Part shown: piece after piece, positions 1 to 64,000 of the stretch | Layout of the letters: each line of letters opens with the position of its first letter | How positions within the stretch are numbered: the stretch's first letter is position 1 | Virus record (IMG/VR): IMGVR_UViG_3300046517_002304 | Coordinates: 372,001-436,000 of that record | Strand: one strand, 5' to 3' | Length of the DNA stretch: 64,000 nucleotides | Notes under the pieces: model-generated | What the model saw: only the letters and a program-made list of their open reading frames with translations | The model's database searches: none | Told to the model about the DNA's origin: nothing | Made by a program: the position numbers and the translations under genes

Positions 1-256
1 TGCTTTCATCCGTAAAATCTTCTATGTCAAAGTCAGCCTTCAACGCCTTGCCTCTTGATGACAACCATACTACCACATCTTTGTTATCTTGTGGATTTTT
101 TTTAGTGTTATAAAACCTCATCCAAAATCTATCCTTGCCCATTCGCTCCATGTGAAACGAACATCTAGAAGCAGAATCAGATACAACAATTTCGTCTAAA
201 TCACCGTGCTTATCAAGACGGATTAATAGATTACCGACCCTTATTTCTTTTGTCAT
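1..256 (-). CDS. hypothetical protein (runs off window edge)
   Basis: ATG at 256 overlaps the end of the upstream ORF; open frame MTKEIRVGNLLIRLDKHGDLDEIV... to position 1; not in the ORF track. Confidence 0.6.
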   Translation of the reverse strand, partial: MTKEIRVGNLLIRLDKHGDLDEIVVSDSASRCSFHMERMGKDRFWMRFYNTKKNPQDNKDVVVWLSSRGKALKADFDIEDFTDES

Positions 257-800
257 TATTTTTCTTACCTTTAATTGGTTTTTTAACGGGCGGCTTTCTA
301 GGGGCTGCCGGCCTTCTAGACCCACCATGAAACATATTAAATAAATCATTATAAGTCATATACGTTATTCCTTCTGACTGACGGGGAGCCTCAGCCTGCT
401 GTACTCCTCCTTCGCCAGACTCGCGCTCTTCTGCTGCTTGCATGCCCCGCTCAAAATCGGAAGCTTGCTGTGCTGGAGCTGATCTACGTTGGTCGGTCTT
501 CTTTGGTGTATTCCCATTAATCATGACATTTACATACTCTGTTGATAACTTCTTAACGTCAATTACGCGAGTGTCAACCGAAAACACCCAAGGCTCATTG
601 TAGTATTGCCCTCCACCATTAACATGCAATCGCACTGCAATGAAAGGCAGTTCAATCGCCTTAATTTCCATTACAGATCCATATAATCCAGTATCGTTGT
701 TGGTAGCAGTAATAAACATGCCAACGTCTAAATCGTCGGCGCGAGTGATGAACGGACTTGACATTATTCTCTCCTCAGGAGCAATGATTCTACCTTGCAC
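231..800 (-). CDS. hypothetical protein with basic low-complexity C-terminus
   Basis: 189 aa ORF in the minus-strand gene run. Confidence 0.6.
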   Translation of the reverse strand: MQGRIIAPEERIMSSPFITRADDLDVGMFITATNNDTGLYGSVMEIKAIELPFIAVRLHVNGGGQYYNEPWVFSVDTRVIDVKKLSTEYVNVMINGNTPKKTDQRRSAPAQQASDFERGMQAAEERESGEGGVQQAEAPRQSEGITYMTYNDLFNMFHGGSRRPAAPRKPPVKKPIKGKKNNDKRNKGR

Positions 801-951
801 TTCAAGGCATCAACCTCTTCCACATGCTCAAGATGATACTTCTTCATCAAGTGAGAAATCTGGTTGACGGCCGCAGTGTTATGGCAGTTTCTTTCAAGAA
901 ATTCCAATGCAACTAAGGCAAGGGAAACTTCTTTTCTATTGAACTTCATTA

Positions 952-1131
952 TTAGTGCCTGAGTTCCTCAAAGGAAATATAAAGTGCAGCAATAATGCAG
1001 GAAATAGCCGGGATAAGACATTCGGTATTTCCACTGCTAACCATAATCATACATCTCGTAAACGAGATGCCTAAAAAAACTAAAAGTAAAGTGCGGAAAA
1101 AGGCATGCGAAAGTCGTAGAAAGGTTTTCAT
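952..1131 (-). CDS. small putative membrane protein (59 aa)
   Basis: Read by hand: MKTFLRLSHAFFRTLLLVFLGISF...; AAGGA RBS directly after the junction motif at 1143. Confidence 0.55.
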   Translation of the reverse strand: MKTFLRLSHAFFRTLLLVFLGISFTRCMIMVSSGNTECLIPAISCIIAALYISFEELRH

Positions 1132-1472
1132 GATGGTTCCTTATGGATAACTAAGTTTCGAAAGGATGTTAAAATTTGATCATATTCATACGTAGCCGAA
1201 TTTCTTTCACTGTTTACCCATTCCGTAACCCACTGAATGGCCTTCGCCATATTCTCTTCTGTGATTGCGTCATAAGTCACCCAGCCATACTCGTCATCTA
1301 TCGTATAGCCAAACTCATGCCCATAATACGTTCTGCAAAATTTAAACTCAGCAATACTGTTATGGTGATACAAGCCTTTTTGATGCTTATCAGGAGTAAA
1401 CCCCCACTTAGTTAAGAAATCATGATCTGCTTGTGAAATGCCTTCTGGTAGATTCATGATTTCGCATTCCAC
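1128..1472 (-). CDS. hypothetical protein, 'LxxxGF' paralog family
   Basis: FLTKWGF near N-terminus; ITEENMAKAI helix. Confidence 0.6.
   Translation of the reverse strand: MECEIMNLPEGISQADHDFLTKWGFTPDKHQKGLYHHNSIAEFKFCRTYYGHEFGYTIDDEYGWVTYDAITEENMAKAIQWVTEWVNSERNSATYEYDQILTSFRNLVIHKEPS
1143..1153 (-). repeat. junction motif TAGTTATCCAT copy 1
   Basis: Exact; within last codons of 1128..1472, followed by AAGGAACCATC-ATG. Confidence 0.95.
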
Positions 1473-1834
1473 AAAGAATTTTCAATGCAGGCTAATTCTT
1501 CGACGGCTCTTTTATGATGTAGAAGAATTTCATTAGTATCATAAAGGCAGGATTTCATGATTTGCCTGATTGCCCAAGCTACGGTGCGACTGGTAATTTT
1601 TCTTATAAAAGTATTTACTTTGGGAAATTCTGGTGAATAATAATCAAGACAAAAGTATTCTTCTTCCCAATGCTGGCACGCAAAATGCATGCCTTTAATA
1701 GTTTTATGTCTGATGTTTATAACCTTAATGTCAGCATCAGGCAGGCCGACCTCATCATTCTTATAAAGATAAATTGGATCACCAAATCCAAACTTATGCA
1801 GAATAGCAATTTGTCTGCTGGTAAGCTTCTTCAC
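1454..1834 (-). CDS. hypothetical protein, 'LxxxGF' paralog family
   Basis: ILHKFGF; ITSRTVAWAI helix. Confidence 0.6.
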   Translation of the reverse strand: MKKLTSRQIAILHKFGFGDPIYLYKNDEVGLPDADIKVINIRHKTIKGMHFACQHWEEEYFCLDYYSPEFPKVNTFIRKITSRTVAWAIRQIMKSCLYDTNEILLHHKRAVEELACIENSLWNAKS

Positions 1835-2152
1835 TGTATCTCTACCCCGTTACGGAGCCACAAATTCCACTGAATCATTTCTAATCGTCTTTTGCGGATA
1901 CGACGATATTCTTCTCTGGTAATCAGATCATCGCTTTTCATAAAACGATGAACATAACAATCTCGTAGCACGGTTCTATCCGCTATATCAAGACGGGTGT
2001 CATTTAATAAATCAACAACTTCTTCATACTCTTGCTCTGTTATCTCACCTGAATCATTTAACTTGATTGCTGCTAAAAAAGCAAGAAAGCACAAAATTAA
2101 AAATGCCGAAATTATATAACAAGCCTTATTTGAATCAGACATTTTTGTTTCC

Positions 2153-2518
2153 TTAAGCGACAAAGAATCCGAAAAAGTCAATAGCATCAGACAAAACAAG
2201 AGTTTGCTTTGGAATCATTTCATCCAGATACTCTTTCGCTTGCTTTTTAATTAATGAAAATCCTTTTTCCACATTCTCTTTAGTCAGTTCATGAAAATGA
2301 TCGGGCCAGCCGTCTGGCCCAAGCTTAATACCGCCAGCTATGGAAAGCCAAACTGACCAGCCAGTTGCAGATGTATGCCTAATTAAAAGACCATCAAGAC
2401 TCTTGTGCCTGGATTCATCGCTTAACCATCCGATGGGACGCTCAATGCGATTAAAGCCGAAGTCCGATAATACCTGCTGCTCTTGATCGGTCAAAATCCT
2501 TTCATTAACCTTCATCAT
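2153..2518 (-). CDS. hypothetical protein, 'LxxxGF' paralog family
   Basis: VLSDFGF; LTKENVEKGF helix. Confidence 0.6.
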   Translation of the reverse strand: MMKVNERILTDQEQQVLSDFGFNRIERPIGWLSDESRHKSLDGLLIRHTSATGWSVWLSIAGGIKLGPDGWPDHFHELTKENVEKGFSLIKKQAKEYLDEMIPKQTLVLSDAIDFFGFFVA

Positions 2519-3245
2519 TTTTCACCCATGCCCTAGAAGCAAAACGGAAATAAGGCCACATCCTACCATGATAAGAAGAAGAAAAACGCGAATAAAAAAT
2601 TCTCTTTTCAACTGCTTGCTCATGATTGATCCCCGTTGCTAGTGGAAAAACAAACTTGCAACGGTTATTGTATCAGTTTTTTACAGTAAAAGTCAAGAGT
2701 AGGTTGGAACTATCTTGAGTTGTTTCATGATGCTCTTCAGAATGAGTTATCGGTTGCAAAGATTCGGCCCAAGCGATCAGTTCTTTTTCTTGTTTCTTAG
2801 CAATCTTATATTGCGTTTTCATATCTTCTTTATAAGCGACTTTGTGTCCAGGATAAGTCATTACAGCTAAAACCGGGTAACTGCAAGCAAAAATTTTACC
2901 GAATGTAATCCAATTTTCATAACTTGCTTCAGCAATAAAGCAAGCGACAAAAGGCATTCCTAATATGCATACTGTCCCCCACCAGAATAATGGGAACAGC
3001 AAGGCGCAGATTATCGGCGGGAAAGGTTTCACGATCAAATTATCCTAGGAAGTCTACCGGCGATGAGCCTTTCGATCCAAATCCTCAACAGAAACCAAAT
3101 CCCCTTTGAGCGTAGATTTAGGCTCTTCGTGGCCATTGAAGAATCGGATCATGCCTTCGTATTCTCGAACGATAACCCATTCTTCCGAGGGCCATGTAAA
3201 ACGATACCACCAGTAACGAACTACGCCAGTCATCATATCCCTTTT

Positions 3246-3668
3246 TCATCGTGGAAATTTGATTATGGCTGCACAGATCGCCAATGGCATTGTTTCTTCT
3301 TCTGATAAAACTTCAGTACCACCATCATCATAATTATTTATTACTCTCCATCCATCAAATTTGGAACTAACAGCAAGATATGCCGCTCTTTTTGTAGCCG
3401 CAATCCAATCAACAATAATCTTCTGTGCAGCATTTGCATCCGACGAAAACTTAGGCAAAGCATCAAGTGCGGCTTGCTCTGATCGGAAGAATTTGCCTCC
3501 TAACGGAAGATTATCCCAGCTAGTACTTTTGATAGGCTTATTATCCTTCCAAGCCCAATAAGGATAATCTTGTGGCCACATTGAACGTGCAGGATTATAT
3601 TCAACACATTCCAACCGCCATCCAATGGCTTTGGCAACTTCACGATCAATTTCAGGTGATGCAATCAT
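3246..3668 (-). CDS. phage ABA-sandwich-domain-like protein
   Basis: EIDREVAKAIGW...PKFSSDANAA...ETMPLAICAA pattern typical of this phage family. Confidence 0.5.
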   Translation of the reverse strand: MIASPEIDREVAKAIGWRLECVEYNPARSMWPQDYPYWAWKDNKPIKSTSWDNLPLGGKFFRSEQAALDALPKFSSDANAAQKIIVDWIAATKRAAYLAVSSKFDGWRVINNYDDGGTEVLSEEETMPLAICAAIIKFPR

Positions 3669-3688
3669 GTTGGTCCTATGGATAACTA
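3665..3688 (-). repeat. 24-bp direct repeat containing junction motif copy 2 (3678..3688)
   Basis: TAGTTATCCATAGGACCAACATGA, identical to 8531..8554; immediately follows the Nampt TAA stop, in frame. Confidence 0.95.
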
Positions 3689-5134
3689 TTAAAGATAGCT
3701 CTTAACTCTTTCTCTGATTTCAGAGAGAGTATATTCTTTAGTTATCTTACCATCGCGGAACACGGTTTCCAGATATCCGCCAGCCGCTTCTTCCTTAGTG
3801 GCGTTATCCTTAGTAAAGAATTGACCATTCTCATCCTTGTCAAGTCGCATCAATCCCTTATGCGATTTTTTCTTGTGGTCTGTAATTGGGTCTTTTTCAA
3901 TATCTCTAGATTCACCATTAACAACAACATTGGTTGCCTTGATGGCAAATCCGAAAGTGTCTCTGGAGTGATTGCGGAGGATACCGCCGACGCCGATAGT
4001 GAGGTTAGATGCGGCATAACCCATGTTCTTGAGACGAGACAGCGTTCGCTCATATCGCTCATAGTACATTCCATCACCGTAAATCAATCCAATTTTAGGA
4101 TTGAGAATTCGGTATCCCTTCTTATTAATAGTGCTGCCAAATTTCATGTCAAGAAGACGGATAGCTCCAAGGAATTCAGGTGTGCCGAACTTGGCTGACG
4201 GATCGCCACAGATAATATATTCTGGATTTCCACTATCGGGACGGAATACAACTTTACCGTCTCTGGAGAGGATGCGTGATTTAAGTTTTTCGGCGAAATC
4301 GGTTAATACAGTCCAGACGTTGTAGGTGTCTGAAACCACGGAACAGATTCCAGTCGGATAAAGATCAAGCATGTGATTAAATGCAGCCAATTCATCTTCT
4401 CTTCCGAAACTACACATTACAGAATGTTCAGATGCATTAGCGCTTAACATAATTGGACTATTTAAATCAGCATTATAATACCTGTTTAAAAAATCAAACG
4501 ATAACATCGTATCACTTCCAAGGTGATTAATCAAATGTGCTCCACCAGAAACATATGCGCTTTCTTCGGTATCGCAACCACGATATCCAAAGTCTACTGC
4601 GGTTAAATCCTTAAGAAAATACATGTCCTCATCAACCGTCTCGTTAAAGTATTGCTCAATTAAAGTTCTATACTTAAAACTATGAGTCGCTACAGTAGTT
4701 AAAAACCAAATCTTAAGCAGCAAGCTTTCCACAAATCCTACTGCCCAATGGAAATCATCTTTTGTATTAGCGACAGTCATTAAGGCATTTCTAATACTTA
4801 TCACAGAGCCTTCTACAGGCGCTTTAATTTCCAAAGGCCAGTAACCTAACTTACACAAATCTCTAATTTTATTTTCAACAGTTCTACTGTTGCTTCCAAG
4901 AATATGTTTTCTAATAAAAAGAAACTCTTCTCCCATTTCTGGAGTAATAGGTTTCACAAGATACTTTTTAAGGTAATACTGAAGACCAAAAAACAATGTC
5001 CTATCCCACAGACGATCATTGTTTCTGGCAGTTAGATAAGAATAAACGTATGATGTTCCTGGGCAATATTGCTCTAGATGACCTGTCTTATAGATGTCAG
5101 TTCTTCGGAGAATGTTCTCTTCAAGTAGTTCCAT
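3689..5134 (-). CDS. nicotinamide phosphoribosyltransferase family protein (Namat-like, NARP1)
   Basis: TDIYKTGH, FFGLQY, DFGYRG, ASEHSVMC, VVSDTY, RPDSG, IYGDG, RDTFGFAIKAT, KDPITD..KKSHKG motifs. Confidence 0.92.
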   Translation of the reverse strand: MELLEENILRRTDIYKTGHLEQYCPGTSYVYSYLTARNNDRLWDRTLFFGLQYYLKKYLVKPITPEMGEEFLFIRKHILGSNSRTVENKIRDLCKLGYWPLEIKAPVEGSVISIRNALMTVANTKDDFHWAVGFVESLLLKIWFLTTVATHSFKYRTLIEQYFNETVDEDMYFLKDLTAVDFGYRGCDTEESAYVSGGAHLINHLGSDTMLSFDFLNRYYNADLNSPIMLSANASEHSVMCSFGREDELAAFNHMLDLYPTGICSVVSDTYNVWTVLTDFAEKLKSRILSRDGKVVFRPDSGNPEYIICGDPSAKFGTPEFLGAIRLLDMKFGSTINKKGYRILNPKIGLIYGDGMYYERYERTLSRLKNMGYAASNLTIGVGGILRNHSRDTFGFAIKATNVVVNGESRDIEKDPITDHKKKSHKGLMRLDKDENGQFFTKDNATKEEAAGGYLETVFRDGKITKEYTLSEIRERVKSYL

Positions 5135-5146
5135 GATTTTTCCTTT

Positions 5147-5962
5147 TTAGGTTAGTGATTCAGCATTATACGGCCACTGCTTCTTATAATACTCTTCTTT
5201 GCTATAATATTTTCCATTAATATAATATTCACAATACCCGTTCATCTGATTTATAAAAGCAGGACCGTCCAAACGATGTAATACTCCATTCCGATACCAC
5301 TGACTAATTTTTCCCTTAAGAACAGCAGGGCCAGCAAGCCTGTGTCGGCGGCCATCAACCCACCACTCCATATCGCTATTCGGATAAATAATAGCAGGTC
5401 CATTTTCCCGATGCAACTGCATCTTGTTATTAGACCAAGTTTGAACTCCGTCAGAATCAACATGAGGAGAAACTATTTTATTAAACTCTTCCTCGGTATA
5501 CCTCTGCCCTCTTACTCCCCATATCTTAGTGCCGTTGGAGATTTCAATAGCTGGACCGTCTAACCGATGCAGCATGTTATTCTGAAACCAATACTTATCT
5601 CCATTGGTGTAAATAATAGCTGGCCCACTTTCGCAGTGAAGATCGCCATTAGCCTTTGTATGGTAAATAGGGTTTTGTAACGGTAGAGCTAATTGCTTCT
5701 TGTATTGCCCCCATTCTTCGTCTCCTGCATAAACATAATCGTAAATTGATGTATCAACTCCATTTTCAAGCCTTTGCTCAACTTTTTTACAAACTTCTGC
5801 GCCTATACTCTCAATCTTTTTCCATGCTTCATCACCTAAAGCATAAGAATCTTTATTAGGCAAAACAACAGGCTGCGCAACTTCCGCCTTCGCTTCATCC
5901 GCTCGGATGAACGGCAAAGCAAAAACAGCAGAGATTGATTTCAGGAAGCTTCTACGGAACAT
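5147..5962 (-). CDS. Tat-signal protein with LHRxDGPA (MORN/YwqK-like) repeats
   Basis: MFRRSFLK...AKA leader; five (L/R)H(R/C)xxGPA repeats. Confidence 0.7.
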   Translation of the reverse strand: MFRRSFLKSISAVFALPFIRADEAKAEVAQPVVLPNKDSYALGDEAWKKIESIGAEVCKKVEQRLENGVDTSIYDYVYAGDEEWGQYKKQLALPLQNPIYHTKANGDLHCESGPAIIYTNGDKYWFQNNMLHRLDGPAIEISNGTKIWGVRGQRYTEEEFNKIVSPHVDSDGVQTWSNNKMQLHRENGPAIIYPNSDMEWWVDGRRHRLAGPAVLKGKISQWYRNGVLHRLDGPAFINQMNGYCEYYINGKYYSKEEYYKKQWPYNAESLT

Positions 5963-6150
5963 TTTTCTTGACCCTCGGTTTCTTTTCTTCCAGATCGCAA
6001 AGAGCTACCGTCATGTAATCGCCAAATCGGGACTCTACAACAGCTTCATCGCCTTCAATGCGAGTCAGCTTCACGAAATTACCATTGAAGTCATATTCTT
6101 TATTAATTTCATACTTTCTCTTTACTTTTAAATCAAATTTCATGATCGGC

Positions 6151-6615
6151 TCACAGATAATAAACAGTTACCGGAATTCCCGCCTTGACCCAACAATCAT
6201 TAATTAGTTCTTTGATAAACTCCCAGTTGCCGCCAGCTAGTCCAGCACCAAATCTCGGGCAAACGATTTCAAATTTCCACGGAAGCCTGGCAACTCCAGT
6301 CATGCAATAAACCAAATGGTTATAATACAAGTCTCGTACATGTGGTCTTTTTCCGCTTAACGTTTGGCCAACCATATGGGCAATCGCTATATTTTTATCA
6401 ACTTGAGTTCTCCATAACTGACCCATCTCAAGACAACCGCTACTTGACCACCCAAGATAATCTTGCTTCGCTTGTGGAAACGACTTAGCCAATGGTAAAA
6501 CAAATCCACTTGCCCACTTGCCTTTATCGTTAACCACATGAGGGATTACAACATGCCCCTTTTCGGTATGCTTTGGCAAATGCTCAAACAAATCGCCTTG
6601 AATTTCATTAAACAT
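6151..6615 (-). CDS. macrodomain protein (ADP-ribose binding/hydrolase, TARG1/Poa1p-like)
   Basis: IQGDLF, IPHVVND.GKW.SGF, PRFGAGLAGGNW. Confidence 0.85.
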   Translation of the reverse strand: MFNEIQGDLFEHLPKHTEKGHVVIPHVVNDKGKWASGFVLPLAKSFPQAKQDYLGWSSSGCLEMGQLWRTQVDKNIAIAHMVGQTLSGKRPHVRDLYYNHLVYCMTGVARLPWKFEIVCPRFGAGLAGGNWEFIKELINDCWVKAGIPVTVYYL

Positions 6616-6810
6616 TTGGCTTATCCTTTTTGCCTAATTCAAGTGCGCTACTAAGAACCTTTTGCCTTCTCTTACGATAATCATCGCATCCAAACTCCCA
6701 CCCCAATGCCTTTGTCATGCGGGTGCATGTCGGGCATGGTCTATAGCCGTATAGATGGCCGTCAATTGATAATGCCTCAATCGCAAATTGTAATTCTAGT
6801 TTAGGCGTCA

Positions 6811-7701
6811 TCATATGACCTTAGTTTGATGAACGAATGGATCAGTAATGTCACAGAATGAATTAGTGGTATAAATCTTATCAAAGTAAAGCTTGAGTTC
6901 GTCCAGTCCCTTGCTGAAAATGCCATGAGGGATACAGAGAAATACTTTTCCGCAGTTCCGCGCCTTAAGAAGCTTGCCGATTTCTGTGAACGTGCGACCG
7001 CCATCACAGATGTCGTCTACAAGGAATACATCCACTTGCTTAAAATCATCACATGAAATTGAAGTATGGGTAATCTTACCAGTAGCAACGTCACGATGCT
7101 TATTACAACTCACCAGGTCCACACAGACAGATCCAAGCTGTTCGGTTGCAGAATACGCTCGCTTCAGCGCACCGCCGTCAGGAGCAATAACTACGACTTT
7201 CTTTAAATTATATTGTTCAACAGCATGCATTCCAATAAACTTCATTTTACGAATAAGAGAACGATTGATTAACGCCGGGGATACATCTGAGTGTTGCTCA
7301 AGTAATTCAACTGAATTATATCCTTGTGCATTGATAATAGGAGCAATTATATCTTTAAAATAACTGGTTCCACCTGAAACAAACTGACGATCAGATCTCG
7401 CTCCAAGCAAATATGGGAGATACAAAGAAATATCAGAACCCGCATGATCATTAGGAGCGAATTCAGTTTCTAAATTCTTAATAGCTGCCGTGGCACAAAG
7501 AATTAGCTCTAAATCTCTAAATGATGTAAACCTTGAAGATATCCTCCAAGAACTTTTTGTAGGGTAAGGAAAACCTTCTTTGCTTCCATGATTTTGAGGG
7601 AGGACAACAACGTCCTGCTGCCCATCGGGAAACTTGATAACTTTGTAATCAACATTATTATCATTGCTCGTTTGATGAGCAAGATTAATTTCTTTTGGCA
7701 T
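6811..7701 (-). CDS. ribose-phosphate pyrophosphokinase family protein (Adps-like, NARP1)
   Basis: KFPDGQ, PYLLGARSDR, APDGGALKR, LVDDICDGGRTF, HGIFSKG. Confidence 0.9.
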   Translation of the reverse strand: MPKEINLAHQTSNDNNVDYKVIKFPDGQQDVVVLPQNHGSKEGFPYPTKSSWRISSRFTSFRDLELILCATAAIKNLETEFAPNDHAGSDISLYLPYLLGARSDRQFVSGGTSYFKDIIAPIINAQGYNSVELLEQHSDVSPALINRSLIRKMKFIGMHAVEQYNLKKVVVIAPDGGALKRAYSATEQLGSVCVDLVSCNKHRDVATGKITHTSISCDDFKQVDVFLVDDICDGGRTFTEIGKLLKARNCGKVFLCIPHGIFSKGLDELKLYFDKIYTTNSFCDITDPFVHQTKVI

Positions 7702-8350
7702 TATTTATTCCTATTACGGCCTACCAAGGCTGACCCATTTTTTATACAAGTCATCCATTTGTTTTCTAGTTTGAGACTTACCTTCGCATCCTATTAACTC
7801 AAGCGTTTCAAGAATTTTACTAATATGCTTCCACATTAAATGTTTTTGATCACCGAACATAAATTTTGGCGTAAGATTAGTTCTAATACATTTACTTTTC
7901 TTTTTCCCCCTGTACGCATAATCAATGCTAACTCCGTGGTCCGTAATAACGACTGCGGCTGGGGTTTTGTCTACCAACACATAGCACTCATAATAATAAT
8001 CATTAACTTCACCGCTGTCTTGGGACCAATAATGAACAACGTCCTTGCCAAATTTACTTTTGGCAAAGTATGGATTTTTCGGTTCGTAGTAAGGTCTAAT
8101 CTTCATTGCCATCCTGCTTCGGGCAAAGCAGCAGTAGTCCTACAAGTATTTGCTAAACGAAGTAACGCCATTTCCTCACCGTCAGCGTCAATATTATCTC
8201 TCATAACACCCATAATATCAGCCAACTCATTTCCAGTTAAAACAATTAGTCCGCCTGGACCTGGCTTCGTAATAGTAATTATAGAAAAATCATCAGAAAA
8301 GTTAACAAGCATATTCTTTCGCTTATGCAAACCATCAAAAATTGGATTGT

Positions 8351-8521
8351 TCATGCGTATATCCAATCGCAAGGTGGTGGAGTTCTTCTAGCTACTGGTG
8401 CTCCGCATGTTTGGCATCTCTCCGCACGATAATCTTTTGAATCTAGACGACGAGCGCAATATTTGCAAGCACTACTCTTAAGGAGCGAAGTCTTTTCTGT
8501 TTTATCTATTAAATTCGCCAT
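8351..8521 (-). CDS. small zinc-ribbon protein (56 aa)
   Basis: Read by hand: MANLIDK...CKYC...CQTCGAP...WIYA*; TGA overlaps ATG (MNNPIF) of the next gene. Confidence 0.6.
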   Translation of the reverse strand: MANLIDKTEKTSLLKSSACKYCARRLDSKDYRAERCQTCGAPVARRTPPPCDWIYA

Positions 8522-8530
8522 TTGGATTAT

Positions 8531-8554
8531 TCATGTTGGTCCTATGGATAACTA
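8531..8554 (-). repeat. 24-bp direct repeat containing junction motif copy 3 (8544..8554)
   Basis: Identical to 3665..3688; its TAG is the stop codon of 8552..8836. Confidence 0.95.
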
Positions 8555-8836
8555 ACTTTTAGAAATGACATCTATCATTTCTTGAATTTTTCTTAAAGCA
8601 ATCAGCTTAGTACTTTTAATAATTTCATCTAAAATTTCTTGAGTCAAATCATTTGGCACATCAACGGTTGCCGATATCCTAATGCCTCTATCATCAAATT
8701 CAAATCTAGACACGTTGCCGAAAGTTCCATTAAAGTGAATGGCAATACCACTCCTACAAAAGAAACCGTAAAGCTCGTTAAACTCAAATCCGTTTTGAAT
8801 GAGTAATTCGGCGGTTGATTTTTGAATGTATGGCAT
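8552..8836 (-). CDS. hypothetical protein, 'LxxxGF' paralog family
   Basis: LLIQNGF; C-terminal KLIALRKIQEMIDVI helix; junction motifs on both sides. Confidence 0.65.
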   Translation of the reverse strand: MPYIQKSTAELLIQNGFEFNELYGFFCRSGIAIHFNGTFGNVSRFEFDDRGIRISATVDVPNDLTQEILDEIIKSTKLIALRKIQEMIDVISKS

Positions 8837-8847
8837 ATGGATAACTA
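8837..8847 (-). repeat. junction motif copy 4
   Basis: Exact; TAG is the stop of 8845..9135 and the next ATG follows with 0 nt spacing. Confidence 0.95.
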
Positions 8848-9135
8848 AGCCTTTGGGAGGACTTTCAATATATCTTCAATTTGATTTAAAGCACCTTTTT
8901 TCAATGCGTTGATAATTTCGTTTAGATCGTCTTGCGACAATTCATTCTTCTCAAAGTGATGATTTACTTTTACAGCTATATCCCCTGATTTAATTTTTAA
9001 TGTCGCCAGATTTCCTTTACCAGACCAAGGGAATCTAATAAACACATAGCCTTTCCGGTAGGCTTCATCTGGGTTGATGTTTATTACGTGCTTATAACCG
9101 TTTTGCGAGAGCAAATCATGTGTTTCAGGGTTCAC
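8845..9135 (-). CDS. hypothetical protein, 'LxxxGF' paralog family
   Basis: LLSQNGY; KKGALNQIEDILKVL helix. Confidence 0.65.
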   Translation of the reverse strand: MNPETHDLLSQNGYKHVININPDEAYRKGYVFIRFPWSGKGNLATLKIKSGDIAVKVNHHFEKNELSQDDLNEIINALKKGALNQIEDILKVLPKA

Positions 9136-9470
9136 CAGACGTACTCCCTATAAATTAATTCATATGGATTCTGAATAACTTTTCGGCCAAACAATTTCAA
9201 CATAGCTATTTGATCTTCTGGGTCAACACCTTCTTTTTCTACAATATCCTTAATTTCTTGCCGCTTTGTACTTGGAATGCGTGTAGAGAAAAATGCCCAC
9301 AAAGTTTTTGAGAAATAAGCTTTGTGGAAATCTGAAAACTCGGGACCGATTGCGGTAAGGCCAAGTTTATAAAAACCTTGATCGTAATCAAAAAACCAAG
9401 CGCCATCAAAAGGAGTAAGCCATCCTACAATATGCTCGTTGTATTTAAGAGTAAATTCATAACGCTGCAT
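9132..9470 (-). CDS. stand-alone HipA N-terminal domain protein (HipS-like)
   Basis: VGWL...GAWFFDY...FSDFHKAYFSKTLWAFFSTRIPSTKR matches the HipA N-terminal (couple_hipA) pattern. Confidence 0.75.
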   Translation of the reverse strand: MQRYEFTLKYNEHIVGWLTPFDGAWFFDYDQGFYKLGLTAIGPEFSDFHKAYFSKTLWAFFSTRIPSTKRQEIKDIVEKEGVDPEDQIAMLKLFGRKVIQNPYELIYREYVW

Positions 9471-10115
9471 GATTATTCACCGTTCAACTTACGAAGTGCT
9501 TTATTAATTAATTCTGCTCCATCAGCATTCGGTCCAGCATGTCTAGCAGCTTCCATTAACCTATCTACTTCACTCATTTTAGCGCGTTGTGCAGTCACCC
9601 ATTCTTTTGTTATCGGAACTAAGCGACCCGTTCTGCCGGGTTCATACTCGTCAGTTTGACGATATCCCATATCCTTTAGTCCTTGATAATATTCATTAAT
9701 CTTCTGGATGTAAGCATGGCCAGCATCTGGGAATTTACGTAACGTGGCATTCCATCTTGCGTTGTCTAATATCCTCTTATACTTCTTGCGCCACTTACGG
9801 GCATCTTCAATGGTTCCCATATATCACCAGTTGTTTTCTTTAGCAACGATAGCGTACATTTTATCCATTTCAATCATTAATAATGCTGCTTTAGCGTTAG
9901 CGGCGATATTCGGATATTGCTCTAAATCATCCATAAAAAAAGCACCCCAAAACCATCCATATGCAATAAAGATGAAAGGGTCTTTTTTTGTCGGAGATGA
10001 TGAATAAAAATAATCTTCGCATAGCCTTCGCATAATGGATTCTGATTTTCTATTACGCCATCCTAAAGACTTAGCGTAAGAAACAAGGAATGCTTTAATC
10101 CATTGATCCATGATT

Positions 10116-10604
10116 TTATCTCAGTAGGAAGTTGCTGACACGGACAAATAACTCATCAAAGCTATTCGCAACCGTCACATCTGGTCGCTCTAATCTCATC
10201 TGATGGAATACATCAAATTTTCTTTTATAATCAGGATGACAACCTACAAATAAATAACGGCTTCTGTCAGTACAGCATTTCCCTAACTCAAATAAGGTAA
10301 TCGGACATAATGTTTCGCCGCAGAACCAAAATAATCTAGCAAAAGAAGTACCGATTCTCTCATACTCCCATTCAATCTGTTTACGCGAAATCTCTGGATC
10401 GTGAATATTCCAATCCGGCCTGCGCGGGTTAATTAAAGATAATTTAAAGTGAGGATTACTCTTATGTTTTTCATCACATGAAGGACTAAGCTTTGAAATG
10501 AATTCGCTTTGCCAATCACCACATCCAGTAATTCCGCCACCTAAGAAAAGGCAACGATGATTCAAGTATTCTTGATCGTTATCGGGTGATGTAAAGACTT
10601 TCAT
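10116..10604 (-). CDS. nucleoside 2-deoxyribosyltransferase-like protein
   Basis: LFLGGGITGCGDWQ, NPRR, QIEWE, FWF..ETLCPITLFELG. Confidence 0.8.
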   Translation of the reverse strand: MKVFTSPDNDQEYLNHRCLFLGGGITGCGDWQSEFISKLSPSCDEKHKSNPHFKLSLINPRRPDWNIHDPEISRKQIEWEYERIGTSFARLFWFCGETLCPITLFELGKCCTDRSRYLFVGCHPDYKRKFDVFHQMRLERPDVTVANSFDELFVRVSNFLLR

Positions 10605-10612
10605 TGCTCACC

Positions 10613-11188
10613 TTATGCTATCAGGGCCTCTTCACATTCGCGGCGGTCATACTCTATACGCTCATATGTCCAGCTACCAAACATCTCTATAATTTCTTCT
10701 CTTCTATTCTTAAACGCAACAAATAAAGAATCGGCCTTATACCAATACTTTAGAGCATAATTTGATGTTTCTTTAACATATCGAAAATCATAGGTGTTCC
10801 GAATACGATCCGCCATTTTAATAACAATCGCCCGGACAGACTTGGTTGCAAAACTAGCGATATATTCTGCTTTTTGTTGTGGAACCGACTTATCACTGCT
10901 CAAATCTGGAATGAATGTAATTTCATTTAAAACTAACATTCCAGTATCCCCTAATATGGTCTTTAATCTAGCCGTATAAATCCCAGGCTTGCTTTCTTCA
11001 ACGTCATGTAGAGGCGATACGCTCAACGTAATTGTATCTGTAACTCCCCACCGGCGAAGCAAAGCTGCGACTTCATAACAATGACTGACATAAGGAATTT
11101 CGCTTCCTGAGCGAAATTCTCCTTCGTGTGCTTCAAAAGCAAGTTTAAATTCTTCTTGTAGCATTATTGTCCTATCCACACCGCACAA
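10613..11188 (-). CDS. HD-domain protein, RelA/SpoT small alarmone hydrolase-like
   Basis: AHEGEFR...PYVSH..EVA, LHDVEE, IKMADRIRN. Confidence 0.8.
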   Translation of the reverse strand: MCGVDRTIMLQEEFKLAFEAHEGEFRSGSEIPYVSHCYEVAALLRRWGVTDTITLSVSPLHDVEESKPGIYTARLKTILGDTGMLVLNEITFIPDLSSDKSVPQQKAEYIASFATKSVRAIVIKMADRIRNTYDFRYVKETSNYALKYWYKADSLFVAFKNRREEIIEMFGSWTYERIEYDRRECEEALIA

Positions 11189-11517
11189 CCAGCATAAATA
11201 TCATCATCTGTTCCAAAAATCTTATCAGGACCAGCCGATATGACTTCGCAATGTCTTAGAGCAGAACCATCAAGTTTAATTTTGAAAAAAGTACCCCAAG
11301 GATCATGCTGTTTTAAATCCATAAGAACGCTTTCATTCTTGCCATTAAATGAAAGAGCGATATACTGAGTTAATTCCTTAGTAGCCTCAATCTGCACCTG
11401 TTCCCGTCTTTGCAACTGGATACTAAGACAAACATAAACGCCGGAAAGACCTGCTGTAATAAAAAATGCTGCACCTAAAAGGACACATAACATTTCATGT
11501 TTACCGAGATTCATCAT
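11164..11517 (-). CDS. membrane-anchored protein with GspG (type II secretion pseudopilin) C-terminal-like motif
   Basis: N-terminal TM helix; DPWG...ISAGPDKIFGTDDDI. Confidence 0.6.
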   Translation of the reverse strand: MMNLGKHEMLCVLLGAAFFITAGLSGVYVCLSIQLQRREQVQIEATKELTQYIALSFNGKNESVLMDLKQHDPWGTFFKIKLDGSALRHCEVISAGPDKIFGTDDDIYAGCAVWIGQ

Positions 11518-11526
11518 TTTACTCCT

Positions 11527-11537
11527 ATGGATAACTA
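11527..11537 (-). repeat. junction motif copy 5
   Basis: Exact; TAG is the stop of 11535..11756; followed by AGGAGTAAA-ATG. Confidence 0.95.
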
Positions 11538-12434
11538 TACTTTGTTCTCAAGCACCATTTTTTTAATTTTAAACCAAAGGCGTCTTGGCCACGACCATTC
11601 ATACTGAAACATATCATGACATTGATAATGAGATTTTTCACCGTTTGCGAATGTAAATACAAACATTGTATCTTTATATCTGATCGTCTTACCACAATAC
11701 TGGCAAACTGCTGCATTATGGTTAGTAACAATAAACTTGACTTTGCCTACTCGCATGGTAATCGCTTATAATGTTGATCTATATTTTTCTAAAAAAGCCT
11801 TACCGAAACATGTCAATCTGTAGGTCTGCACATAGTTAGCAAACTCGCCAACATTCGAATAAATTTTATCCGGAACAACAAGCGGATCAGGATCTGCTGT
11901 AGCCCGCAGATTGGCCTTCGGTCGTAACCCGATGACCCGATGCCTCTTGCCACCACATGTTATGGTCTTTGGACATTTATCATCAGAACGACGAATATAA
12001 AAAAGAACGGCTGGACCCTTTTCAAACTGCTCAAGCGCTTCAATGAGTTTTGGCTTTTTTATCGTTTTCATTTTTGACAAACTCTTCGTTTTTTGCATGT
12101 TGTTTTTTAAAAAACTCTTCGTGCTGCTTAATGAAATCTGGATTCGGCAGAAGTTTCTGAATATCTGTCCATTCTGGAGGAACTCCTTTATCTCGCATAT
12201 AGACCATAGTCCCCCAAGCAGCAGCGTGAATTCTAAGCCAAGTTTCTTCAGAATGCTGGTTCCGGATTGACTCTTTTCTGTTATCTGAAATTCCTAGTTG
12301 TCTTGCAGCTTCATGGCAAAGAATGGTCCACGCTGGATTCTCTAACCTACGAACGAGAAATAAACAAATTCCCGGCTTTTCATCCATTAATTTTAAGAAA
12401 GCTTCTCGTTCGGTATAGTGATTAGGGATGGTCA

Positions 12435-13763
12435 TTATACCGAACCACCATTCTTTTGTCCAGCCAGTTTTTCTTGAAAATCTCTCTTGAGTTGCTTAAA
12501 TTTTTCTGGATTGGTTTCGCCGGAATCTCGCAATTGTTCAGCTAACTTACGGATTGTTATGGCGTCTTGTTTGTTTTTGTAATGGCCAAGATTAATATTG
12601 GTATAATATACTTGAATTCTAGAACGCCATAAACCATTCTTATACTCAGATACTCCGCTAAATCCAGAATTATTATTATAAGGTATATCTTGATCCTTTT
12701 TAAGATTTAAATTAAGACATCCCCAATTCTTGCCATTATAAATATCTCCAATTGTTGTAGGCGAAACATTATATTCAGACGCTATTTCTGCAATCGGCCT
12801 TTTGTTAGTCAAATGTTTGGCAATTTCAAGAACTTGGCTCTCGTTCAACAATGATAATGGATGGGTTTCTCCAAACATTTTAATAGGATGAATATAATGA
12901 CTAATATCTACTTTGTATAATACATCTTGCGTTGGTATAAACTCACGAATCATGTCTAAAAAATAAAGATAAGAAGAAGAGCCAATGCGAATAGCAGGAC
13001 ATTCTTTTGTTTTAAATGCACCTTTTTTATGATAAACATTACAATTTGTAATACCCATCTTTTTTAATTTATTGACAAGTATTTCAACTTCCGTAAAACT
13101 AAAACCATCTGTATGAAGTTTGGCATATCGTTGCTCTGAATTGTTTTCGCCATCATCACAAAACCATACGGCAACAATTCTAGGATTAAGCACTAAATTG
13201 TCGGGAACTATTTTAATTCTTCTCCCAATAGCGTTAAAAACATAGGAGTCATGGCCATCTCTTTGGTACCATGCTCGTTCTATGGCTGAAAATAATGGAT
13301 GATTTATTGTATGTATCGTACACGTTCCATTATCATAAATTGCTCTGCCATTTATGAAATGTGGCTTTGCAGCTAAACTTACCATCGTAAATTTTGATGA
13401 AAATGGCATTAAAGCATCAAATTTCCACTTTAAATAGTGTTGTTGTAGTAATCCATGCCTTTCGCAAAAATGAGAATTACAGCTTGTATGCTGTAACTTA
13501 GCACATGTTCCGTCTCCTAACATAGAGCCAGTAAGAATATCTGCTTGCAATTCTGAAAACTTATTAGGAATATCAACATTCTTCCATCTGGCACACTTAA
13601 GCGGTAATATTACACTATTTTCACTATCTCTAATTTTGTTAATTCTACCTAGTAGGTTAGCAAAAGTAATGCCAAAATAATCGGCAGATTGCTGCCTTGT
13701 ATGATTTAAGTAATAACTTGCAAATATTTCGTCACTGATTTCGGCAGATAATGATTTATCCAT
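12435..13763 (-). CDS. free-standing LAGLIDADG homing endonuclease with C-terminal HTH and AP2-like domains
   Basis: ILTGSMLGDG and VAVWFCDDG motifs; IAEIASEYNVSPTTI HTH; NNSGFSGV...WRSRI...NLGHY AP2 pattern. Confidence 0.85.
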   Translation of the reverse strand: MDKSLSAEISDEIFASYYLNHTRQQSADYFGITFANLLGRINKIRDSENSVILPLKCARWKNVDIPNKFSELQADILTGSMLGDGTCAKLQHTSCNSHFCERHGLLQQHYLKWKFDALMPFSSKFTMVSLAAKPHFINGRAIYDNGTCTIHTINHPLFSAIERAWYQRDGHDSYVFNAIGRRIKIVPDNLVLNPRIVAVWFCDDGENNSEQRYAKLHTDGFSFTEVEILVNKLKKMGITNCNVYHKKGAFKTKECPAIRIGSSSYLYFLDMIREFIPTQDVLYKVDISHYIHPIKMFGETHPLSLLNESQVLEIAKHLTNKRPIAEIASEYNVSPTTIGDIYNGKNWGCLNLNLKKDQDIPYNNNSGFSGVSEYKNGLWRSRIQVYYTNINLGHYKNKQDAITIRKLAEQLRDSGETNPEKFKQLKRDFQEKLAGQKNGGSV

Positions 13764-13777
13764 ATAAAATACACATT

Positions 13778-14242
13778 CTAATTACTCTGTCCATCAATAA
13801 TTTCTTTAATCCTTGGACCGACAAATCCAGGCGGTTTAATCAATTTCCCGTCGCTACGACGAGAACTGCCTTCGCTGAATTTCGATAAATTATTAGAATC
13901 CACTTCGTCAACAATACTCTGATCAGCCAACCCAAAGCTAGATAACATACCTGTATTCACAACCCCGATGTCTGCAAAACCATCGGCCACTTGCTCTATG
14001 TCTGGCTCTGATGCAATCTCAAACCCGAGGTTTTCAATACGCAATTCTACTTTATTACCTCTGTCAAATACGACTACACCAAGACCGCGCCGGACAGTTT
14101 CGAGCAATTCTTCAAGTAATAAATTTGCCCTTAATAAAACTGTTTCAGAATTTGGTATACTAGGACTGAGTGGCACATCCTGTCCAGCTAAAGCCATAAA
14201 CTTTTCTACTTGAACTTGATGATATGATTTAACTCTGCTCAT
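13778..14242 (-). CDS. all-alpha NTP pyrophosphohydrolase (MazG/PRA-PH-like)
   Basis: VEKFM..GQ, LLEELLE, ADGFADI, EVDSNNLSK...RSDGKLIKP. Confidence 0.8.
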   Translation of the reverse strand: MSRVKSYHQVQVEKFMALAGQDVPLSPSIPNSETVLLRANLLLEELLETVRRGLGVVVFDRGNKVELRIENLGFEIASEPDIEQVADGFADIGVVNTGMLSSFGLADQSIVDEVDSNNLSKFSEGSSRRSDGKLIKPPGFVGPRIKEIIDGQSN

Positions 14243-14286
14243 TAAAATAATCTCCTTAAACTATAATAGTATATCGGATAAAATAC

Positions 14287-14724
14287 ATGACATCTTTAAA
14301 CAATATTTCAAATTTAGAATTTATACCAAAAGGATGGGGCAGTGAACAAATAGTCACTAACACAAATCTCTATTGTCAAAAAATATTAACTATTAATCAA
14401 GACAAAAAAATATCAACCCACTTCCATCGATTGAAAACGGAGCATTTTTTATTGGTGTCCGATAGCGAAGTAGAGCTAATAATATATGAAAACGAAGATA
14501 TCGATAAGTATCTTTTAAACTGGGAAACTCTCTATAACGGCCTGCCAAATCTTCCAAGTCAATATGAAAAACCAAAAATTATTACAATGAAACAATGGGA
14601 TAGTATCCTGATACCTATCGGACTAAGACATACGGCAAAATCATTAATTAATAATGCGGTAATTATCGAATGCTCTACATTCCACCAGGACTCAGACTCA
14701 TATCGGATTTTAAAAGGAGATTAG
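14287..14724 (+). CDS. cupin-fold protein (sugar isomerase-like)
   Basis: PKGWGSE, YCQKIL, STHFHRLKTEHF, IPIGLRH, IECSTFHQDSDSYRI. Confidence 0.8.
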   Translation: MTSLNNISNLEFIPKGWGSEQIVTNTNLYCQKILTINQDKKISTHFHRLKTEHFLLVSDSEVELIIYENEDIDKYLLNWETLYNGLPNLPSQYEKPKIITMKQWDSILIPIGLRHTAKSLINNAVIIECSTFHQDSDSYRILKGD

Positions 14725-15026
14725 CTCAATTTAATATGGCCTACACCAGTAATTATTTTGCCAAATTTTTGGCAATACCCATTCTTAAGACTTTCATCTG
14801 GCTCAAAAATCGCTATTACGTGACTTTTACTAATCTTTAACTCAGTTGGATCTTCGCCAGCAAGCAAGCAAACCGGAACAAAGCTGATTCCCATACCCCC
14901 GGGCGCTTCGGCGATCAACGGCCTAATAGGGTTCTTTAAAACCCATGCATTAGAATCCAACAAATCTTCTTCGACATCTGCAAGCCATTCATTACCACTT
15001 ACTAAATGCAGTATCTTCACGCTCAT
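14721..15026 (-). CDS. Sm-like fold protein (T4-like phage type)
   Basis: VKILHLVSGNEWLADV...LKNPI...Y.QKFG pattern. Confidence 0.45.
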   Translation of the reverse strand: MSVKILHLVSGNEWLADVEEDLLDSNAWVLKNPIRPLIAEAPGGMGISFVPVCLLAGEDPTELKISKSHVIAIFEPDESLKNGYCQKFGKIITGVGHIKLS

Positions 15027-15832
15027 ATTATATCTCCTTTTTGTTTAATTTTACAGAACTTCTACTTTAACCCCGATTGCTTCTAGCGCCCCCATCAGAC
15101 GAACCATTATGTCTTTATAATAGTTCCTTCCGGTACCATGTTCATAGTCAATCTCAAAAATAACTTTAAATTTATAATCTTCTTGAGCAATTTCAATGTT
15201 GATCCAATGAAAATAGTCGCCAACACAGAACGATTCGGCCTTTTCTTGTCGGACTCCACCAGGATAGCAAACAGACGTTTCTTCAATCGTTCTGTAAAGA
15301 TCAGTATGCTCAAGCGCAATCTTCATCGCAGCTTGATATGTGTCATCATCGCTACATTTGACAATGTACTCACATTGCTTCATGATCTTTTCCTTAAATT
15401 ACCTTGTTGCCCGTTTGTGGCGGTATCATCACCTGAATTTCTCTATCCAGCTTATCAAATTCATCCATTAATTTATCTTGCTGTATGGCAATATGCCTTA
15501 ACTCTAAAGACTCGTAATCACCCAAAGGGGGCAAGCGCAATCCCCTTCTTCGTAATCGCCACGCTATTTCTGCCGTAATCATTTTTAGCTTCCTTCTACT
15601 TCTTTCCTTGCGTTTTCGTACCCCGTTCTCCATAATACATGCTGCATATTTGTTAACGGAGCGTTCTGAATATTGTTATACGGATGAAATTTATAAGGAT
15701 TATCTTTTAATTCCAACTCATTCCAATACGCTTCAACACCATCTAACGTTTGTTGCTCAACCCATAAATCGTACATTTTCACGGTAGTAAAAACTTGTCC
15801 ATTCATTTCATTATTAACATGAGGCAACATAA

Positions 15833-16372
15833 TTACACCATAGGTATCAAATATGCGGCAGGAACAGCATCCGTAAGCCAAACATTGTTAGTAGATAAAT
15901 AAAACTTAAAACCATCATCAAACATTCGCTCTGCTTGTACTTCAAAGATAAATACAGCGCCGCCGTGTCTTTTGCCTACAGCAGTAGCGGTTTCGATAGT
16001 TTCAGATAAATGAACATATTGTCTTGATTGCTTTAATAATCCAAGTCTAAAAATAGAGCCAACAGATAGATCACTTGTGCCATGATACAAAACTTCCGGC
16101 GGCTGAATAGCAGTTAACTGTAAATCAACAGGCAAAGAATGGCCTTGCCGCGCCCTAATTTTTGTTCTACTTGCATTTAATTCATAGCGATTTTTAGTAT
16201 CCTTCTCAACGATATGCATCAATAAACTTTGAGATATGCTAGTTTTTTTAACTAACTCTTCGACAAACGCCCATCCATTTTCATCTAGTGTAAGGCCAAC
16301 TTTACCTGGATTATGCCTAAGAATAAGGCACAGGTATTTCCCTAAGCTAGTAGATGATAGTCCTGCTGCCAT
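15833..16372 (-). CDS. kptA: RNA 2'-phosphotransferase (Tpt1/KptA)
   Basis: LILRHNP, KNRY, IRARQGHS, LYHGT, RQYVHLS, GKRHG. Confidence 0.92.
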   Translation of the reverse strand: MAAGLSSTSLGKYLCLILRHNPGKVGLTLDENGWAFVEELVKKTSISQSLLMHIVEKDTKNRYELNASRTKIRARQGHSLPVDLQLTAIQPPEVLYHGTSDLSVGSIFRLGLLKQSRQYVHLSETIETATAVGKRHGGAVFIFEVQAERMFDDGFKFYLSTNNVWLTDAVPAAYLIPMV

Positions 16373-16382
16373 TTAACTTCCT

Positions 16383-16877
16383 TTAAATATGATTCAGAAG
16401 AAATCCCGGAACAGCCCCGCGAGTAAGCATAATCTTAGATTCTCCATCCACATCATACTCATTAGCGCAACAATTGCCCAGTTCAGGATAATCGTTGACA
16501 ATTTTCCATATTTTAGTTCCTAAATCGCTCTGCGGAAGCGAAAGATTAATCTTGCAAAGCCTACTGGAAAAATATCCATTACAAACAAAGATATATGGAA
16601 CAATATAATCGCCATCATCATCACTGATAGTTATCGCAGCAAAACGATTGGGTTTATCGTGGCATATCACTTCTTGAACATAATGCAAATATTTTAAAGA
16701 ACCATAAATCAATAATTCATTAACATCGCCATATTCCTCCAAGAACTCAATTTCACTATACTGCGAGTATAGCGGAACTTCGTCAAAGTAATTACGGATG
16801 AAGCGTGTAATCGGCCAATCTAAACCATTGGCGGCTATAACGTCTGTAAATTTATTGCGGCATTCGGGAATCATCAT
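16383..16877 (-). CDS. possible Imm15-like immunity protein
   Basis: FDEVPLYSQYSEIEFL...NELLI...ITI...PYIFV resembles Imm15 from memory; weak. Confidence 0.35.
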   Translation of the reverse strand: MMIPECRNKFTDVIAANGLDWPITRFIRNYFDEVPLYSQYSEIEFLEEYGDVNELLIYGSLKYLHYVQEVICHDKPNRFAAITISDDDGDYIVPYIFVCNGYFSSRLCKINLSLPQSDLGTKIWKIVNDYPELGNCCANEYDVDGESKIMLTRGAVPGFLLNHI

Positions 16878-16879
16878 AA

Positions 16880-17248
16880 TTAACTTCCTTTATATAAAGT
16901 GGCCATGAACTCTTCAAGGCTCATATCACTTTTTGTGTTATTACACTTTTTACAAGCCAGCACAATGTTCTTAACGGCATTAGTCCCGCCCTTGCTTAAC
17001 GGAACAACATGATCTTTTGTAAGTTGATTAATCCCAAATTTTTTCAGGCAGTAATAGCATAACCCATTTTGATTTTTATAAACTCGTCTCTTGAACCGAT
17101 CTGCCTTATGTTTTTGTGCTCTACGCTTTTCTTGATTTTTCTTTTTCTTATCCGCGATCTTCTCAAATAAAGCAGCTATATCATCCATTTCCATTACTGG
17201 ATGATATTCCGAATCATATACTCCTGTATAGATCGGTTCAGGAAGCAT
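16880..17248 (-). CDS. HNH endonuclease
   Basis: CYYC...TKDHVVPLSKGG...NIVLACKKCNNTK. Confidence 0.9.
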   Translation of the reverse strand: MLPEPIYTGVYDSEYHPVMEMDDIAALFEKIADKKKKNQEKRRAQKHKADRFKRRVYKNQNGLCYYCLKKFGINQLTKDHVVPLSKGGTNAVKNIVLACKKCNNTKSDMSLEEFMATLYKGS

Positions 17249-17966
17249 TTCACATTAAGTTAGGTCAATTTGATCGAGGATGTGGGCCGGGAGCCGTAAC
17301 CATTCCTCCAACGAAAAACTAGTTTTCAAATTGTGAACCAGCCGACACTTCCCGCCACGATACCTCAAGCAAAATCCATCGGGAATTTCTTTGAACTTGT
17401 CCAGCCATATTTTTTCCGCAGAATGTTGGTCTGCAATGAACAAGTACGCAATTAAAACAATAGCTGGCCAGAAAACAGATGACAGTATAATAATAGGCAA
17501 TACCATTATCCACCACCCTTTACTCTACGTAAATAAGAAATGAAAACCATTTCCATATATCTCAATAACTTATGCACTTCTTCATTATTAAGATCTGATG
17601 GAAGCCGCAAAGCACCCTCAATAGAATTGCAACTCTTGGTATCGCTAATCATAATAGACGTATACCCTGAGTGCGGGGCTGGCGTACCAATCCGGCAATA
17701 AATGTCGTCAATTTGTTTTTCAATTCTCGTTTGATCATCTAGTGTTTGCATCTACGTCTCCTAAGTAAAATTGTTATTCGGGATAATCCTGTGCCTGTTC
17801 ATCAAGAGACTCTGCATTATAAGTAAGAATCTCTTGAATTTCCGCTCTTAGCTTTTTTGATACCTTCTTAACTGCTCCAATACGGAGCAAATAATCTTCA
17901 AACGCGGAGACAACGATTTTCCCGCCAATAAACTCTGCCAAGTAGTTTACGGTGCTTCTTTTCATT

Positions 17967-18254
17967 TCATTGGTCCTTAACATGTTGGATCAAGCTCTCA
18001 ATGTACTGCAAACCAGATAATTTAACCTCTTTAATGGCATTACTTAATGAGGGTAAATTTGCACCATAAGGAGCATTCTGTATTAGGTTAAAAGTACACA
18101 CGGCCATTATACGAGAATTCGGGGATGGACTATAAAGCTGCATCTCATAAGTAGCAGGAACTGATGTAACAGGACGAACAAAAAGATTCTTTCTTTTATA
18201 ATAATTATCAACTTTATTAAAACCATTTCCTGAAAAAAATTGGTCAATTGTCAT
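17967..18254 (-). CDS. hypothetical protein, 'LxxxGF' paralog family
   Basis: FFSGNGF; KLSGLQYIESLIQHV helix. Confidence 0.6.
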   Translation of the reverse strand: MTIDQFFSGNGFNKVDNYYKRKNLFVRPVTSVPATYEMQLYSPSPNSRIMAVCTFNLIQNAPYGANLPSLSNAIKEVKLSGLQYIESLIQHVKDQ

Positions 18255-18743
18255 GGTCCTAAAATATCCTGTGGTAAATCTACTGAATCTGGAACAAATT
18301 CTCTTGTGTCTTTTTTATGAACTAACCGATAGTATGGACTTGAGAATGGCCAAGAATAAATTCCGCAATACCATTGCTTATACGTAATACGCTCTAGTAA
18401 TAAATGTTCTACGCTGACAAAAGACTTACTCTGCTTAACTCCCCCGCCATCCGCATAGGGAATTTCCATTTCATAAACATCTATTGCTTCATCTTGAAAA
18501 ACTGCCCGGTAATCAATATTCAATGACTGAGTATTTCGAACTTTTGCAATATTAACAACATCAACGTTGCTTATCTCACGCTTACAAGACATCCAACAAC
18601 CAACCCAAATAGAAAAAATAAATGCAACAAATGCAACAGAACCCCACTCATCTATGGGATTTTCTTCTATCGCCAATGCTGCTGAAATGAGGAATAAAAG
18701 CACTATTATGAAAAACAATAGAAAAAGCATCGATGGTTTCCAA

Positions 18744-18754
18744 ATGGATAACTA
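18744..18754 (-). repeat. junction motif copy 6
   Basis: Exact; intergenic, downstream of a sigma70-type promoter, 13 nt before ATG 18730. Confidence 0.95.
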
Positions 18755-18778
18755 GGTTCCTAAAGAATCCGACCGCTG

Positions 18779-18807
18779 ATTATACCATAAATAGAATCAG
18801 CCGTCAA
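18779..18807 (-). promoter_or_regulatory. sigma70-type promoter
   Basis: TTGACG-17 bp-TATAAT with TGn extended -10. Confidence 0.65.
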
Positions 18808-19486
18808 TCAATTTTATTGATAAATCCTCGGAGATATCAAAAACAAACGGCTTATTCATAGGCGTATATCTCTCATTTACAAGAGACGCATTAACGACAA
18901 TGGTTTTGCCGCGCAGCCTAAGTCCCCTTCCAGAGTGGATATGACCGTTCACGGCCACTAATGGCTGTATCTCATCAATTTTTTTCAGCAAAGACTTACT
19001 GCCTACTTGCTCGGGAACCGAACCCTCGTCATGTGCAATAGTCGTATCGCCATAACCGTAAGGAGGGCCATGCGTGACCAGAATATGGCAATCTGGAATC
19101 TGATTATATTTTTTATCTAAATCAGGCTCATCAAGATTAAACGCCCAATCGTAGAATCTTCTCTGCCATGGCGAGAAGTAAAATACGATCCCGTCAATTT
19201 CGCACCAGTTATCAGTGTAAAATTTACACTTAATGTCCGTTGGAACTAGATGAGGCGCAATCTCACCAATGAAGTCGTGATTTCCCCAGCAGGCGACTGC
19301 TCGTTTAACTGGCTGAGCATCCAGCCAATCCCTAAAGTCGCTATTCAGCCACGCCATTTGCTTGTGTATATCATGCATCCCGCGCGGCACTATATCACCT
19401 GCGATTACCAAAACATCGCATTCTGGAATATTAATAAGGTATCCATGAATATCAGATATAAATGCAATTCTAATCATTTTTTCCAT
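18797..19486 (-). CDS. metallophosphoesterase (calcineurin-like)
   Basis: SDIHG, AGDI, GNHD, THGPP, GHIH. Confidence 0.9.
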   Translation of the reverse strand: MEKMIRIAFISDIHGYLINIPECDVLVIAGDIVPRGMHDIHKQMAWLNSDFRDWLDAQPVKRAVACWGNHDFIGEIAPHLVPTDIKCKFYTDNWCEIDGIVFYFSPWQRRFYDWAFNLDEPDLDKKYNQIPDCHILVTHGPPYGYGDTTIAHDEGSVPEQVGSKSLLKKIDEIQPLVAVNGHIHSGRGLRLRGKTIVVNASLVNERYTPMNKPFVFDISEDLSIKLIDG

Positions 19487-21899
19487 TTCTCAATGTACGA
19501 TTCTGCATCTTCCATAGTTTTAAATATATGATCATTTATCAAATCGGCAGATGGAACCACAATACTTATATGCTTCCTCCGTTCACCATAACCGGATACA
19601 TATAGCCTACCAGGCAGTTCAAATATCTGCATATCAGATATAATAAAAGGTCTAGGTTTTATCCTACGTGTAATTTGCCAAACTTTTGATCCTAGCTTAA
19701 TATAATCAGGTAAATGAAGCTGGTTTACTATCTCCTTACAGTACTTGCCGATATCGATATAATCATTAAGAATATCTAAAGCAAATTGCTCTTCATCGAT
19801 ATGAGTACCATTAATCAATTTAAGATCACTCTCAATAGAATTAAAATTATCAAAAATGCTACACCCAGGATCATATCCTATTTCTTGAGCACTCCAACTT
19901 ACTATCTGATGCACTAATGTAACCGCCTTATTCGTCGGATATCTTTTTTGTAAAAAATAACAACCAACAATCAAAGATTCATAATCTCTATCACTGGAAT
20001 AATGTAGTTTATTGTTATTAATATAAAAAGATTGATTTTTCACGTTAAATACTCCTGGTTTAAAATGATCAAAGTGGCTAAATCTATGCTTCCCTTAACC
20101 TCGCATACTTCATGAATTTTATTTAATAAACGCGCATGGCTTGTTAGCGTGCGCCTAAGATATCTTATTTCTATGAGATTGTCAATCTCATTCATAATAC
20201 TTTCTTCTGTTTCACGTATCATCTGTTAATATACCATGTTCGCTTAAAAGCGTAATCAAAAGGCTGGCGGTTATAACGCCATCATTCTGAAGAATATTAA
20301 TCAACTTAGTTATTAACTGAAGATAATTAAGGTGAACTACTTCTGTGATTTCTGCCTCTTCGGTCAATTCATTTATCTGTGTATAGGCCCTTATTAGTCT
20401 ATCATTAAGATAGACTCTATCCTGCCCAATATCATTGAGCCGGGACTTCAGCCTTTTTAAAACAGCCTGATTAGTAGCCGTCATTAGATTCTCTTGAGTT
20501 CTTCCACTATGTTCCATAGCTTGGGGCCATAATTAATAAGTCCCTCCCATTGGCAATATTCTGAAAACATTTTTCTAATATCCATCTGAAGAATATCTTC
20601 ATCAGAATGACTGCGCTCATGTAGAGCGTCTAGGACTTCTTCAGGAATGTCTGAAAGCTTCATGGTTTTATTTTCAGCAACAGGACCAAGGAATGAGATT
20701 AAAAAATACCTTCCTATCGCACATCAAAACATAATGATTAATTCATTCGCCAGTTATATGATCAAAAGTTGTTCTGCCGTCAAAAACTTCAACTAGTGGC
20801 GATCCACAAAGAACGCAAAACTTAGCGCCTTCTTTATGTGGCGAATAATAATGCAGGACTTTTTCAATCTTTTGCATGATTAAAAGTAATCTCGTAGATT
20901 GTCAACAATAGGAAGGTATCCATTAAGTCGCAATAGTTTTTTAACCGCGTTATAAGCATCGTGAACATCTTCATTATCGCTACAGCATCCGCCGCCGGAA
21001 TCACTATGCTGATTCCTTAACTCAAAAGCTTCACATAACGCATCATCCTTGTCCCGCAACGGATTCGCTGAATTGAAGCCGCAAAGGTGGATTGAATCAT
21101 CAACCCCTGGAACTTTCAGAATCACCAACGATGTATCGTAATCACCGCCAGCTTCATCAGAAGTTATTACAAGATGAGGCAGGGCATCCTGCAACCACTT
21201 CTTAATTCCATCTGTGTTCCAATGAACCATATTCTTGTTCCTTAGAGAAGGATGGATTCCACGGCAGAAACCTTGCTTTCCTGCTTCGTCTTTTCGGCCT
21301 TTGCCATGTTCCAAACCTGAAGGATCTGGGAAACGCGATGAGGAGCAAACCCGTAAACTTCAACATGATCCGTCTTGAAGTAGAGAGCTGAGCGAACGAT
21401 GAACTTAGCCATCACTTCTTCCATGGACTGCGGCAGTTCATGCTCCTGATGATGAATATCCAGATCATGATTCAATCGACGACCGCGAGTCTTCAGTCCG
21501 TTTGCACGGCCAGCAGCACGCTTCGCACCTTCAATCGGATCAAACTTATCCATCTTGTACTTGCACTTGGTCCAGCCGATTCGGACCTTATTGTCCCCTT
21601 CGTCACCAATGGCGACCATCGTACCAACTCTGAGAGGCGTGCCGGTGCGCTTCCTCACATGTTCTGCGATTGACTTCATGATTTCTCCTTGTTTGTAGAA
21701 TGCTTGCTGCTAGGTCTTGGTGTCCAAATGTCAATACCTTGTTCATAGCAAAAAACTCGCCACTCTAAAACTTCTGGTGGAACATGATTTATTTCAAAAT
21801 CTTCTAATGTTGTATTTAGCGGGACAACATTAATGCTAATGTTTTCTTCTTGCTCGCACCAAAATAGGTTCTCTTCATCATAAAGGTTCATAAATCTTT

Positions 21900-21910
21900 A
21901 TGGATAACTA
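21900..21910 (-). repeat. junction motif copy 7
   Basis: Exact; 1 nt after the stop of 21912..22388, 8 nt before ATG 21891. Confidence 0.95.
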
Positions 21911-22416
21911 ACTATTCCCAGTCGTCCTCATACTCAAAATCAATACTATTGTTCGTTCGCTCTTCCTCAGGAAAATCATGGGGGAATACTCTACCGCGAA
22001 CTATATCGTTAACGCCAGGAAAATGCTTCTCTAATTCACCAGAAAAGAACTTAGCCTTGCCTACACCGCATTGATAGATCAATATCCCTAAACAATTCGG
22101 ATGATAACTCTTAAAATGCTTCAGGTAGTCATACTTAGTGGGACTTGGAGTTACGGCGATAGTGTTAATCCCGCCAAATGTCTTATCAAGTAAACCAAGC
22201 AGCTTTGCAGTCGTCCAACGAGGCTCTCCCTTACGGAAGGTCGGAAACCCATCAATCAAAAAGCGCAAAAAGAAATTGCCAATTTCAATTGCCGAAGAAC
22301 TGCCGATAGCATGAAAGAAATTCTCTGTAGGATATAAAGTAATAGCGCACGGAGCACCTTCCACATAAATGATTACCGGCTTTGTCATGCATTTTTCCTT
22401 CGGGGCAATGATTGTT

Positions 22417-22427
22417 ATGGATAACTA
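22417..22427 (-). repeat. junction motif copy 8
   Basis: Exact; TAG is the stop of 22425..22805. Confidence 0.95.
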
Positions 22428-22805
22428 ATAATCAAAAGTTTGCACAACTTCATCATCTTCAATCGCGTCGGTAAATCCCCAATCATCCAAAAAATCTTGC
22501 AGGTCTTGTTTCTTATCTGCGCAAAACGTAGTAGTTTCTCCGTTGCCCGCGACATACTCATCTTCGTTAATATAAACAACCCTTTTTTTGCCTTTAATTA
22601 AAGGGATTCCGCCTAGCTTCTTTTTCTTCCCTATATCAGCGCAACCATTCTCAAGATCATAGACCCATCCGTGAATGGTATGCGATGTACCATAAAACTG
22701 ATCGTCAAGGAATTCACGTAGATTAACATTCAAATTCGGCGGAAGACGATCCCTATCGCCGCCCGCAAAAACAGTTGCTTTAAATGGAACTACGTCTGCA
22801 CTCAT
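22425..22805 (-). CDS. hypothetical protein, tandem paralog of 22816..23205
   Basis: Shared DVVPFK, NVNL..FLD, VY(I/V)NE.EY, GET.TFC, DWGF motifs. Confidence 0.7.
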   Translation of the reverse strand: MSADVVPFKATVFAGGDRDRLPPNLNVNLREFLDDQFYGTSHTIHGWVYDLENGCADIGKKKKLGGIPLIKGKKRVVYINEDEYVAGNGETTTFCADKKQDLQDFLDDWGFTDAIEDDEVVQTFDY

Positions 22806-22815
22806 GTTCTGCTCC

Positions 22816-23205
22816 TTAATCGGTCATGTGAACTTTTTTATTACGCTCAATAATGTCATCAAAACCCCAATCATTACAAAACTCTATTAACGACTCTTCG
22901 TTATTAGAGCAAAAAGTACTAGTTTCTCCACCCACATTAGAATACTCATGCTCATTAACATAATAAACAGTTTTATCTCCCTTTACGAAAGGTGTGCCAT
23001 GTAATCTTTTATTTTTCCCAAGCATAGGAAATTTATTATAATCAAACTTCCACTCTTTTATCGCCCCTACATACTCATCCTCGCATATCAAATCCAAAAA
23101 TACCTTAAGGTTAACGTTTGCGGTATCCGGCGGATGATTCGTATCTCCATCAACCAATGGCGTTATTTTAAATGGAACAACGTCTGAAGTGGCATGTCTT
23201 CCCAT
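22816..23205 (-). CDS. hypothetical protein, tandem paralog of 22425..22805
   Basis: Likely start MGRHATSDVVPFK, which avoids overlap with the upstream gene. Confidence 0.65.
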   Translation of the reverse strand: MGRHATSDVVPFKITPLVDGDTNHPPDTANVNLKVFLDLICEDEYVGAIKEWKFDYNKFPMLGKNKRLHGTPFVKGDKTVYYVNEHEYSNVGGETSTFCSNNEESLIEFCNDWGFDDIIERNKKVHMTD

Positions 23206-23206
23206 T

Positions 23207-24214
23207 TTAGCACCTTGCGAGAAATTGCTGTTTGACATCATCGATAGAATTATCAAAAACAAAATCCAAATATTCGTTCTTATTGCTAAAGGACTTAATA
23301 AACTTCTCTATGGCATCGCCTAAATCTTTACCGTTCTTTCCACTCCATTGTGAAGCTAGCTCGCCATTAAACTTAGATTTAATCAATTTGCTTCTTTCAT
23401 AACCTATCTTGGCTAACTCCAATTCGCCTTTAAGGTGAGGAAAAGCAACTATGATCATCGGCAGATAAGAATTTTTCTTATCATCAAACTGATACTGAGA
23501 ATACTTATGTTTATTAACTTCCAGCCATTCCAAGAAATACTTGTACGTATTTCTCTTTTTATTTCTGGTTCTGTTGGCCGTGTTCAGATTTTCATACTTG
23601 AACTTGTCCGCGTTAAAATGCCTGCCACGACAAACCCAATCAAACATTTCTTCCAAGGTATCAAAACCATTCTGGAAATGCTTATAGTCAAACCCGCAAA
23701 AATTCAATATCTCTTCTGGGTTTTTACTCAGGCAAACATCCCGCAAGATATGCGTATTATTAGCGCCATCTTCAATATGCTCTGGCCTAATGGTAAAAAA
23801 TAGCCCCATGTGACCATATTTCAGGCCGATAGAGTGGAAAGACCTGCCGCAAAGATTTCCAGCATCGTTCCAAGAGTAATACGCCAAAGCAATATCAAAA
23901 TCATCTGGACGAACGTAAATAAAATCTATCTGGAAGTCTTTATATGGGAAAGAGTAGCATTCCCCATTATGGATTGGGTCTACATTGAAAAGTTTTTGTA
24001 TAACTTCTCTAGGATTAACATCATCATAAGATTTAATTAAAATATCGGCATCGCCAAAATCTGGCTTGCTGCGATATGATGGAATTACAATATAATCGTC
24101 TTTATGATACCGTAGTTGTAAACCATACTCAATTTCAGAAGTAATCTGCCTATATTCTTCGGCGGATATACGTCTAGGCTCAATGCCGAAAGCACGAATT
24201 GCACGACCGCCCAT
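23207..24214 (-). CDS. phage nucleotidyltransferase (Pol-beta/X superfamily)
   Basis: PSYRSKPDFGDADIL, FQIDFI, SWNDAGNLCGR..H..GLKYGH.GL. Confidence 0.7.
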   Translation of the reverse strand: MGGRAIRAFGIEPRRISAEEYRQITSEIEYGLQLRYHKDDYIVIPSYRSKPDFGDADILIKSYDDVNPREVIQKLFNVDPIHNGECYSFPYKDFQIDFIYVRPDDFDIALAYYSWNDAGNLCGRSFHSIGLKYGHMGLFFTIRPEHIEDGANNTHILRDVCLSKNPEEILNFCGFDYKHFQNGFDTLEEMFDWVCRGRHFNADKFKYENLNTANRTRNKKRNTYKYFLEWLEVNKHKYSQYQFDDKKNSYLPMIIVAFPHLKGELELAKIGYERSKLIKSKFNGELASQWSGKNGKDLGDAIEKFIKSFSNKNEYLDFVFDNSIDDVKQQFLARC

Positions 24215-24832
24215 GGCTATTCAATCCCTAGAAGTTCGTCCTTAACTCGTTCTTTCCTAGTTTTCGTATGGGTAGCGGTACACTTAGAAACAATATTCAA
24301 ACAGTATCCAAGTCCAAGAAGGGTATCATGAACGCGATTATAATCTTTGCTCACAGCAATTTTAGTTTTATGAGATAGATCAGTATAATCTACAGAACCA
24401 AACCGAGAAAGACTGGAATAACACTTGCAAAATTTCCCAGAAATATCCGTAGGCACTTCAGGAAAAACTGCAACTATTTCTCCAGTCTTTCTGCTAATTC
24501 GGTAAATCACATCCAACGACATTATTACGCCACCTTTTGGTTAATAATGTCGTAGTAGGTGTGAAAGCAGGATTCGTGAGTACAATACACCCGACTCTTC
24601 TCACGATACCGCTTGAAGCGATGCGTGCGACGAATGTGTGTATGGCACAGGAGGCACTCAGCAGTGTCCCCTTTAGATTTCATGGTGGGAAGGTGCTCCC
24701 ACTTGTACATCAGGTCGCCTCTACTGAGTCCGGCAGGCCCGGCTACAGTAATAGAATCAGCAGTTCGCTTGTTTCTAAGACCATCTGAATCTTCAGTACC
24801 AAACATCATCGCACCACATTTCCAATTATTTG

Positions 24833-25039
24833 TTACTCGTCGTCATCTTCCTCGTCTAAGGTATCAACCTCAAACTCGTCTTCGTCGTCAATGTCAAGTT
24901 CATCAAACTCTTCGTCAAATTCGTCTTCATCAAAATCGTCGTCTTCAACTTCTTCATCGTCGTCAAAGTCGTCTAACTCTGAATCGGTTCCGTTGCCCCA
25001 TCCATCTTCGTCTTCAATTTCTTCTTTGTCGTTCAGCAT
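24833..25039 (-). CDS. extremely acidic small protein
   Basis: 68 aa, majority Asp/Glu with interspersed Phe/Leu. Confidence 0.65.
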   Translation of the reverse strand: MLNDKEEIEDEDGWGNGTDSELDDFDDDEEVEDDDFDEDEFDEEFDELDIDDEDEFEVDTLDEEDDDE

Positions 25040-25077
25040 GATTGCGTTCCTGTTTAATGAACCATCAATGATTTGTC

Positions 25078-25088
25078 ATGGATAACTA
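25078..25088 (-). repeat. junction motif copy 9
   Basis: Exact; in-frame second stop 3 nt after the map TAA. Confidence 0.95.
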
Positions 25089-25091
25089 ACA

Positions 25092-25838
25092 TTATAGCCA
25101 AATCTCACTGTCTGTCAAGATTTCTGCATGGTTTTTACATACTAAAATTGTATGCTCAAATTGCGCAGACATTCCACCATCCTTTGTTCGCGCAGGCCAT
25201 CCTTCCATAATAATCTCTGAACTACCTGTGTTGATAATCGGTTCAATGGTAAAAGTCATACCCTCATCAATAATCTGACCGCTGTCCTTTTCTGCTTCAT
25301 GATAAATGGTCGGGGATTCATGAAACTCTAGGCCAACTCCATGCCCTGTAAAAGAGCTACAAACAGAAAAACCACATCGGTTAACATACCGACTTATTTC
25401 ATACCCAATGTTGCCTAAGTAATTGCCATTCTTTACTTGCTTTATTCCGATATACAAAGAGTTTTTTGCTACCTGTAACAGCTTTGCCGCATTATGGCTT
25501 ACTTCGCCTACTGGATAGGTAAAACAGGTATCTCCATAATATCCGTCAACTATAGTCGCAACATCAATGCCAACTATGTCACCGTTTTTAATTACAGTGC
25601 CGTCTGGTATACCATGACAAACAAAATTATTAACGGATATACATGTCGCAGCAGGAAAACTTTTATAGTTCAAAGGCGCAGGTATACCGCCATTTTTTCT
25701 TATAAAATCTTCTATTAGATTGTTCAGCTCTAGTGTAGTTACGCCTGCTTTAACGAACGGCTTAATAAAAACTAAAACATCAGCAGATAGCTTGCTGCTT
25801 TTTCTAATACCGGCGATTTCGCTATCTGTTTTAATCAA
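25092..25838 (-). CDS. map: type I methionine aminopeptidase
   Basis: CISVN..VCHGIP, GDIVGIDV, GYYGDT, FTGHGVG..FHE, FTIEPI, SAQFEHT. Confidence 0.95.
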   Translation of the reverse strand: MIKTDSEIAGIRKSSKLSADVLVFIKPFVKAGVTTLELNNLIEDFIRKNGGIPAPLNYKSFPAATCISVNNFVCHGIPDGTVIKNGDIVGIDVATIVDGYYGDTCFTYPVGEVSHNAAKLLQVAKNSLYIGIKQVKNGNYLGNIGYEISRYVNRCGFSVCSSFTGHGVGLEFHESPTIYHEAEKDSGQIIDEGMTFTIEPIINTGSSEIIMEGWPARTKDGGMSAQFEHTILVCKNHAEILTDSEIWL

Positions 25839-26131
25839 GATGATCGGCTTCTTATGAAAGAATTTTTACTTGTATTTACCATGCTTTTCAAACTGCCAAG
25901 ATGAATGAACTTAATTTTATCTATTAATAAAACTTCTTTCCACTGCATTGTATTATAATCGGCTGTTGCGTGCTTATACGAAAAGTAAATACCATCATCC
26001 TGAATAACTTGAAATTCAACTACGTCGCCAGCGTGCATCAGGTCAGTATTATGAGGATATCTGCCCTTGGATTTATTGCTTAATATTTTAAACTTATAAG
26101 TTCCAGGTACTTTTATTTTAGATTTCGGCAT
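25835..26131 (-). CDS. hypothetical protein with C-terminal 'KF..L..(I/V/L).S..SF.R' motif
   Basis: KIKFIHLGSLKSMVNTSKNSFIRSR. Confidence 0.55.
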   Translation of the reverse strand: MPKSKIKVPGTYKFKILSNKSKGRYPHNTDLMHAGDVVEFQVIQDDGIYFSYKHATADYNTMQWKEVLLIDKIKFIHLGSLKSMVNTSKNSFIRSRSS

Positions 26132-26447
26132 TTCTGGTTCTTACAAATGAAGGCGATGGGCATCTGCACAAGCTAACTATCGCATTCAAAGATGCAAATT
26201 TTACCTTTTGATTACCCATAAACCTCACTTCGTCATAGCCAATTTGATGACTTTTACAACTATTTTCGCCTGATAACTTATAATGAAAGATATTACGTTC
26301 AACCGCCACAACAAACAAATCAGCTAACTCTCCGATTTTCAAAAGCCTATTCTCTGTTGGATGGTTTGCATGAGAATAATTTCTTAAAACCTTCACTTTA
26401 ACAATTTTTCCGGCTCTGATGTTTTGCACATTAGTACCCAGTACCAT
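26118..26447 (-). CDS. hypothetical protein with the same C-terminal motif
   Basis: KVKFASLNAIVSLCRCPSPSFVRTR. Confidence 0.55.
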   Translation of the reverse strand: MVLGTNVQNIRAGKIVKVKVLRNYSHANHPTENRLLKIGELADLFVVAVERNIFHYKLSGENSCKSHQIGYDEVRFMGNQKVKFASLNAIVSLCRCPSPSFVRTRNAEI

Positions 26448-26815
26448 GCAAACGGAAAATTACCAAAGACCATATAACTTCTGCCATCGGCAACTTATAC
26501 GGAAAATTCTTATGTAGCCATTGTACTAGCGTGCCCATGCCAAAAGCAGCATTCGTCTTATAAATCTCATAGAATTGATCGGCCAAATCAGAATCTGAAT
26601 AAACAGAAATATTCTCCAGCAATATTTTCTCTGCTTCTTCTACCATCACTCTATGAATATCTCTTAAGGTTTTTTCTTTATACGCCGCCGACAAAACACG
26701 ATTCGTATTCTTTCTGTTGCTGAAAAAATACTTTTCATAAACGTCAAGCGTTTGTAAGCCGATCCCTAATTTTCTTAGGGCAGGATACAATGTCGTATGA
26801 TTAAAATCAACTTTA

Positions 26816-27340
26816 TCACTCTCCAATTTTCACTTCCTCTTCTTGAGGCGCTACTTGTGTAGCTTCTTCTTCTTTTTTCTTATACAGCAAGTGGCCTTTT
26901 GGCTCTAGCTTGGCGTAACTCTTAGGAAAGCACAATCTAAATAAATTGATGGACCAAGTACATGTTTTTACTTCGTTCTTTCCTAAGGCATGTCCGTATT
27001 CATGTAAGAACACTACCACTGAATATTTGCCGTCAGATTCTGGTTCCATAAATATGGTCTTGGCCATCGGGAAATAACAGCTCGGAACACCTGGTTTAAA
27101 AATTAACGTAGGCACTGGAATATTGTAAATCGCAGACAAGGCCACATTTAGCTTTTGAAACTTAACATATTGAACCTTCGGACTACCGCGCCATGGTCTT
27201 GTTTTCTTAAAAGCCATTACGGCTTCAAGCACTTCCTTTTTATACTTGATATCGTCATCAAGCACTTCCGCAACAGTTTTCGGATACGGATCTCGCCATC
27301 TGATTAATATATTTGCTATAAGGGCCAAAATCTTCTTCAT
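26816..27340 (-). CDS. putative zinc metallopeptidase-like protein
   Basis: VVVFLHEYGHAL (HExxH). Confidence 0.5.
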   Translation of the reverse strand: MKKILALIANILIRWRDPYPKTVAEVLDDDIKYKKEVLEAVMAFKKTRPWRGSPKVQYVKFQKLNVALSAIYNIPVPTLIFKPGVPSCYFPMAKTIFMEPESDGKYSVVVFLHEYGHALGKNEVKTCTWSINLFRLCFPKSYAKLEPKGHLLYKKKEEEATQVAPQEEEVKIGE

Positions 27341-27777
27341 GATCTAATTCCTTTAACAATTTCTGAAACATCTTTGCCGTTAAATACGCAATTCATCTTT
27401 CTAAGCTCTGCCATTGAGAGCTTAATGGCCAACCCATCATTGGATTGATTTTTAATCTGCTCATAGAAAGCATTTAAGAAGATGATAACATCATCTTTGC
27501 TCATGGTAGCTGGCAAAAATTCAGAAAGAATTTCATTCTCCTGAATTAACTTTACCTTAGTCAAGTTAGATTGACTTGCTTTCATGGTTTCTTCGTTATT
27601 GCTAATAATCTTTCTTAGGATATTCTGTCTACCTTCCTCAGTCAATGGGCTACGAGATTCCACTAACTCAATTTCAGAAATAGCAACACGCAAAATATCC
27701 TTGCGGCCTTCCTGTTGTTTCTTAACGGCGGAAAGCAAGCTGGATTTAAGTCTAGTATTAAGTTCGCTAGTTAGCAT
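27337..27777 (-). CDS. GatB/YqeY domain protein
   Basis: LKSSLLSAVK...ILRVAISEI...ENEILSEFLP..MS...GKDVSEIVK. Confidence 0.8.
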   Translation of the reverse strand: MLTSELNTRLKSSLLSAVKKQQEGRKDILRVAISEIELVESRSPLTEEGRQNILRKIISNNEETMKASQSNLTKVKLIQENEILSEFLPATMSKDDVIIFLNAFYEQIKNQSNDGLAIKLSMAELRKMNCVFNGKDVSEIVKGIRS

Positions 27778-27785
27778 GATTTTTC

Positions 27786-28079
27786 CTAGAATGGCATGTT
27801 CTTGATTGTTTCAATGATATCTGCTGCTTCTTTTAATTTGCCCAATTTATACTCATCAACTTTAGCCTTGAAATCCAAACGTAATGTACCAATTTTAAAC
27901 TGAGCAACCTCTTCGGAAGAATGTACTAGCCATTTGCGCAATATCCAACCCTGTGTTATTTTTTTCCCAGTATAGTCTATCGGAGATTGAAATACGTTAA
28001 ACCCCTTTAGATTATAATAATAAAACATATGATGTTTTGTAAAACCCATCTCTTCCAAGTATTTTACGTCATCTTCCAT
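27786..28079 (-). CDS. hypothetical protein, 'LxxxGF' paralog family
   Basis: YLEEMGF; KLGKLKEAADIIETI helix. Confidence 0.55.
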   Translation of the reverse strand: MEDDVKYLEEMGFTKHHMFYYYNLKGFNVFQSPIDYTGKKITQGWILRKWLVHSSEEVAQFKIGTLRLDFKAKVDEYKLGKLKEAADIIETIKNMPF

Positions 28080-28080
28080 C

Positions 28081-28653
28081 TTAATTACCTGAATAGGTTC
28101 GCCATATCAACAAATCAAACTCGCTAATATTCATGCCGAATGGCACAAGTGTTAAAAACAACTGCTCAACCGCATGATATACTGCATCATTTGACGGAGT
28201 AGAACGAGGGACTTTATAACCTAAATCTGATAGATACCGCAGTAAATGTCTGTCAATAACTGCATACCTTGCGTTTCTTCTAGTATGCAGAATAAATCCT
28301 CTACTAGATTTCTTACCTATCCCCTTTACCTGTTCTAAATCATAACAAGAACAGCTTCGTAGATCAATATCAAGATTCACTAAACCCCACAAGGTTTTAG
28401 ATTTTAACCTGTAGCAACCTATCCCAAAACTTTTGAGTAAATCCGGCAGGTCATAAAACCCAAAACTTTTTATCAAACAAAAAGGCGAAAGATACCCATA
28501 TTCATGACGTAAAAAAGCAAGCATCTTTTCTAAGTTAGCCGCTGCTACTCTACCATTTTTACCAGCAGCCAAAACCCAAAAAAGCATTAACTCTTCTAAT
28601 TCATAATAAGTTCGTTCATAATTTGTTATATTACTTACATCTACCATAATCAC
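28081..28653 (-). CDS. HhH DNA glycosylase (8-oxoguanine glycosylase-like)
   Basis: LEQVKGIGKKSSR HhH motif followed by AVIDRHLLRYL. Confidence 0.75.
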   Translation of the reverse strand: MIMVDVSNITNYERTYYELEELMLFWVLAAGKNGRVAAANLEKMLAFLRHEYGYLSPFCLIKSFGFYDLPDLLKSFGIGCYRLKSKTLWGLVNLDIDLRSCSCYDLEQVKGIGKKSSRGFILHTRRNARYAVIDRHLLRYLSDLGYKVPRSTPSNDAVYHAVEQLFLTLVPFGMNISEFDLLIWRTYSGN

Positions 28654-30299
28654 ATTGCAGGTAAAAACATCTTATACTTAATTAAAAATTGTTTGGCGTT
28701 TCTAAAATTGTGCTTCATTAATGCATATGCGCTAGTGCTAGTCCGGCAGGCCGAATTGTTGCGCATTAAGTTGGTGTTCATATTGATCATTTTAAGAGCA
28801 GCACTTATAATAATCTGTCCAATGCGCCGTGCTTCCATCTTACTTAATGGCTCAATGTGATGTGTGTCAAAAGACTTAAGAGAAATATTCTTATTTAACA
28901 AATTGTCATTTCTAATATCTCCATAAACCCATACGACTGTACCGCTCACCAACCTTACGCTGTCTGACAAATTATGCGCAACAAAAATTACTTTAGGCTC
29001 GGCATTATGACAAAATAGCCTGTGGTTGCTCACATGAACCTCTTTAGCAACCATATTAGCTTTTTAAGTTGAGATAAGGCTATAGCAATATCGCCGCCAT
29101 GCAAGCGATAAAAAGATGCATTCCTACTTGGCGCGGCAGGTGAAGCAATAAACATGTGCTTCTTCTTATGTATCTTCGTTAACAAATAACGACAATGACG
29201 AACTATAAATCTTCTTAGTTGCCTGCGATCTAAATCACTCACTTTAATAACGCTTTCGCAATAAGTCTTACGACTAAAAAATAACTTTCCTTTGCGGCCT
29301 GAAATTAATTCGTCAACAGGAAATTCATCTAAAAATTTTTCAATCAGCCTTGGTAATGGCGTTCCATCAGAATTCCATAAGGGAATAAGCGTGTATAACA
29401 TACATCCATCATTTCCCTGATCAATTTTTTCTAATAAAAAAACTTCTGTGGATGCAGCCTTTAAGTTTTTTTTAACAGCCGTAAATTCAATCATCATATT
29501 GAGGGCACCTCCGCAACAACTGCATAAATCTCACAATATGCTCCGTATTTCGGATAATACTACATATTCTTCTAATATATGGAGGCCACGACTTAGTGTC
29601 TTTCATTCTACCATCTGAAATACAACGAAAAAGACCAAGCGCCTTTATAGGCAGGCTTTCTACAAGAGGCTTAAGCAAGATGTCTATTTCCTTTATTCTA
29701 TATTTAGGAATAGACTCAACCCACGCATCACTGCTAACTTCGGTAATCTCTGGCAAAGATAGCAAATTTACGTTGCTGGCAACAGTATTATAGAAATTCC
29801 AGAATATATAAGCCTTTTGCTGCTTGTTATCAACAAAGCTACAGATACAGTCGTTTAATCTGAATAAGTAGCCCACATTTTTATTCATAATGTCGGGCAT
29901 TTTATTCCTTATTATCAGCTACATTGTTTAATCTCGCTGCAAATTTTAATAATTTTACCATAACCTGAATAGCGGACTTAATTTCGCCTGGACAATACTG
30001 TATGGCATCAATAGTCGCATCATCATCCACAATTTGCTCTCTCAAAAACCTCAAGTCGCCCATATCATCCGCAAGTTTATCCAAAACTAAACCAAATACT
30101 TTTTTCCTTATATGCAAAACAACATCTTTAGGAGGGGGAACAATATTAATGATACAAGTGACGACAGGGTGTGGCAAAGAAAGCAATGTATTCATGTTCT
30201 CTACATCGCTAACGTCCTTGTTCCATACAAATTTAGCGTTAAGCGTAGAAGTAGACTTGGTATCTACTTGCCATAACGTATTATCCTTCCACGAAAACC

Positions 30300-30668
30300 T
30301 TATTCCTTCCATGATGACCCACAATCATCCATACCTTCCGTGTCCATCTGGAAAACGTAGGCAATAATGGGTTTTGGAATAGGCGGAACTACGCCATCTG
30401 ACATTATCTCTACTTCTTCTCTGGCATACATTCCAAAGTGAACGCCCTCAATGCGGTCAAGATAATTCATTAAATCGTCGTCAACTTCCCATAATTCGCC
30501 AATAATACTGGTTCCATTTCCATCATTTACAAGTGCAGGAAACGATCCAGTATTATATAAACGATAAAATGGAGTCGTCATCGCGGATCGTAGAAACTTC
30601 GCATTCTTCAAAATATGATTACGGCAGCAGCCTTTTTTCAAAGTTCCATAGATAAATAAGGTTGTCAT
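30300..30668 (-). CDS. gamma-glutamylcyclotransferase family protein
   Basis: LFIYGTLKKG..RNH, FPALV, GELWEV, LDRIEG; start taken at MTTLFIY. Confidence 0.88.
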   Translation of the reverse strand: MTTLFIYGTLKKGCCRNHILKNAKFLRSAMTTPFYRLYNTGSFPALVNDGNGTSIIGELWEVDDDLMNYLDRIEGVHFGMYAREEVEIMSDGVVPPIPKPIIAYVFQMDTEGMDDCGSSWKE

Positions 30669-31283
30669 TCTCATCTCCTGTTTGAAGTTCTTATCCACGA
30701 TGAACAAACCGCACTTCTAGCATCTTCAGATACAAGAGACTTAATTAAGTTCATATCAAGATATTTAAACTTATTGGGTTTTGAAAAGGTTGCACTTGCT
30801 AATTGTAGAAAACTTAACTCATTCATTCCAATTATAGCACAGGAATACAAATCAGACAAGGCTAAGCGAAAATACTTATCCCTATCCATCATAGAAGAGC
30901 TAAGGCAATATGCTCTCCCGAGATAAAAATCTACATTCGTTTTGATTTTAACCCCATTAATATGGAAATATAAGTTAGTAAATAAATTCAGCGGCCCGGA
31001 ACGGCCGCACATTGACAAAAGATGTCCATAATTCCATATCTCATGGGACTTTGCCCAGTTGTTTTTCTTACAATTTATATATTGCTTAACTAAGGTATCC
31101 CAACAAGTATAGCGGTGAACTCTTTGTACTTTATCAGAAAGTAAATGCGTGCTATTTTTACAGTACTGAAAGATAAAATCAAAAATTTTATCTTCGGTCT
31201 TAACAATAAACACATGATCGTCGAATTTAATTTTATATGCCATATTAGCTCAAAAAATAAAGTAATGCGGTTAATTTGCAACT

Positions 31284-31500
31284 ACTACTAGCCGACACTT
31301 CCATCCGAAGATGTTGTCCTGCCTTGTAGCAGCCGGAGGCCACGCATCATTCTCCACCAGTTTGTACCGACAACCGGTCGTCTCTTACGTTGCTCAAGAG
31401 ATTTAACCCTCTCTTACAACGGTTGTTCTGGGACAGATGGTCTTCTGATCGCTCCCAGCGTTTTCTGGCTAACAACTAACCAGTCCGACTTAACGGAACT
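31284..31500 (-). ncRNA. candidate structured non-coding RNA (about 200 nt)
   Basis: GC-richer gap without a convincing ORF; closing stem GTTGTTAGCC/GGCTAGTAGT; nested CTGGGA/TCCCAG, CAACCG/CGGTTG, AAGAGA/TCTCTT, CTGC/GCAG stems and a C(UUCG)G tetraloop. Confidence 0.5.
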
Positions 31501-31938
31501 AATTAAATAACGCTTACAAATTCGCTTTTTCTTCGTCAATTTTACGACTTAACAAATCAATCAAGGATGAAATTTCATCCATCTTTTCAGCGCGTTTCGC
31601 TTTACGGTGTAAGGAGAGTTTACCGACAGATATTTTCTCAATCTTAACAGAAGGGGAACATCGCCTTGGGGTCAAAACATCTTTGTCCAAGAAGGCAAAT
31701 ACAGATACCTTACTAGCGACTTTTTTAATAACTGGCTTTAGTTTTTTCGGTTTAATAGAAGCAATAGATGCAACAGCCTTCTTCTTTTTAACTGCTAAAA
31801 CTGGAACCGCTTCTGGCCTACCTTCTCTTCGTACATTTACAACTTTATAAATTCCGCTATAAACCAACTGATGCGGATACTTACGTCGCAACCATCGGAG
31901 ATAGGAGTTTCTGATTCTGACTAAATCGCCAACTTCAA

Positions 31939-32982
31939 TCATACCAGCCCTTTCTTTGATAAAACCTTTAGACCACTATCGGTAATGTGATACCTGTTTG
32001 ATACCTGAACCAATGGTTTAGTATCTAAACTTGACAGTAGTAATAAGGGCATAATATGAACTTCCATTTCCTCTGTGCTCACGCCTACGGCACTACAAAG
32101 CGACTTCAAAGATTTTCCATGTTCCTTGTTCATAGCAAGTGCTATCATAACATCTATCTGCTTTTTGTCAATACCGTCTTCATCAATACCTTTTCTTTTG
32201 GCGACAATTTCTACCGCATCAAGAATACCGACATTCATTCTTTTAGACGCAAATAATGCCTGCTGACTAAAGGCAATAGCTTGTCTTGGAATTTTCGTAA
32301 GCTGTGCCACTTTCATACAAGCTGCCGCTACCCAACCAGTATTCATCGCAACAATTTCCGCAACTTCAGACAACGTGTAGGATTCTAATCTAACAGATAT
32401 AAATCTGGACTCAAACGGCAAAGGCAGTTGTCCTCGTTCCGTTGTAGCCACTACCCAATAAACGTTTTTACAGTCTAATTCCTCTCGGGCCGTCACCAGG
32501 CGAGAAGTTTTTTGCTCTAAAGCCGCCAATAATACTTCCCTCGCATGAGCCGGCAATGAGTGAATTTCATCCATAAAAATCACCATCGGAGGAATTTCGT
32601 AATAATCCTTACCGTTCACTTTGCTAAGAGGCGTCAGTCCAAGATATTCTTCTTCTAACTTCTTGTCTATTCTATCAAATAAGTATTCAGCAGTCAATAC
32701 TTCTCCTGCTTGAAGCTCTAGAAATGGCAGTTCCAGCACATCGGCAAAAAGCTTGGCGACGGTGGTCTTGCCAACGGATCTTGGGCCAGCGAGTAAAATA
32801 TTCACGCCAGATGCGGCTCTATCTTCTTTGAGCAATCCGGCAAAGGCAAGATCAGACAATGCGTCAATGGCATTATCATTGCCGATGAAGTTAGAGAAAG
32901 AACATGACGGATTATCTCTGTCAAGTAACAGTCGGATTTCGTCCGGCGACAAGGCATCAAAGATGCGTTTGGCTTGTGTCAT
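31939..32982 (-). CDS. ruvB: RuvB-like Holliday junction branch-migration ATPase
   Basis: FSNFIG, LLAGPRSVGKTT, IFMDEIH, VATTERGQL..PFESRF, PRQA, GIDEDG and C-terminal winged helix. Confidence 0.75.
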   Translation of the reverse strand: MTQAKRIFDALSPDEIRLLLDRDNPSCSFSNFIGNDNAIDALSDLAFAGLLKEDRAASGVNILLAGPRSVGKTTVAKLFADVLELPFLELQAGEVLTAEYLFDRIDKKLEEEYLGLTPLSKVNGKDYYEIPPMVIFMDEIHSLPAHAREVLLAALEQKTSRLVTAREELDCKNVYWVVATTERGQLPLPFESRFISVRLESYTLSEVAEIVAMNTGWVAAACMKVAQLTKIPRQAIAFSQQALFASKRMNVGILDAVEIVAKRKGIDEDGIDKKQIDVMIALAMNKEHGKSLKSLCSAVGVSTEEMEVHIMPLLLLSSLDTKPLVQVSNRYHITDSGLKVLSKKGLV

Positions 32983-32997
32983 TTATTTGCTAAATTT

Positions 32998-33852
32998 CTA
33001 GGCCACACGCTGGTGGAGCGACTGAAGCTTAGATTTCGCTTGTTTCAGAACCATGCGAACGTACCTTGGGGTACATCCACGTTGAACACTTATATCAATA
33101 ACAGACTTCTTTTGCAATAGGGATTTTATGATATCCTGTTCAGCAGGCTTAAGCTGATTCAATACTTCATAATCAACATCTGCCTGAGGCTCTACCAGCT
33201 TAATAGACTTATGGCCAACTTCTCCCATCATCACCCGATTTAGCGGGAGCAGCAAAAACTTTTTGATTTTCCGATTATTCCACCCAAGCTTAGCGAATAC
33301 TTCGTCTAACGTAGCTCTTCGCCCAAGTTCGTTGTCTAACACATTCTTAATTTTATGAAAATTACGAATAGCCTGTGCAATTAATGAACTTTTAATTCTA
33401 ATTGGGCTATCCTTCAATGCGGGTCCGCACACCCTTCTCTTAACACTTGTGTACATAAAAGAAAATACAGGAACAGATAAATTTGTATAATACCACAGCA
33501 CATCATACGCCTCCAGATAAGTCGCCCCAAAATCCATCCTTTTAGATCTGGTAATAGTCTCTAAGCCGCCATAATGATTCTTAAGAAAAACATGAATATC
33601 ATTTTGATTTTCTTTGATAATGGCAACATCTTGCTCAGGCAAGTCAACCTGTTGATTGTTAAAAATAGTGTTTCGTAAGACTGATAAATCCATCCCTAAT
33701 CGTCTGGCATGATTAGCCAACAATAAGTTGGCCTTGACGATTTTGGAAATGACTTCTGATTGAACTTCTGTTGATTCAGGCACCGACCATGGTGATTTCA
33801 TTGCTTTAACATTCCTGCTTTTTTGAGAACCAATGTGTTGTATTCTGGCCAT
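32998..33852 (-). CDS. divergent sigma-70-family transcription factor
   Basis: PIRI..., LGRRATLDEVFAKLG (region 3), L.QLKPAEQDII...ISVQRGCTPRYVRMVLKQAKSKL (region 4 HTH). Confidence 0.65.
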   Translation of the reverse strand: MARIQHIGSQKSRNVKAMKSPWSVPESTEVQSEVISKIVKANLLLANHARRLGMDLSVLRNTIFNNQQVDLPEQDVAIIKENQNDIHVFLKNHYGGLETITRSKRMDFGATYLEAYDVLWYYTNLSVPVFSFMYTSVKRRVCGPALKDSPIRIKSSLIAQAIRNFHKIKNVLDNELGRRATLDEVFAKLGWNNRKIKKFLLLPLNRVMMGEVGHKSIKLVEPQADVDYEVLNQLKPAEQDIIKSLLQKKSVIDISVQRGCTPRYVRMVLKQAKSKLQSLHQRVA

Positions 33853-34175
33853 GCGCCAGCTAACAGTTCATCTACGCTCACCCACAATGCTACGCCTTCG
33901 GAACTTGATGCTATTCTTCCAGACCATTTAGAAACTAAATACGTAGTTGTCCAGTAATCTCCGTTTTGAGAGGCATGAATCCAATCACACGCTTCAACTT
34001 TTATATTGGTTTCTTCGTAAGCTTCTCTAATAGCAGCAGTTTTAGTAGATTCAAATCCGGTTAATTTTCCTCCGGGCAAACTGCATAACATTTGGTTCTT
34101 CGGCGAACATACAGCTAAAATCTTCCCTTCGTTAATTAAAAGAATACAGGCAGCGGAAGTATGTCCAATCATCAT
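33798..34175 (-). CDS. Nudix hydrolase
   Basis: Nudix box LPGGKLTGFESTKTAAIREAYEETNI. Confidence 0.9.
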   Translation of the reverse strand: MMIGHTSAACILLINEGKILAVCSPKNQMLCSLPGGKLTGFESTKTAAIREAYEETNIKVEACDWIHASQNGDYWTTTYLVSKWSGRIASSSEGVALWVSVDELLAGAWPEYNTLVLKKAGMLKQ

Positions 34176-34183
34176 GTATCTCT

Positions 34184-34194
34184 ATGGATAACTA
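34184..34194 (-). repeat. junction motif copy 10
   Basis: Exact; 4 nt after the stop of 34199..35320, 8 nt before the Nudix ATG. Confidence 0.95.
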
Positions 34195-34198
34195 AAAA

Positions 34199-35320
34199 CT
34201 ATGCAGGCATTCTAGTTGCGTGCAAGTACCCCTGGTAGCTACCGTCCATTAACTTCTCTCTTCCGCATAAACAAACAGTGATTGCCTCTCTCGGATCGTC
34301 AATATGATTTTCCTGACAATACTGAAGAGTCGGATCAATCCATTCTTCTTTCCCCTTAAATCTAATCACTTCTCTCAACAGAATTTTTCTCATAATCTCC
34401 GCAGATGGACGAGGACAATAAACTTGATTCGGGAATCTGCTGGCCAGAGCGCCGGACATCAAACTTTTAAACAACGGCATGTCATTTACCGTAGCAAAGC
34501 ATAAGAGTTTTATATTCCTATGCGAATTTTCTCTGTAATTAATTTTTCGTATTTCAGAACGATGATCCAAAAGACCCAGCAGGTATTGTAGGCTGGATTC
34601 CGGAGCCTTTTCTAGCTCTTCAATGACCAAGAGCTTTGGCTTATATTTAGAATTTAATAATGTTTTTTCAGCCCCAGCCTTAGTGGTTGACGATGCGTCC
34701 ATTTTTAAAACCGCATCTTCGCCTACCATTTGTACAAGAGCATGTAGTATCTCAGTTTTTCCGCAGCCGGGAGGGCCTGCATACAAAACGTTAAACTTAT
34801 TCAGTCCTCCGGATTCTTCAAACGCTACGAGCGCGGAGTGGAGTATCTGTATCTGAGCATCCCTATCATAGATATGATCGAAGTGATTCCCTAAATCAAG
34901 ATTTAATTTCCCAATTTCTATCTTCCCTATACTTGCTCCGTCAGCCACCGTCAAAGGCTCTACGGTGGCACCAGAATCAACCGGCTCAACAACGGTCATC
35001 GGCGTGCCATCTTCGCTGAGAATCTCCCATCGGCCATTATTAGAACATGCGCCTACAGCCATGCCTACCAATCGCTCAAACTGGATATCATCAACTTCCG
35101 CCCCGTTTGACTTTCTCTTTTTAAAATCTAAACGAGTCCTGTAGATGTAATTATCGCCATGGGCAAGCGGCTTAGGGGTCATCCAGCTAATGCAGGACCA
35201 GCCTTGCTTCCCTCTGTCGCCCGCAGTAGCGCGGCCAATGATACCGTTAATATTCTGTCTAATAATATCTTCATTCAAACGACGTTTGCTGACCTTATTA
35301 AGCAGAATGGTATGCGACAT
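34199..35320 (-). CDS. AAA+ ATPase with unique N-terminal domain
   Basis: Walker A GPPGCGKT, Walker B LVIEELEK, FATVN, ALASRF. Confidence 0.85.
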   Translation of the reverse strand: MSHTILLNKVSKRRLNEDIIRQNINGIIGRATAGDRGKQGWSCISWMTPKPLAHGDNYIYRTRLDFKKRKSNGAEVDDIQFERLVGMAVGACSNNGRWEILSEDGTPMTVVEPVDSGATVEPLTVADGASIGKIEIGKLNLDLGNHFDHIYDRDAQIQILHSALVAFEESGGLNKFNVLYAGPPGCGKTEILHALVQMVGEDAVLKMDASSTTKAGAEKTLLNSKYKPKLLVIEELEKAPESSLQYLLGLLDHRSEIRKINYRENSHRNIKLLCFATVNDMPLFKSLMSGALASRFPNQVYCPRPSAEIMRKILLREVIRFKGKEEWIDPTLQYCQENHIDDPREAITVCLCGREKLMDGSYQGYLHATRMPA

Positions 35321-35351
35321 TTGTTCCTTTTCGGTTTGGGAAGTGGTCCTT

Positions 35352-35362
35352 ATGGATAACTA
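35352..35362 (-). repeat. junction motif copy 11
   Basis: Exact; in-frame second stop after the TGA of 35366..35725; followed by AAGGACC. Confidence 0.95.
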
Positions 35363-35763
35363 TTTTCAACCTTCACCGCCGATATCAGTCAAAAACACAT
35401 TCAGCAGGCACTTGGTATGAGTGTATCGGTAAGAGTGGTATCCGAACACCCAATCCTGAAGCGGGCCAAAATCCTTCGGCGTTCGGGGCTTGAAATTAAA
35501 AACAAGATTCGCCAAATGGTAATAAATTGCTCCACATTCTCTCGCAAGACGAACGTGGCCAGTCCCATAATCCTTTGGATTTGCCAGTAAATCATCATTC
35601 TCTTCCTTGAGAGCAACCAAGAGTTCGTCAAGATAAGAATAAATTTTTTGCCATTCCGTAACATGAGACTGGAGGCAGTCTTCAAGTATCGTCTCAATTT
35701 TGGCTACGAGGTCGTTTGAGTTCATTTTGTGCCTCCAAAGTTGGTGATTCCCCGAATATATAA

Positions 35764-35792
35764 ACTATAACCACGTAATGGAGATAAGTCAA
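35764..35792 (-). promoter_or_regulatory. sigma70-type promoter
   Basis: TTGACT-17 bp-TATAGT upstream of 35725. Confidence 0.5.
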
Positions 35793-36002
35793 GTGAAAGC
35801 ATTTGAAGAATTTTTGAACGATAAAGGTGAGAGTCTAGAAGAAGTCAAGAAGTGGCTGCAAAAAGCTATCGATCCCAAGCACGCCGGTTTTTGTACTCCT
35901 ATGACAAAAGATACCTGCACGCCAAGACGCAAGGCTTTAGCAAAACGCTTTAAGAGCGGCGACATTCATGAAGACAACTTGAAGAAAGACGAAAAGAAGT
36001 AA
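35778..36002 (+). CDS. small basic phage protein
   Basis: KAFEEFL...KWLQKAI...CTPMTKDTCTPRRKALAKRFK; divergent plus-strand gene; real start may be GTG 35793. Confidence 0.6.
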   Translation: MEISQVKAFEEFLNDKGESLEEVKKWLQKAIDPKHAGFCTPMTKDTCTPRRKALAKRFKSGDIHEDNLKKDEKK

Positions 36003-36122
36003 TGGCGGAACCAGTGGTAATAAGTGTGTCTAGCTATATTTTCATGACTGGCGTTACTGCACTATTCGTCTTTGCGCTTATCCACGACACTTTCTTTGGA
36101 GAGCCGTGGGGCTGGAAGTAAC

Positions 36123-36290
36123 TTAGGATCGGCAAGAAAAGAAAAATAGGAAAATAGCCGATGCCCAAAATGTCAGACTAATTAAAACAACCGCCCAACT
36201 GTTCCGATTCAAAAGTCCAAGAATGCCGGTTGTGGCAGGCAGCTTATCTTCAAAAGAGCCTTGCTTCATATCGTCCAATGAAAATGGCAT
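36123..36290 (-). CDS. small putative membrane protein (55 aa)
   Basis: Read by hand: MPFSLDD...WAVVLISLTFWASAIFLFFFSCRS*; 13 nt after motif copy 12. Confidence 0.5.
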   Translation of the reverse strand: MPFSLDDMKQGSFEDKLPATTGILGLLNRNSWAVVLISLTFWASAIFLFFFSCRS

Positions 36291-36303
36291 GTTTATCTTT
36301 CTA

Positions 36304-36314
36304 ATGGATAACTA
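36304..36314 (-). repeat. junction motif copy 12
   Basis: Exact; TAG is the stop of 36312..37037. Confidence 0.95.
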
Positions 36315-37037
36315 AGGTTTAACGAGTAATTCAGCAATCTGTGATGCAGTTTTGCTTTGAAAAGCGTAATACCAGTTTCTTCGGTTCATCCAGTCATGAT
36401 GCGCAGTATACACAGTATATCCAGCCAAAAATCTATCAACAGCTAATATTGTATCTCTGGCATACGTGTAGGTTTCGAGTGCTTCGTGGTAATGATGGAA
36501 ATCTTTATGAATCACTCCGCAGCGTAAAAACATCGTAAGAGCAGACATACGCATACTGTACTGCGTCCAAAAATCTGATGGTTCAATCCAAATACAATTA
36601 GGCTTATCAACGCCGTCCAATGAAGTCTTCTTGAACGTACTTAAATTCGTAAGATTTAAAACTTCTTCAATCATTCTAATATAGTGAGCTATCTTTTCCC
36701 CGAAACCACCCGTTTCACGGTAAACACTAAAATAAAATCCTTTTGTAAATAGTGCTCCACAATTCTGCATACTATTTTTGCCAGTTTGCATAGATGTTTC
36801 AAATAACTCCCTACATTTCTCCCAAGAAGTAGTCTCAGGCTCGGCAACTGAGCGGAGGCCGAAGCAACCATCACTTGTTGACATTAGGCCGTAGACTGAC
36901 GGAGCAATCTGTTTAACTTCATCAGGAAAAATGGATAACTTATTTTCAGCCATCTGCCAAATTTCTTCGTTGCTTTTATGCTGATTTCCGTTTTCGTAAA
37001 TTTTGTGTGCCGTAAATGCAATACACTGCTCTCTCAT
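36312..37037 (-). CDS. 'WxxCR' paralog family protein with DUF2934-like N-terminus
   Basis: IAFTAHKIYE...EIWQMAE N-terminus; WEKCRE, PSDFW...RMSALT, RFLAGYT, LLVKP. Confidence 0.65.
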   Translation of the reverse strand: MREQCIAFTAHKIYENGNQHKSNEEIWQMAENKLSIFPDEVKQIAPSVYGLMSTSDGCFGLRSVAEPETTSWEKCRELFETSMQTGKNSMQNCGALFTKGFYFSVYRETGGFGEKIAHYIRMIEEVLNLTNLSTFKKTSLDGVDKPNCIWIEPSDFWTQYSMRMSALTMFLRCGVIHKDFHHYHEALETYTYARDTILAVDRFLAGYTVYTAHHDWMNRRNWYYAFQSKTASQIAELLVKP

Positions 37038-37046
37038 AATGGCTCC

Positions 37047-37074
37047 TTGACTTTAAAAAATTTTACTGTAAAAT
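37047..37074 (+). promoter_or_regulatory. sigma70-type promoter, probably leaderless transcript
   Basis: TTGACT-16 bp-TAAAAT, then 6 nt, then ATG 37081. Confidence 0.65.
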
Positions 37075-37080
37075 GTCGGA

Positions 37081-37677
37081 ATGCTCTACATCATCAGACA
37101 CGGTAGTACAAATTTAAATGAAATGAATCCACCCGTCCTTCAGGGCCGCAGCGTGGATTCACCTTTAAGCACGCTTGGAATACAGCAGGCCGAAAAGACG
37201 GCGGCGTATTTTGTTGAAAAAGGGATAACTAAAATTTATTCGTCGCCTCTTAGGCGTGCCATTGAGACAGCGACCATCATAGCAAAACCGCTGAACCTGT
37301 CAATAGAAATCGCAGATGACCTCATAGAAGCGGATTTGTCGGTTTGGGAAAACATGACAATCGAACAGGTAAAACAAAAATACGCTACAGATTTTGCTTG
37401 GTTTTCATACGATACCGGATGGCGAAAACCGGGCCGTACCGGAGAGTCATACAATCAAGTGCTGGAGCGAATTACTCCATTCTTAGAAACAATCAATGCC
37501 AATGGCGAAACAAATCTGGTTGTATCTCATAGCGTAGTGGTCAAAGCATACATGGCAAAATTACTTCAAATTCCCCTTTGGCATGCCCGCGAATTGCCAA
37601 TGTCTAACTGTAGCATAAATTTTTACTGGAAAGATAAGAATCTTATTACGCTGAATTCCGTCCAGCACCTTATCTAA
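37081..37677 (+). CDS. histidine phosphatase (phosphoglycerate mutase family)
   Basis: IIRHG, SSPLRRAIETA, GES, LVVSH. Confidence 0.9.
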   Translation: MLYIIRHGSTNLNEMNPPVLQGRSVDSPLSTLGIQQAEKTAAYFVEKGITKIYSSPLRRAIETATIIAKPLNLSIEIADDLIEADLSVWENMTIEQVKQKYATDFAWFSYDTGWRKPGRTGESYNQVLERITPFLETINANGETNLVVSHSVVVKAYMAKLLQIPLWHARELPMSNCSINFYWKDKNLITLNSVQHLI

Positions 37678-37850
37678 TTTTCGCCAGAAACTTAGCCCAA
37701 CGATTATGACTGCATACACAATCGGCATCGTTAGAATGCCCACAATCTTGACAAGTGCAACAGGTGCCGTGATTGGGGCGCATGGTGGGAATTAGCTCAA
37801 CAGTGTGATTTTTTAATTGATCACAATCTCTGAGCATTGCCACTAGTTCA

Positions 37851-38327
37851 TCAAAAAGTTCTTGGTTCATTGTTGTCCCCTAAGGGTAAATAATTTACTG
37901 GCTGGCCATTCTTATCTATATTGCAGCGGCGAAAGCCAGAGATGTCTAGCTTGCCGAAATGGTGCTCCCTATGGCAATTATGGCATAGCACGATGCATTT
38001 ATTTATTTCGGCAATGACATCATCTAACGGATTTCTGTTACCACCGCCAATAGTAAACTGTTTCTCTGCTGGATTTATATGATGAAAAGCTAATTGATAC
38101 GTATGCAACTCATCACTCCATGCACACGATGGATTGACGCAGCCATAATGCAATCTAATTGCGTTGATAGTTGCCCCTTGCTTGGCTCTAAAATTTACTT
38201 GATACTCTCTCGCCTTAACCAATAGCATAGGATCAGCTAATTTTCGTTCCCTCCGATATTTCTTGAAATAATCAGGGTCTTCCTCCAGCTTCACCTTATT
38301 CCAATTCTTCCAATTTGTTTTTGCCAT
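37851..38327 (-). CDS. HNH endonuclease
   Basis: FHHINPAEK...EINKCIVLCHNCHREHH. Confidence 0.8.
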   Translation of the reverse strand: MAKTNWKNWNKVKLEEDPDYFKKYRRERKLADPMLLVKAREYQVNFRAKQGATINAIRLHYGCVNPSCAWSDELHTYQLAFHHINPAEKQFTIGGGNRNPLDDVIAEINKCIVLCHNCHREHHFGKLDISGFRRCNIDKNGQPVNYLPLGDNNEPRTF

Positions 38328-38342
38328 ACATAATATATCGTC

Positions 38343-39326
38343 TTATTTCTTGACTTGCATTAATACATAGCCAACTAATAATAAACAAGAAGCACCATAA
38401 AACCAATGATCTAATGATACCACTTCATTGTAAGGCTTCGTTAGATCTAATTCTAAAAATTGATTTGCTATGTTAGTTATCTGACGAGACATGTCCCCCG
38501 ACGATGAATATCGCACATAAGATCCATTTCCTATTGCGGCGATAAATTTGAGTACGCTCTCATCTAGGCTAGAGCGAAGCATGTTTCCTTTGCCATCAAC
38601 GTAGTAGCCCTCAAAAACATTATCTATACGCTTTGTAAGCTTGCAATTATCTGACCCTAGTCCGATGCTGCTGAACACAAAACCAAACTTCTTCAATTCA
38701 CTAATATGTCTTTTAATTTCATCTCGGTCAATAGTCAATCCTTCCTCAAGGCCACCATCAGACAATACAACAACAATGTTCTTACCGCTAGTGATTTTAC
38801 GATTATTAGCAATTTGATGTAATGCAGAGAACGCACTCTCAACCGAAGTTCCTGGGATATCTACTACCTTATAATCCACTTCACGAAGAAGAGTTAAAAA
38901 AGTACTTTTTTTAGTTGTTAAAGGGCAGTATCCAATGTTTGCCGCGCCCGAGAATGGAATCAAACTTGTGGCAGCAACACCGGGTAATTCGATATAAGAT
39001 TTTTCTATTTCCTGCTTTGCGGCAACCAATCGGTTAGGCCGAATATCCTCACACATCTGCATACTTTTGCTAACGTCCAAGAGGAAGAAAAATCGGATAT
39101 CCTTATAGGCATACTTGACGACTTCCCTATAAGGCCCAGCTAGGCCAATGATAGCGCTGCCGATTGCAGCTACCAAAAGTATAACGGCAGTCATTCTGTT
39201 TTTAAAACTAGGCGTATTGCCCAGCAGACTAATCTCGCCGAATCTACGGATTCGCTTTGCGGCGATGAAGATTACTGGGATTAGCACGAAGAGGAAGTAC
39301 AGGTAATTAGGTGATAGAAGGTGCAT
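38343..39326 (-). CDS. membrane vWA-domain protein (BatB-like)
   Basis: Two N-terminal TMs; MIDAS LDVSKSM, D.RPNRL..AK, CPLT, GT, LSDG; C-terminal TM. Confidence 0.85.
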   Translation of the reverse strand: MHLLSPNYLYFLFVLIPVIFIAAKRIRRFGEISLLGNTPSFKNRMTAVILLVAAIGSAIIGLAGPYREVVKYAYKDIRFFFLLDVSKSMQMCEDIRPNRLVAAKQEIEKSYIELPGVAATSLIPFSGAANIGYCPLTTKKSTFLTLLREVDYKVVDIPGTSVESAFSALHQIANNRKITSGKNIVVVLSDGGLEEGLTIDRDEIKRHISELKKFGFVFSSIGLGSDNCKLTKRIDNVFEGYYVDGKGNMLRSSLDESVLKFIAAIGNGSYVRYSSSGDMSRQITNIANQFLELDLTKPYNEVVSLDHWFYGASCLLLVGYVLMQVKK

Positions 39327-39832
39327 AGATAATTAAGAATCTTTATACTTAACATTAATTTTTACATCAACACGATAATTACAAGGTATTTTATTTTTAT
39401 TAGCATTATATCCAGTATATCCCTTACAATTAATGGGGGTACCATCATATTCGGTTAATTTTTTGGCTACCGCAGTCTTAATCGCACTAAGAACATCTAT
39501 GCTGTATCCGCCTTGCTTACAACCGTGCTTATTGCTGCAACAAGCAGTATCTTCTCGATATCCACAGTGGATATCCCGTATTAAAAATGACGAATAAAAA
39601 TCACTCTCTTTAACAGTATACGTTATATCCGATGCTTCGGGAAACATTTCTAACAATTCAAATTTATTCATAACCTATTATAGTTCCCCAACCTTCTTCT
39701 TAATCAGCTTCTACCCTAATTGCTGCCGGGACTGGATGCGCTTCAATGTAATAGAAGCCAGCAAATGCTATCGACAGCCAAATTATAGCGACAATTAGTG
39801 GTCCAGTATCTAAATCCGTCCAAAAAGTTTTT

Positions 39833-40294
39833 TTACCCATTTATCTCATCCACCTTCATTTCAACTAAGTCCACAATTTCTTTGTTAGCCGCATCCGTCA
39901 TCTTCTGCACTTCTTTGTCGTCCAACTCTTTGCGGGCCTTATGCCTAATATTTCTAATTGATATTTTCGCTTGCTCTCCTAATGCCCTCACGAATTTAAT
40001 AATCTTTTCTTTCTCCTCTCCACACCTTTTTGGCACGCTTACAACCACACTGTTCTTTGAAAAGACATAAGAACTAAATCCAGATTTCTGAAGTGCCGTA
40101 TTTATAGTTCCTAGTAAAGCAGGGTCATAAGGCGTGATTTGTATTCTTTTCCCGTCACTGTACACCATCGCAATGTGCTTCAATTCGGAAGTGCTTCCGT
40201 AACACTCTATCTTGACCGAATCCAGCATACCCGGAGAAACAGAGTCTCTAACCCCCTGTAGTTGCTCTACCAAATGATCTACCGCTTTGCTCAT
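39833..40294 (-). CDS. frr: ribosome recycling factor (shortened)
   Basis: LDSVKIECYG, I.PYD, EQAKISIRNIR, EVQKMTD. Confidence 0.85.
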   Translation of the reverse strand: MSKAVDHLVEQLQGVRDSVSPGMLDSVKIECYGSTSELKHIAMVYSDGKRIQITPYDPALLGTINTALQKSGFSSYVFSKNSVVVSVPKRCGEEKEKIIKFVRALGEQAKISIRNIRHKARKELDDKEVQKMTDAANKEIVDLVEMKVDEING

Positions 40295-40307
40295 TTGAGC
40301 CTTAAAA

Positions 40308-40472
40308 TCAGCACAAGCGATTTTTGTTTTTCTTCATGATTATTTCCTTTGCTTTTTCTGGGTCCATCTTAAAAATCTCAACATAGATATCGTAATCACT
40401 CATAAGTTGCATGCTCTTAAAAACAGGCGTTTTATTAGACCCTATGACATCTACTTTTACTTCTGCTTTCAT
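40308..40472 (-). CDS. MKAEV-start small protein (54 aa)
   Basis: Read by hand: MKAEVKVDVIGSNKTPVFKSMQLMSDYDIYVEIFKMDPEKAKEIIMKKNKNRLC*. Confidence 0.6.
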   Translation of the reverse strand: MKAEVKVDVIGSNKTPVFKSMQLMSDYDIYVEIFKMDPEKAKEIIMKKNKNRLC

Positions 40473-40475
40473 GAT

Positions 40476-41465
40476 TTACTTCTTTTCGCTAACAGTCATA
40501 GCCAGATATTTTTTACCACCAAGTATCTTTGTAGAGAATCCTTGGAAAACAACATTTTTACTAAAATCAATCCTTGTTCCACGCGACGACCGCCAGGTCG
40601 GATATTTAATTACGCTAGCGTTAATATACTCAACCGCCTTCTTAGAAATATCTTCTAACCAGATCAATTCCTTGTCTAAACTATATTCACTATCATTAGC
40701 GCTAAACGGCTTCGGACTTACATATGGAATCAACAATACAGAAGTCATGCCATCAAAATTAGATAACGAATTTGGATTTCTGTTATCAAACTTATGCTCA
40801 ACATATGGAATAATTCTTCTTACTAATGAAATAGATACTCTATAAAAGTCAGTCTCTTGATGAGAGTCAAATACACGAAAAGCAGAACTAAATGTTTCTT
40901 GTGCTTCTAGACAATTAGCGATACGATAAGCCGTTTCGCCTTCTAGACCTTTAAGCATTCCTCTATCATTCCACTTTTTGTAAATATTAGCAGACGCTCC
41001 GGCCTTCTCCCAGATATCCCTATTGTCGGTCGCCACATCTTCCAATTCTAGTCCGGCACCTACGCGATGCGCATGTATAGCGTCCAATATACTATTAATA
41101 GTCTGATGTTTTTTATACGATAAAACCAACTGATCGCCTGGATCGCCGTTGATGAATAACTGAACAAAGTGTCCTTGGCGACAATACTCGTCAAATACAT
41201 CATTATCAAACATTTTAATAGATGCAATGTATTCATCTTTAAAGAAAACGGCAAAGCTGTCCGCTTCAGGAAGAGCCTTCATCTTATACCCATACTTGCA
41301 ACATCTCAAATCGCTGTCGGATAATTCCCAACGATCACCGTATCCGGTCTTAAATTCAACTTTACTCAAATCAACCGCTTCTTGCTTCTGCACACTGGCG
41401 CTTAAATTCTGGATACCAACTAATGGTAGTAACGCACCCGCACTCAAAAATTCTCTTCTTAACAT
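40476..41465 (-). CDS. Tat-signal chimeric protein with gp23 major-capsid N-terminal-like segment
   Basis: MLRREFL leader; domain paralogous to 41530..41802; KKWNDRGMLKGL...IANCLEAQ...SISLVRRI. Confidence 0.55.
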   Translation of the reverse strand: MLRREFLSAGALLPLVGIQNLSASVQKQEAVDLSKVEFKTGYGDRWELSDSDLRCCKYGYKMKALPEADSFAVFFKDEYIASIKMFDNDVFDEYCRQGHFVQLFINGDPGDQLVLSYKKHQTINSILDAIHAHRVGAGLELEDVATDNRDIWEKAGASANIYKKWNDRGMLKGLEGETAYRIANCLEAQETFSSAFRVFDSHQETDFYRVSISLVRRIIPYVEHKFDNRNPNSLSNFDGMTSVLLIPYVSPKPFSANDSEYSLDKELIWLEDISKKAVEYINASVIKYPTWRSSRGTRIDFSKNVVFQGFSTKILGGKKYLAMTVSEKK

Positions 41466-41495
41466 GATCTTGTCCTTTTTGAAAATTATTACTCT

Positions 41496-41523
41496 ATTTT
41501 ATCATTAAAAATTACTTTGTCAA
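41496..41523 (-). promoter_or_regulatory. sigma70-type promoter
   Basis: TTGACA-16 bp-TAAAAT with TGn. Confidence 0.7.
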
Positions 41524-41529
41524 CGTCAA

Positions 41530-41802
41530 TTATTCTAGCCCCAAATTCACACGAGAATCATGGATAAATTTTAGTGTACTCTGGACTGACGGATACTCAT
41601 CTGCCTTAAGATTAACATATGCAAAAGTATCAGAGTCTTTAAAAATAACAGAATGAGCATCAGGCTCCTCGTACATCTTAACTTCTGCTATCTGTTGGTC
41701 TTGCAAGTATATCGGAAAAACCTTGCGTTCTTCCGACCACATAATATCGTAACCATAATCAGAGCTAGTAAGCTTACATAATTCATCTTTCATATCTTTC
41801 AT
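41530..41802 (-). CDS. hypothetical protein, paralog of the N-domain of 40476..41465
   Basis: YGY...IAEVKM...IHDSRVNLGLE vs YGY...IASIKM...IHAHRVGAGLE. Confidence 0.65.
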   Translation of the reverse strand: MKDMKDELCKLTSSDYGYDIMWSEERKVFPIYLQDQQIAEVKMYEEPDAHSVIFKDSDTFAYVNLKADEYPSVQSTLKFIHDSRVNLGLE

Positions 41803-41821
41803 AATTCTTCCTTTTTAAAAA

Positions 41822-42076
41822 TTAATTTTCTTCGTAATTTAAATTCCATAAATTCGCATCACACCCATTTTGGGTAGTTATAAACCAATAGCCAACATAA
41901 TATGAACTTTCCCCAAAAGATAAAAATTTAATCCCATGATGTTTAGCATATGATTTAAACTTCATCACCAAATGCTTCGGCACAGCCCATCCCAGGCTAT
42001 GTGAATTACCAGAATAAACACTGAATATTGTAGATGTACTTTCATACGCAGTAGTTATCTTAACTTCAGCTTTCAT
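41822..42076 (-). CDS. MKAEV family protein
   Basis: MKAEVKI start. Confidence 0.75.
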   Translation of the reverse strand: MKAEVKITTAYESTSTIFSVYSGNSHSLGWAVPKHLVMKFKSYAKHHGIKFLSFGESSYYVGYWFITTQNGCDANLWNLNYEEN

Positions 42077-42294
42077 GTTTTAAACTCCTCGTAAAACCGG
42101 TACAGATAACTTCGATTAACTTCAAATCCACTATACTTGGCGACACAAGGTATTTTATACTTTTTAATAAACTGCGCAAGATGTACGCGATCAGCAAAAC
42201 TTGCGCCTTTAATAAACCTAATAGCATTATTAATATAGGTAATTGTTATTACCGGCTTTTTATGGTCAACTACTATCTTTACTTCTGCTTTCAT
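42073..42294 (-). CDS. MKAEV family protein
   Basis: MKAEVKI start. Confidence 0.75.
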   Translation of the reverse strand: MKAEVKIVVDHKKPVITITYINNAIRFIKGASFADRVHLAQFIKKYKIPCVAKYSGFEVNRSYLYRFYEEFKT

Positions 42295-42295
42295 A

Positions 42296-42532
42296 TTAAA
42301 CTGCCCAATTCTCTACATCATACATCTTATTCATTCTGAAAACATAATTGACGCCATCAGATGCACAGGCTAAATAATAAATTTTTGATCCCATTAATCT
42401 TTTCGTAAAAACGTCAACAACATCTGGTGGAACATATACCATTTGAGCACCGGAAATCTCAGAAGGACCAGATTTTACCCCTCTATGACCAAAAGTGGTT
42501 TTTAGCAATTCTATCTTTACTTCTGCTTTCAT
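42296..42532 (-). CDS. MKAEV family protein
   Basis: MKAEVKI start at 42532 (ATGA overlap); VYVPPDVVDVF. Confidence 0.75.
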   Translation of the reverse strand: MKAEVKIELLKTTFGHRGVKSGPSEISGAQMVYVPPDVVDVFTKRLMGSKIYYLACASDGVNYVFRMNKMYDVENWAV

Positions 42533-42744
42533 TCTTGAATATTCCACTTAGTAGGATCTACAGAGCCTGGCACCTTATAGCTATAATAACTGTACATGTG
42601 ACCAGTTTGATTTTTAAAACACGGCACACCTTTACTTTCCGCTATTTCCAGGAACTTATCAAGAACAGTCTTCTTAACCAAAATATCTTTCCATAGAGAT
42701 AATTGATTGAAATTAAAAATACTTACACTAACTTCTGCTTTCAT
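42529..42744 (-). CDS. MKAEV family protein
   Basis: MKAEVSV start at 42744; ends WNIQE. Confidence 0.75.
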   Translation of the reverse strand: MKAEVSVSIFNFNQLSLWKDILVKKTVLDKFLEIAESKGVPCFKNQTGHMYSYYSYKVPGSVDPTKWNIQE

Positions 42745-42916
42745 CCTGAACCGCCCAATTCTCTCCATCGCTCAAATAATTTATGCCTAGTTTCCTTACT
42801 GATAGCAATCATAAATGCCGGACTTAGCAATTTCCGTCGCAACTCTTCTTTTTCATTCTTAATTCTTGCAATTCTCTTGCGCTGAAGTCTCAGTGATTCA
42901 GATATAATGTGATAAA

Positions 42917-43159
42917 TCATTCTCGCACATTCCATAATCTAACATTATGAAAAGCGGGGATGCGAAATACAGTACAGGACATTAATGGCGTTCCTTTCTG
43001 TATGAAGTATTTTACTCCACGATCTTTAGCACATGATGTAAAAAGATCAACTAAATCTGGCGGAACATAAACATACTGTATTGTATCCCACTTACCGACA
43101 TCAATATTTTTAAACGGTTGCCTGAAATCTAACAAACTTATCCTTACTTCAGCTTTCAT
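42917..43159 (-). CDS. MKAEV family protein
   Basis: MKAEVRI start; VYVPPDLVDLF; ends WNVRE. Confidence 0.75.
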   Translation of the reverse strand: MKAEVRISLLDFRQPFKNIDVGKWDTIQYVYVPPDLVDLFTSCAKDRGVKYFIQKGTPLMSCTVFRIPAFHNVRLWNVRE

Positions 43160-43283
43160 TTTTTATTCTTATAAGTTTTTAAATTCTGCCGAACACGTTC
43201 CGCTTTTTCACGATTACCATTACGATCTAAAACCTTCTTCAGTTGTTTCCTAACTGCATCCGATGCAATGTGGGGGCCAGTCA

Positions 43284-44039
43284 TTAAAACTGTCCTTTAT
43301 TCGGACTGGCTCCTACTAGCGGGCTAGTAAGCTGTTGGACTCTTTCTTCACGAGGCTTCTTTGCCTGCGCCATCATTTTTTCTTTTTGCTGAAGAAGAAG
43401 TTCAATATTAATCTGACTGTTCAAATCCTTATCCTTATACTTCAAAGAATTCTTAAATGCGTTCAGTGAATTAAGAAAAGTTTCTTCCGCATTATCGGGA
43501 GTAGACAATAGCTGCAAATGACGGAAGTAAATGCATCCTTTTGTGTACCACAACATATAGTTGTATTCACTAGAGCCATTATAAGAAATAGTTTCAACGT
43601 AAACCTTTGCCTCATTATAATCCGATATAATACTACGGGAAAGAGTTGATATGAGCGAATGCTGCTCAGGAGTCAAATAAAAATTAGCTTCTGGTTTAGA
43701 CGTATCTCTGTTATCATAAAAAACCTTATGCAGGTTTTTAGCCTTAACGAAATCTCGCTCTGCTCTACGAAGCAATGACAGCGCCATCTTAAGCTTCAGA
43801 ACAGACTCAATTTCGTTTTTGTTATCAACTTCTAGTAAGGATATTTTATACTCAATATTTTTAATGTCATCTGGCTGCGCGGGAGCTGAATTAGCATCAT
43901 CCATCGCTCGCTGTACAGAAGATATGTTATTGTGCTCTGTATCAGAGCGATTCTTATATGCAGAATATACCACATATATTACCACAATAATAAACGCATT
44001 AATACTAAGCCAAACCAACCCATTCCACAACTTACTCAT
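43284..44039 (-). CDS. membrane-anchored TPR-like protein (BatC/MxaK-like)
   Basis: N-terminal TM; WYTKGCIYF...FKNSLKY...SQINIELL; located in the vWA cluster. Confidence 0.55.
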   Translation of the reverse strand: MSKLWNGLVWLSINAFIIVVIYVVYSAYKNRSDTEHNNISSVQRAMDDANSAPAQPDDIKNIEYKISLLEVDNKNEIESVLKLKMALSLLRRAERDFVKAKNLHKVFYDNRDTSKPEANFYLTPEQHSLISTLSRSIISDYNEAKVYVETISYNGSSEYNYMLWYTKGCIYFRHLQLLSTPDNAEETFLNSLNAFKNSLKYKDKDLNSQINIELLLQQKEKMMAQAKKPREERVQQLTSPLVGASPNKGQF

Positions 44040-44048
44040 AAGATACTC

Positions 44049-45080
44049 CTAAACAGATGTTATGTTTTTATTAACTAAAAAAGCGGCGCAAATCATTACT
44101 AAGGCCAGCAATGCAAAATGCTGAGAAAACGACTTCTTATGCCAGACCTTAGTGTTTTTATAAGCGGACTCAATCTCAAAAATCTTCTTGTATGCCTCTG
44201 CTAAATTTTTAGGCTTAACAACTAGAAAATCTCCCCCAGTGTCCTTAACCGCTTTTAAGAAACCAGAAGAACCCATTATACCACTAATCGGCATTAAGTC
44301 AATGATATAAACAGTAATTCCGAAATTTTTACATAAATCAACGACCTTAACAGCAGAAAGATCAGACCTATTCATTGCCGTTGGATTGAAATAACCATCG
44401 GTAAAAAGAACCAGACAATTTCCCCGAGCCATTTCAGATATAGAAGATACTTTGTTTTTAAGTTTACTTATATCAGCCGTAACACCGGCTCCCAAACATC
44501 CTTTATGCATGATTTCTAAATCTGCATCAAGTAGTCCAGTATTCTTAAAGGCAACCTTAACGCCGGTCCATAAAGCCTTTTCTACTTGAGTTCCGCCAGC
44601 AAGCGGAGGCTTTTCCCAATTAATGTCGTTCATTTTTTCTACAATGAAATCAGTATCATCAATTAAATAAGATACAACAAAAGCATTATCTGAAAAAACA
44701 ACAAAGCCCACCAAGTCCTCTCGCTTCTTTTCTTTCAGTAAATCTAGAAACTTTTCATTTGCATCCATCAATGGCTCAACTAAACTCCCGAAAACCATTG
44801 ACATTGATCCGTCATTTATAAGAGTATAGCTTCTTTTTGGTGATGCATATTCAGTATAATAACCAGAAAAGCATATTCCTACCGCTGCACAGAAAAGTGA
44901 TGCACAAGCAATATAATTGAAGGCTTTTCCATAGTTAAACTTTGACTTAACGCCAGAATAAACTATAGATGAAATCTTTACATAGTATTTTGGCTTCCTT
45001 AGAATAAAAAACAAAGGAACCAATACAACTAAAAACAACCAATAAGAATGCTCTAACGTCAAGATTAGGCTCCTGAGCAA
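44049..45080 (-). CDS. membrane vWA-domain protein (BatA-like)
   Basis: N-terminal TMs; NDGSMSM, DLVGFVVFSDNA, GGT, LFTDG; C-terminal TM. Confidence 0.85.
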   Translation of the reverse strand: MLRSLILTLEHSYWLFLVVLVPLFFILRKPKYYVKISSIVYSGVKSKFNYGKAFNYIACASLFCAAVGICFSGYYTEYASPKRSYTLINDGSMSMVFGSLVEPLMDANEKFLDLLKEKKREDLVGFVVFSDNAFVVSYLIDDTDFIVEKMNDINWEKPPLAGGTQVEKALWTGVKVAFKNTGLLDADLEIMHKGCLGAGVTADISKLKNKVSSISEMARGNCLVLFTDGYFNPTAMNRSDLSAVKVVDLCKNFGITVYIIDLMPISGIMGSSGFLKAVKDTGGDFLVVKPKNLAEAYKKIFEIESAYKNTKVWHKKSFSQHFALLALVMICAAFLVNKNITSV

Positions 45081-46537
45081 CAGTCAAGATTAACTAACTG
45101 CTTTAGTCTAACGATATCTGGAGCGGTATCCCTAGCATACGTCTTTTCCAACTCATCAAAAATTTCATGTGCGGGGAAATATCTCGTATCATAATTTGGA
45201 TTCAATTTTAAATATTCGGACATAATCTTAGCATAAACATCGCGCCAGTTATTCTGGTCGCAACCGTTTAATAGACCATTTAAAATATCCTTAAAACTAG
45301 GAATATATTCCACTATAGCAGGCTCTTTAGATGAAAAGAAAAAGTAATTAAAGCCTACCCCAATAAGAACTATAAGAACACCACATATTAGCGCAACGTA
45401 CGCAAAACTCTTCCCAGAAATACTTGCAAGAACACATGGGTAATTATAGTTATCTGGTATGCTCTGAATATCTGTAATCATTGGAGTCAGTAAGCTAGAT
45501 ACATGAAAGACAGGATTTATTTTTATTAGGGTTGAACCAACCGTATTATTGTGTGTTGTAGAAACATAGTGATAGGCGCTAAATTGAAAAAGACCTGGAG
45601 TATAAACATGAAAAGGGTAAACAATACTATATGTCCAATAATCTTTATGATATGCCTTTTTTACCTGTGGATCTTTAAAAGCAATTAAGTTTTCGTCTAT
45701 CTGCTGCATTGATAAATTAGATGAAAATGTTGCGGCAGTGACGGTAGGGTTAATATCAAACACCGATTCAAATGTTAGATGTGCAATTTCCTCTTCTTCG
45801 GAAACCTTGTAGCTATTCGGAAGAGTGATTTCGCAGTGCAAGAACCGTTCTTCTCCAAGCGTTCCAGCACCATTATTTTCCAGCCATACCTTAACGCTAA
45901 CCTGTTCTACCGGCGACATAAGAGGATGCACGCTGCTAAAGAAGGCATATCCAGATAAAGTGGTTGATAGATATATAGAGTTTCTGTATACTCCGTAATC
46001 ATCCATATGAAGAATATATTCTCCTGGGGAAATAAGCGGAGTTAGCTTAAATTCAGGCGTGTGTAAAATAGATTCTAAATACTTATTAACAGCTTCTATG
46101 GCAGATGGTTGTTTGACACTAATCCGAACGCCATCAGACAAAAAATAAAGATTACCGTTTTCGTCCTTAATAACTGGTATCATTTGCTCATACTTACCCA
46201 ATACCTTAATGGTATCCCTAATGTTATCAAACTCTATCATGTAGGCATTTGCGTTATTACTCGCCCAAATCCCAAGCCTATCCTGCGGCCTAGATGCAGC
46301 GGCGTAGTCAGAAATTTCTTTTATGGAACCACTGTATTCTTTTACAATATCCTGCACAATTTCAGTGCTCAACACTCCGTAGCCTGTATTACCTTTGTAT
46401 AAAAGCATTTTCGGCTGTAGTTCCCAAACAACCAAATTTCCATTTTTGTTCTTATAAGAAAAGTCGGTATCAGTATATGTTCTAGCAAAACTCACATTAG
46501 CGAGCAATAGAGTTAACACAAAACAAATAATTCTCAT
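45065..46537 (-). CDS. secreted/membrane protein (BatD-like position)
   Basis: Signal peptide, beta-rich body, C-terminal TM; between DUF58 and vWA genes. Confidence 0.5.
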   Translation of the reverse strand: MRIICFVLTLLLANVSFARTYTDTDFSYKNKNGNLVVWELQPKMLLYKGNTGYGVLSTEIVQDIVKEYSGSIKEISDYAAASRPQDRLGIWASNNANAYMIEFDNIRDTIKVLGKYEQMIPVIKDENGNLYFLSDGVRISVKQPSAIEAVNKYLESILHTPEFKLTPLISPGEYILHMDDYGVYRNSIYLSTTLSGYAFFSSVHPLMSPVEQVSVKVWLENNGAGTLGEERFLHCEITLPNSYKVSEEEEIAHLTFESVFDINPTVTAATFSSNLSMQQIDENLIAFKDPQVKKAYHKDYWTYSIVYPFHVYTPGLFQFSAYHYVSTTHNNTVGSTLIKINPVFHVSSLLTPMITDIQSIPDNYNYPCVLASISGKSFAYVALICGVLIVLIGVGFNYFFFSSKEPAIVEYIPSFKDILNGLLNGCDQNNWRDVYAKIMSEYLKLNPNYDTRYFPAHEIFDELEKTYARDTAPDIVRLKQLVNLDCCSGA

Positions 46538-47319
46538 AATAGTTTCCTTACCAGCGGCAAAAGCGGATTCTGCGAAATAACATCTATACTAATCGGCGTA
46601 CAATTCAATCTTAATAAATCTGTATGAATTTTATCTTGCCATGCGGCATACTTGGTCTTTGACAAATTGGCGTTCACATAGCATCCGGTTTCACCGTCAA
46701 AACAAACGCATGTTCCATAATTATTTTGATTTTCATTCATTATTAATGAATAAATTTTATTATTAGCAGATATAAACCGAATAGCTCTTTTCGCCTTCTC
46801 CGTTAATTCAAAATAAAAATCTGAAATAATAAACACTAATGAATTTTCAGTTAAGCAGTTAGACAGCGCAGCCAAAGCGCTTTCTACATTAGACTTCCCA
46901 CTAAAAACTACCCCGGCAATCGCATCCTGCACTCTGCCGTAGTCATTAGTGATAGACATCTCTTGTGCCTTATCGCTAAACGTTAGTAACGATATTCTAT
47001 CTCCAGAAAACTCAGTTAAAAACAATAGGTACAACGCTGCCAGCAAACTTACATCAGATTTATCGCCGCATTCTCCAGAACCAGACGTATCTAAAACAAT
47101 ATAGACATCTAGTTGTTTTTCTGGATCATATGTCTTTGCCATTATTTCATGGCATTTAATGCTATTTTTTGTATCTATTCTCTTATCAGACGGCTGAAAC
47201 TTCTTGGCTGAATTAATGTCCTCATAGTTATCCAGTAAAGATGATAGGTGATTGCCGCTTGGATAGGCGGATAGTAGGTTTTTAGCCTTTAATTCAAGGT
47301 GTCTGAAATTGCACTTCAC
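46534..47319 (-). CDS. DUF58 / vWA-like protein
   Basis: G.HLS...KRID.K.S...KTYDPEKQLDVYIVLDTSGS, GDRISL, IISDF. Confidence 0.8.
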   Translation of the reverse strand: MKCNFRHLELKAKNLLSAYPSGNHLSSLLDNYEDINSAKKFQPSDKRIDTKNSIKCHEIMAKTYDPEKQLDVYIVLDTSGSGECGDKSDVSLLAALYLLFLTEFSGDRISLLTFSDKAQEMSITNDYGRVQDAIAGVVFSGKSNVESALAALSNCLTENSLVFIISDFYFELTEKAKRAIRFISANNKIYSLIMNENQNNYGTCVCFDGETGCYVNANLSKTKYAAWQDKIHTDLLRLNCTPISIDVISQNPLLPLVRKLL

Positions 47320-47348
47320 TAAATAAAGTAGTGAATACTAAATAATAT

Positions 47349-47528
47349 ATGATGGAAAAATTCACTAATTTCTTCGCTTCCTGCTCTAGCTGGATTAAAG
47401 CCAAAAAACTTCAAATTTTAAGCTACGGTATTTTGGGCGTAATCCTTTGGTGGACGATTGTCGCGGTCTGGTGGGTAATCAAGATAATCCTATGCACCTG
47501 CTTCGGCATCTGTATCCTTTTTCCTTAA
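47349..47528 (+). CDS. small membrane protein (59 aa)
   Basis: Read by hand: MMEKFTNFF...ILGVILWWTIVAVWWVIKIILCTCFGICILFP*; preceded by TACTAAATA. Confidence 0.55.
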   Translation: MMEKFTNFFASCSSWIKAKKLQILSYGILGVILWWTIVAVWWVIKIILCTCFGICILFP

Positions 47529-48011
47529 TTATCTCTTCACCAAATCTTCGGCTCGTGGAAGCCAATACAGATTACTTAAAAATCCTATATGATTGTTATA
47601 CGCATACTTCGGCTTAGTATATCCATTCTTGAATAGATTAAGCAATTCTTTAGATTTAGCCGACCTAAAATAATGACCTGGACTTTTGAGTACTGCCGAA
47701 AAAATTGACTTCCTGAAGGAGTTAGCCGACCACCACCTGCCTAAATCAACATAAATAACAAATTCTGTATCGGTAACATAAAATTTCGCTTTATTTTTAA
47801 CCTTAGCATCTTTTTCAAATTCTATAATTCTGGAAACTGCATTCTCCCAGTTCCGACTACGAAAGTAAAAATCTCTATGACCTACTAGGTATTGTTGGAG
47901 ATTATCTCTACAACCGACCCAGTTGCCGTTACTTCGCGCGAATCGCATTCTTCCTCTACCATATCCGTAAATAGCGTTAGGCACATGAAGCGTACTCTTA
48001 GGTAGTTTCAT
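47529..48011 (-). CDS. 'WxxCR' paralog family protein
   Basis: MKLP, WVGCRD, WWSANSFRKSIFSAVLKS, FKNGY, LVKR. Confidence 0.7.
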   Translation of the reverse strand: MKLPKSTLHVPNAIYGYGRGRMRFARSNGNWVGCRDNLQQYLVGHRDFYFRSRNWENAVSRIIEFEKDAKVKNKAKFYVTDTEFVIYVDLGRWWSANSFRKSIFSAVLKSPGHYFRSAKSKELLNLFKNGYTKPKYAYNNHIGFLSNLYWLPRAEDLVKR

Positions 48012-48012
48012 A

Positions 48013-48534
48013 CTAACCTTTCTTAACTAATTCTTTAGGCTCTTTTGTTTTTAAGTTCTCTAAAAATCCATCTGACTCTGTGTATTTTATAGACGGCACA
48101 TGATACCCATCAATAAATAACTTAAGCAATTTTTGCGGCTTATCACCAGCAAAATACTTCTTTCTACTTTTAAGAATGGCCGAAAAAACAGACTGTCTCA
48201 AAGAATTCGCAGACCAGAAACTTCCCATTTTAACGTAAATACAATTCAATGTCTTAGTTTGATAAAATTCAGCAGGCTCTTTTAATCCCATCATTTTTTC
48301 AACATCGCGGACTCTTTTAACGCCAGATTCCCAAGTCTTATGGTAAAAATAAAATTCATTCGTGCTATGACTCACAATATAACTATGAAAAATATCCCTG
48401 CACTCAGTCCAATAACTTGTGCGAAATTTCGCCCTATTGTTCATACTCAAGTACATTGTACTTGGTGCGGGATTACCTGTTGGCGGTAACTTCATCTTAG
48501 CCTCAAGAAATGTAAGCTGTTCCGTTTTTAACAA
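48013..48534 (-). CDS. 'WxxCR' paralog family protein
   Basis: MKLP, WTECRD, FWSANSLRQSVFSAILKS, FIDGY, LVKK; true start probably at MKLP. Confidence 0.7.
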   Translation of the reverse strand: MLKTEQLTFLEAKMKLPPTGNPAPSTMYLSMNNRAKFRTSYWTECRDIFHSYIVSHSTNEFYFYHKTWESGVKRVRDVEKMMGLKEPAEFYQTKTLNCIYVKMGSFWSANSLRQSVFSAILKSRKKYFAGDKPQKLLKLFIDGYHVPSIKYTESDGFLENLKTKEPKELVKKG

Positions 48535-48717
48535 CTAGACTGTCCGCAACTCCGGCAATAACTACATGCGGCTGTGTTTTACGCTTCCTGCTGAATGTCC
48601 GCACGCTACAATCTAAATCATCTACTAATAGGCATTGCCCACGATAATGCACAGTTAATTTCGGTGAACCAAATTTACGTGAGGCAGGTTTGTTATAATG
48701 ATACCAGAAACTATAGC

Positions 48718-49005
48718 TCATTTCAACTCAGCCAGTCTGCCTAAAATAATATCTTCTTTCTGAAGTCCTTCTAGCCTTGATTCTTCCTTACCATCTTTAA
48801 AAAAGATGATCGTTGGTACAGCACGAATTTTATAATGGTTCGCGGTATCAGCAGAATGCTCCGCATCAACCTTAATAATCTTGACCACCTCTTTTAATTT
48901 GTCAAGAACTGGCTCCATCATTTTGCACGGACGGCACCAACTAGTATGAAAATCTACTAAGACAATTCCGCTCTTAATTTCATCATTAAATTCTTTTAAA
49001 TGCAT
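48718..49005 (-). CDS. trxA: thioredoxin
   Basis: VDFHTSWCRPCK, IRAVPT. Confidence 0.9.
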   Translation of the reverse strand: MHLKEFNDEIKSGIVLVDFHTSWCRPCKMMEPVLDKLKEVVKIIKVDAEHSADTANHYKIRAVPTIIFFKDGKEESRLEGLQKEDIILGRLAELK

Positions 49006-49345
49006 GTTTTTTTACTCCTTACGAATGAGTTGGTCCCTGATTGGACCAACGATTGAACGGCATTAAATGAAATAAACTTAACATCTACCGCTAATAAAGC
49101 AACCTCACTCAATAAAGTTATCTGAGCGTTTTTAAGCGGCTTCAAATCCCCAATATACGTTGACTGACCCGGACAATGATAGACAATGTATTCCTTCCCA
49201 TCTAGAAGAAGTGGACCTTGAATAACCTTGATTTTATCATTAACCCTCAAACGACGCATAGTCTTATAGGTGCCATCAGCGGAATAAATTCCGCTTGCCG
49301 TATTCCCAAGCACCCGAACTATATCGCCTACTTTAATCTTGCGCA

Positions 49346-50449
49346 TCAATCACCGTGTACTTTAACATTTCCAAGTGTTTTAGCAATTAAATCATCAATT
49401 ACATGTGATTCAGTTTGCAAATGTGGTGAAACATCAAGCAAAGAAGGAATTGCAGCGGGGTTAAGAAGCAATCGCCCTCTAAGAATTCTCGTGGCAACCG
49501 ATGCAATATCAAACGGGACAACATAATCTCTACCATTTAGCATAGCGTGCGCCATCCCGCCTGATTCAAGGTGAATCATAACACGATCATTCGCTGCGGG
49601 ATGCTGCTTAAATATCTGAATATTCTCTAAAACTTTTCTTTCAGCAACAAACAAACCGCTTTCAGCGGGATTATTAATAGCATTTAAAATTCTGGCACAG
49701 TAATAACGAATCTTGTCATCAACATAAACATGATCAAAGAAATACTCTCTTGCCTCATTTACGTCATCAAGCGTCATAACCTGCTTTAGCTCGTCAAAAT
49801 TAAAATGATGAGTTCTCTTTGCTACTTCAACTTTTTCATCTGCTGTAGTCGGCTTCATCAATACTTTATAAACAAACCTATCGCTTAAAGCTTCTGAGAG
49901 CTTGGACGTTCCCTTGTGCTGCTCTGATGGGTTAAGCGTAGCAATACAAATAAATGGATTTTTTAATTTATATGTATTATCCCCAATCGTCACCTGTTGC
50001 TCGGCCAACATTTCCAAGAATGCAGATTGCGCCTTTGGGCTAAACCGATTTACTTCATCTGCTAATAGAATATTAGCTTGATATGCGGCACCATGAACAA
50101 CGTGCTTGGTTGAATCCAGTAAATACATTTCGGAACCGACTAGATCGCCTGGTTGGGCGTCTGGAATACCAGAAATTCTCTTATTAGTTCCTGCCAGAAT
50201 AGACGAAACAGCTTTAACCAATACTGTCTTACCAGTCCCAGTACTTCCCTCAAGCAAAACGTGGCCGCAACCTAAAACTCGTTCTTTTGTTTCAACATTG
50301 AAATCTCTCTGGCCAACAGAGAATAGTCCCATGACCACCGTGTCAATCGCTTCAGTTTGGGCAACAATAATTCTCTTAAGAGCGTCCCGCAAAGGAAATA
50401 CTCTGGTCGTAAGATATTCTTCAAATTTAGCCGGACATTTAAACTTCAT
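49346..50449 (-). CDS. moxR: MoxR-family AAA+ ATPase
   Basis: GHVLLEGSTGTGKT, PD..PGDLVG, LLADEVNR..PKAQSAFLE, ATLNP.E..GT..LSEALSDRF, GRDYVVP. Confidence 0.9.
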   Translation of the reverse strand: MKFKCPAKFEEYLTTRVFPLRDALKRIIVAQTEAIDTVVMGLFSVGQRDFNVETKERVLGCGHVLLEGSTGTGKTVLVKAVSSILAGTNKRISGIPDAQPGDLVGSEMYLLDSTKHVVHGAAYQANILLADEVNRFSPKAQSAFLEMLAEQQVTIGDNTYKLKNPFICIATLNPSEQHKGTSKLSEALSDRFVYKVLMKPTTADEKVEVAKRTHHFNFDELKQVMTLDDVNEAREYFFDHVYVDDKIRYYCARILNAINNPAESGLFVAERKVLENIQIFKQHPAANDRVMIHLESGGMAHAMLNGRDYVVPFDIASVATRILRGRLLLNPAAIPSLLDVSPHLQTESHVIDDLIAKTLGNVKVHGD

Positions 50450-50451
50450 AA

Positions 50452-51039
50452 TTATTTCCTATTATAATGACAGTCAATTACATTACTACGGTAAAACTCT
50501 TTATATTCCATTATTCTTTTCTTGGATCTTAATCTGCTATATTCACCGGTATATTTTAGAACAGAAAGATACTCGTTCATCTTTTTCTTTCCCCATGCCT
50601 CAACCCACTTTTCGGCCTTCCATGCAGTTGCGATTGCTGCTTGAACATTATCTCTGTCCCTACTGTGATAAGACTTCCAAATTTTATTCCTATAGCAGTG
50701 TACGTGTCCCAACTCATGAAATACAAATGTAAACAATTCATTAATATTATAAAAAACAGAAAAATTTAAATAAATGCTTCCGCATGAAGCTGTGGACGCC
50801 TCTATTTCGCAATTCTTTCTAATAACAAATTGAACATCATGCTGTAAAGAAAGCTTAGTTAAAAGTTTTTTAATCGTATTTATATGCCTGTCCGACATAA
50901 GCAACTGACTTTTCATTAAGTCAGTTGCGCCATTATTAAATACAACCCGATTATTTTTCCACATCTTTTTGCACATTCGGCAATTAGACGTAGGCTTCCT
51001 CAAAACTCGATACTTTGGATGCTTTTTACATTTAATCAT
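50452..51039 (-). CDS. putative HExxH metallopeptidase-like protein
   Basis: FVFHELGHVH...E..(A)W. Confidence 0.45.
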   Translation of the reverse strand: MIKCKKHPKYRVLRKPTSNCRMCKKMWKNNRVVFNNGATDLMKSQLLMSDRHINTIKKLLTKLSLQHDVQFVIRKNCEIEASTASCGSIYLNFSVFYNINELFTFVFHELGHVHCYRNKIWKSYHSRDRDNVQAAIATAWKAEKWVEAWGKKKMNEYLSVLKYTGEYSRLRSKKRIMEYKEFYRSNVIDCHYNRK

Positions 51040-51431
51040 TTTACACCAATAAAGTTTTTAATTTTTAAAATAGTTTCCTGTAAATCCTGAACTTCCCATA
51101 CCTCTGGTTTATTTGAACCATTAGATGTAACGGATAAAACTTCTCCACTATTATAACATTCAATATCGGCATATAAATCACCTTTAGTAAATGCAATAGC
51201 AATCCCTTCGTCAGTAGACGGATCAATATGACTTGGCATCAAATCATATCCTGATAATAAAGCCAAAACCTTAACCGCACTATCAAACGCAACTTGATTA
51301 GGCGGGGCGCAACCTTCAGAGTGCCAATCAGGACCGAGATTCATAATTCTCTTTAACTGATCGTTCGGATCAATCGTAATAGGCTTTCTACCAAAACCAA
51401 ATAACTGCTTTAACCAATTAATCATTTAAGA

Positions 51432-52917
51432 CCCTCCTGGTATTCCAACTTTCATTGTAATTGTAGCCCTTCCGCTACCTTCAAAGTTTTAACTTCACTC
51501 CCTACGACCAGTTCTTGTAGGAAGATTTCACCCGAGAGTTTCGCGCTCTTATTTCGGATACTGCCAACAAATTCTTTTAGATCTGCCAGACTAACCCGTA
51601 GTCCTGTAAGGACGGCTTCCTCAACGTTGTCATTCAATTTCCGCCATAAAACCCATGAATGAATTCGTTTATCTTGGTACTTTCCTGCAAGGGTTCCCAA
51701 AACAAAATCCTTCACTCGTTTTTTAGCTTGTTTATAGAATGACAATTTTTCATTAAATCCAAGTCCTCTACGTCCTATCACGTAGGCCGCAGATTCATGG
51801 ATAGTAACCTTGTGCATCCAGCGATACTTGTACTTTCCGATAATACTAGTAAACGCCGGATTAACTTTTATATACTCAACTCCATGCTCAATACATTTTC
51901 GTTCTAATAATTCTATGAATTTACGCCATACAAATGGTGCTCTTCCGCGATTTATTTTTCTTCCGCTAAGACAAATCTCTTTTTTAAAGAACAAGTTCTC
52001 AAACACGATACCCTTATTCTTTTCTTTGGCATAATTAATTACTTGTTTTACTAAACATCCGATATCGTAATCTCTTTTATGGGTAGAACCATATAATAAA
52101 CGATTATTAATTAATGACTTGGATTCTACGAGGTTTCCATCTTTGCTTACTTCAGCCAAGGCGATTCTGTCAGGGTTTGTGTCTACCCCTATACAGCCGT
52201 TGCCTAATTTAGTTGTTGGTTCTGGAGCAGTAATTTGATAATCAATCTTAACATAAAAATGAGTGGCATCTTTTCTAATTAACCGAACATTATATGCTCT
52301 ACCGCTTTGAAGTAATTCTTGCAATCTTTCCTGAAACTTTTGTGGTATGAAAAGATGGTAATAAACCCATTTTTTAAAACCTATCGTAATTCTGAGCCTA
52401 TCGCCGACAATTCTGGCATTAAGATTTCCCTGCCGAGAAGCCCTTCCGCGGCAATAAATTTGCTTATTTCTATTATCTGTCCACTCCGCTTTTGTGATTT
52501 TGCCTAACTTGTAATCTTTCCATGCCTTTCTACCACCAAAGACAAGCTTATAATTACTAATTAATTTATCAATTCGCCCAAGTCTTTTTTTTAATTTGTT
52601 TTTTTGTTTTAAAGAAATCTTCGTTTTTATTTTTTGCTCTATAATTTGTCTTTTTTCGCAAAATCCTTCTATTTCTGATAAAACTTTCAAATAATAAGTT
52701 TGCCCTTCATTTACGGCGTCTGCCAATTGTCTAGAATTTAAATTATTATAAATACCCTTGGCCAATTTCTGAACCGAATAGGGCATCATCTTAGTTTTTA
52801 AAAACTTACAATATGAAAAACGAACACATGATTGAAAATCTATAATCAAACCATCTAGTTCATCAAAATTTATAGCCCATAATTCTCCATGTATAATTTT
52901 AAACATTAGACGATAAC
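51432..52917 (-). mobile_element. minimal non-autonomous TnpB element inserted in the ALDH 3' end
   Basis: Removing 51432..52917 restores ...TGG GCG CAA GGT CTT AAA TGA (WAQGLK*), whose TGA overlaps the next ATG; GG at both junctions; no transposase. Boundaries uncertain by a few nt. Confidence 0.6.
51452..52906 (-). CDS. tnpB: TnpB-related RNA-guided nuclease (IS200/IS605/IS607 accessory protein)
   Basis: RuvC-I GVDTN, RuvC-II VFENL, VNPAFTSIIG, IHESAAYVIGRRGLG; start at MFKIIHGEL (484 aa). Confidence 0.88.
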   Translation of the reverse strand: MFKIIHGELWAINFDELDGLIIDFQSCVRFSYCKFLKTKMMPYSVQKLAKGIYNNLNSRQLADAVNEGQTYYLKVLSEIEGFCEKRQIIEQKIKTKISLKQKNKLKKRLGRIDKLISNYKLVFGGRKAWKDYKLGKITKAEWTDNRNKQIYCRGRASRQGNLNARIVGDRLRITIGFKKWVYYHLFIPQKFQERLQELLQSGRAYNVRLIRKDATHFYVKIDYQITAPEPTTKLGNGCIGVDTNPDRIALAEVSKDGNLVESKSLINNRLLYGSTHKRDYDIGCLVKQVINYAKEKNKGIVFENLFFKKEICLSGRKINRGRAPFVWRKFIELLERKCIEHGVEYIKVNPAFTSIIGKYKYRWMHKVTIHESAAYVIGRRGLGFNEKLSFYKQAKKRVKDFVLGTLAGKYQDKRIHSWVLWRKLNDNVEEAVLTGLRVSLADLKEFVGSIRNKSAKLSGEIFLQELVVGSEVKTLKVAEGLQLQ

Positions 52918-54368
52918 CCTTGCGCCCATGTAATCTTATCGTCATAATTCGTAGTGACAGCAATTTTATGGCAGGTAGCATCAAAATTTCCTGATGCTGA
53001 AGGATGCCCAATTCCACTTTTCTTAATACCGCCGAACGGCACAGAACTTTCTGCACCAATACTTCCTGCATTAAAATAAATCATTCCAGAATCAATCTCA
53101 TCCTGGAACTTTTTCATCGTCCTAAAATTATCGGTTATAACGGCACAGCTTAACCCAAAATCTGTATCATTATAAATTCTAATCGCATCATCCGCATCAT
53201 CAAAAGGAATAATCGCTACGTGAGGGCCAAATACTTCCTCTTTAAGAAATCGCTTGTTTGCCCATTCGCAAAGATAAACAAATGGGGATAAGAAATAACC
53301 ATTACCCACCAATTTGTCGCCTTGTATCAAAACTCTACAAGAACGATCTTTTAGAACCATTTCATTATAAGAAACAACTCTTTCCAATGATTCTTTACTA
53401 ATTACAGGTCCGAAAAAACTTTTTTCATTACTTGGTGCGCCAATAACCAATTCCTTCACTCTGGCAATAAAATGAAGAACAAAACTATTCAATAGTTGCC
53501 TATGTACCAAAATTCGGCCAGCAGAAACACATCGCTGGCCAGCCAATTTAAATGATGAATTAACACAAGCATCAAGAGCAAGGTCTAGGTTTCCATCATC
53601 CATTACAATAACGGCTGACTTACTTCCCATCTCACAAGAACAATCTTTATTCCATTGGGTTGCACAATGCTGTTTAATTTTCATTCCAACTTCGGCGCTT
53701 CCAGTAAATAAAACATAATTTACATCACTATTCTCAACCAATAGTTTTCCGGCTTCATCTTGTCCTTGTATCATGTTGTAAACGCCCGCCGGGAAACCAG
53801 CTTCATGATACAGTTCTGCTGTTAAATTAGCTGACAAAGGCGATAGCTGACTTGGCTTATGAACTACGCAATTTCCTTCTAATATCGCTGGAGCAGAGGT
53901 CCAATGTGTGATGGCATACGGAAAATTCCATGGTGTAACACAAGCTACAACCCCACGAGGCTTGCGAATTATAGAAATTGATTTTTCAGCAACTTCTGAA
54001 GGAATCAATTCGCCTGCCGGCAGTCTTCCTCTACCGGCAGTAATCTCGCACATGTGCTTGGCTTCATTTACTTCAGCCAATGCTTCATTCTTATTCTTGC
54101 CTGTCTCCGCACATATCACTTTTATGATATCATCTTTTCTTCGCTCAATTCGGGCAGCAAGTTTAAGAAAATACTCGCCTCTGGCTGGACGACTAATTTT
54201 ACTCCATTTATGGAATGCATTTCTAGCGGCGGCTACCGATAAATCAACTCCATCTATTACTGTATTATTGACAACTTCAAGGACTTCTTCGGTAGATGGA
54301 TCTATCTTATGAAAATAACCACTTGTACCCGATGAAGTAAATTCGCCATTAATGTAATTTTTATACAT
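52899..54368 (-). CDS. aldehyde dehydrogenase family protein
   Basis: PWNFP, KPS, FTGSAEVG, EMGSK, AGQRC (catalytic Cys), EEVFGP, PFGGIKKSG. Confidence 0.95.
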   Translation of the reverse strand: MYKNYINGEFTSSGTSGYFHKIDPSTEEVLEVVNNTVIDGVDLSVAAARNAFHKWSKISRPARGEYFLKLAARIERRKDDIIKVICAETGKNKNEALAEVNEAKHMCEITAGRGRLPAGELIPSEVAEKSISIIRKPRGVVACVTPWNFPYAITHWTSAPAILEGNCVVHKPSQLSPLSANLTAELYHEAGFPAGVYNMIQGQDEAGKLLVENSDVNYVLFTGSAEVGMKIKQHCATQWNKDCSCEMGSKSAVIVMDDGNLDLALDACVNSSFKLAGQRCVSAGRILVHRQLLNSFVLHFIARVKELVIGAPSNEKSFFGPVISKESLERVVSYNEMVLKDRSCRVLIQGDKLVGNGYFLSPFVYLCEWANKRFLKEEVFGPHVAIIPFDDADDAIRIYNDTDFGLSCAVITDNFRTMKKFQDEIDSGMIYFNAGSIGAESSVPFGGIKKSGIGHPSASGNFDATCHKIAVTTNYDDKITWAQGLSSNV

Positions 54369-55609
54369 TTAGTCTTCCTCGTAAGAAACGATAGTGCCAA
54401 CTTCATCCGTCTCAGGATGATAGAATTCTTGGTGATGCAATTCCTTGCCACAAATTTGACTTTCAAAAGGCAATTCAGTAATCGGATCAATACCGAAAAT
54501 AGTAAACTCTTTTGGCTCGTGAACGTAGCAGACTAGCCCATCTTCAGAAAAATATTTTTCTGCATCTTCAATCACTACATGATTGAAGTCGTCGCACAGT
54601 AAAATTGTCGTGTTGCTCATTTGACCCCCATGCTTTTACAAACGCCATCAAATAGTCTACCGTAAAAATACTGATCCGTAAGAGCAAGAACATCCTGCTT
54701 TGTTTCACACTTATCTAATTGATCTTTAAAATCAACATTCATAGATCCGAATGGAGAAGTCGCAACGCAATTTCCGTCTTCGTCTACTATAAGTGAACGC
54801 ATGGACATTACGTTTCCATACATTATCTTCGTGTACTCAAGGTCTTGGACTTTAAATTTCATCTGGAATATTCTCCAATCTGTTCTGACAGTCTAAACAT
54901 ACTGCATACTCTACTTCGGCATTAGCTGCCCAAATCTTAGCCTTATTTTTATCGCAAATACTACAACGAATTTTTACTAAATTAACGGTATTGTCCGAAT
55001 GAGCTAATCCCTCTGTACGGGAACATGACGGACATTCTGGATATGATGCACCATTAATTATTGCACAATTAGAACCAATCGCGGAATCGTAGACGGCTCC
55101 ACATACACATTTTACCAAATAACAGTCTTCGGTTTGATTGATAATCATAATAAATACCTTTAATGATGAAAATAAGCATGGACCCCATTTTTGTCTTTAA
55201 GTATCATATAGCTTAAATCTTCTGTGATACTAACTGTTTCAAAATAATAACTGCAATTTGACGAATACTGACCAATAACTCTTAATGAAATGCGTAGTTT
55301 ATCTGGATTATCGCATCTAGCTTTTACTAAATCTGCTAACGGCCCCAATCTACAATCTAGTGTGTAGCCTCTTGCGCTAATAATTATCTTGCTGTTGGCA
55401 ATACTAAAAACCTTAGCGGCATATTCTTCATGGAAATCAGAAACAAGAACAACCGACAGTCCCAAATTACTTCTAGTCAAAAGTAATGCAAACTTTTTCC
55501 AATCCGAAGTTACCGAATTTTCTGTATACTGTTTAGTTTTTATATACCCGCCTTGGGAATAACTGAGAGAACGAACCAAGTCTAGATTAAGAAATTTCAT
55601 GGATTTCAT

Positions 55610-55637
55610 ATTATAGCACAAAACCCAAATATGTCAA
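55610..55637 (-). promoter_or_regulatory. sigma70-type promoter
   Basis: TTGACA-16 bp-TATAAT with TGn; very short leader to MKFLNL (55600). Confidence 0.8.
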
Positions 55638-55643
55638 GTATTT

Positions 55644-56129
55644 TTAGATAAAATTTACTGGATCAAAAATCTGATTAGCGGGCAACATTTCGCTGCCGCC
55701 AAGGTAATTAACCCAAATAGGCATGGCTTTGTAGCCAAGTTGAGACGCGGCCAAAATTCTATGGTTGCCTTCTCTAACTGTTGCCTTGCCGCGAGCATCA
55801 ACGACAATAAGAGGCTGCGCGAGATCTAATGCAGCATGTCCCTTATGTTTTAGCCACGCATAAATGTTATCCAATTTTTCCTTAGATTCAGGTGTATTGA
55901 ACCTTTTATGCTCTCCGTTTTCGCCTGGAATTTTTAAAAGTTCTGCTACTGGAACATAAGCGTTTCTATATCCAGCGGTAATTCTCGTTGGATTGGACTT
56001 TAACCAATCAAGGCCAGACTCTTTAGTTGCATATGGATTATCTTGTGCAAAATATAATGTCGCCCTCTTCTTATCACGAGCAGGGTCCGTAATGTAGTTG
56101 GAAAATAAACTGGTGAATGGAGGAATCAT
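55644..56129 (-). CDS. ParB/Srx-like nuclease-fold protein
   Basis: PLIVV...VREGNHRILAASQLG...MP. Confidence 0.65.
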   Translation of the reverse strand: MIPPFTSLFSNYITDPARDKKRATLYFAQDNPYATKESGLDWLKSNPTRITAGYRNAYVPVAELLKIPGENGEHKRFNTPESKEKLDNIYAWLKHKGHAALDLAQPLIVVDARGKATVREGNHRILAASQLGYKAMPIWVNYLGGSEMLPANQIFDPVNFI

Positions 56130-56403
56130 AAGAGCGTCTTTATAAGAGGCAAAATAACCTTCAGTGAATCTTCAGACAAACTTGACTTTGTAGGAATATT
56201 AAAATTAAATAATTTACCATTGACGCTTAACTCTACATGAATAGTGTCATTAGAGCTATCATGATAAGAATCTTTCAATAAAACATTGCATCCTAACCTA
56301 GAATTAATTATGGCAATAAACTCATGGGCACGCTCAAGATTTTGGTGCAAAAACACTGACTCTTTTACTGGCTTATACATACAATATTTAGTAGATCGAA
56401 CAA

Positions 56404-56435
56404 AAAACCCCAAGGGGTTGATTCCTTGGGGTTTT
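56404..56435 (-). terminator. rho-independent terminator
   Basis: 12-bp stem AAAACCCCAAGG/CCTTGGGGTTTT ending in a T run on the minus strand. Confidence 0.85.
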
Positions 56436-56522
56436 AAGATTCAAAATTCAGGCAGACTCACATCACTTACCAGTACTTTGCCGGTTACCCGGGATTGCTG
56501 GGACGGCGACTGCTGCCATGAA

Positions 56523-56780
56523 TTAGAAGCTGACGGTGATTGGGTGTCGGCTCATGTTAACAATTTCGTCGCGGCTGAATGTCTTATATCCAGCGTTGGC
56601 GAGAACACGAGTCGTACGACCTTCTCGGACTTCATAGCCGCCGATTGTGTTGCGGCCTAGTTCAGTGATAACCACAGTTCGGCGAACTGGCTTAGAATGG
56701 CTACCCTTGTACATAAACTTGGCAACTGGCTGGTTACGAATTGCATCTACACACCACGAACTCTTCTTTGACTTACTCAT
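56523..56780 (-). CDS. small WYL/Sm-like domain protein
   Basis: FMYKGS...RRTV...GGYEVR...YKTFSRDEI resembles the WYL core. Confidence 0.45.
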   Translation of the reverse strand: MSKSKKSSWCVDAIRNQPVAKFMYKGSHSKPVRRTVVITELGRNTIGGYEVREGRTTRVLANAGYKTFSRDEIVNMSRHPITVSF

Positions 56781-56948
56781 TTTTAGTTTTCCTATATAGA
56801 AAAAAACTTTTGCGAAATACCAAATAGCTTTATTGCGTACTTAGTAGATAAACTACATTCCGTAATAGGCTGTTTCGCCAGCCATTAATACCACCTTTAC
56901 ATCAGCGGTACTAATATATCGGCATACCACCGATATACTTTAACAAAA

Positions 56949-57122
56949 TTACTTACAAATCGGAAAAGACGGCCCACAGGCACAATTTCCCGCCTTATCA
57001 CACTCGCACCGAATTTCCCAGCTTTCCGAAAAGGAAACTGACTTAGTGCAACGACAACCCGAACAACAAGCGACACAAGACGACATCAAAGCAATCAAGG
57101 TCACAAGAATCCAATTTTTCAT
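56949..57122 (-). CDS. small Cys-rich putative lipoprotein/secreted peptide (57 aa)
   Basis: Read by hand: MKNWILVTLIALMSSCVACCSGCRCTKSVSFSESWEIRCECDKAGNCACGPSFPICK*; 10 Cys; AAGGA RBS. Confidence 0.65.
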   Translation of the reverse strand: MKNWILVTLIALMSSCVACCSGCRCTKSVSFSESWEIRCECDKAGNCACGPSFPICK

Positions 57123-57641
57123 TTTTCAATCCTTAGTTCTAGAGTTTTCTATCCTTAGTTTGTTTTAAAACTGGCCGTACCTTTGTGCTTGAGCACTGGT
57201 TATTCCCTACGGCTAGGCTTGGTTCCCCTATGCCTCTTGCGAGACTGTTCCACTTTTGCCAGCAGCTTGTTTCTTAGTTCAACACTTACACTTGCCTTTG
57301 GAGCAGCAGCTTCCTTCACTCTTCGCGTAGTGGTTACCCGCCTCTCCCATCAAATCAACTTCAGACACTATTCCAACTCTGTTAAGAGTTATCGCAACGT
57401 CCTTGGGCAAGTCCACAACCGCAAAGGTCACGCGATTCTTACCGATCTTCGTATCAGCCACAAAATTGGCGATATGAAAATGTTCAGTATATTCCTTCAG
57501 GAGAAGCGGCAGTCTTTCCGCCGTAATCGCTCCGAAAGGAAATACTAACTTGCAACAAGTCAATGGAGAATAATTCTTCACTTCGCTATAAGGTGTATTT
57601 TCTACAACATTCAGCGGATTCTTGTTGTCGTTCATGAGTGT

Positions 57642-57669
57642 ATTATACCAATTCTTGGTTCTTTGTCAA
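57642..57669 (-). promoter_or_regulatory. consensus sigma70 promoter, probably leaderless transcript
   Basis: TTGACA-16 bp-TATAAT with TGn; ATG 57635 follows after 6 nt. Confidence 0.85.
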
Positions 57670-58476
57670 TGGGAAGTTTTTGCTTATCGTGCTAAACAAC
57701 TGCATATATGGGTACAACACCAGCCGCACAAGAAAAAGAATCCAAGAAATACCATCGCATCTGGCCAACTTGATGGTTGCTTACTGTCTGAATTAGCCAT
57801 AATTTTTTCTCCAAGTATTTTAGTGTAAAATTTAGTCTCTTACAAGCCACACCACATACGCTGTACTGATAATAGTCGCCAATGACATTGCCATAACAGC
57901 AAGATCATCATAAACACGACCGTAAAACATACCAATCCCGCCGATTACAATAAAAATACTAGCAGCTATATGAAACCAAAACAAATCATTAGGATTTATT
58001 GCTTCTTTTTCTTTCGTCAGCAAATTATCTACGTAGTTTTCGCACTGCGGGTTCAAGCATTTGTTAGTTCTCATCCATGCGACTAAATGAAGAGAGCTTT
58101 TGCACTTCGGACAATCTCCAGAATGGCCTTCTCTTGTTACGAGAAGCAAAGGAGGCTTAGGCTTTTCAATCATTATACATCCTGTCTTTCTTTAATCGTC
58201 GCTTACTTTTCTTCCACCATTTTTTAACTTTGTGCGGCGGGATACAATCAAATCGCTCAGTGCCGTCGCTATCTGTTCGCACGCAAGACATCATCCTACG
58301 GCCACATTCCGGACACGTAACTCTTACCGCTTTACCGCCATTAGGATTACGGGGACTTTTCTCAGAAATCCACTCTTGATCCCACACCCACGGATCACCC
58401 GCATTCATCCCCATCATACTAGAGTAAGAGCACATTTTGTTTTTACTCATAGTATGCTCCTAATTTAGATTTCTGT

Positions 58477-58487
58477 ATAGATAACTA
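58477..58487 (-). repeat. junction motif variant TAGTTATCTAT
   Basis: 10/11 match, intergenic, directly after the SPFH terminator. Confidence 0.6.
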
Positions 58488-58533
58488 AAAAATACGTTCG
58501 GCTACATGATTTACAACATCATGTAGCCGAACG
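58488..58533 (-). terminator. rho-independent terminator
   Basis: Perfect 16-bp stem CGTTCGGCTACATGAT/ATCATGTAGCCGAACG followed by TATTTTTT. Confidence 0.9.
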
Positions 58534-58548
58534 GCTACCAGGAGTTCC

Positions 58549-59751
58549 TTACTTAACTTCCTTCGCCTTGGCAACCGGAGCCACCACATTTTCAACAGCC
58601 TTGAGGAAGCTGTCTCCAAGAGTAATCACCTGCATATTCTCAGGCAGATATCCCTTGATGTTTCCGAATGCCTGAGCCATTGACTTCGCAACTTCAATTC
58701 TGGCGTAGGTTTCAGCACCAGACGCACTGAACGCTGAAAACTTCAGCTTTTCAGATTCGGCCTGAGCCTTACCAACGGCGAGAATAGCCTGCCCCTTCAA
58801 CTCGCCCGAATCCTTTTCGGCCTGAGCAGCAAGAACCGTTCTCTTCGCTTCAGCTTCAGCAGCAAGAATTGTCTTCTGCGCTTCAGCCTTAGCAGCAAGA
58901 ATAGACTGTTCGTTGCTTGCTTCGGCAGCAAGAACCTTAACCGCCTTATCTCGCTCTGCTTCCACAACGGCCTTCTCATAGTCGGCACCAGCAACCGCCT
59001 TTGCCTTCTTCGCGTCGGCGAGCGCAGCCTTCTCTTCCTGAACAGCTCGCTTCTCACGCTGAATAGCAACCTGCCGTGCAGTAATTTCTGAGACATACGC
59101 ATTATCAAGCTTAATATGCTCGATAACAAAGTTGTCAACAAAAATACCACGCTGACGCAGCTCGCCGTCCGCACGATTCAAGTCCTTCTCAATATCCTGT
59201 TGAAGTTTAACAAGACCTTCGCCAGAATACGCCGTAATTGCGTCCATGACCGTCGCATGATTCTTCGTTACCAACAGAAGAATCGGACGAAGAACTCGCT
59301 CTTCAATGCGATGATCGTCTTCATCACGAGGCGGGCCGACCGTCTTGTGAATGTCAACTACGTGCAACGGGTCAATTCGCCACTGAACCTGCAACGAAAG
59401 ATGCATGTCCTGGCTGTCCTGACTCTGCACAAGATAGCTATCCTGCTTACGGCCCTTGTTGACTTCGCCGTCTTCCTTGTTGTTCATAACAAACACATTG
59501 ACCGACGTAGAGTAAACCTGAATTCGTTCCCACGGCAAAACGAAGTAGGTCTTCGGCGGCAGAGGATCTTTTTCCACGCCACCAAACCACGTTTCCTTCA
59601 CGCCGATTTCGTTACCCTTGATAGGTACGATATCGAACATAGCGACCATCGCCACCATGGCGAGGAAACCGCAAACTGCGGCCACGATTAACTTGATCTG
59701 AGTCTTTGACAACATCTTTGCTTCCTTTTTCTTAGAGAAATTTTTCGGCAT
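58549..59751 (-). CDS. SPFH/prohibitin (band 7) family membrane protein
   Basis: N-terminal TM, SPFH core (VQWRIDP, LRQRGIFVDNFVI), long A/E/K-rich coiled coil. Confidence 0.88.
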   Translation of the reverse strand: MPKNFSKKKEAKMLSKTQIKLIVAAVCGFLAMVAMVAMFDIVPIKGNEIGVKETWFGGVEKDPLPPKTYFVLPWERIQVYSTSVNVFVMNNKEDGEVNKGRKQDSYLVQSQDSQDMHLSLQVQWRIDPLHVVDIHKTVGPPRDEDDHRIEERVLRPILLLVTKNHATVMDAITAYSGEGLVKLQQDIEKDLNRADGELRQRGIFVDNFVIEHIKLDNAYVSEITARQVAIQREKRAVQEEKAALADAKKAKAVAGADYEKAVVEAERDKAVKVLAAEASNEQSILAAKAEAQKTILAAEAEAKRTVLAAQAEKDSGELKGQAILAVGKAQAESEKLKFSAFSASGAETYARIEVAKSMAQAFGNIKGYLPENMQVITLGDSFLKAVENVVAPVAKAKEVK

Positions 59752-59755
59752 TATT

Positions 59756-60229
59756 TTACTTTATTTCCGCAAGCAGTTCGTCTAAACTTACTGCTGTCTT
59801 AAGCCCTAGCTCTGATGCTTTGTTAAAAAATAATTCTGCCGTCTCATAATCGCCCATATTTGACCAAGCTAGTCCTTTAGCAAACATTAGCTTGGCGAAC
59901 GGAACGTGTACCGCAACCTCTCTTAACTTCTCTAATACTTTAATCCAATCAAGTCCCAACCATGCGGCTTGTAATTCTTCCTTAACAGTAAGAATATGAC
60001 CAGTAAGCGGATAGGGAGTAGCCTTGACATCCTGTAGATTATACAAGTCCTCAGAAAACCACTGTAAAAAACTAGCTTCTCTTGTATTTACATGCTCATA
60101 ATAATCATCTGACCTATCCTGTTCGGCCTGAAATTCAGGTGTATTATCTTTGCCTTCATTCGCCAAGCGATGAATGCTCTTAGTAGAACCAATCATCGCA
60201 ACAAAATACTTATTTTTTAAAAACTCCAT
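59756..60229 (-). CDS. hypothetical protein with C-terminal TPR-like helices
   Basis: KGLAWSNMGDYETAELFFNKA. Confidence 0.5.
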   Translation of the reverse strand: MEFLKNKYFVAMIGSTKSIHRLANEGKDNTPEFQAEQDRSDDYYEHVNTREASFLQWFSEDLYNLQDVKATPYPLTGHILTVKEELQAAWLGLDWIKVLEKLREVAVHVPFAKLMFAKGLAWSNMGDYETAELFFNKASELGLKTAVSLDELLAEIK

Positions 60230-61089
60230 TACTTGTCATCCTCAACCTTTTCTGGTTCCTTCTTCTGAAAGCATAAAAGAAGGGCATACAGAAGATACCC
60301 AACAACGCCAATGGCAAACATGGGAATCAAAACTTCAATAACAGCCTTCTTGAGAATGACCGTAAGCATAGCAACCAACAAAGTCGCCCATGCCACATGT
60401 ATCAACATTCGCCAGTTCATTGTTCTTCCTCTGAAAGAGTTTCAGTTGCCAAATTCTTGACCACAGCCACAAGTCGCCGGTGCTCTTCTCTGTCTATATG
60501 ACAGTTAAAGTAGCTGTAATCCAACGCATGTACGATAGCAGGAATGTCTTCGGGTGTCAAGACCATCACTTATCGTCGTCCTTAGATTTTTTGTCAAAAA
60601 GTTTGGTCAACCTAGACGTAGGGTATCGGTTAGGATCAGCTTCGCCGCGATCCAGCTTATATTTTTCAGTCAAATAATCGCCATATTCATCAGTCAAAAC
60701 CACCTTGGTGTCGTCGGTCAATTCAGCAGTTTTTGCTTCATTCACCATAGACTTATGACTCCCAAATACACTTGGAAACGGATATGACTTAATTTCTTTG
60801 GCCATGATTTTTTCCTTAAATTCTAGTGAGCGTGACTCTTTTCATCAACTTTTTTTTGCGTCTGTTGTGAGATATCGCACTACACGCCTTCAAAAATTGC
60901 GCGTGAATGAAAACGCCTAGTATGAAAACAATTCCTCCAGGGATATAAATAACAGGAAACAAAAGAAAAAGAAGTACTGTGCCAGAAGTCTTAAAAAATC
61001 CAAGATGTTTGTCTTTACACTCTTGATACATATCATGAGTAATAAAAATTGAAATTACATGTAATACAGCCACAACAACTAAGCAAAAA

Positions 61090-62484
61090 TTAAGCATAGT
61101 CATGCCAATGTTTATTTATATACAGGCTAACATCAGTGTCGTTCTGAACTACAGCAAAACAATTGCCGGATGGAGCATATGCAATTTTAGAAACTAAACC
61201 TAAGTCGTCATCAATCGATTCGTAGCCACCATTTGACCAACTGGCACTACCCAATGTTCCATCTTGATTTGCAACAATTATCTCTTTGTCTACTGGATTA
61301 AGATCAAAGCATTTAACCGGTATATTAAAATTATACACATAAATCGTATCCAAATTTCTAGGATTTAAAATTTCAATACGATATTTGCCTTTATCATCAA
61401 TTAAAACTCCTAAAACATCTTTACCAAAGGCAACTCCTAACATTCTTCGTACAGATTTATTTTTCGTCAGTGTTGATGCAATCTCCTCCCCCTTGTCAAT
61501 ATCTAAAATTGATATATCGTTATCTGGAGAAATCAAAGCCACCAATCTATTCTTCCATGACGGAATTAGGGTCTTAACGGCTGGCCCAATAGATCGGAAA
61601 ATATTACTATCTTTGATGGTACTTGCCCATCCATGTCCTTTAAAATCTTCTACATTAAACGACTTCATTTCTATAATACTCTCGCCTGTGTTCGGTTTAG
61701 GCTTATGCAATAAAATATAAGACTGAGATACATCGCCCAATAAATAAGCAGATGTATAATCATCTATTCTATGACAACCATACTGCATGCGATTAGCAAG
61801 ACTAAAGCAGCTAACATTATATCCTAAGTCATATACCCCCATTAACGAATAATCTAAAAAGGAAAAATACGATGGTAAGTTTGCCACATCAATGGAGTGC
61901 TCTTCCATTTTCTGAACTCGGTCTGGATAAATTTTTACAAAATTAATCTTATTCTCATTACTATAAGCAAAAATTTCGCCATTATTCAAAGTAAACGGAG
62001 CAAAAGCACAAATGGGAAAATCAACCCCTGTCGCCACTTCCTTACGATAATAACCATAGCCTACTCCTCCGCCTGTATCTTTTTTTTCAACTGATTCTGA
62101 AGAAGTATCTCCGTCATGCATAAGCCGCTTCTTAACAGAAAAATTATAAGGATGCGACATTCTAACAATAAACTTAGCGGCATCCGTACGATGCACTGAT
62201 GGGCAAAGAACAACACGTTTATTGCCATACTCATTATTTAATGCAATAACAGGAAGACAAGTTTTCTGACAAATAATGTCAGGCAAATCATTATCTACAG
62301 CGCAAGACGCAAGAATACAAGGAGAAAAAATACTTTCTGCCCTTGCTAAAACAGTGTCTAACGCCGGACCAATGTTGGGTATGCGAAAAATTTGATGAGG
62401 AATATTCCAAAACGACAAATCATTGGATAAGTACCCAACATCATCGCTCTCTTTATTAGTGGTTATTATAAATACGGGTTTCAC
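61090..62484 (-). CDS. degenerate PurE-like N-domain fused to beta-propeller (WD40-like)
   Basis: KESD...IP...LPDIICQKTCLPVIA N-terminus; ALISPDNDISILDI, VSKIAYAPSGNCFAV propeller-like blades. Confidence 0.5.
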   Translation of the reverse strand: MKPVFIITTNKESDDVGYLSNDLSFWNIPHQIFRIPNIGPALDTVLARAESIFSPCILASCAVDNDLPDIICQKTCLPVIALNNEYGNKRVVLCPSVHRTDAAKFIVRMSHPYNFSVKKRLMHDGDTSSESVEKKDTGGGVGYGYYRKEVATGVDFPICAFAPFTLNNGEIFAYSNENKINFVKIYPDRVQKMEEHSIDVANLPSYFSFLDYSLMGVYDLGYNVSCFSLANRMQYGCHRIDDYTSAYLLGDVSQSYILLHKPKPNTGESIIEMKSFNVEDFKGHGWASTIKDSNIFRSIGPAVKTLIPSWKNRLVALISPDNDISILDIDKGEEIASTLTKNKSVRRMLGVAFGKDVLGVLIDDKGKYRIEILNPRNLDTIYVYNFNIPVKCFDLNPVDKEIIVANQDGTLGSASWSNGGYESIDDDLGLVSKIAYAPSGNCFAVVQNDTDVSLYINKHWHDYA

Positions 62485-63395
62485 GGCTTCACCAACACCT
62501 TCTCGGCACTTTTGTCACAGTATACGAATGTGTTCACCCAACCGGTTTCTTCCTTGCCAACAAACTTTGTATATCCATCTAAAAATCTGGTAATATACTT
62601 GTTTGTCTGAGCGGAATAAGTATATGACCTCAATGCGTCTTTATAATTATCTTTCTTCTGATCATACAAAAGACCAGCTCTTACCAATATGGTAAACAAA
62701 GATCTCTTCAGGGTATCGGCCCTCCAAAAACCAGATGGATCAATTTCAATAATATTGTACTGATTGGTTTCGTAAAACTTGGTGAACTCTTTTAATCCAA
62801 GCTTTACTTCAAGTCTATGGATGAACCTAGCAACCCGACGAGATCTAAGACGGTAATCATTATAATTCTTAGCAGTTCCTTTGCTAATACTTACCGTACA
62901 AAAGAACATCTTTTCCGTTTTTGCATGGAATGACTTAGCAAACTCTTCTCTACAATGAAACCACTTAACCGTACTGTTTTTCTCGTTATCAAACACCCCT
63001 AAGTGCTGACCTTGCGGCTCGTAGATAGAAAAGCAACATGCCCGCATTGGGCGAACCATTGGAATAATATACTTCGCCGACAAACTATCATATGTCTTTT
63101 TAATTTCTTCATTTTCCAACGTAGTTTTTGCAAACTCGCAACATTCATCTATAATATTTTGGTAGTTGCTTCTTTTAGCATCAATTCTATCAAACTTCGT
63201 ATAGATAGGCTCCCACTTGTCGCCCTTTTGATTCAAAACTAAGTAAACTGCGGTGTCTGTAGACAAAGGTTTCTTGGCAGCAACTACAGTTAACTTTCGC
63301 GTTGTTAAAAACACCCGTCCAGGCTTTACGAAATGCATCGTAACTTTGCCGGAACAATTATCAGATTTTAATTCGCAACTTCCAAGTAATCTCAT
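62481..63395 (-). CDS. 'WxxCR' paralog family protein
   Basis: WFHCRE, PSGFW...KRSLFTILVRAG, RFLDGYT, VLVKP. Confidence 0.7.
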   Translation of the reverse strand: MRLLGSCELKSDNCSGKVTMHFVKPGRVFLTTRKLTVVAAKKPLSTDTAVYLVLNQKGDKWEPIYTKFDRIDAKRSNYQNIIDECCEFAKTTLENEEIKKTYDSLSAKYIIPMVRPMRACCFSIYEPQGQHLGVFDNEKNSTVKWFHCREEFAKSFHAKTEKMFFCTVSISKGTAKNYNDYRLRSRRVARFIHRLEVKLGLKEFTKFYETNQYNIIEIDPSGFWRADTLKRSLFTILVRAGLLYDQKKDNYKDALRSYTYSAQTNKYITRFLDGYTKFVGKEETGWVNTFVYCDKSAEKVLVKP

Positions 63396-64000
63396 GATTA
63401 TCCCTTAGACATCAAGGATACGAACAGTACGACCAACGTTAGTTTTAACCTGAATAACTTTATTAATATAAGCATCTTCACGACCGGCGCATAAACTGAG
63501 CACTTCGGTTCTACCTTTAGATACTTCTCTTAAAACGTCATCTAGTTCTTTTGAGAAGAGAGCCTTGTTTTCATCTAACGCTATCTTGCTACATGGAGGG
63601 TAAGATGACAAAGATACAACCTTGCAATCAGATGTGTAATAATTATCAAAATACTCCTTAACACTGACAACTGTATTGTAATATGCATTCTTTGCGTAAA
63701 CCGGGGGATTATCACGAAGCATGGCTAAGGATAAATCATCAATATTATTGTGAGTATAATTACCAGCAGGAATATTATGGGGGAAAATTTCACATCCCAG
63801 TATCATCAGTTTTTCGCCATTATTAAATATGGCCCCAGAATTAGAAACATAATGCAACTTCGGGTATTTAGCACAAACCTTGATTATACTTTGACGCATA
63901 TGGTTAAGCGTGTAAAAAGCAAAATCATTAGCCCCGAGTATAAAATAAATATGGCAAGCTGAAACGCCGTGTATGACACGCAGATAATACTCAACAGAAT

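What the first reader, a model, noticed from the sequence alone, without database searches (positions are those of the whole stretch)
1143..36314. Strand-polarised 11-mer TAGTTATCCAT at 12 gene junctions (stop-motif-RBS-start unit)
Seen: exact copies at 1143, 3678, 8544, 8837, 11527, 18744, 21900, 22417, 25078, 34184, 35352 and 36304, plus a 1-mismatch copy at 58477. All are on the coding strand; I found no exact copy on the other strand. My rough chance expectation is about 0.1 copy, assuming about 35% GC. Although the region is almost all coding, every copy is at a gene boundary. The TAG is the upstream gene's stop in 5 copies and an in-frame second stop in 4. Two copies lie 1-4 nt after a stop and one lies in the last codons. 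The next ATG is 0-38 nt away, often via AGGA. One copy is inside a sigma70 transcript leader (18744), one abuts ATG with 0 nt spacing (8837), and the variant follows a terminator, so a simple promoter model is awkward. Inference: (a) an RNA-level termination/re-initiation, antitermination or processing signal (the phage encodes its own RRF; UAGUUAUCC is, from memory, complementary to GGAUAACUA near 16S helix 8, which is unverified); (b) an operator or promoter for the phage sigma-like factor at 32998; or (c) a recombination joint making accessory genes exchangeable cassettes, analogous to PeSL elements of T4-like phages. TTATCCATA is also one mismatch from a DnaA box.
Basis: partly seen in the sequence, partly recalled or inferred. 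Interest (0 to 1): 0.88.

Follow-up and report, generated by a model that had tools for sequence, protein, structure and literature searches.

The report
Huge phage's own promoter motif
A 511-kb uncultured phage carries well over 100 near-identical copies of a short DNA word (core AGTTATCC, usually TAGTTATCCAT) in front of its small gene units. It is most likely the phage's own promoter, packed between the stop codon of one gene and the start codon of the next.

Summary
All 12 exact copies are at the stated coordinates, on the window's minus (coding) strand, against about 0.03 expected.

The window is bases 372,001-436,000 of a 511,233-bp viral contig. In 154 kb of that contig the core AGTTATCC-N-T occurs 125 times on the coding strand and 7 times on the other.

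I read it as a phage-specific promoter with no -35 element. No transcript data were available, so this is inferred:
- It heads units of 1-4 coupled genes.
- It directly follows strong intrinsic terminators.
- It is the only recurrent signal in about 30 kb that lack good sigma-70-type sites.
- It sits 14 nt upstream of a tRNA-Arg gene.
- It sits in front of a structured non-coding stretch that ends in a terminator.

A "not G, then A" signal 8 nt after the 11-mer marks the likely transcript start. This is the A of the ATG in 34 copies, so those mRNAs would be leaderless.

One feature is unexplained. A stop triplet (TAG, TGA or TAA) sits on the core's 5' edge in 121 of 125 copies, and upstream genes almost never read into the core.

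This is a new variant of a known kind. The polymerase or sigma factor that reads it is unidentified.

The parts
1143..1153 (-). Motif copy TAGTTATCCAT. The upstream ORF reads through it and stops at +23. ATG 11 nt downstream.
3678..3688 (-). Motif copy directly after the TAA stop of the NAMPT gene. ATG 9 nt downstream.
8544..8554 (-). Motif copy whose TAG is the upstream stop. It shares 15 nt downstream of the 9-nt core (about 24 nt in all) with copy 3678, followed here by only a 10-codon ORF.
8837..8847 (-). Motif copy whose TAG is the upstream stop, with the ATG abutting it (0 nt). This is the one copy that does not fit a transcript start 8 nt downstream.
11527..11537 (-). Motif copy whose TAG is the upstream stop. 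AGGAG, then ATG 9 nt downstream.
18744..18754 (-). Motif copy 24 nt downstream of a sigma-70-like promoter (18807-18779). ATG 13 nt downstream.
21900..21910 (-). Motif copy 1 nt after the upstream TAG stop. ATG 8 nt downstream, with no SD.
22417..22427 (-). Motif copy whose TAG is the upstream stop. ATG 28 nt downstream.
25078..25088 (-). Motif copy starting 2 nt after the -10 hexamer of a 12/12 sigma-70-like promoter (25118-25091). ATG 38 nt downstream.
34184..34194 (-). Motif copy 4 nt after the upstream stop. It heads the unit NUDIX, sigma-like protein, clamp-loader-like ATPase.
35352..35362 (-). Motif copy heading the AAA ATPase gene (34199-35320). ATG 31 nt downstream.
36304..36314 (-). 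Motif copy whose TAG is the upstream stop. ATG 13 nt downstream.
37221..37231 (-). Thirteenth core copy (TAGTTATCCCT). It lies 38 nt downstream of the predicted start of a sigma-70-like promoter (37303-37276) and antisense inside the plus-strand His_Phos gene. It may be a chance copy.
58477..58487 (-). Core variant TAGTTATCTAT that abuts an intrinsic terminator. ATG 26 nt downstream, after AGGAG.
58495..58533 (-). Intrinsic terminator (16-bp stem, then a T-run) whose T-run runs into the variant motif.
36931..36941 (-). AAGTTATCCAT (a TAA-type variant of the core) inside gene 36312-37037. Function doubtful.
32998..33852 (-). Sigma-70-family-like protein, a candidate reader of the motif. The link is not shown.
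25091..25118 (-). Consensus sigma-70-type promoter (TTGACA-16-TATAAT), representative of the separate, host-type promoter class in this phage.

Best explanation
The motif is a promoter used by the phage's own transcription machinery. A block of about 13 bp (t-TAGTTATCC-N-T-W-A) is recognised on DNA with no -35 partner. I predict that transcription starts 8 +/- 1 nt after the 11-mer. That places the block at about -19 to -7, the geometry of a -10-type element read by a bacterial-type RNA polymerase.

Each copy heads a mini-operon of 1-4 translationally coupled genes. In the commonest arrangement the predicted first base of the RNA is the A of the ATG, so the mRNA is leaderless and needs no Shine-Dalgarno sequence.

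Because the genome is packed, the upstream gene ends on a stop triplet that overlaps the first one or two bases of the core.

Shown: the anatomy, the counts, the strand rule, the positions relative to genes, terminators and RNA genes, and the downstream position signal.
For: 1. Abundance and polarity. Strict core: 92 coding-strand copies against 1 in 145 kb, with about 0.7-1.0 expected per strand. Relaxed core: 125 against 7 in 154 kb. One-mismatch cores occur only at background level, and there is no conservation from -30 to -2.
2. Operon heads. Junctions without the motif have a median gap of 2 nt and 99 of 224 overlap. Motif junctions never overlap (map of L076).
3. Strong intrinsic terminators whose T-run abuts the motif occur at contig 300828, 326037, 327409 and 277547, and at window 58533-58495 before the variant at 58477. 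The gene 8-26 nt downstream then has no other place for a promoter.
4. Targets that are not translated. TGAGTTATCCAT ends 14 nt upstream of tRNA-Arg. The copy at L180:14698 is followed by a 114-nt structured non-coding stretch (z = -4.5) that ends in a terminator.
5. Six of the 7 opposite-strand copies form back-to-back divergent pairs or a tandem set in one intergenic control-like region.
6. About 30 kb of dense array has no sigma-70-like site of 11/12 or better. The window has 8-9 near-consensus ones. The phage therefore has a separate host-type promoter class.
7. Start-site-like signal. At offset 18, G occurs in 1 of 92 copies. At offset 19, A occurs in 67 of 92. This holds in the 11-nt class (12 of 13, as ATC-ATG) and in long-leader copies (21 of 44).
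8. Spacing to the ATG is 8 nt in 34 copies and 11 nt in 13. Of 56 short spacers, 43 lack an SD. The phage's sigma-70-type promoters also sit 6 nt from an ATG at 57669-57642 and at 37047-37074 on the plus strand.
9. Copies do not share flanks, so the conservation reflects selection, not recent duplication.
10. Precedent. Jumbo phages carry highly conserved motifs of about 10 nt centred near -10 upstream of early operons. These were later shown to be promoters. Jumbo phages without their own polymerase encode sigma homologues (PMC7598289).
Against: - No transcript data.
- The reader of the motif is unidentified. The sigma-like protein has no detectable relatives and only weak family matches.
- Copy 8837 has its ATG directly after the 11-mer, upstream of the predicted start.
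- In SD-containing spacers the AGGA would lie upstream of the predicted start.
- A DNA-only promoter does not explain why upstream genes stop at the core's 5' edge. By gene models, 51 end on TAG against 6 that read past (P = 1.6e-18). 121 of 125 copies carry TAG, TGA or TAA on the edge. Stops at +10 would be equally compact but are rare.
- No diverged relative carries the motif, so there is no evolutionary test.
Confidence: 0.72

Rival explanations
1. RNA-level gene-junction element. On polycistronic RNA, the sequence UAGUUAUCC-N-U next to the stop codon would act in one of three ways. It could hold or re-position the terminating ribosome (by pairing with rRNA or binding a phage factor such as the RRF system) so that it restarts at the SD-less AUG 16-19 nt downstream. 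It could be an endoribonuclease site that yields mRNAs with very short leaders. It could need to stay free of translating ribosomes.
For: - A stop triplet sits on the core's 5' edge in 121 of 125 copies. Upstream genes end there rather than reading in (51 against 6).
- The distance to the ATG is fixed at 8 or 11 nt, and most of these spacers lack an SD.
- Where the T of TAG is replaced, TGA or TAA is recreated one base upstream.
- The phage encodes an RRF.
- GGATAACTA exists in enterobacterial 16S.
Against: - Five copies abut strong terminators, so they would rarely be transcribed from upstream.
- Copies precede a tRNA gene and a non-coding terminated unit.
- Copies occur back-to-back on both strands in an intergenic region.
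- 21 of 92 copies have no stop within 10 nt upstream, and about a third have leaders of 19-183 nt.
- At 25078 the sigma-70 transcript would begin inside the motif.
- The motif has no self-structure and no conserved partner sequence.
- The host 16S is unknown. From general knowledge, the helix-8 region lies far from the mRNA channel.
Confidence: 0.1
2. The motif is primarily a recombination joint. The invariant core would be the crossover site, by short homology or a site-specific enzyme, at which small-gene cassettes are gained, lost and shuffled. Any promoter activity would be secondary or absent.
For: - The motif bounds units of 1-4 small genes of unknown function in a region of at least 140 kb, at densities up to 2 per kb.
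- Stops use only the invariant first bases of the core (TAG, TGA-G, TAA-G). Stops that depend on the variable bases after the core (+10) are avoided. A cassette would need exactly this for its last gene to stay intact after a crossover within the core.
- Copies 3678 and 8544 share an extra 15 nt, and 8544 is followed by a truncated ORF, a possible recombination scar.
- Precedent: PeSL elements of T4-type phages (PMC2839356, PMC4122927).
Against: - Identity is only about 9-13 bp, far shorter than PeSLs.
- No recombinase is linked to it.
- The only other contig carrying these genes is 100% identical, so no breakpoint could be examined.
- A joint alone explains none of the following: strict co-orientation with genes, the downstream not-G/A signal, the fixed distance to the ATG, or the positions before tRNA and non-coding units and after terminators.
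Confidence: 0.07
3. Another DNA-level site that is not a promoter. Candidates are an operator for a repressor or shut-off protein, a DnaA-box-like titration site, origin iterons, or strand-specific nick sites like those in T5 or phiKMV-type phages.
For: - TTATCC-A-T-A resembles TTATCCACA.
- Three copies lie just downstream of strong sigma-70-like promoters, as an operator would.
- A 3 x 46-nt tandem and inverted pairs lie next to UvrD-like helicase genes and look iteron-like.
- From general knowledge, conserved one-strand motifs first taken for promoters turned out to be nick sites in phiKMV-like phages.
Against: - The DnaA consensus fails at its most critical positions. Box position 8 is always T, position 7 is variable, and the invariant AG upstream is not part of a DnaA box.
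- More than 100 copies have no sigma-70-type promoter to operate on.
- Tight coupling to gene starts and to a downstream start-like signal is not expected of nick, origin or titration sites.
Confidence: 0.06

Closest known systems
Early promoter motifs of RNAP-encoding jumbo phages (phiKZ, AR9, phiR1-37), read by virion RNA polymerases (PMC7598289)
   Same: A phage-specific, highly conserved motif of about 10 nt with no -35 element. It was found bioinformatically upstream of many small early operons on the coding strand and is centred near -10.
   Different: Those motifs are AT-rich and belong to phages with split beta/beta' polymerases. Here the core contains G and CC, no phage polymerase gene has been seen in the 154 kb examined, near-consensus sigma-70 promoters co-exist, and a stop triplet is built into the 5' edge.
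T4 late promoter TATAAATA, read by host core RNA polymerase with gp55/gp33 and the sliding clamp (established knowledge)
   Same: A -10-region-only promoter with an almost invariant short sequence and no -35 element. It occurs in dozens of copies, often overlapping the end of the preceding gene in a packed genome. Here, as in T4, a sigma-like gene lies beside clamp-loader-like genes.
   Different: The sequence is different and longer (13 against 8 bp). The downstream genes are accessory or early-looking, not structural. No gp55, gp33 or clamp relationship has been shown.
PeSL (promoter-early stem-loop) cassettes of T4-type phages (PMC2839356, PMC4122927)
   Same: Repeated regulatory sequences that flank small ORFs of unknown function in plastic regions. 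Proposed to double as recombination joints for modular shuffling.
   Different: PeSLs are composite: a near-consensus sigma-70 promoter plus a stem-loop. This element is a non-sigma-70 word of 9-13 bp with a stem-loop beside it in only about 5 copies. Breakpoint evidence is lacking.
Promoters of single-subunit (T7-type, mitochondrial-type) RNA polymerases (established knowledge)
   Same: One contiguous, sharply conserved block close to the start site, with almost no tolerated variants. Many identical copies lie on the coding strand.
   Different: In those promoters the block runs up to or across +1. Here the conserved block ends about 7 nt before the predicted start, which fits a multisubunit enzyme better. 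No such polymerase gene has been seen.
Termination-reinitiation signals (TURBS of caliciviruses and influenza B) and bacterial translational coupling (established knowledge)
   Same: A conserved sequence next to a stop codon with a restart AUG nearby. The downstream cistron lacks its own ribosome-binding site.
   Different: TURBS lies upstream of an overlapping stop/start and pairs with 18S rRNA. Here the motif also occurs after terminators, before a tRNA gene and on both strands in intergenic DNA, and no rRNA partner could be tested.

Membership tests
Phage-specific -10-region-only promoter (T4-late or jumbo-phage early type) | Short, highly conserved motif without a -35 element, co-oriented with and upstream of genes or operons | tested here: met
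   125 coding-strand copies against 7 on the other strand. No conservation from -30 to -2. The motif heads units of 1-4 coupled genes.
Phage-specific -10-region-only promoter (T4-late or jumbo-phage early type) | Primary transcript 5' ends at a fixed distance downstream | not testable with these tools
The only evidence is indirect: G in 1 of 92 copies at offset 18 and A in 67 of 92 at offset 19.
Phage-specific -10-region-only promoter (T4-late or jumbo-phage early type) | Acts independently of translation, so it also serves RNA genes and restarts transcription after terminators | tested here: met
   A copy ends 14 nt upstream of tRNA-Arg. A copy precedes a structured non-coding stretch that ends in a terminator. 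Five terminators abut a copy. This is positional evidence only.
Phage-specific -10-region-only promoter (T4-late or jumbo-phage early type) | A cognate phage sigma factor or polymerase | tested here: inconclusive
   A sigma-70-family-like protein is at 32998-33852: Pfam region 3 E = 0.0045 (below cut-off), PHROG sigma E = 1e-3, Atlas feature score 0.97 to viral Sigma70_r3 clusters. No link to the motif is shown. No polymerase gene was seen.
Sigma-70 (host housekeeping) promoter | TTGACA-like -35 and TATAAT-like -10 hexamers 16-18 bp apart | tested here: not met
   No upstream conservation. At the equivalent of the -10 hexamer's key second position the motif has an invariant C or the variable N. 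The phage's true sigma-70-like sites are a separate set.
PeSL cassette (T4-type phages) | Composite of a sigma-70 early promoter and an adjacent stem-loop | tested here: not met
   No sigma-70 hexamers. A hairpin lies beside only about 5 copies.
PeSL cassette (T4-type phages) | Lies at insertion, deletion or replacement breakpoints between related genomes | not testable with these tools
   No diverged relative was found. The second contig is 100% identical.
Termination-reinitiation or ribosome-tethering signal | Works inside a translated polycistronic mRNA, with a stop codon close to the restart codon | tested here: inconclusive
   Met in form by 51-71 copies, with the stop on the core edge and the ATG 16-19 nt later. 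Not met by copies after terminators, before the tRNA or non-coding unit, or with 19-183-nt leaders.
Termination-reinitiation or ribosome-tethering signal | Complementarity to an accessible rRNA segment of the host | not testable with these tools
   The host is unknown: there is no close bacterial relative of the ALDH gene and no informative tRNA or rRNA. GGATAACTA was verified only in a Serratia 16S printed in PMC9387219.
DnaA box | TT(A/T)TNCACA 9-mer | tested here: not met
   The motif reads TTATCC-N-T-W. Box position 7 is the variable base and position 8 is T in all copies. The invariant AG upstream lies outside the box. The consensus is from established knowledge.

The most novel reading that the evidence does not exclude
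The element is more than a promoter. It would be a roughly 19-nt all-in-one gene junction in which the stop codon is a functional, selected part. There are two possible reasons. The invariant core could be the crossover point that makes each small-gene unit a self-contained, portable cassette, with the stop kept on the cassette's own side. Or the RNA copy of the motif must stay untranslated, because it is bound or processed to couple termination to SD-less or leaderless initiation.
Probability: 0.25. Interest if true: 0.75.

Novelty: new variant of a known kind. Interest (0 to 1): 0.58.

Why it matters
- Huge phages are known almost only from metagenomes, and their gene regulation is largely undescribed. 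This gives a concrete, testable regulatory code for one of them: a single 13-bp word that marks well over 100 transcription units across at least 140 kb.
- It predicts a large class of leaderless mRNAs.
- It separates a phage-specific regulon from a smaller set of host-type sigma-70 promoters.
- It would allow operon and timing annotation of about 200 genes of unknown function.
- It gives a compact orthogonal promoter for engineering, once its reader is found.
- The rule that genes stop on the edge of the core and do not read into it is not explained by promoter function. If it reflects cassette portability, it would show how huge phages assemble large accessory-gene arrays.

Tried and rejected
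- Relatives:
  - Megablast of 20 kb against phage records found nothing.
  - The sigma-like protein has no tblastn hit and no homologue among 5.8 billion proteins except itself.
  - The clamp-loader-like protein points to a 595-kb uncultured phage at 34% identity. Its 41-kb neighbourhood has no copy of the motif and no comparable k-mer.
  - NAMPT relatives in metagenomes (46-64% identity) lack the motif. Their repeated k-mers are ordinary tandem repeats.
  - A second contig with the same genes, from another run, is 100% identical.
- Other viral contigs that contain the 14- or 15-mer have single, chance-level hits. The one with two hits is AT-rich and unrelated.
- Host inference from the ALDH gene failed, with best hits at 38% identity or below.
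- Rfam and tRNA scans of the window were empty.
- A full-text search for the motif found only 16S sequences, primers and unrelated sequence matches.
- Rejected ideas:
  - Sigma-70 -10 element: the key base position is C or N.
  - MotA-type box: there is no conserved -10 downstream.
  - Recent duplication: the flanks are not shared.
  - Tandem in-frame double stops: stops 1-10 nt upstream show no frame preference.
  - TAG recoding: TAG is an ordinary stop elsewhere, 44 of 372 modelled genes outside the motif.
- My crude count of open frames that read across the core is inflated by the downstream gene's own frame. I did not use it.
- One look-up by exact protein failed because the gene call differs.

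Full report
**The observation**

All 12 exact copies of TAGTTATCCAT are at the stated coordinates. All are on the window's minus strand and none on the plus strand. With one mismatch allowed there are 17 hits, against 1.47 in shuffles. The exact 11-mer is expected about 0.03 times per strand from composition. It is the most over-represented k-mer in the window.

**Where the window comes from, and the true extent**

The window is bases 372,001-436,000 of a 511,233-bp viral contig, IMGVR_UViG_3300046517_002304. I fetched more of this contig with motif scans and by walking with proteins. That gave 154,463 bp covering 269,199-308,816, 314,048-362,384 and 369,493-436,000.

The conserved unit is t-TAGTTATCC-N-T-W-A:
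- Position 10 is A in 56 copies, G in 17, C in 11 and T in 8.
- The T at position 11 is invariant.
- Nothing is conserved from -30 to -2.

Counts:
- The strict 9-mer occurs 92 times on the coding strand and once on the other strand in 145 kb, with about 0.7-1.0 expected per strand.
- The 8-mer core AGTTATCC-N-T occurs 125 times against 7 in 154 kb.
- One-mismatch cores are at background level.
- Copies do not share flanks, so the word itself is under selection.

Density:
- It is about 2 per kb at 278-305 kb and 1-4 per 5 kb up to 409 kb.
- It is zero in the last 27 kb of the window.
- The array is still dense at the left edge of my data, so the genome total is unknown.

**Anatomy around the copies**

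- The motif heads units of 1-4 genes.
- Junctions inside units have a median gap of 2 nt, and 99 of 224 overlap. Motif junctions never overlap.
- The distance from the 11-mer to the ATG is 8 nt in 34 copies, 11 nt in 13, and 9-13 nt in 9 more. One is 0 nt and the rest are 19-183 nt.
- Of 56 short spacers, 43 have no Shine-Dalgarno-like sequence.

**Evidence that it acts in transcription, not translation**

1. Strong intrinsic terminators abut the motif with their T-run. They are at contig 300828, 326037, 327409 and 277547, and at window 58533-58495 before the variant at 58477. The next gene starts 8-26 nt later, so any promoter must be the motif itself.
2. A TGA-variant copy ends 14 nt upstream of a tRNA-Arg(TCT) gene.
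3. The copy at L180:14698 is followed by a 114-nt non-coding stretch, not an ORF. The stretch folds well (z = -4.5) and ends in a 10-bp GC-rich hairpin plus T-run. This is the layout of a small-RNA gene.
4. Six of the 7 opposite-strand copies lie in one intergenic region at 270-275 kb. They form back-to-back pairs 10 nt apart and a 3 x 46-nt tandem, as divergent promoters would.
5. About 30 kb of dense array contain no sigma-70-like site of 11/12 or better. The window holds 8-9 near-consensus TTGACA-16/17-(TG)TATAAT sites on the coding strand. The phage therefore has a distinct host-type promoter class, and the motif is the only recurrent candidate signal for the arrays.

**Predicted start site**

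Counting from the T of TAG:
- Offset 18 is G in only 1 of 92 copies.
- Offset 19 is A in 67 of 92.
- The A is kept in the 11-nt class (12 of 13, read as ATC-ATG) and is enriched in long-leader copies (21 of 44, against 31% background).

From general knowledge, a pyrimidine at -1 and a purine at +1 is the usual start context of bacterial-type polymerases. With +1 at offset 19 the conserved block spans about -19 to -7. The 34 copies with 8-nt spacing would then give leaderless mRNAs, which explains both the fixed spacing and the missing SD. The phage's sigma-70-type promoters show the same habit: TATAAT-N6-ATG at 57669-57642 and TAAAAT-N6-ATG for the plus-strand gene at 37081. This start site is an inference.

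**Who reads it**

This is unknown. The protein at 32998-33852 is sigma-70-family-like, with a weak Pfam region 3 match, a PHROG sigma match, and nearest Atlas clusters that are viral Sigma70_r3 proteins. It sits in a unit headed by copy 34184, beside clamp-loader-like ATPases. It has no detectable homologues. No polymerase gene was seen in the 60 ORFs that I scanned myself or among JGI's precomputed Pfam labels on the two loci that show them. Most of the 372 modelled genes in the 145 kb were not scanned. The review PMC7598289 states two relevant points:
- Jumbo phages with their own polymerases have conserved motifs of about 10 nt near -10 upstream of early operons. These were found bioinformatically and later confirmed as promoters.
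- Jumbo phages without such polymerases encode sigma homologues.

**The unexplained part**

A stop triplet sits on the 5' edge of the core in 121 of 125 copies:
- TAG in 106, using the core's AG.
- TGA in 11, using the core's A.
- TAA in 3.
- One TAG directly in front of the core.

It is the real end of an open frame of at least 40 codons in 71 copies. By gene models, 51 upstream genes end on the motif's TAG and only 6 read past it. One third would be expected by frame (P = 1.6e-18). In over half the copies a frame-shifted gene could end equally compactly on TAA or TAG at +10, yet that arrangement is seen only about twice. Compaction alone therefore does not explain the rule, and neither does a DNA-only promoter.

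I see two candidate explanations and tested neither:
- Portability. If units are exchanged by crossovers within the invariant core, only stops built from the unit's own bases plus invariant core bases survive the exchange.
- The RNA copy of the motif on read-through transcripts must not be translated.

**Rejected readings**

- DnaA box: box position 8 is always T and position 7 is variable.
- Sigma-70 promoter: there are no hexamers.
- Recent duplication: the flanks are not shared.
- TAG recoding: TAG is a normal stop elsewhere.
- 16S helix-8 pairing: the host is unknown, and the tRNA, non-coding and terminator contexts argue against a translation-specific role.

**Comparison and verdict**

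The element works like the compact promoters of T4 (late), of phiKZ- and AR9-type jumbo phages (early), or of single-subunit polymerases, all of which lack a -35 element. It differs from them in sequence, in copy number and rigidity, in its likely leaderless output, and in the built-in stop.
- Classification: a new variant of a known kind.
- Confidence that it is a promoter: 0.72.
- Interest: 0.58, mainly for the junction architecture and as an entry point into huge-phage regulation.

Noticed in passing
window 37047-37677 (+) and 37221-37303 (-): This is the only clear plus-strand gene in the region, a histidine-phosphatase-family protein at 37081-37677. It has a sigma-70-like promoter whose -10 ends 6 nt before its ATG, so the mRNA would be leaderless. 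A near-consensus sigma-70-like promoter and a motif copy lie antisense inside it.
   Followed up: partly
window 57635-57669 and 55600-55637 (-): Two 12/12 sigma-70-type promoters with an extended TG place an ATG 6 and 9 nt after the -10 hexamer. Leaderless or near-leaderless mRNAs therefore seem common in this phage even outside the motif class.
   Followed up: partly
window 39833-40294, 25092-25838, 15833-16372 (-): The phage encodes translation- and RNA-related proteins: ribosome recycling factor (Pfam E = 1.9e-26), an M24 methionine-aminopeptidase-like protein, and a Tpt1/KptA RNA 2'-phosphotransferase. An RNA-ligase-like gene lies elsewhere on the contig (L106:5847-6530).
   Followed up: partly
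window 3689-5134, 6811-7701, 33798-34175 (-): There is an NAD-salvage-type gene set: NAMPT, a phosphoribosyltransferase or PRPP-synthetase-like protein, and a NUDIX hydrolase. CoaBC-like flavoprotein genes are elsewhere on the contig (L063:1577-3363).
   Followed up: no
window 12435-13763 (-): A 442-aa ORF combines a LAGLIDADG endonuclease domain with a C-terminal region that matches phage HNH-endonuclease families. It is probably a free-standing homing endonuclease.
   Followed up: no
window 51452-54368 (-): A TnpB/Cas12f-like ORF (51452-53071) overlaps the 3' end of a full-length aldehyde dehydrogenase gene (52899-54368) by about 170 nt as ORFs. GC content rises to 44% at 56-60 kb. This may be a recently acquired segment. 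The closest bacterial ALDH is only 38% identical.
   Followed up: partly
window 40459-42747 (-): Four small ORFs begin with the same 14 nt (ATGAAAGCAGAAGT). They are probably a small paralogous family.
   Followed up: no
window 3678-3664 and 8544-8530 (-): These two copies share 15 extra identical bases after the core (through ATGA). At 8544 this ATG opens only a 10-codon ORF. It may be a scar of a recombination or duplication event at the motif.
   Followed up: partly
L180:14842-14978, 16769-16796, 17586-17631, 19232-19277 (contig about 270-275 kb): One region has motif copies on both strands: a 3 x 46-nt tandem, back-to-back pairs 10 nt apart, and a 12-nt-arm palindrome of the TGA-variant just upstream of tRNA-Arg. 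It lies next to UvrD-like helicase genes (L180:12897-14700). The opposite-strand copies share a further conserved tail (A-K-CT-W-AGGTAC). It could be a divergent promoter cluster for small RNAs or an origin-like control region.
   Followed up: partly
contig 278-309 kb versus 314-409 kb: The variable tenth base is mixed (A 19, G 14, C 8, T 8) where the array is densest. Elsewhere it is almost always A (37 of 43). TGA-type variants cluster at 269-274 kb. The motif may therefore have regional sub-classes.
   Followed up: partly
L174:2466-2550 and L180:16813-16887: The phage carries tRNA genes, Leu(TAA) and Arg(TCT), inside the small-gene arrays. Only the Arg gene has a motif copy directly upstream.
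   Followed up: yes
window 38343-39326, 44049-45080, 49346-50449 (-): A MoxR-type AAA+ ATPase and two VWA-domain proteins lie in the motif-free right part of the window.
   Followed up: no

What the first reader, a model, noticed from the sequence alone, without database searches (positions are those of the whole stretch)
40308..43159. Six small ORFs sharing an invariant MKAEV N-terminus with highly diverged bodies
Seen: starts at 43159, 42744, 42532, 42294, 42076 and 40472 all read ATGAAAGCWGAAGTW (MKAEV[K/R/S][I/V]). Four bodies are only loosely alignable (V-P-x-x-V...F, C-terminal W), and the 40472 body looks unrelated. Inference: the N-terminal strand is a portable functional tag (partner binding, export or packaging signal) or a recombination hotspot generating a diversifying array, for example of defence inhibitors. 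The array interrupts the Bat-like operon.
Basis: partly seen in the sequence, partly recalled or inferred. Interest (0 to 1): 0.62.

Follow-up and report, generated by a model that had tools for sequence, protein, structure and literature searches.

The report
Shared N-terminal tag on phage mini-proteins
A 511-kb T4-like soil phage carries about 28 small genes in two tandem arrays that all begin with the same nine-residue peptide (MKAEVKI-S/T-V) but continue into at least two unrelated protein bodies; the peptide looks like a portable docking tag of unknown destination and is seen in no other genome searched.

Summary
All six starts match exactly (0.05 expected by chance). The window lies in a complete 511,233-bp T4-type phage. 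Genome-wide, 28 ORFs start M-K-A-[ESTN]-[VI]-x-[IVL]: six here, 21 in a second array at genome 251-259 kb, and one singleton.

Between the two arrays only residues 1-9 align. The bodies show no profile similarity and have different predicted folds: five strands plus a helix, versus an ACT-like alpha/beta sandwich. In both AlphaFold models the tag is not packed against the body.

Synonymous sites in the tag vary, and two members start with GTG, so selection acts on the peptide rather than the DNA.

No relatives appeared in 15 billion proteins, in IMG/VR, in a metagenome scan, or in the nearest phage (capsid protein 61% identical). The array is identical in all other samples found, so there is no sign of ongoing diversification.

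The phage also carries a separate set of canonical T4-like capsid-targeting N-termini (for example MKTFQEWLKE). The MKAEV tag is therefore probably not the capsid-targeting sequence.

Best reading: a modular amphipathic N-terminal beta-strand that docks many small domains to one common partner, which is unidentified. The function is inferred, not shown.

The parts
42917..43159 (-). Tagged ORF 1 (80 aa, MKAEVRISL...). Class-B body. Its start overlaps the upstream stop as ATGA.
   Evidence: AF2 model pLDDT 70, residues 1-17 below 50, body strand-strand-helix-strand-strand. Body recovered by the leave-one-out HMM at E 4e-5.
42741..42935 (-). Untagged 59-64 aa helical ORF inside the array. Its 3' end carries, in another frame, a relic of a class-B gene end (ENWAV) joined to the next tag start.
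   Evidence: 54-nt repeat D3, 42281-42334 versus 42731-42784, 78% identity. Frame translation. Called as a 59-aa gene on other contigs.
42529..42744 (-). Tagged ORF 2 (71 aa, MKAEVSVSI...). Class-B body. ATGA stop-start overlap.
   Evidence: BLASTP of the body to ORF 1, E 7e-5.
42296..42532 (-). Tagged ORF 3 (78 aa, MKAEVKIEL...). Class-B body. ATGA overlap.
   Evidence: Body BLASTP to ORF 1, E 4e-7. Leave-one-out HMM E 2e-4.
42073..42294 (-). Tagged ORF 4 (73 aa, MKAEVKIVV...). Body not detectably related to the others. Starts 1 nt after the upstream stop.
41822..42076 (-). Tagged ORF 5 (84 aa, MKAEVKITT...). Body alignable to class B only by eye. ATGA overlap.
41530..41802 (-). Untagged 90-aa ORF ending ...IHDSRVNLGLE. 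It resembles the C-terminal helix of the class-A bodies in the other array.
   Evidence: Cluster-A HMM E 0.017 over the body. hhalign E 3e-4, probability 40%. The link is weak.
40476..41465 (-). 329-aa ORF with a twin-arginine-like signal (MLRREFLSAG...). Residues about 58-140 form a domain homologous to the 90-aa ORF.
   Evidence: BLASTP E 1e-8. A sigma-70-like site lies just upstream at 41523-41496.
40308..40472 (-). Tagged ORF 6 (54 aa, MKAEVKVDV...). Body unrelated. Starts 3 nt after the upstream stop and lies directly upstream of the RRF gene.
43156..43284 (-). 42-aa untagged ORF whose TGA stop is supplied by the first tag's ATGA.
44049..45080 (-). Upstream flank: membrane-anchored vWA (BatA/B-like) gene of the MoxR/DUF58/vWA cluster.
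   Evidence: Pfam VWA_2.
38343..39326 (-). Downstream flank: second vWA gene. RRF at 39833-40294 lies between it and the array.
   Evidence: Pfam VWA_2 E 5e-11, RRF E 2e-26.

Best explanation
The nonapeptide M-K-A-(E/S/T)-V-K-I-(S/T)-(V/L/I) is a modular N-terminal amphipathic beta-strand. Hydrophobic residues sit at positions 3, 5, 7 and 9 and polar residues at 2, 4, 6 and 8. It is kept by protein-level purifying selection on a phage-specific family of about 28 small proteins. The family grew by tandem duplication into two translationally coupled arrays.

The tag is joined to at least two unrelated globular bodies. One is a five-strand-plus-helix body at 251-259 kb. The other is an ACT-like alpha/beta body in the window. 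There are also two or three orphan bodies.

It most likely works as an address or docking strand. Free at the N-terminus and not packed on its own body, it would add as an edge strand to one common partner, so that many different small domains are brought to the same place. The partner is unknown. Candidates are a virion or prohead component, or the MoxR/vWA (Bat-like) membrane complex around the window array.

Shown: the family, its extent, the tag-body modularity, peptide-level selection, translational coupling, and absence elsewhere. Predicted: the tag lies outside the fold. Inferred: docking to a common partner.
For: - Six exact starts in the window against 0.05 expected. Genome-wide, 28 tagged starts against 0.24 for permuted motifs, all on the minus strand and 27 of them in two arrays.
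- Information content is high for positions 1-9 and then collapses.
- Profile-profile alignment of the two arrays covers residues 1-9 only (probability 92%). With the tag removed the probability is 0.07%.
- AF2 class A: pLDDT 86, strands from residue 15, first ten residues at mean 52. AF2 class B: pLDDT 70, residues 1-17 below 50, and a different topology.
- A linker of 2-8 residues rich in G/N/K/S/E separates the tag from the HPY motif of class A.
- Bodies occur without the tag (window 41530-41802 and 40476-41465; genome 253516), and the tag occurs on orphan bodies.
- Wobble positions vary inside the tag (GCT 13, GCA 9, GCC 2, GCG 1; GTT 14, GTA 9, GTC 1). Two members use GTG starts and still keep KA[ET]VK.
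- The motif never occurs internally in any ORF.
- Capsid, scaffold and protease genes, taken here to be highly expressed, do not start this way.
- This lineage demonstrably uses N-terminal address peptides. A T4-CTS-like set is enriched 16-fold here and 37-fold in the nearest relative. The T4 CTS concept is described in PMC9026906 and PMC8442874.
Against: - No partner is identified and there is no experimental or expression data; no RNA run holds the locus.
- The AF2 alignments are shallow (6 and 18 rows), so the finding that the tag is not packed may be a modelling limit.
- The homodimer prediction gave no verdict.
- Codon choice in the tag is biased to A/T (AAA 21 of 25; GAA 17 of 17), so some mRNA-level selection is also present.
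- MKA persists in members whose EVKI has decayed. This fits partly translational selection.
- Three window bodies could be extremely diverged paralogs rather than shuffled modules.
Confidence: 0.45

Rival explanations
1. Ordinary divergent paralog family. The N-terminal strand is simply the most conserved structural element of each protein's own fold or homo-oligomer. All members descend from one ancestor by tandem duplication, and the window bodies have diverged beyond recognition. There is no shared partner and no portability.
For: - Tandem arrays, and a junction relic showing duplication units that span a gene end plus the next start.
- Graded decay of the tag within cluster A, for example MKAIL.., MKALS.., MKAKV...
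- Three window bodies are demonstrably paralogous.
- ACT-like folds often pair through edge strands.
Against: - The two body classes have different predicted secondary-structure order and no profile similarity.
- The tag is not placed in the sheet in either model.
- The linker between tag and body varies in length.
- Homodimer prediction gave no support, which is uninformative.
- Residues 1-5 staying invariant while bodies fall below detection needs a constraint that does not depend on the body.
Confidence: 0.25
2. A second, non-canonical capsid-targeting or virion-anchoring peptide. It would act like the T4 internal-protein CTS, binding the scaffold core for packaging and injection. Alternatively it would act like the N-terminal strand of lambda gpD-type decoration proteins. 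Either way it loads about 28 small proteins into or onto the virion.
For: - The head module is T4-type: Gp23 capsid protein E 5e-87, S77 gp21-like protease E 1e-25, a coiled-coil scaffold between them, and a T4 portal E 6e-63.
- In T4, CTS peptides of 10-19 residues head unrelated small proteins and are portable (PMC9026906, PMC3012670).
- The tagged proteins are 54-106 aa, close in size to T4 IPI (~8 kDa) and IPII (~10 kDa) (PMC9026906).
Against: - The same genome has eight ORFs with a canonical CTS-like start M[KL][TSN][FW]x[EQ][WFY][LI]xE, for example one ending L-K-E like a gp21 site, against 0.5 expected. The relative has 25.
- The MKAEV tag lacks the aromatic residues at positions 4 and 7 that T4 targeting needs (PMC9026906).
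- It has no conserved L/I-x-E cleavage site, and E4 is S/T/N in 9 of 27 members.
- The proteins are not more basic than background (median pI 8.8 in both).
- The T4 late-promoter motif is not enriched in this genome and cannot date the genes.
Confidence: 0.12
3. Selection at the translation level. ATGAAAGCWGAAGTW would be an optimised, unstructured, A-rich initiation region. Its ATGA provides a built-in stop-start junction for termination-reinitiation along the arrays, and the peptide itself would be incidental.
For: - Four of six window starts overlap the upstream stop as ATGA and the other two lie 1 and 3 nt away. Cluster-A junctions are likewise tight and are preceded by G-rich GWE/GLE codons that resemble a Shine-Dalgarno site.
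- AAA (21 of 25) and GAA (17 of 17) exceed the genome usage of 58% and 71%.
- MKA is the most persistent part of the tag.
- A phage RRF gene abuts the array.
Against: - Wobble positions at Ala and Val vary freely, and the replacements at position 4 are polar residues encoded by unrelated codons (TCC, ACC, AGT, AAT...).
- GTG-start members keep the peptide.
- Untagged genes inside the same coupled arrays begin differently.
- Capsid, scaffold and protease genes do not use it.
- Conservation extends to residue 9 with an alternating hydrophobic pattern.
Confidence: 0.12
4. Recombination hotspot. The shared 15-21 nt at each gene start would serve as microhomology for cassette exchange, generating a diversifying array of, for example, anti-defence proteins.
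For: - A tag shared by unrelated bodies is what cassette shuffling at a common 5' sequence would produce.
- The junction relic at 42731-42784 shows that a gene was replaced or decayed next to a retained tag start.
Against: - No long identical tracts exist; the repeats are 71-89% identical over 28 nt.
- Zero differences in contigs from four other runs, and 1 SNP in 12.6 kb, outside the array, in another assembly.
- No variant arrays in 15 billion proteins, IMG/VR or the metagenome scan.
Confidence: 0.06

Closest known systems
Capsid targeting sequence (CTS) of phage T4 internal proteins IPI/IPII/IPIII (MKTYQEFIAE; PMC8442874, PMC9026906, PMC3012670)
   Same: A short peptide of about 10 residues at the extreme N-terminus, starting MK, conserved on small proteins whose bodies are otherwise unrelated. 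The host phage has the T4-type head module (gp23, gp21 and gp20 homologues). The concept of a portable address on polymorphic cargo is the same.
   Different: - The sequence is unrelated, with no aromatic residues at positions 4 and 7.
- There is no conserved L/I-x-E processing site.
- About 28 genes sit in two tandem arrays, rather than a few loci.
- A separate canonical CTS-like set coexists in the same genome.
- Virion presence is unknown.
N-terminal strand anchoring of capsid decoration proteins (lambda gpD type) and donor-strand extensions of chaperone-usher pilins (from general knowledge, not checked here)
   Same: An N-terminal extension with alternating hydrophobic residues that is unstructured on the free subunit. 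It would become a beta-strand by adding to a sheet of a partner.
   Different: There is no sequence or fold similarity. No acceptor groove or partner has been identified. The homodimer prediction gave no verdict.
Lineage-specific multigene families of small ORFs in giant phages and viruses
   Same: Tandem expansion, no homologues outside the lineage, rapid body divergence, translational coupling.
   Different: Here an invariant N-terminal nonapeptide crosses body classes that have different predicted folds.

Membership tests
T4-type capsid targeting sequence (CTS) | A conserved peptide of about 10 residues at the extreme N-terminus of otherwise unrelated small phage proteins | tested here: met
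   Residues 1-9 are conserved across 27 ORFs. Bodies are unrelated between the two arrays.
T4-type capsid targeting sequence (CTS) | Consensus like MKTYQEFIAE, with targeting determinants at residues 4 and 7 (aromatic in T4) | tested here: not met
   The tag has E/S/T at position 4 and I/V at position 7. A different set of 8 ORFs in the same genome does fit the consensus. The determinants are given in PMC9026906.
T4-type capsid targeting sequence (CTS) | The peptide ends at a gp21 cleavage site (L/I-x-E) | tested here: not met
   There is no conserved Glu after position 4. Only some cluster-A linkers contain x-x-E.
T4-type capsid targeting sequence (CTS) | The phage has a T4-type prohead core with a gp21-family protease and a scaffold | tested here: met
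   PF03420 E 1.4e-25, PF07068 E 4.8e-87, PF07230 E 5.7e-63, with a coiled-coil ORF between the protease and the capsid protein.
T4-type capsid targeting sequence (CTS) | The proteins are packaged in the virion and processed | not testable with these tools
   This needs virion proteomics.
ACT / ferredoxin-like alpha-beta sandwich (window class-B body) | Fold match well above background | tested here: inconclusive
   VIA-align best hit Z 8.0, rmsd 2.1 over 64 residues to the aspartokinase regulatory domain 6mx1_B. This is the typical best score for unmatched models. Foldseek PDB E >= 0.06. Atlas TM about 0.6. The model has pLDDT 70.
Any Pfam / PHROG family (both body classes) | HMM match at or near the curated threshold | tested here: not met
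   No Pfam hit. The best PHROG E-values are 0.0018-0.3, on scattered families.
Donor-strand-exchange polymers (pilin-like) | An incomplete fold that accepts a neighbour's N-terminal strand, or self-association through the tag | tested here: inconclusive
   The monomer models are complete folds. The two-copy complex scored 0.01 against a mark of 0.42, which is no verdict.
Bat-like MoxR/DUF58/vWA operon (context only) | MoxR AAA_3 ATPase, DUF58 and two vWA proteins encoded on the same strand | tested here: met
   AAA_3 E 8e-36, DUF58 E 9e-11, VWA_2 E 5e-11 and 7e-6. The tagged ORFs themselves match none of these families.

The most novel reading that the evidence does not exclude
The phage runs two separate N-terminal address codes. 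The canonical T4-like CTS (MKTF.EWL.E) would send cargo into the prohead. The MKAEVKI-S/T-V strand would send about 28 interchangeable mini-domains to a different common receptor. That receptor could be the MIDAS face of the flanking MoxR/vWA (Bat-like) membrane complex, because Glu4 is invariant in all six window copies. It could also be a virion surface site. This would be a previously undescribed cargo-addressing system in giant phages, and any protein could in principle be redirected by adding nine residues.
Probability: 0.2. Interest if true: 0.8.

Novelty: new variant of a known kind. Interest (0 to 1): 0.55.

Why it matters
Short portable address peptides are how T4 loads polymorphic cargo into its head, and the T4 CTS is used as an engineering handle. 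This study finds a second, sequence-unrelated nonapeptide that heads about 28 genes with unrelated bodies in one T4-like megaphage, alongside the canonical CTS. That suggests giant phages may use more than one addressing code. It also gives a very direct experiment: tag versus no tag on a reporter. In addition, the family is a clean case of extreme within-gene rate contrast, with nine invariant residues next to bodies that have diverged past detection. Finally, it is a warning that conserved gene-start sequences in coupled arrays combine peptide-level and mRNA-level constraints.

Tried and rejected
- Pfam and PHROGs on all window ORFs and 18 cluster-A members: nothing usable.
- Word-index protein search with one ORF and with both family profiles: only this phage's own proteins.
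- Exhaustive HMMER profile search of 1.84 billion representatives with the cluster-A profile: 16 of the 18 hits are full-length proteins of this phage and one is a 58-aa fragment of another. The remaining hit is a weak, unrelated repeat protein, P0026 (E 3.5e-4).
- IMG/VR scans by a flanking vWA protein and by the tag DNA pattern: none, and two single chance-like hits.
- Metagenome scan for the tag pattern: 43 loci, each with a single unrelated MKAEVKI start and no arrays.
- tblastn of the 490-aa neighbour against GenBank phages: no match.
- megablast of the region against phages: no match.
- Foldseek PDB and BFVD, VIA-align wide, Atlas by features and by shape: no match above background for class A, and only a generic ACT/ferredoxin-like resemblance for class B.
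- Complex prediction with two copies of a cluster-A member: score 0.01 against a mark of 0.42. This is no verdict and is not evidence either way.
- RNA evidence: no RNA run holds the locus.
- The T4 late-promoter motif TATAAATA is not enriched genome-wide (28 and 21 hits against 36 expected) and is absent upstream of both arrays and of the capsid gene. Expression timing could not be inferred.
- The sigma-70 and terminator scan was at shuffle level.
- Charge bias as in the basic T4 internal proteins: rejected, median pI 8.8 equals background.
- Internal occurrences of the motif in other proteins: none.
- An analogous large tag family in the nearest relative: none, with at most 4 ORFs sharing the same five N-terminal residues apart from the CTS-like set.
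Full report
**What the window is.** The window is bases 372,001-436,000 of a 511,233-bp virus record with direct terminal repeats, rated complete. It has 39% G+C, and in the window nearly all genes lie on the minus strand. The phage is T4-type:
- a Gp23 major capsid protein (E 4.8e-87);
- an S77 gp21-family prohead protease (E 1.4e-25);
- an acidic coiled-coil scaffold ORF between the two;
- a T4-type portal (E 5.7e-63).

Runs that hold the DNA are soil and rhizosphere metagenomes, and none is RNA.

**Observation.** ATGAAAGCWGAAGTW occurs six times in the window, all on the minus strand and exactly at the reported starts. Shuffles expect 0.05. The ORFs are 80, 71, 78, 73, 84 and 54 aa, and gene callers on other assemblies chose the same starts. 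Four starts overlap the upstream stop as ATGA. The other two follow it by 1 and 3 nt.

**Extent of the family.** The whole genome has 28 ORFs starting M-K-A-[ESTN]-[VI]-x-[IVL], against 0.24 expected for permuted motifs.
- Six lie in the window and one is a singleton at 146,897.
- Twenty-one lie in a second tandem array at 250,995-259,074. Two of these use GTG starts.
- A frameshifted copy and a few members with a decayed tag bring that array to about 30 genes.

Information content is maximal at residues 1-3 and 5. It stays high through residue 9 and then collapses. Hydrophobic residues at 3, 5, 7 and 9 alternate with polar residues at 2, 4, 6 and 8, which is the pattern of an amphipathic beta-strand. 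The motif never occurs internally in any ORF.

**Bodies.** The 251-259 kb array (class A) is a coherent family of about 85-100 aa: tag, linker of 2-8 residues, HPY, then Y-x-x-R-x-x-G-W/L-E.
- Its AF2 model has pLDDT 86, with five strands from residue 15 plus a C-terminal helix. The first ten residues average pLDDT 52 and have no assigned secondary structure.
- In the window, the bodies of 43159, 42532 and 42744 are demonstrably paralogous. Those of 42076 and 42294 align only by eye. The 40472 body looks unrelated.
- The AF2 model of 43159 has pLDDT 70 and a strand-strand-helix-strand-strand layout, with residues 1-17 below 50.
- Profile-profile comparison of the two arrays aligns residues 1-9 only (probability 92%). 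With the tag removed it gives 0.07%.

Class A has no structural neighbour above background. Class B resembles ACT/ferredoxin-like sandwiches only at the level typical of unmatched models.

Two untagged window ORFs, 41530-41802 and the N-terminal domain of 40476-41465, are homologous to each other (E 1e-8). They weakly share the class-A C-terminal helix motif. So tag and body occur apart as well as together.

**Level of selection.** Inside the tag the wobble positions vary: Ala uses GCT, GCA, GCC and GCG, and Val uses GTT, GTA and GTC. Position 4 changes to Ser, Thr or Asn through unrelated codons. GTG-start members keep the peptide. The constraint is therefore on the peptide.

There is also an A/T bias. 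AAA is used in 21 of 25 cases and GAA in 17 of 17, against 58% and 71% genome-wide. MKA outlasts the rest of the tag in decayed members. Ordinary selection on the initiation region therefore contributes.

Untagged genes in the same coupled arrays, and the capsid, scaffold and protease genes, start differently. Translation alone does not explain the tag. The conserved C-terminal GWE/GLE codons of class A lie just upstream of the next start and are G-rich, so they may double as ribosome-binding sequence. This last point is inference.

**Origin and dynamics.** Repeats between the genes are confined to the tag (28 nt, 71-89% identity). The exception is one 54-nt junction repeat. It shows a relic of a class-B gene end plus the next tag start inside the 3' end of the untagged 59-aa ORF. 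That fits old tandem duplication with later gene replacement, not recent conversion.

Contigs from four other runs are identical over the array. Five other assembled contigs are exact substrings of the genome. A sixth, of 12.6 kb, differs by one SNP outside the array. These strains are near-clonal and say little about long-term change.

No homologue of either body class and no other array of the tag was found in:
- the word-index search;
- an exhaustive profile search of 1.84 billion representatives;
- IMG/VR;
- the metagenome contigs.

The nearest phage on hand is LR756511.1 (595 kb, capsid protein 60.7% identical). It has no MKAEV start and no match to either profile.

**A control that changes the interpretation.** I scanned N-termini in the relative and then in this genome. 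Both carry dispersed ORFs starting M-[KLR]-[TNS]-[FWY]-x-[EQD]-[WFY]-..., for example MKTFQEWLKE. This closely resembles the T4 internal-protein capsid targeting sequence MKTYQEFIAE (PMC8442874), including aromatic residues at positions 4 and 7, which T4 targeting requires (PMC9026906).
- This genome has 8 such ORFs against 0.5 expected.
- The relative has 25 against 0.68 expected.

The lineage therefore has a recognisable CTS, and the MKAEV tag is not it.

**Mechanism.** The best-supported reading is a modular N-terminal docking strand that brings many small domains to one common partner. Modularity and peptide-level selection are shown. The unpacked state of the tag is predicted from shallow alignments. 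The docking itself is inferred. Candidate destinations are:
- a virion component reached by a second, non-canonical route;
- the MoxR/DUF58/vWA cluster that surrounds the window array. Glu4 is invariant in all six window copies, and vWA MIDAS sites bind acidic ligands (general knowledge).

Rivals are listed with their tests: a purely structural first strand in a fast-diverging paralog family, a second CTS, translation-level selection, and a recombination hotspot. The single complex job, a class-A homodimer, gave no verdict.

**Verdict.** The diversifying-hotspot idea is not supported. The family is new at the sequence level and confined to one phage. The principle of an N-terminal address on polymorphic small phage proteins is known from T4, so this is a new variant of a known kind with an unidentified destination.

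Noticed in passing
Genome starts (strand) 28131 (+), 41500 (-), 44901 (-), 63682 (+), 157167 (+), 157396 (+), 232017 (-), 490997 (-), all outside the window; relative LR756511.1 (loci L025-L054): Dispersed ORFs with unrelated bodies start with a T4-CTS-like peptide M[KLR][TNS][FWY]x[EQD][WFY].., for example MKTFQEWLKE. There are 8 here against 0.5 expected and 25 in the relative against 0.68. They are probably the real capsid-targeted cargo set of this megaphage clade.
   Followed up: partly
window 40476-41465 (-); genome 325124, 361519, 341719 (-): Twin-arginine-like signal peptides on phage proteins: MLRREFLSAG... on the 329-aa window ORF, and MKRRNF[FL]... on three other ORFs. This suggests the phage exports proteins through the host Tat pathway.
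   Followed up: no
window 39833-40294 (-): A phage-encoded ribosome recycling factor (Pfam RRF, E 2e-26) lies directly downstream of the last tagged ORF, next to arrays that rely on stop-start overlaps.
   Followed up: no
genome 259,100-305,000 (L019 covers 258,500-272,000): G+C jumps from about 38% to 52-59% immediately upstream of the first gene of the 251-259 kb array, then decays to 44% over about 45 kb. The ORFs there are short and messy. This may be an acquired island or an unusual region.
   Followed up: partly
genome 257843-257594 (-): A frameshifted class-A member. A 21-aa tagged ORF is followed in another frame by a 74-aa ORF that matches HMM positions 27-88.
   Followed up: partly
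window 42731-42784 versus 42281-42334: A 54-nt junction repeat at 78% identity. The 3' end of the untagged 59-aa ORF holds an out-of-frame relic, ENWAV, of a class-B gene end joined to the next tag start.
   Followed up: yes
window 51452-53071 (-) and 52899-54368 (-): A protein with precomputed hits to SSO2105_N and, weakly, to the Cas12f1-like TNB domain, which suggests it is TnpB/Cas12f-like. It lies next to an aldehyde dehydrogenase gene. A thioredoxin lies at 48718-49005.
   Followed up: no
window 41496-41523 (-): The best sigma-70-like site of the region (TTGACA, 16-nt spacer, TAAAAT, with TG) sits in the 64-nt gap upstream of the 329-aa Tat-signal ORF. It possibly splits the array into two transcription units. 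The scan overall was at shuffle level.
   Followed up: no
genome 146897 (-): A lone tagged ORF (57 aa, MKAEISVKE...) lies far from both arrays.
   Followed up: no

What the first reader, a model, noticed from the sequence alone, without database searches (positions are those of the whole stretch)
51425..52930. Minimal transposase-less TnpB element inserted in the last codons of ALDH, supplying a replacement C-terminus
Seen: ALDH ends ...WAQ-GLSSNV*, overlapping the tnpB ATG. Just past the tnpB 3' end is CCAGGAGGGTCTTAAATGA. Deleting 51432..52917 gives WAQGLK*, whose TGA overlaps the next ATG, the usual junction style in this genome. The element has only about 11 bp upstream of tnpB, no TnpA, GG at both junctions (IS607-like), and recreates Q-G-L so ALDH stays intact. 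RuvC-III reads IHESAA instead of D-x-N-A-A and there is no Zn finger. Inference: an RNA-guided homing-type element. The omegaRNA would overlap the tnpB 3' end and the guide would come from the flank (about AGGGTCTTAAATGATT), targeting empty alleles in co-infecting phages. Alternatively it may be a catalytically altered regulator.
Basis: partly seen in the sequence, partly recalled or inferred. Interest (0 to 1): 0.72.

Follow-up and report, generated by a model that had tools for sequence, protein, structure and literature searches.

The report
TnpB guide-RNA module inside phage ALDH
A 511-kb soil phage carries a 1.5-kb piece of an IS607-type transposon, with its RNA-guided nuclease gene tnpB and most of its guide-RNA scaffold but no transposase and no left end, inserted in the last codons of an aldehyde dehydrogenase gene; it is a clear, well-preserved example of a known kind of element, not a new kind.

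Summary
Removing window 51432..52917 (1,486 bp, GG at both junctions) restores ALDH ...WAQGLK*. Almost all close ALDH homologues end this way, and a related phage contig (L009) has nearly the same DNA at that point.

The inserted gene belongs to TnpB clade RIIIr-4, described by Altae-Tran et al. in 2023. In that clade the RuvC-III aspartate is a histidine, the zinc finger is absent, and members are enriched in viruses. The odd motif is therefore the clade's hallmark, not decay.

Relatives carry an IS607-type MerR-resolvase TnpA, a left end with an inverted repeat, and a right end finishing in ...CAGG. The last ~255 nt hold a structured RNA with strong covariation: 60 pairs, 43 with compensatory changes.

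The window copy has no TnpA and no left end, and the genome has no second copy. Seven of its eight RNA modules are intact, but the guide-proximal hairpin is lost.

Its composition matches the phage. Its synonymous sites are saturated against relatives, except where the RNA lies. This suggests long-term selection on both protein and RNA.

RNA-guided homing is the leading explanation but is untested. No empty allele was found.

The parts
52899..54368 (-). Aldehyde dehydrogenase gene (489 aa). Its last 5 codons and stop (52899..52916) are read from the inserted DNA.
   Evidence: Pfam Aldedh, E 4.9e-130, residues 16-461. Homologues end in QG[LM]K*.
51432..52917 (-). Inserted segment of 1,486 bp, consisting of tnpB plus the right end. 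GG lies at both junctions (52918-52919 and 51432-51433), so the boundary can be slid by 2 nt.
   Evidence: Direct reading. Removing it restores WAQGLK* and matches the L009 DNA at 19 of 21 positions.
51452..52906 (-). tnpB-like gene (484 aa) of clade RIIIr-4. The start codon overlaps the ALDH stop by 8 nt, which suggests translational coupling. There is no SD motif of its own.
   Evidence: TIGR01766 scores 49.6 bits, above its cut-off; guided_TnpB scores 56.6, below its cut-off of 100. hhalign to a canonical TnpB profile gives probability 96.4%, E 1.2e-9. Foldseek matches Cas12f at E 1.9e-9 and ISDra2 TnpB at E 3.4e-5. More than 300 homologues were found.
52181..52183 (-). Codon of D242 in GVDTNPDR, the RuvC-I aspartate.
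   Evidence: Invariant in alignment A1. Aligned to the GIDLG aspartate of canonical TnpB.
51998..52000 (-). Codon of E303 in VFENL, the RuvC-II glutamate.
   Evidence: Invariant in alignment A1. Aligned to the EDL glutamate of canonical TnpB.
51794..51799 (-). Codons of H370-E371 in IHESAA. This is the RuvC-III position, where a histidine replaces the canonical aspartate. No zinc finger lies between NPAFTS and this motif.
   Evidence: Invariant in alignment A1. The clade description is in PMC10691335. The Pfam TNB domain is matched only at positions 1-28 of 60. The D-to-H alignment itself was made by eye.
51436..51690 (-). omegaRNA-type structured region. It overlaps the last ~240 nt of tnpB plus 16 nt beyond the stop. 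In the window copy, 7 of its 8 modules (6 hairpin helices plus a long-range stem, which has one C.C mismatch) are kept, with 44 of 48 pairs formed.
   Evidence: RNAalifold on 30 elements gives 60 pairs, 43 of them with compensatory changes. On the shorter alignment, 95% of cells are paired, against 46% when slid, and 0 of 500 shuffles reach this. Synonymous-site constraint gives p = 1.9e-6.
51445..51459 (-). Remnant of the guide-proximal terminal hairpin, which has 12 bp in relatives. The 5' arm is deleted (13-nt gap), and only a weak 5-bp alternative stem is possible.
   Evidence: 3 of 12 pairs are kept in the family register. nhmmer aligns only model positions 2-119 of 158.
51433..51440 (-). 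The end of the right end: CCAGG (51436-51440), which is the family consensus terminus, followed by extra nt. Together they form AGGAGG (51433-51438), an SD motif 7 nt before the ATG of the next gene.
   Evidence: Right-end termini of 32 elements. Direct reading.
51422..51433 (-). The original ALDH terminus, GGTCTTAAATGA (G L K stop), now separated from ALDH. It overlaps the start codon of the next gene. If the RNA is functional, this is also where the guide would begin.
51036..51425 (-). Downstream gene (129 aa), an ORFan. Its SD-to-start spacer was the insertion site.
   Evidence: No homologue in 5.8 billion clusters. No Pfam, NCBIfam or PHROG hit.

Best explanation
What it is (confidence about 0.9): a left-truncated IS607-family element. 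An ancestor of the full type seen in relatives inserted at a GG. That full type has a left end, a small ORF, a MerR-resolvase tnpA, a variable ORF, tnpB and an omegaRNA/right end. The GG lies between a weak SD motif (AAGG) and the start codon of the 129-aa gene, which places it inside the last three codons of ALDH.

Everything to the left of tnpB was later lost, up to the junction (inferred). Three things followed:
- ALDH acquired the tail LSSNV* in place of LK*.
- tnpB became translationally coupled to ALDH.
- The right-end tip now supplies AGGAGG to the downstream gene.

With no left end and no recombinase in the genome, it cannot transpose.

How it most likely works now (confidence about 0.4-0.45, inferred): the tnpB mRNA is processed into an RNA of about 255 nt. 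Its 3' extension (AGGGUCUUAAAUGAUU...) is the guide. The D242/E303/H370 nuclease cuts phage genomes that carry the uninterrupted ALDH/129-aa junction, and recombination with the occupied genome copies the module in. This would be free-standing homing, as in T-even seg/mob genes.

The module's long persistence is better explained by this, or by another RNA-guided role, than by neutrality.
For: Insertion and boundaries.

Family identity:
- TnpB fold and profile matches.
- Clade RIIIr-4 features D-E-H and no zinc finger are invariant in 18 members and are published as a clade predicted to be active (PMC10691335).

IS607 context in relatives:
- TnpA.
- Left-end inverted repeat and GGAGG left flank in 10 of 10 elements.
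- Right end ...CAGG, and an ORF start within 12 nt (observed at 0-10 nt) in 21 of 32 elements against 18% at random positions.
- IS607 inserts at GG and its TAMs are AGGAG/GAGGG.

omegaRNA: covariation. The window keeps 44 of 48 pairs in 7 of 8 modules.

Selection on the window lineage:
- tnpB GC3 is 0.29, like its neighbours (0.25-0.34). The closest relatives' tnpB has GC3 0.50-0.73.
- Third-position identity to L005 is 0.38 before residue 386 and 0.73 after it (Fisher p = 1.9e-6).
- Private deviations at otherwise invariant residues number 4 of 80, within the family range of 0-7.

Immobility: no left end; no TnpA, no Resolvase and no second copy.
Against: Against current guide-RNA function:
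- The 12-bp guide-proximal hairpin, present in 29 of 29 relatives, is lost in the window.
- A covarying long-range pair is C.C in the window.
- Four extra nt separate the consensus scaffold end from the host sequence.
- The TAM-position sequence is CAAGG, not GGAGG.
- With the homology-based scaffold end, the guide would mismatch the reconstructed empty site at position 2.

Against homing specifically:
- No empty allele was found in four metagenomes. These were low-depth contigs, so the evidence is weak.
- None was found in IMG/VR by exact pattern.
- The nearest empty site is in a phage only 65% identical, which also lacks the 129-aa gene that would carry most of the target.

Other gaps:
- No RNA data are available.
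- No RIIIr-4 enzyme has been tested in the literature I could search.
- The order of events (full insertion, then deletion) is inferred only.
Confidence: 0.5

Rival explanations
1. Inert, stranded remnant. The module has lost all activity as well as its transposase, and persists because it is hard to remove. A deletion must be exact to give ALDH a stop codon and leave the downstream gene a ribosome-binding site. Huge phages also tolerate extra DNA.
For: - No left end, no TnpA, single copy.
- The terminal hairpin is lost and a long-range pair is broken.
- The TAM is not the consensus.
- Three substitutions lie in the otherwise invariant FNDVR motif, which reads PYSVQ in the window.
- Other huge phages hold plainly decayed copies with the right end retained (L014, L012, L114).
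Against: - A 484-codon frame is intact in a genome of 39% G+C.
- All clade-invariant catalytic residues are kept.
- Composition is fully adapted to the phage, while synonymous sites in the RNA region stayed conserved. This is not expected if constraint ended long ago.
- The number of deviations from invariant residues is ordinary for the family.
Confidence: 0.3
2. Domesticated module. The TnpB-RNA complex serves the phage, for example as an RNA-guided regulator or as a weapon against competing elements. It would be expressed with ALDH through translational coupling, and its target would not be the empty allele.
For: - Long-term retention without a transposase.
- Tight integration into the operon, with an 8-nt overlap with ALDH and no promoter or terminator signal above background.
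- Exaptation of TnpB is documented, both as TldR and as inactivated branches (PMC10691335; PMC10705468, listed).
Against: - The catalytic residues are those of the mobile clade, not lost as in TldR.
- The flank-derived guide matches only its own locus in the 511-kb genome with up to 3 mismatches.
- There is no conserved partner gene, and relatives sit in unrelated contexts.
- The host genome is unknown, so host targets cannot be searched.
Confidence: 0.15
3. Not an insertion. ALDH-tnpB is the ancestral arrangement, and the GLK* reading after tnpB is coincidence.
For: No empty allele of this same phage was found.
Against: - 11 nt (GG.CTTAAATGA) are identical to the ALDH terminus of the related phage L009, at exactly the place and frame that restore the family-wide C-terminus.
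- Relatives of tnpB lie in many unrelated sites with transposase genes.
Confidence: 0.02

Closest known systems
TnpB clade RIIIr-4 (Altae-Tran et al. 2023, PNAS, PMC10691335)
   Same: The RuvC-III aspartate is replaced by histidine, the C4 zinc finger is absent, and the clade is enriched in viruses. It is associated with serine-recombinase TnpA in some branches, and a conserved RNA scaffold follows the gene.
   Different: Placement in the published tree was not tested. The window copy has no transposase. Like its three nearest relatives, it carries a 42-aa helical insertion at residues ~75-116.
IS607-family insertion sequences with TnpB/omegaRNA (e.g. the RAGATH-18 reRNA TnpBs, ISFba1, PDB 8IAZ)
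   Same: GG at both junctions with no target duplication. The guide RNA overlaps the 3' end of tnpB, and the flank serves as guide. Relatives have G-rich, SD-like left flanks (GGAGG), comparable to the published TAMs AGGAG/GAGGG.
   Different: No TnpA and no left end. The nuclease is D-E-H without a zinc finger. The RNA matches no Rfam family, RAGATH-18 included. The left flank is CAAGG.
Free-standing homing endonuclease genes of T-even phages (seg, mob) and TnpB-only IStrons
   Same: A nuclease gene without a transposase sits between conserved phage genes and could spread by cutting the allele that lacks it during co-infection. Reviews note that TnpB is kept intact after loss of TnpA (PMC13565253).
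   Different: Target recognition would be by RNA, not by protein. No cleavage or inheritance data exist for this clade or for any phage-borne TnpB I could find.
TldR, TnpB-like nuclease-dead repressors of phages
   Same: A TnpB relative encoded by a phage without a transposase.
   Different: TldR proteins have lost RuvC residues or the C-terminus and carry guides to host promoters. Here the clade-typical catalytic residues are all present, and the guide matches only the module's own flank.

Membership tests
TnpB / Cas12 superfamily | WED-REC-RuvC fold and sequence-profile similarity | tested here: met
   Foldseek to Cas12f at E 1.9e-9 and to ISDra2 TnpB (8EXA) at E 3.4e-5. hhalign to a canonical TnpB profile gives probability 96.4%, E 1.2e-9. 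TIGR01766 scores 49.6 bits against a cut-off of 32.
TnpB / Cas12 superfamily | Score above NCBIfam 'guided_TnpB' (NF040570) or the Pfam TNB-domain cut-off | tested here: not met
   NF040570 scores 56.6 against a cut-off of 100. PF07282 scores 26.1 against 26.3, and only the first half of the domain is matched. This is as expected for a clade without the zinc finger.
TnpB clade RIIIr-4 | RuvC-I Asp and RuvC-II Glu are kept, and the RuvC-III Asp is replaced by His | tested here: met
   D242, E303 and H370 are invariant in 18 members. D242 and E303 align to the canonical residues. H370 was aligned to the canonical D of DRDVNA by inspection.
TnpB clade RIIIr-4 | No C4 zinc finger between RuvC-II and RuvC-III | tested here: met
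   There is no Cys in NPAFTSIIGKYKYRWMHKVTIHESAA or in any aligned member. The profile alignment stops at the TS that precedes the finger.
TnpB clade RIIIr-4 | Placement inside the published clade in a phylogeny | not tested
IS607-family insertion sequence | Serine-recombinase (MerR + Resolvase) TnpA | tested here: not met
   Absent from the window and from the whole 511-kb genome. Present next to about 45 of 175 related loci.
IS607-family insertion sequence | Integration at a GG, element terminating in GG, no target duplication | tested here: met
   GG at both junctions and exactly 2 nt of shared sequence. The rule is taken from PMC13565253.
IS607-family insertion sequence | Both transposon ends, with the left end carrying repeats related to the right end | tested here: not met
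   No left-end-like sequence lies upstream of tnpB in the window (score 16, which is background). Elements with TnpA score 24-46.
OMEGA system (TnpB + omegaRNA) | Conserved structured RNA overlapping the 3' end of tnpB and ending at the transposon boundary | tested here: met
   Family level: 60 pairs, 43 compensatory, with controls. Window: 44 of 48 pairs in 7 of 8 modules, and synonymous-site constraint with p = 1.9e-6.
OMEGA system (TnpB + omegaRNA) | Intact guide-adjacent module of the scaffold in this copy | tested here: not met
   The terminal 12-bp helix is reduced to 3 of 12 pairs, and the long-range pair is C.C.
OMEGA system (TnpB + omegaRNA) | The RNA is made, is bound by TnpB, and directs TAM-dependent DNA cleavage | not testable with these tools
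   No RNA runs were laid. Complex prediction does not score protein-RNA pairs.
Homing endonuclease behaviour | An empty allele exists in the population and is converted | tested here: inconclusive
   Only occupied junctions were seen in contigs of four metagenomes at 2-8x depth. There was no exact empty-site match in IMG/VR. An empty site exists only in a phage at 65% identity.
TldR-type nuclease-dead TnpB | Loss of RuvC catalytic residues or C-terminal truncation | tested here: not met
   D242, E303 and H370-E371 are kept, and about 110 residues follow RuvC-III.

The most novel reading that the evidence does not exclude
A transposase-less RIIIr-4 TnpB with its omegaRNA acts in huge phages as a free-standing, RNA-guided homing endonuclease. 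During co-infection it cuts genomes that carry the uninterrupted SD-to-start junction and is copied in by recombination. This would make it the RNA-guided counterpart of the T4 seg/mob genes. It would use a D-E-H active site without a zinc finger, and a TAM that coincides with the ribosome-binding site.
Probability: 0.35. Interest if true: 0.65.

Novelty: new member of a known kind. Interest (0 to 1): 0.4.

Why it matters
This is a precisely resolved insertion. The empty-site sequence can be reconstructed to the base, so it gives a ready-made natural substrate for the first biochemical test of the untested RIIIr-4 clade, which has histidine in RuvC-III and no zinc finger.

It also shows that such modules can persist in a huge phage for a long time without any transposase, with signs of selection on both protein and RNA. 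That bears on the open question of what keeps tnpB-only copies alive, and on whether RNA-guided homing operates between phages.

As a side result, this IS607 subgroup sits between ribosome-binding sites and start codons. The right-end tip then replaces the SD motif, which explains how it can live in tightly packed phage operons.

Tried and rejected
- DNA similarity of the locus to 50,697 GenBank phages: no match.
- Sequence search of PDB with the protein and with the profile: nothing relevant.
- Rfam at E <= 1 on 51300..53000: no family.
- Folding the window RNA alone: z = -0.5, uninformative on its own.
- Promoter and terminator scan: at background level.
- Search for an empty allele. Contigs of four metagenomes show only occupied junctions. 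The exact 20-mer of the empty site is absent from IMG/VR. The 129-aa neighbour is an ORFan, so no closer relatives could be reached through it.
- Search for other targets of the guide in the phage genome: only the self match.
- Complex prediction of TnpB with the RNA: not folded by the tool, so it is no evidence either way.
- Alternative reconstruction. It puts the right-end boundary at the consensus CCAGG and gives an ancestral ALDH ending in WAQGGS* with a perfect AAGGAGG motif.
- The idea that the 129-aa and 195-aa genes came in as cargo: rejected. The ALDH terminus lies directly after tnpB and overlaps the 129-aa start codon.
- 'Catalytically dead regulator': not favoured, because the D-E-H set is clade-wide and includes mobile, multi-copy members in bacterial genomes.
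Full report
SETTING

The window is bases 372001-436000 of a 511,233-bp IMG/VR virus record with terminal repeats. The same sequence is present in six soil and rhizosphere metagenomes. All genes around the finding are on the minus strand and are tightly packed, often with 4-nt ATGA overlaps.

Yes.
- ALDH (52899..54368; Pfam Aldedh, E 4.9e-130) ends ...TGG GCG CAA GGG TTA TCG TCT AAT GTT TAA.
- The tnpB-like ORF starts at 52906 and overlaps the ALDH stop. It ends at 51452.
- It is followed by AAGTTGGAATACCAGGAGGGTCTTAAATGA, in which the ATG starts a 129-aa gene.
- Removing 51432..52917 (1,486 bp) gives CAA GGT CTT AAA TGA, which reads QGLK*.

Two independent results show this is the ancestral state.
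- Among the nearest ALDH homologues, 50 of the 59 listed end in QG[LM]K*. The two closest (67% and 56% identity) end in WAQGLK.
- The closest homologue lies on a 2.8-kb contig (L009) of a related phage, in which three syntenic genes are 65-66% identical to the window's. Its ALDH ends TGGGCGCAGGGACTTAAATGA. That is 19 of 21 identical to the reconstructed window sequence, and both differences are synonymous.

The test was run, and the finding survives it. The shared sequence at the two junctions is exactly GG.

WHAT IS THE PROTEIN?

It matches TnpB models only weakly:
- TIGR01766 scores 49.6 bits, above its cut-off.
- guided_TnpB scores 56.6, against a cut-off of 100.
- Only the first half of the Pfam TNB domain is matched.

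It does have more than 300 homologues of 430-490 aa. In an alignment of 18 of them, D242 (GVDTNPDR), E303 (VFENL) and H370-E371 (HESAA) are invariant, and none has zinc-finger cysteines.

A profile comparison with canonical TnpBs taken from bacterial genomes gives probability 96.4% and E 1.2e-9. It aligns D242 and E303 with the RuvC-I and RuvC-II residues, and it stops at the TS that precedes the zinc finger. An AlphaFold model (mean pLDDT 75) matches Cas12f, Cas12k and TnpB structures.

This combination is the published major clade RIIIr-4. That clade has the RuvC-III aspartate changed to histidine, no C4 zinc finger, and over-representation in viruses. Its authors predicted it to be active because the change is conserved (PMC10691335). 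I found no experimental study of the clade.

WHAT ELEMENT DOES IT BELONG TO?

In relatives from contigs of 100-590 kb that look like huge phages, the gene is preceded by three things: a small conserved ORF, a MerR+Resolvase serine recombinase (the IS607 type of TnpA), and a variable small ORF. About 45 of 175 fetched loci have such a TnpA.

Their left ends carry a ~30-bp inverted copy of the right end and are preceded by GGAGG in 10 of 10 cases. Their right ends finish with AAA(G/C/T)CAGG.

In 21 of 32 elements an ORF of at least 40 aa starts within 12 nt after the right end (observed at 0-10 nt), against 18% at random positions. This subgroup therefore sits between a Shine-Dalgarno (SD) ribosome-binding motif and its start codon.

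That agrees with published statements that IS607 integrates at or after GG and that IS607 TnpB TAMs are mostly AGGAG or GAGGG (PMC13565253). (A TAM is the short motif TnpB requires next to its target.)

The window fits the same rule. The insertion lies 8 nt before the ATG of the 129-aa gene, after a weak SD motif (AAGG). Because the two genes overlap, that position is also the end of ALDH.

THE RNA

Alignment of the last ~300 nt of 30 distinct elements gives a consensus structure of 60 pairs, 43 of which show compensatory changes.

For the 30 pairs nearest the end:
- 95% of cells are paired, against 43-54% when partners are slid.
- 200 cells show double changes, against 54 in shuffles.
- None of 500 shuffles reaches the observed values.

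The structure ends at the element boundary, as an omegaRNA does. No Rfam family matches it.

In the window copy, 44 of 48 pairs of the first seven modules are formed. However, the 12-bp guide-proximal hairpin, present in all 29 other sequences, has lost its 5' arm. One covarying long-range pair is C.C. nhmmer aligns only the first 119 of 158 positions. The window also has four extra nt (GGAG) between the consensus terminus CCA and the crossover GG. These create AGGAGG 7 nt before the downstream ATG.

IS IT MOBILE?

No.
- No left-end-like sequence lies upstream of tnpB; only 11 nt separate it from the junction.
- The genome has no IS607 TnpA, no Resolvase-domain gene, no second tnpB and no second copy of the RNA.

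Other huge phages hold a spectrum of deletion derivatives:
- copies that keep the left end but have lost tnpA (L110-L112);
- copies reduced to the 3' part of tnpB plus the right end (L014, L012, L114).

The window copy is the variant in which everything left of tnpB is gone. How the left junction ended exactly at the GG is not resolved. A recombinase-mediated deletion to a pseudo-site is possible. So is an ordinary deletion filtered by selection for a functional ALDH.

IS IT MAINTAINED?

- The window tnpB has GC3 of 0.29, like its neighbours (0.25-0.34). The closest relatives' tnpB has GC3 of 0.50-0.73, often far above their own flanks.
- Between the window and L005, third positions of identical residues agree in 38% of cases before residue 386, which is near saturation. 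From residue 386 on, where the RNA lies, they agree in 73% (43/59 against 88/231, Fisher p = 1.9e-6).
- The frame is intact.
- The number of private deviations at otherwise invariant residues (4 of 80) is ordinary for the family. Three of the four fall in one motif, however: FNDVR reads PYSVQ.

Together these suggest a long residence in an AT-rich genome, with selection on both protein and RNA.

MECHANISM AND RIVALS

The identity is secure. For present function I rank three readings:
- RNA-guided homing or retention, about 0.4.
- Inert remnant, about 0.3. In this reading it is kept because any deletion must be exact: ALDH takes its stop codon from the insert, and the next gene takes its SD motif from it.
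- Another, domesticated RNA-guided role, about 0.15.

For homing: selection without a transposase, a flank-derived guide, and the precedent of IS607 restorative homing and of TnpB-only IStrons.

Against homing:
- The terminal hairpin is lost.
- The TAM-position sequence is CAAGG rather than GGAGG.
- No empty allele was seen in four low-depth metagenomes or in IMG/VR.
- The flank-derived guide has no target other than its own locus in the phage.

VERDICT

This is a new member of a known kind: an IS607-family, RIIIr-4 TnpB/omegaRNA module, left-truncated and lacking its transposase.

Interest is moderate. Its value is as a base-exact natural substrate for testing an uncharacterised TnpB clade, and for testing the idea of RNA-guided homing between phages.

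Noticed in passing
L005, L006, L007, L010, L016, L096, L104, L124, L126 (left ends); 32 right ends listed: This IS607/RIIIr-4 subgroup sits between an SD motif and a start codon. GGAGG precedes the left end in 10 of 10 elements. An ORF of at least 40 aa starts within 12 nt after the right end (observed at 0-10 nt) in 21 of 32 elements, against 18% at random positions. The right-end tip (CAGG) then takes over as the SD motif. L006 and L096 alone do not settle whether GGAGG belongs to the host or to the element.
   Followed up: partly
A3 columns 66-69 with 363-366; window 51687-51690 with 51437-51440: A long-range stem joins the last four scaffold bases before the terminal G to a site ~250 nt upstream inside tnpB. 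One of its pairs covaries (GC in 12 sequences, CG in 10). This resembles the pseudoknot next to the guide in known omegaRNAs. In the window the pair is C.C.
   Followed up: partly
L014:3400-3936, L012:3400-4031, L114:800-1706; L013 and L015 lie in the same 436-kb viral contig as L011: Other huge phages carry 5'-truncated tnpB fragments (starting at residue ~200-350) with a complete RNA/right end. One phage has a full copy plus two fragments. The retained RNAs could act as extra guides in trans, or be kept only as the 5' leader of the next gene.
   Followed up: partly
L005:3793-3999, L006:3811-4041, L007:3696-3872: A conserved small ORF of 58-76 aa (M..I.EVEVSELTKEYAV.NGERIEFD.PWEETP...DFV.WLTNI) lies between the left end and tnpA in full-length elements. 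Its function is unknown.
   Followed up: no
window 52560-52690 (residues ~75-116 of TnpB): The window protein and its three nearest relatives share a 42-aa lysine-rich insertion that the rest of the family lacks. The model predicts it as a long helical hairpin in the REC region.
   Followed up: no
window 52768-52782 (residues 42-46): The motif FNDVR is invariant in 17 relatives but reads PYSVQ in the window protein. It lies in the N-terminal lobe, so a change of TAM preference is conceivable. This was not tested.
   Followed up: no
window 50452-51425 compared with L009:1875-1961: The related phage L009 has only 87 nt between ALDH and the MoxR-type AAA ATPase. The window has two extra genes there (129 aa and 195 aa). 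The 129-aa protein has no homologue in 5.8 billion clusters.
   Followed up: partly
window 47529-48534: Two adjacent genes (160 and 173 aa) are clear paralogues of each other, a tandem duplication. They lie between a vWA-like gene (46534-47319) and a thioredoxin (48718-49005), near the MoxR ATPase (49346-50449).
   Followed up: no
Genome-contig loci L021-L095: More distant members of the same H-E, zinc-finger-less family (25-36% identity) are multi-copy in Bacillaceae, Halanaerobacter, Thermocrinis, Sulfurihydrogenibium and Asgard archaea, mostly without a TnpA nearby. Cultured Thermus phages (Lalka8, phiLo) and Lak megaphages have weak relatives.
   Followed up: no
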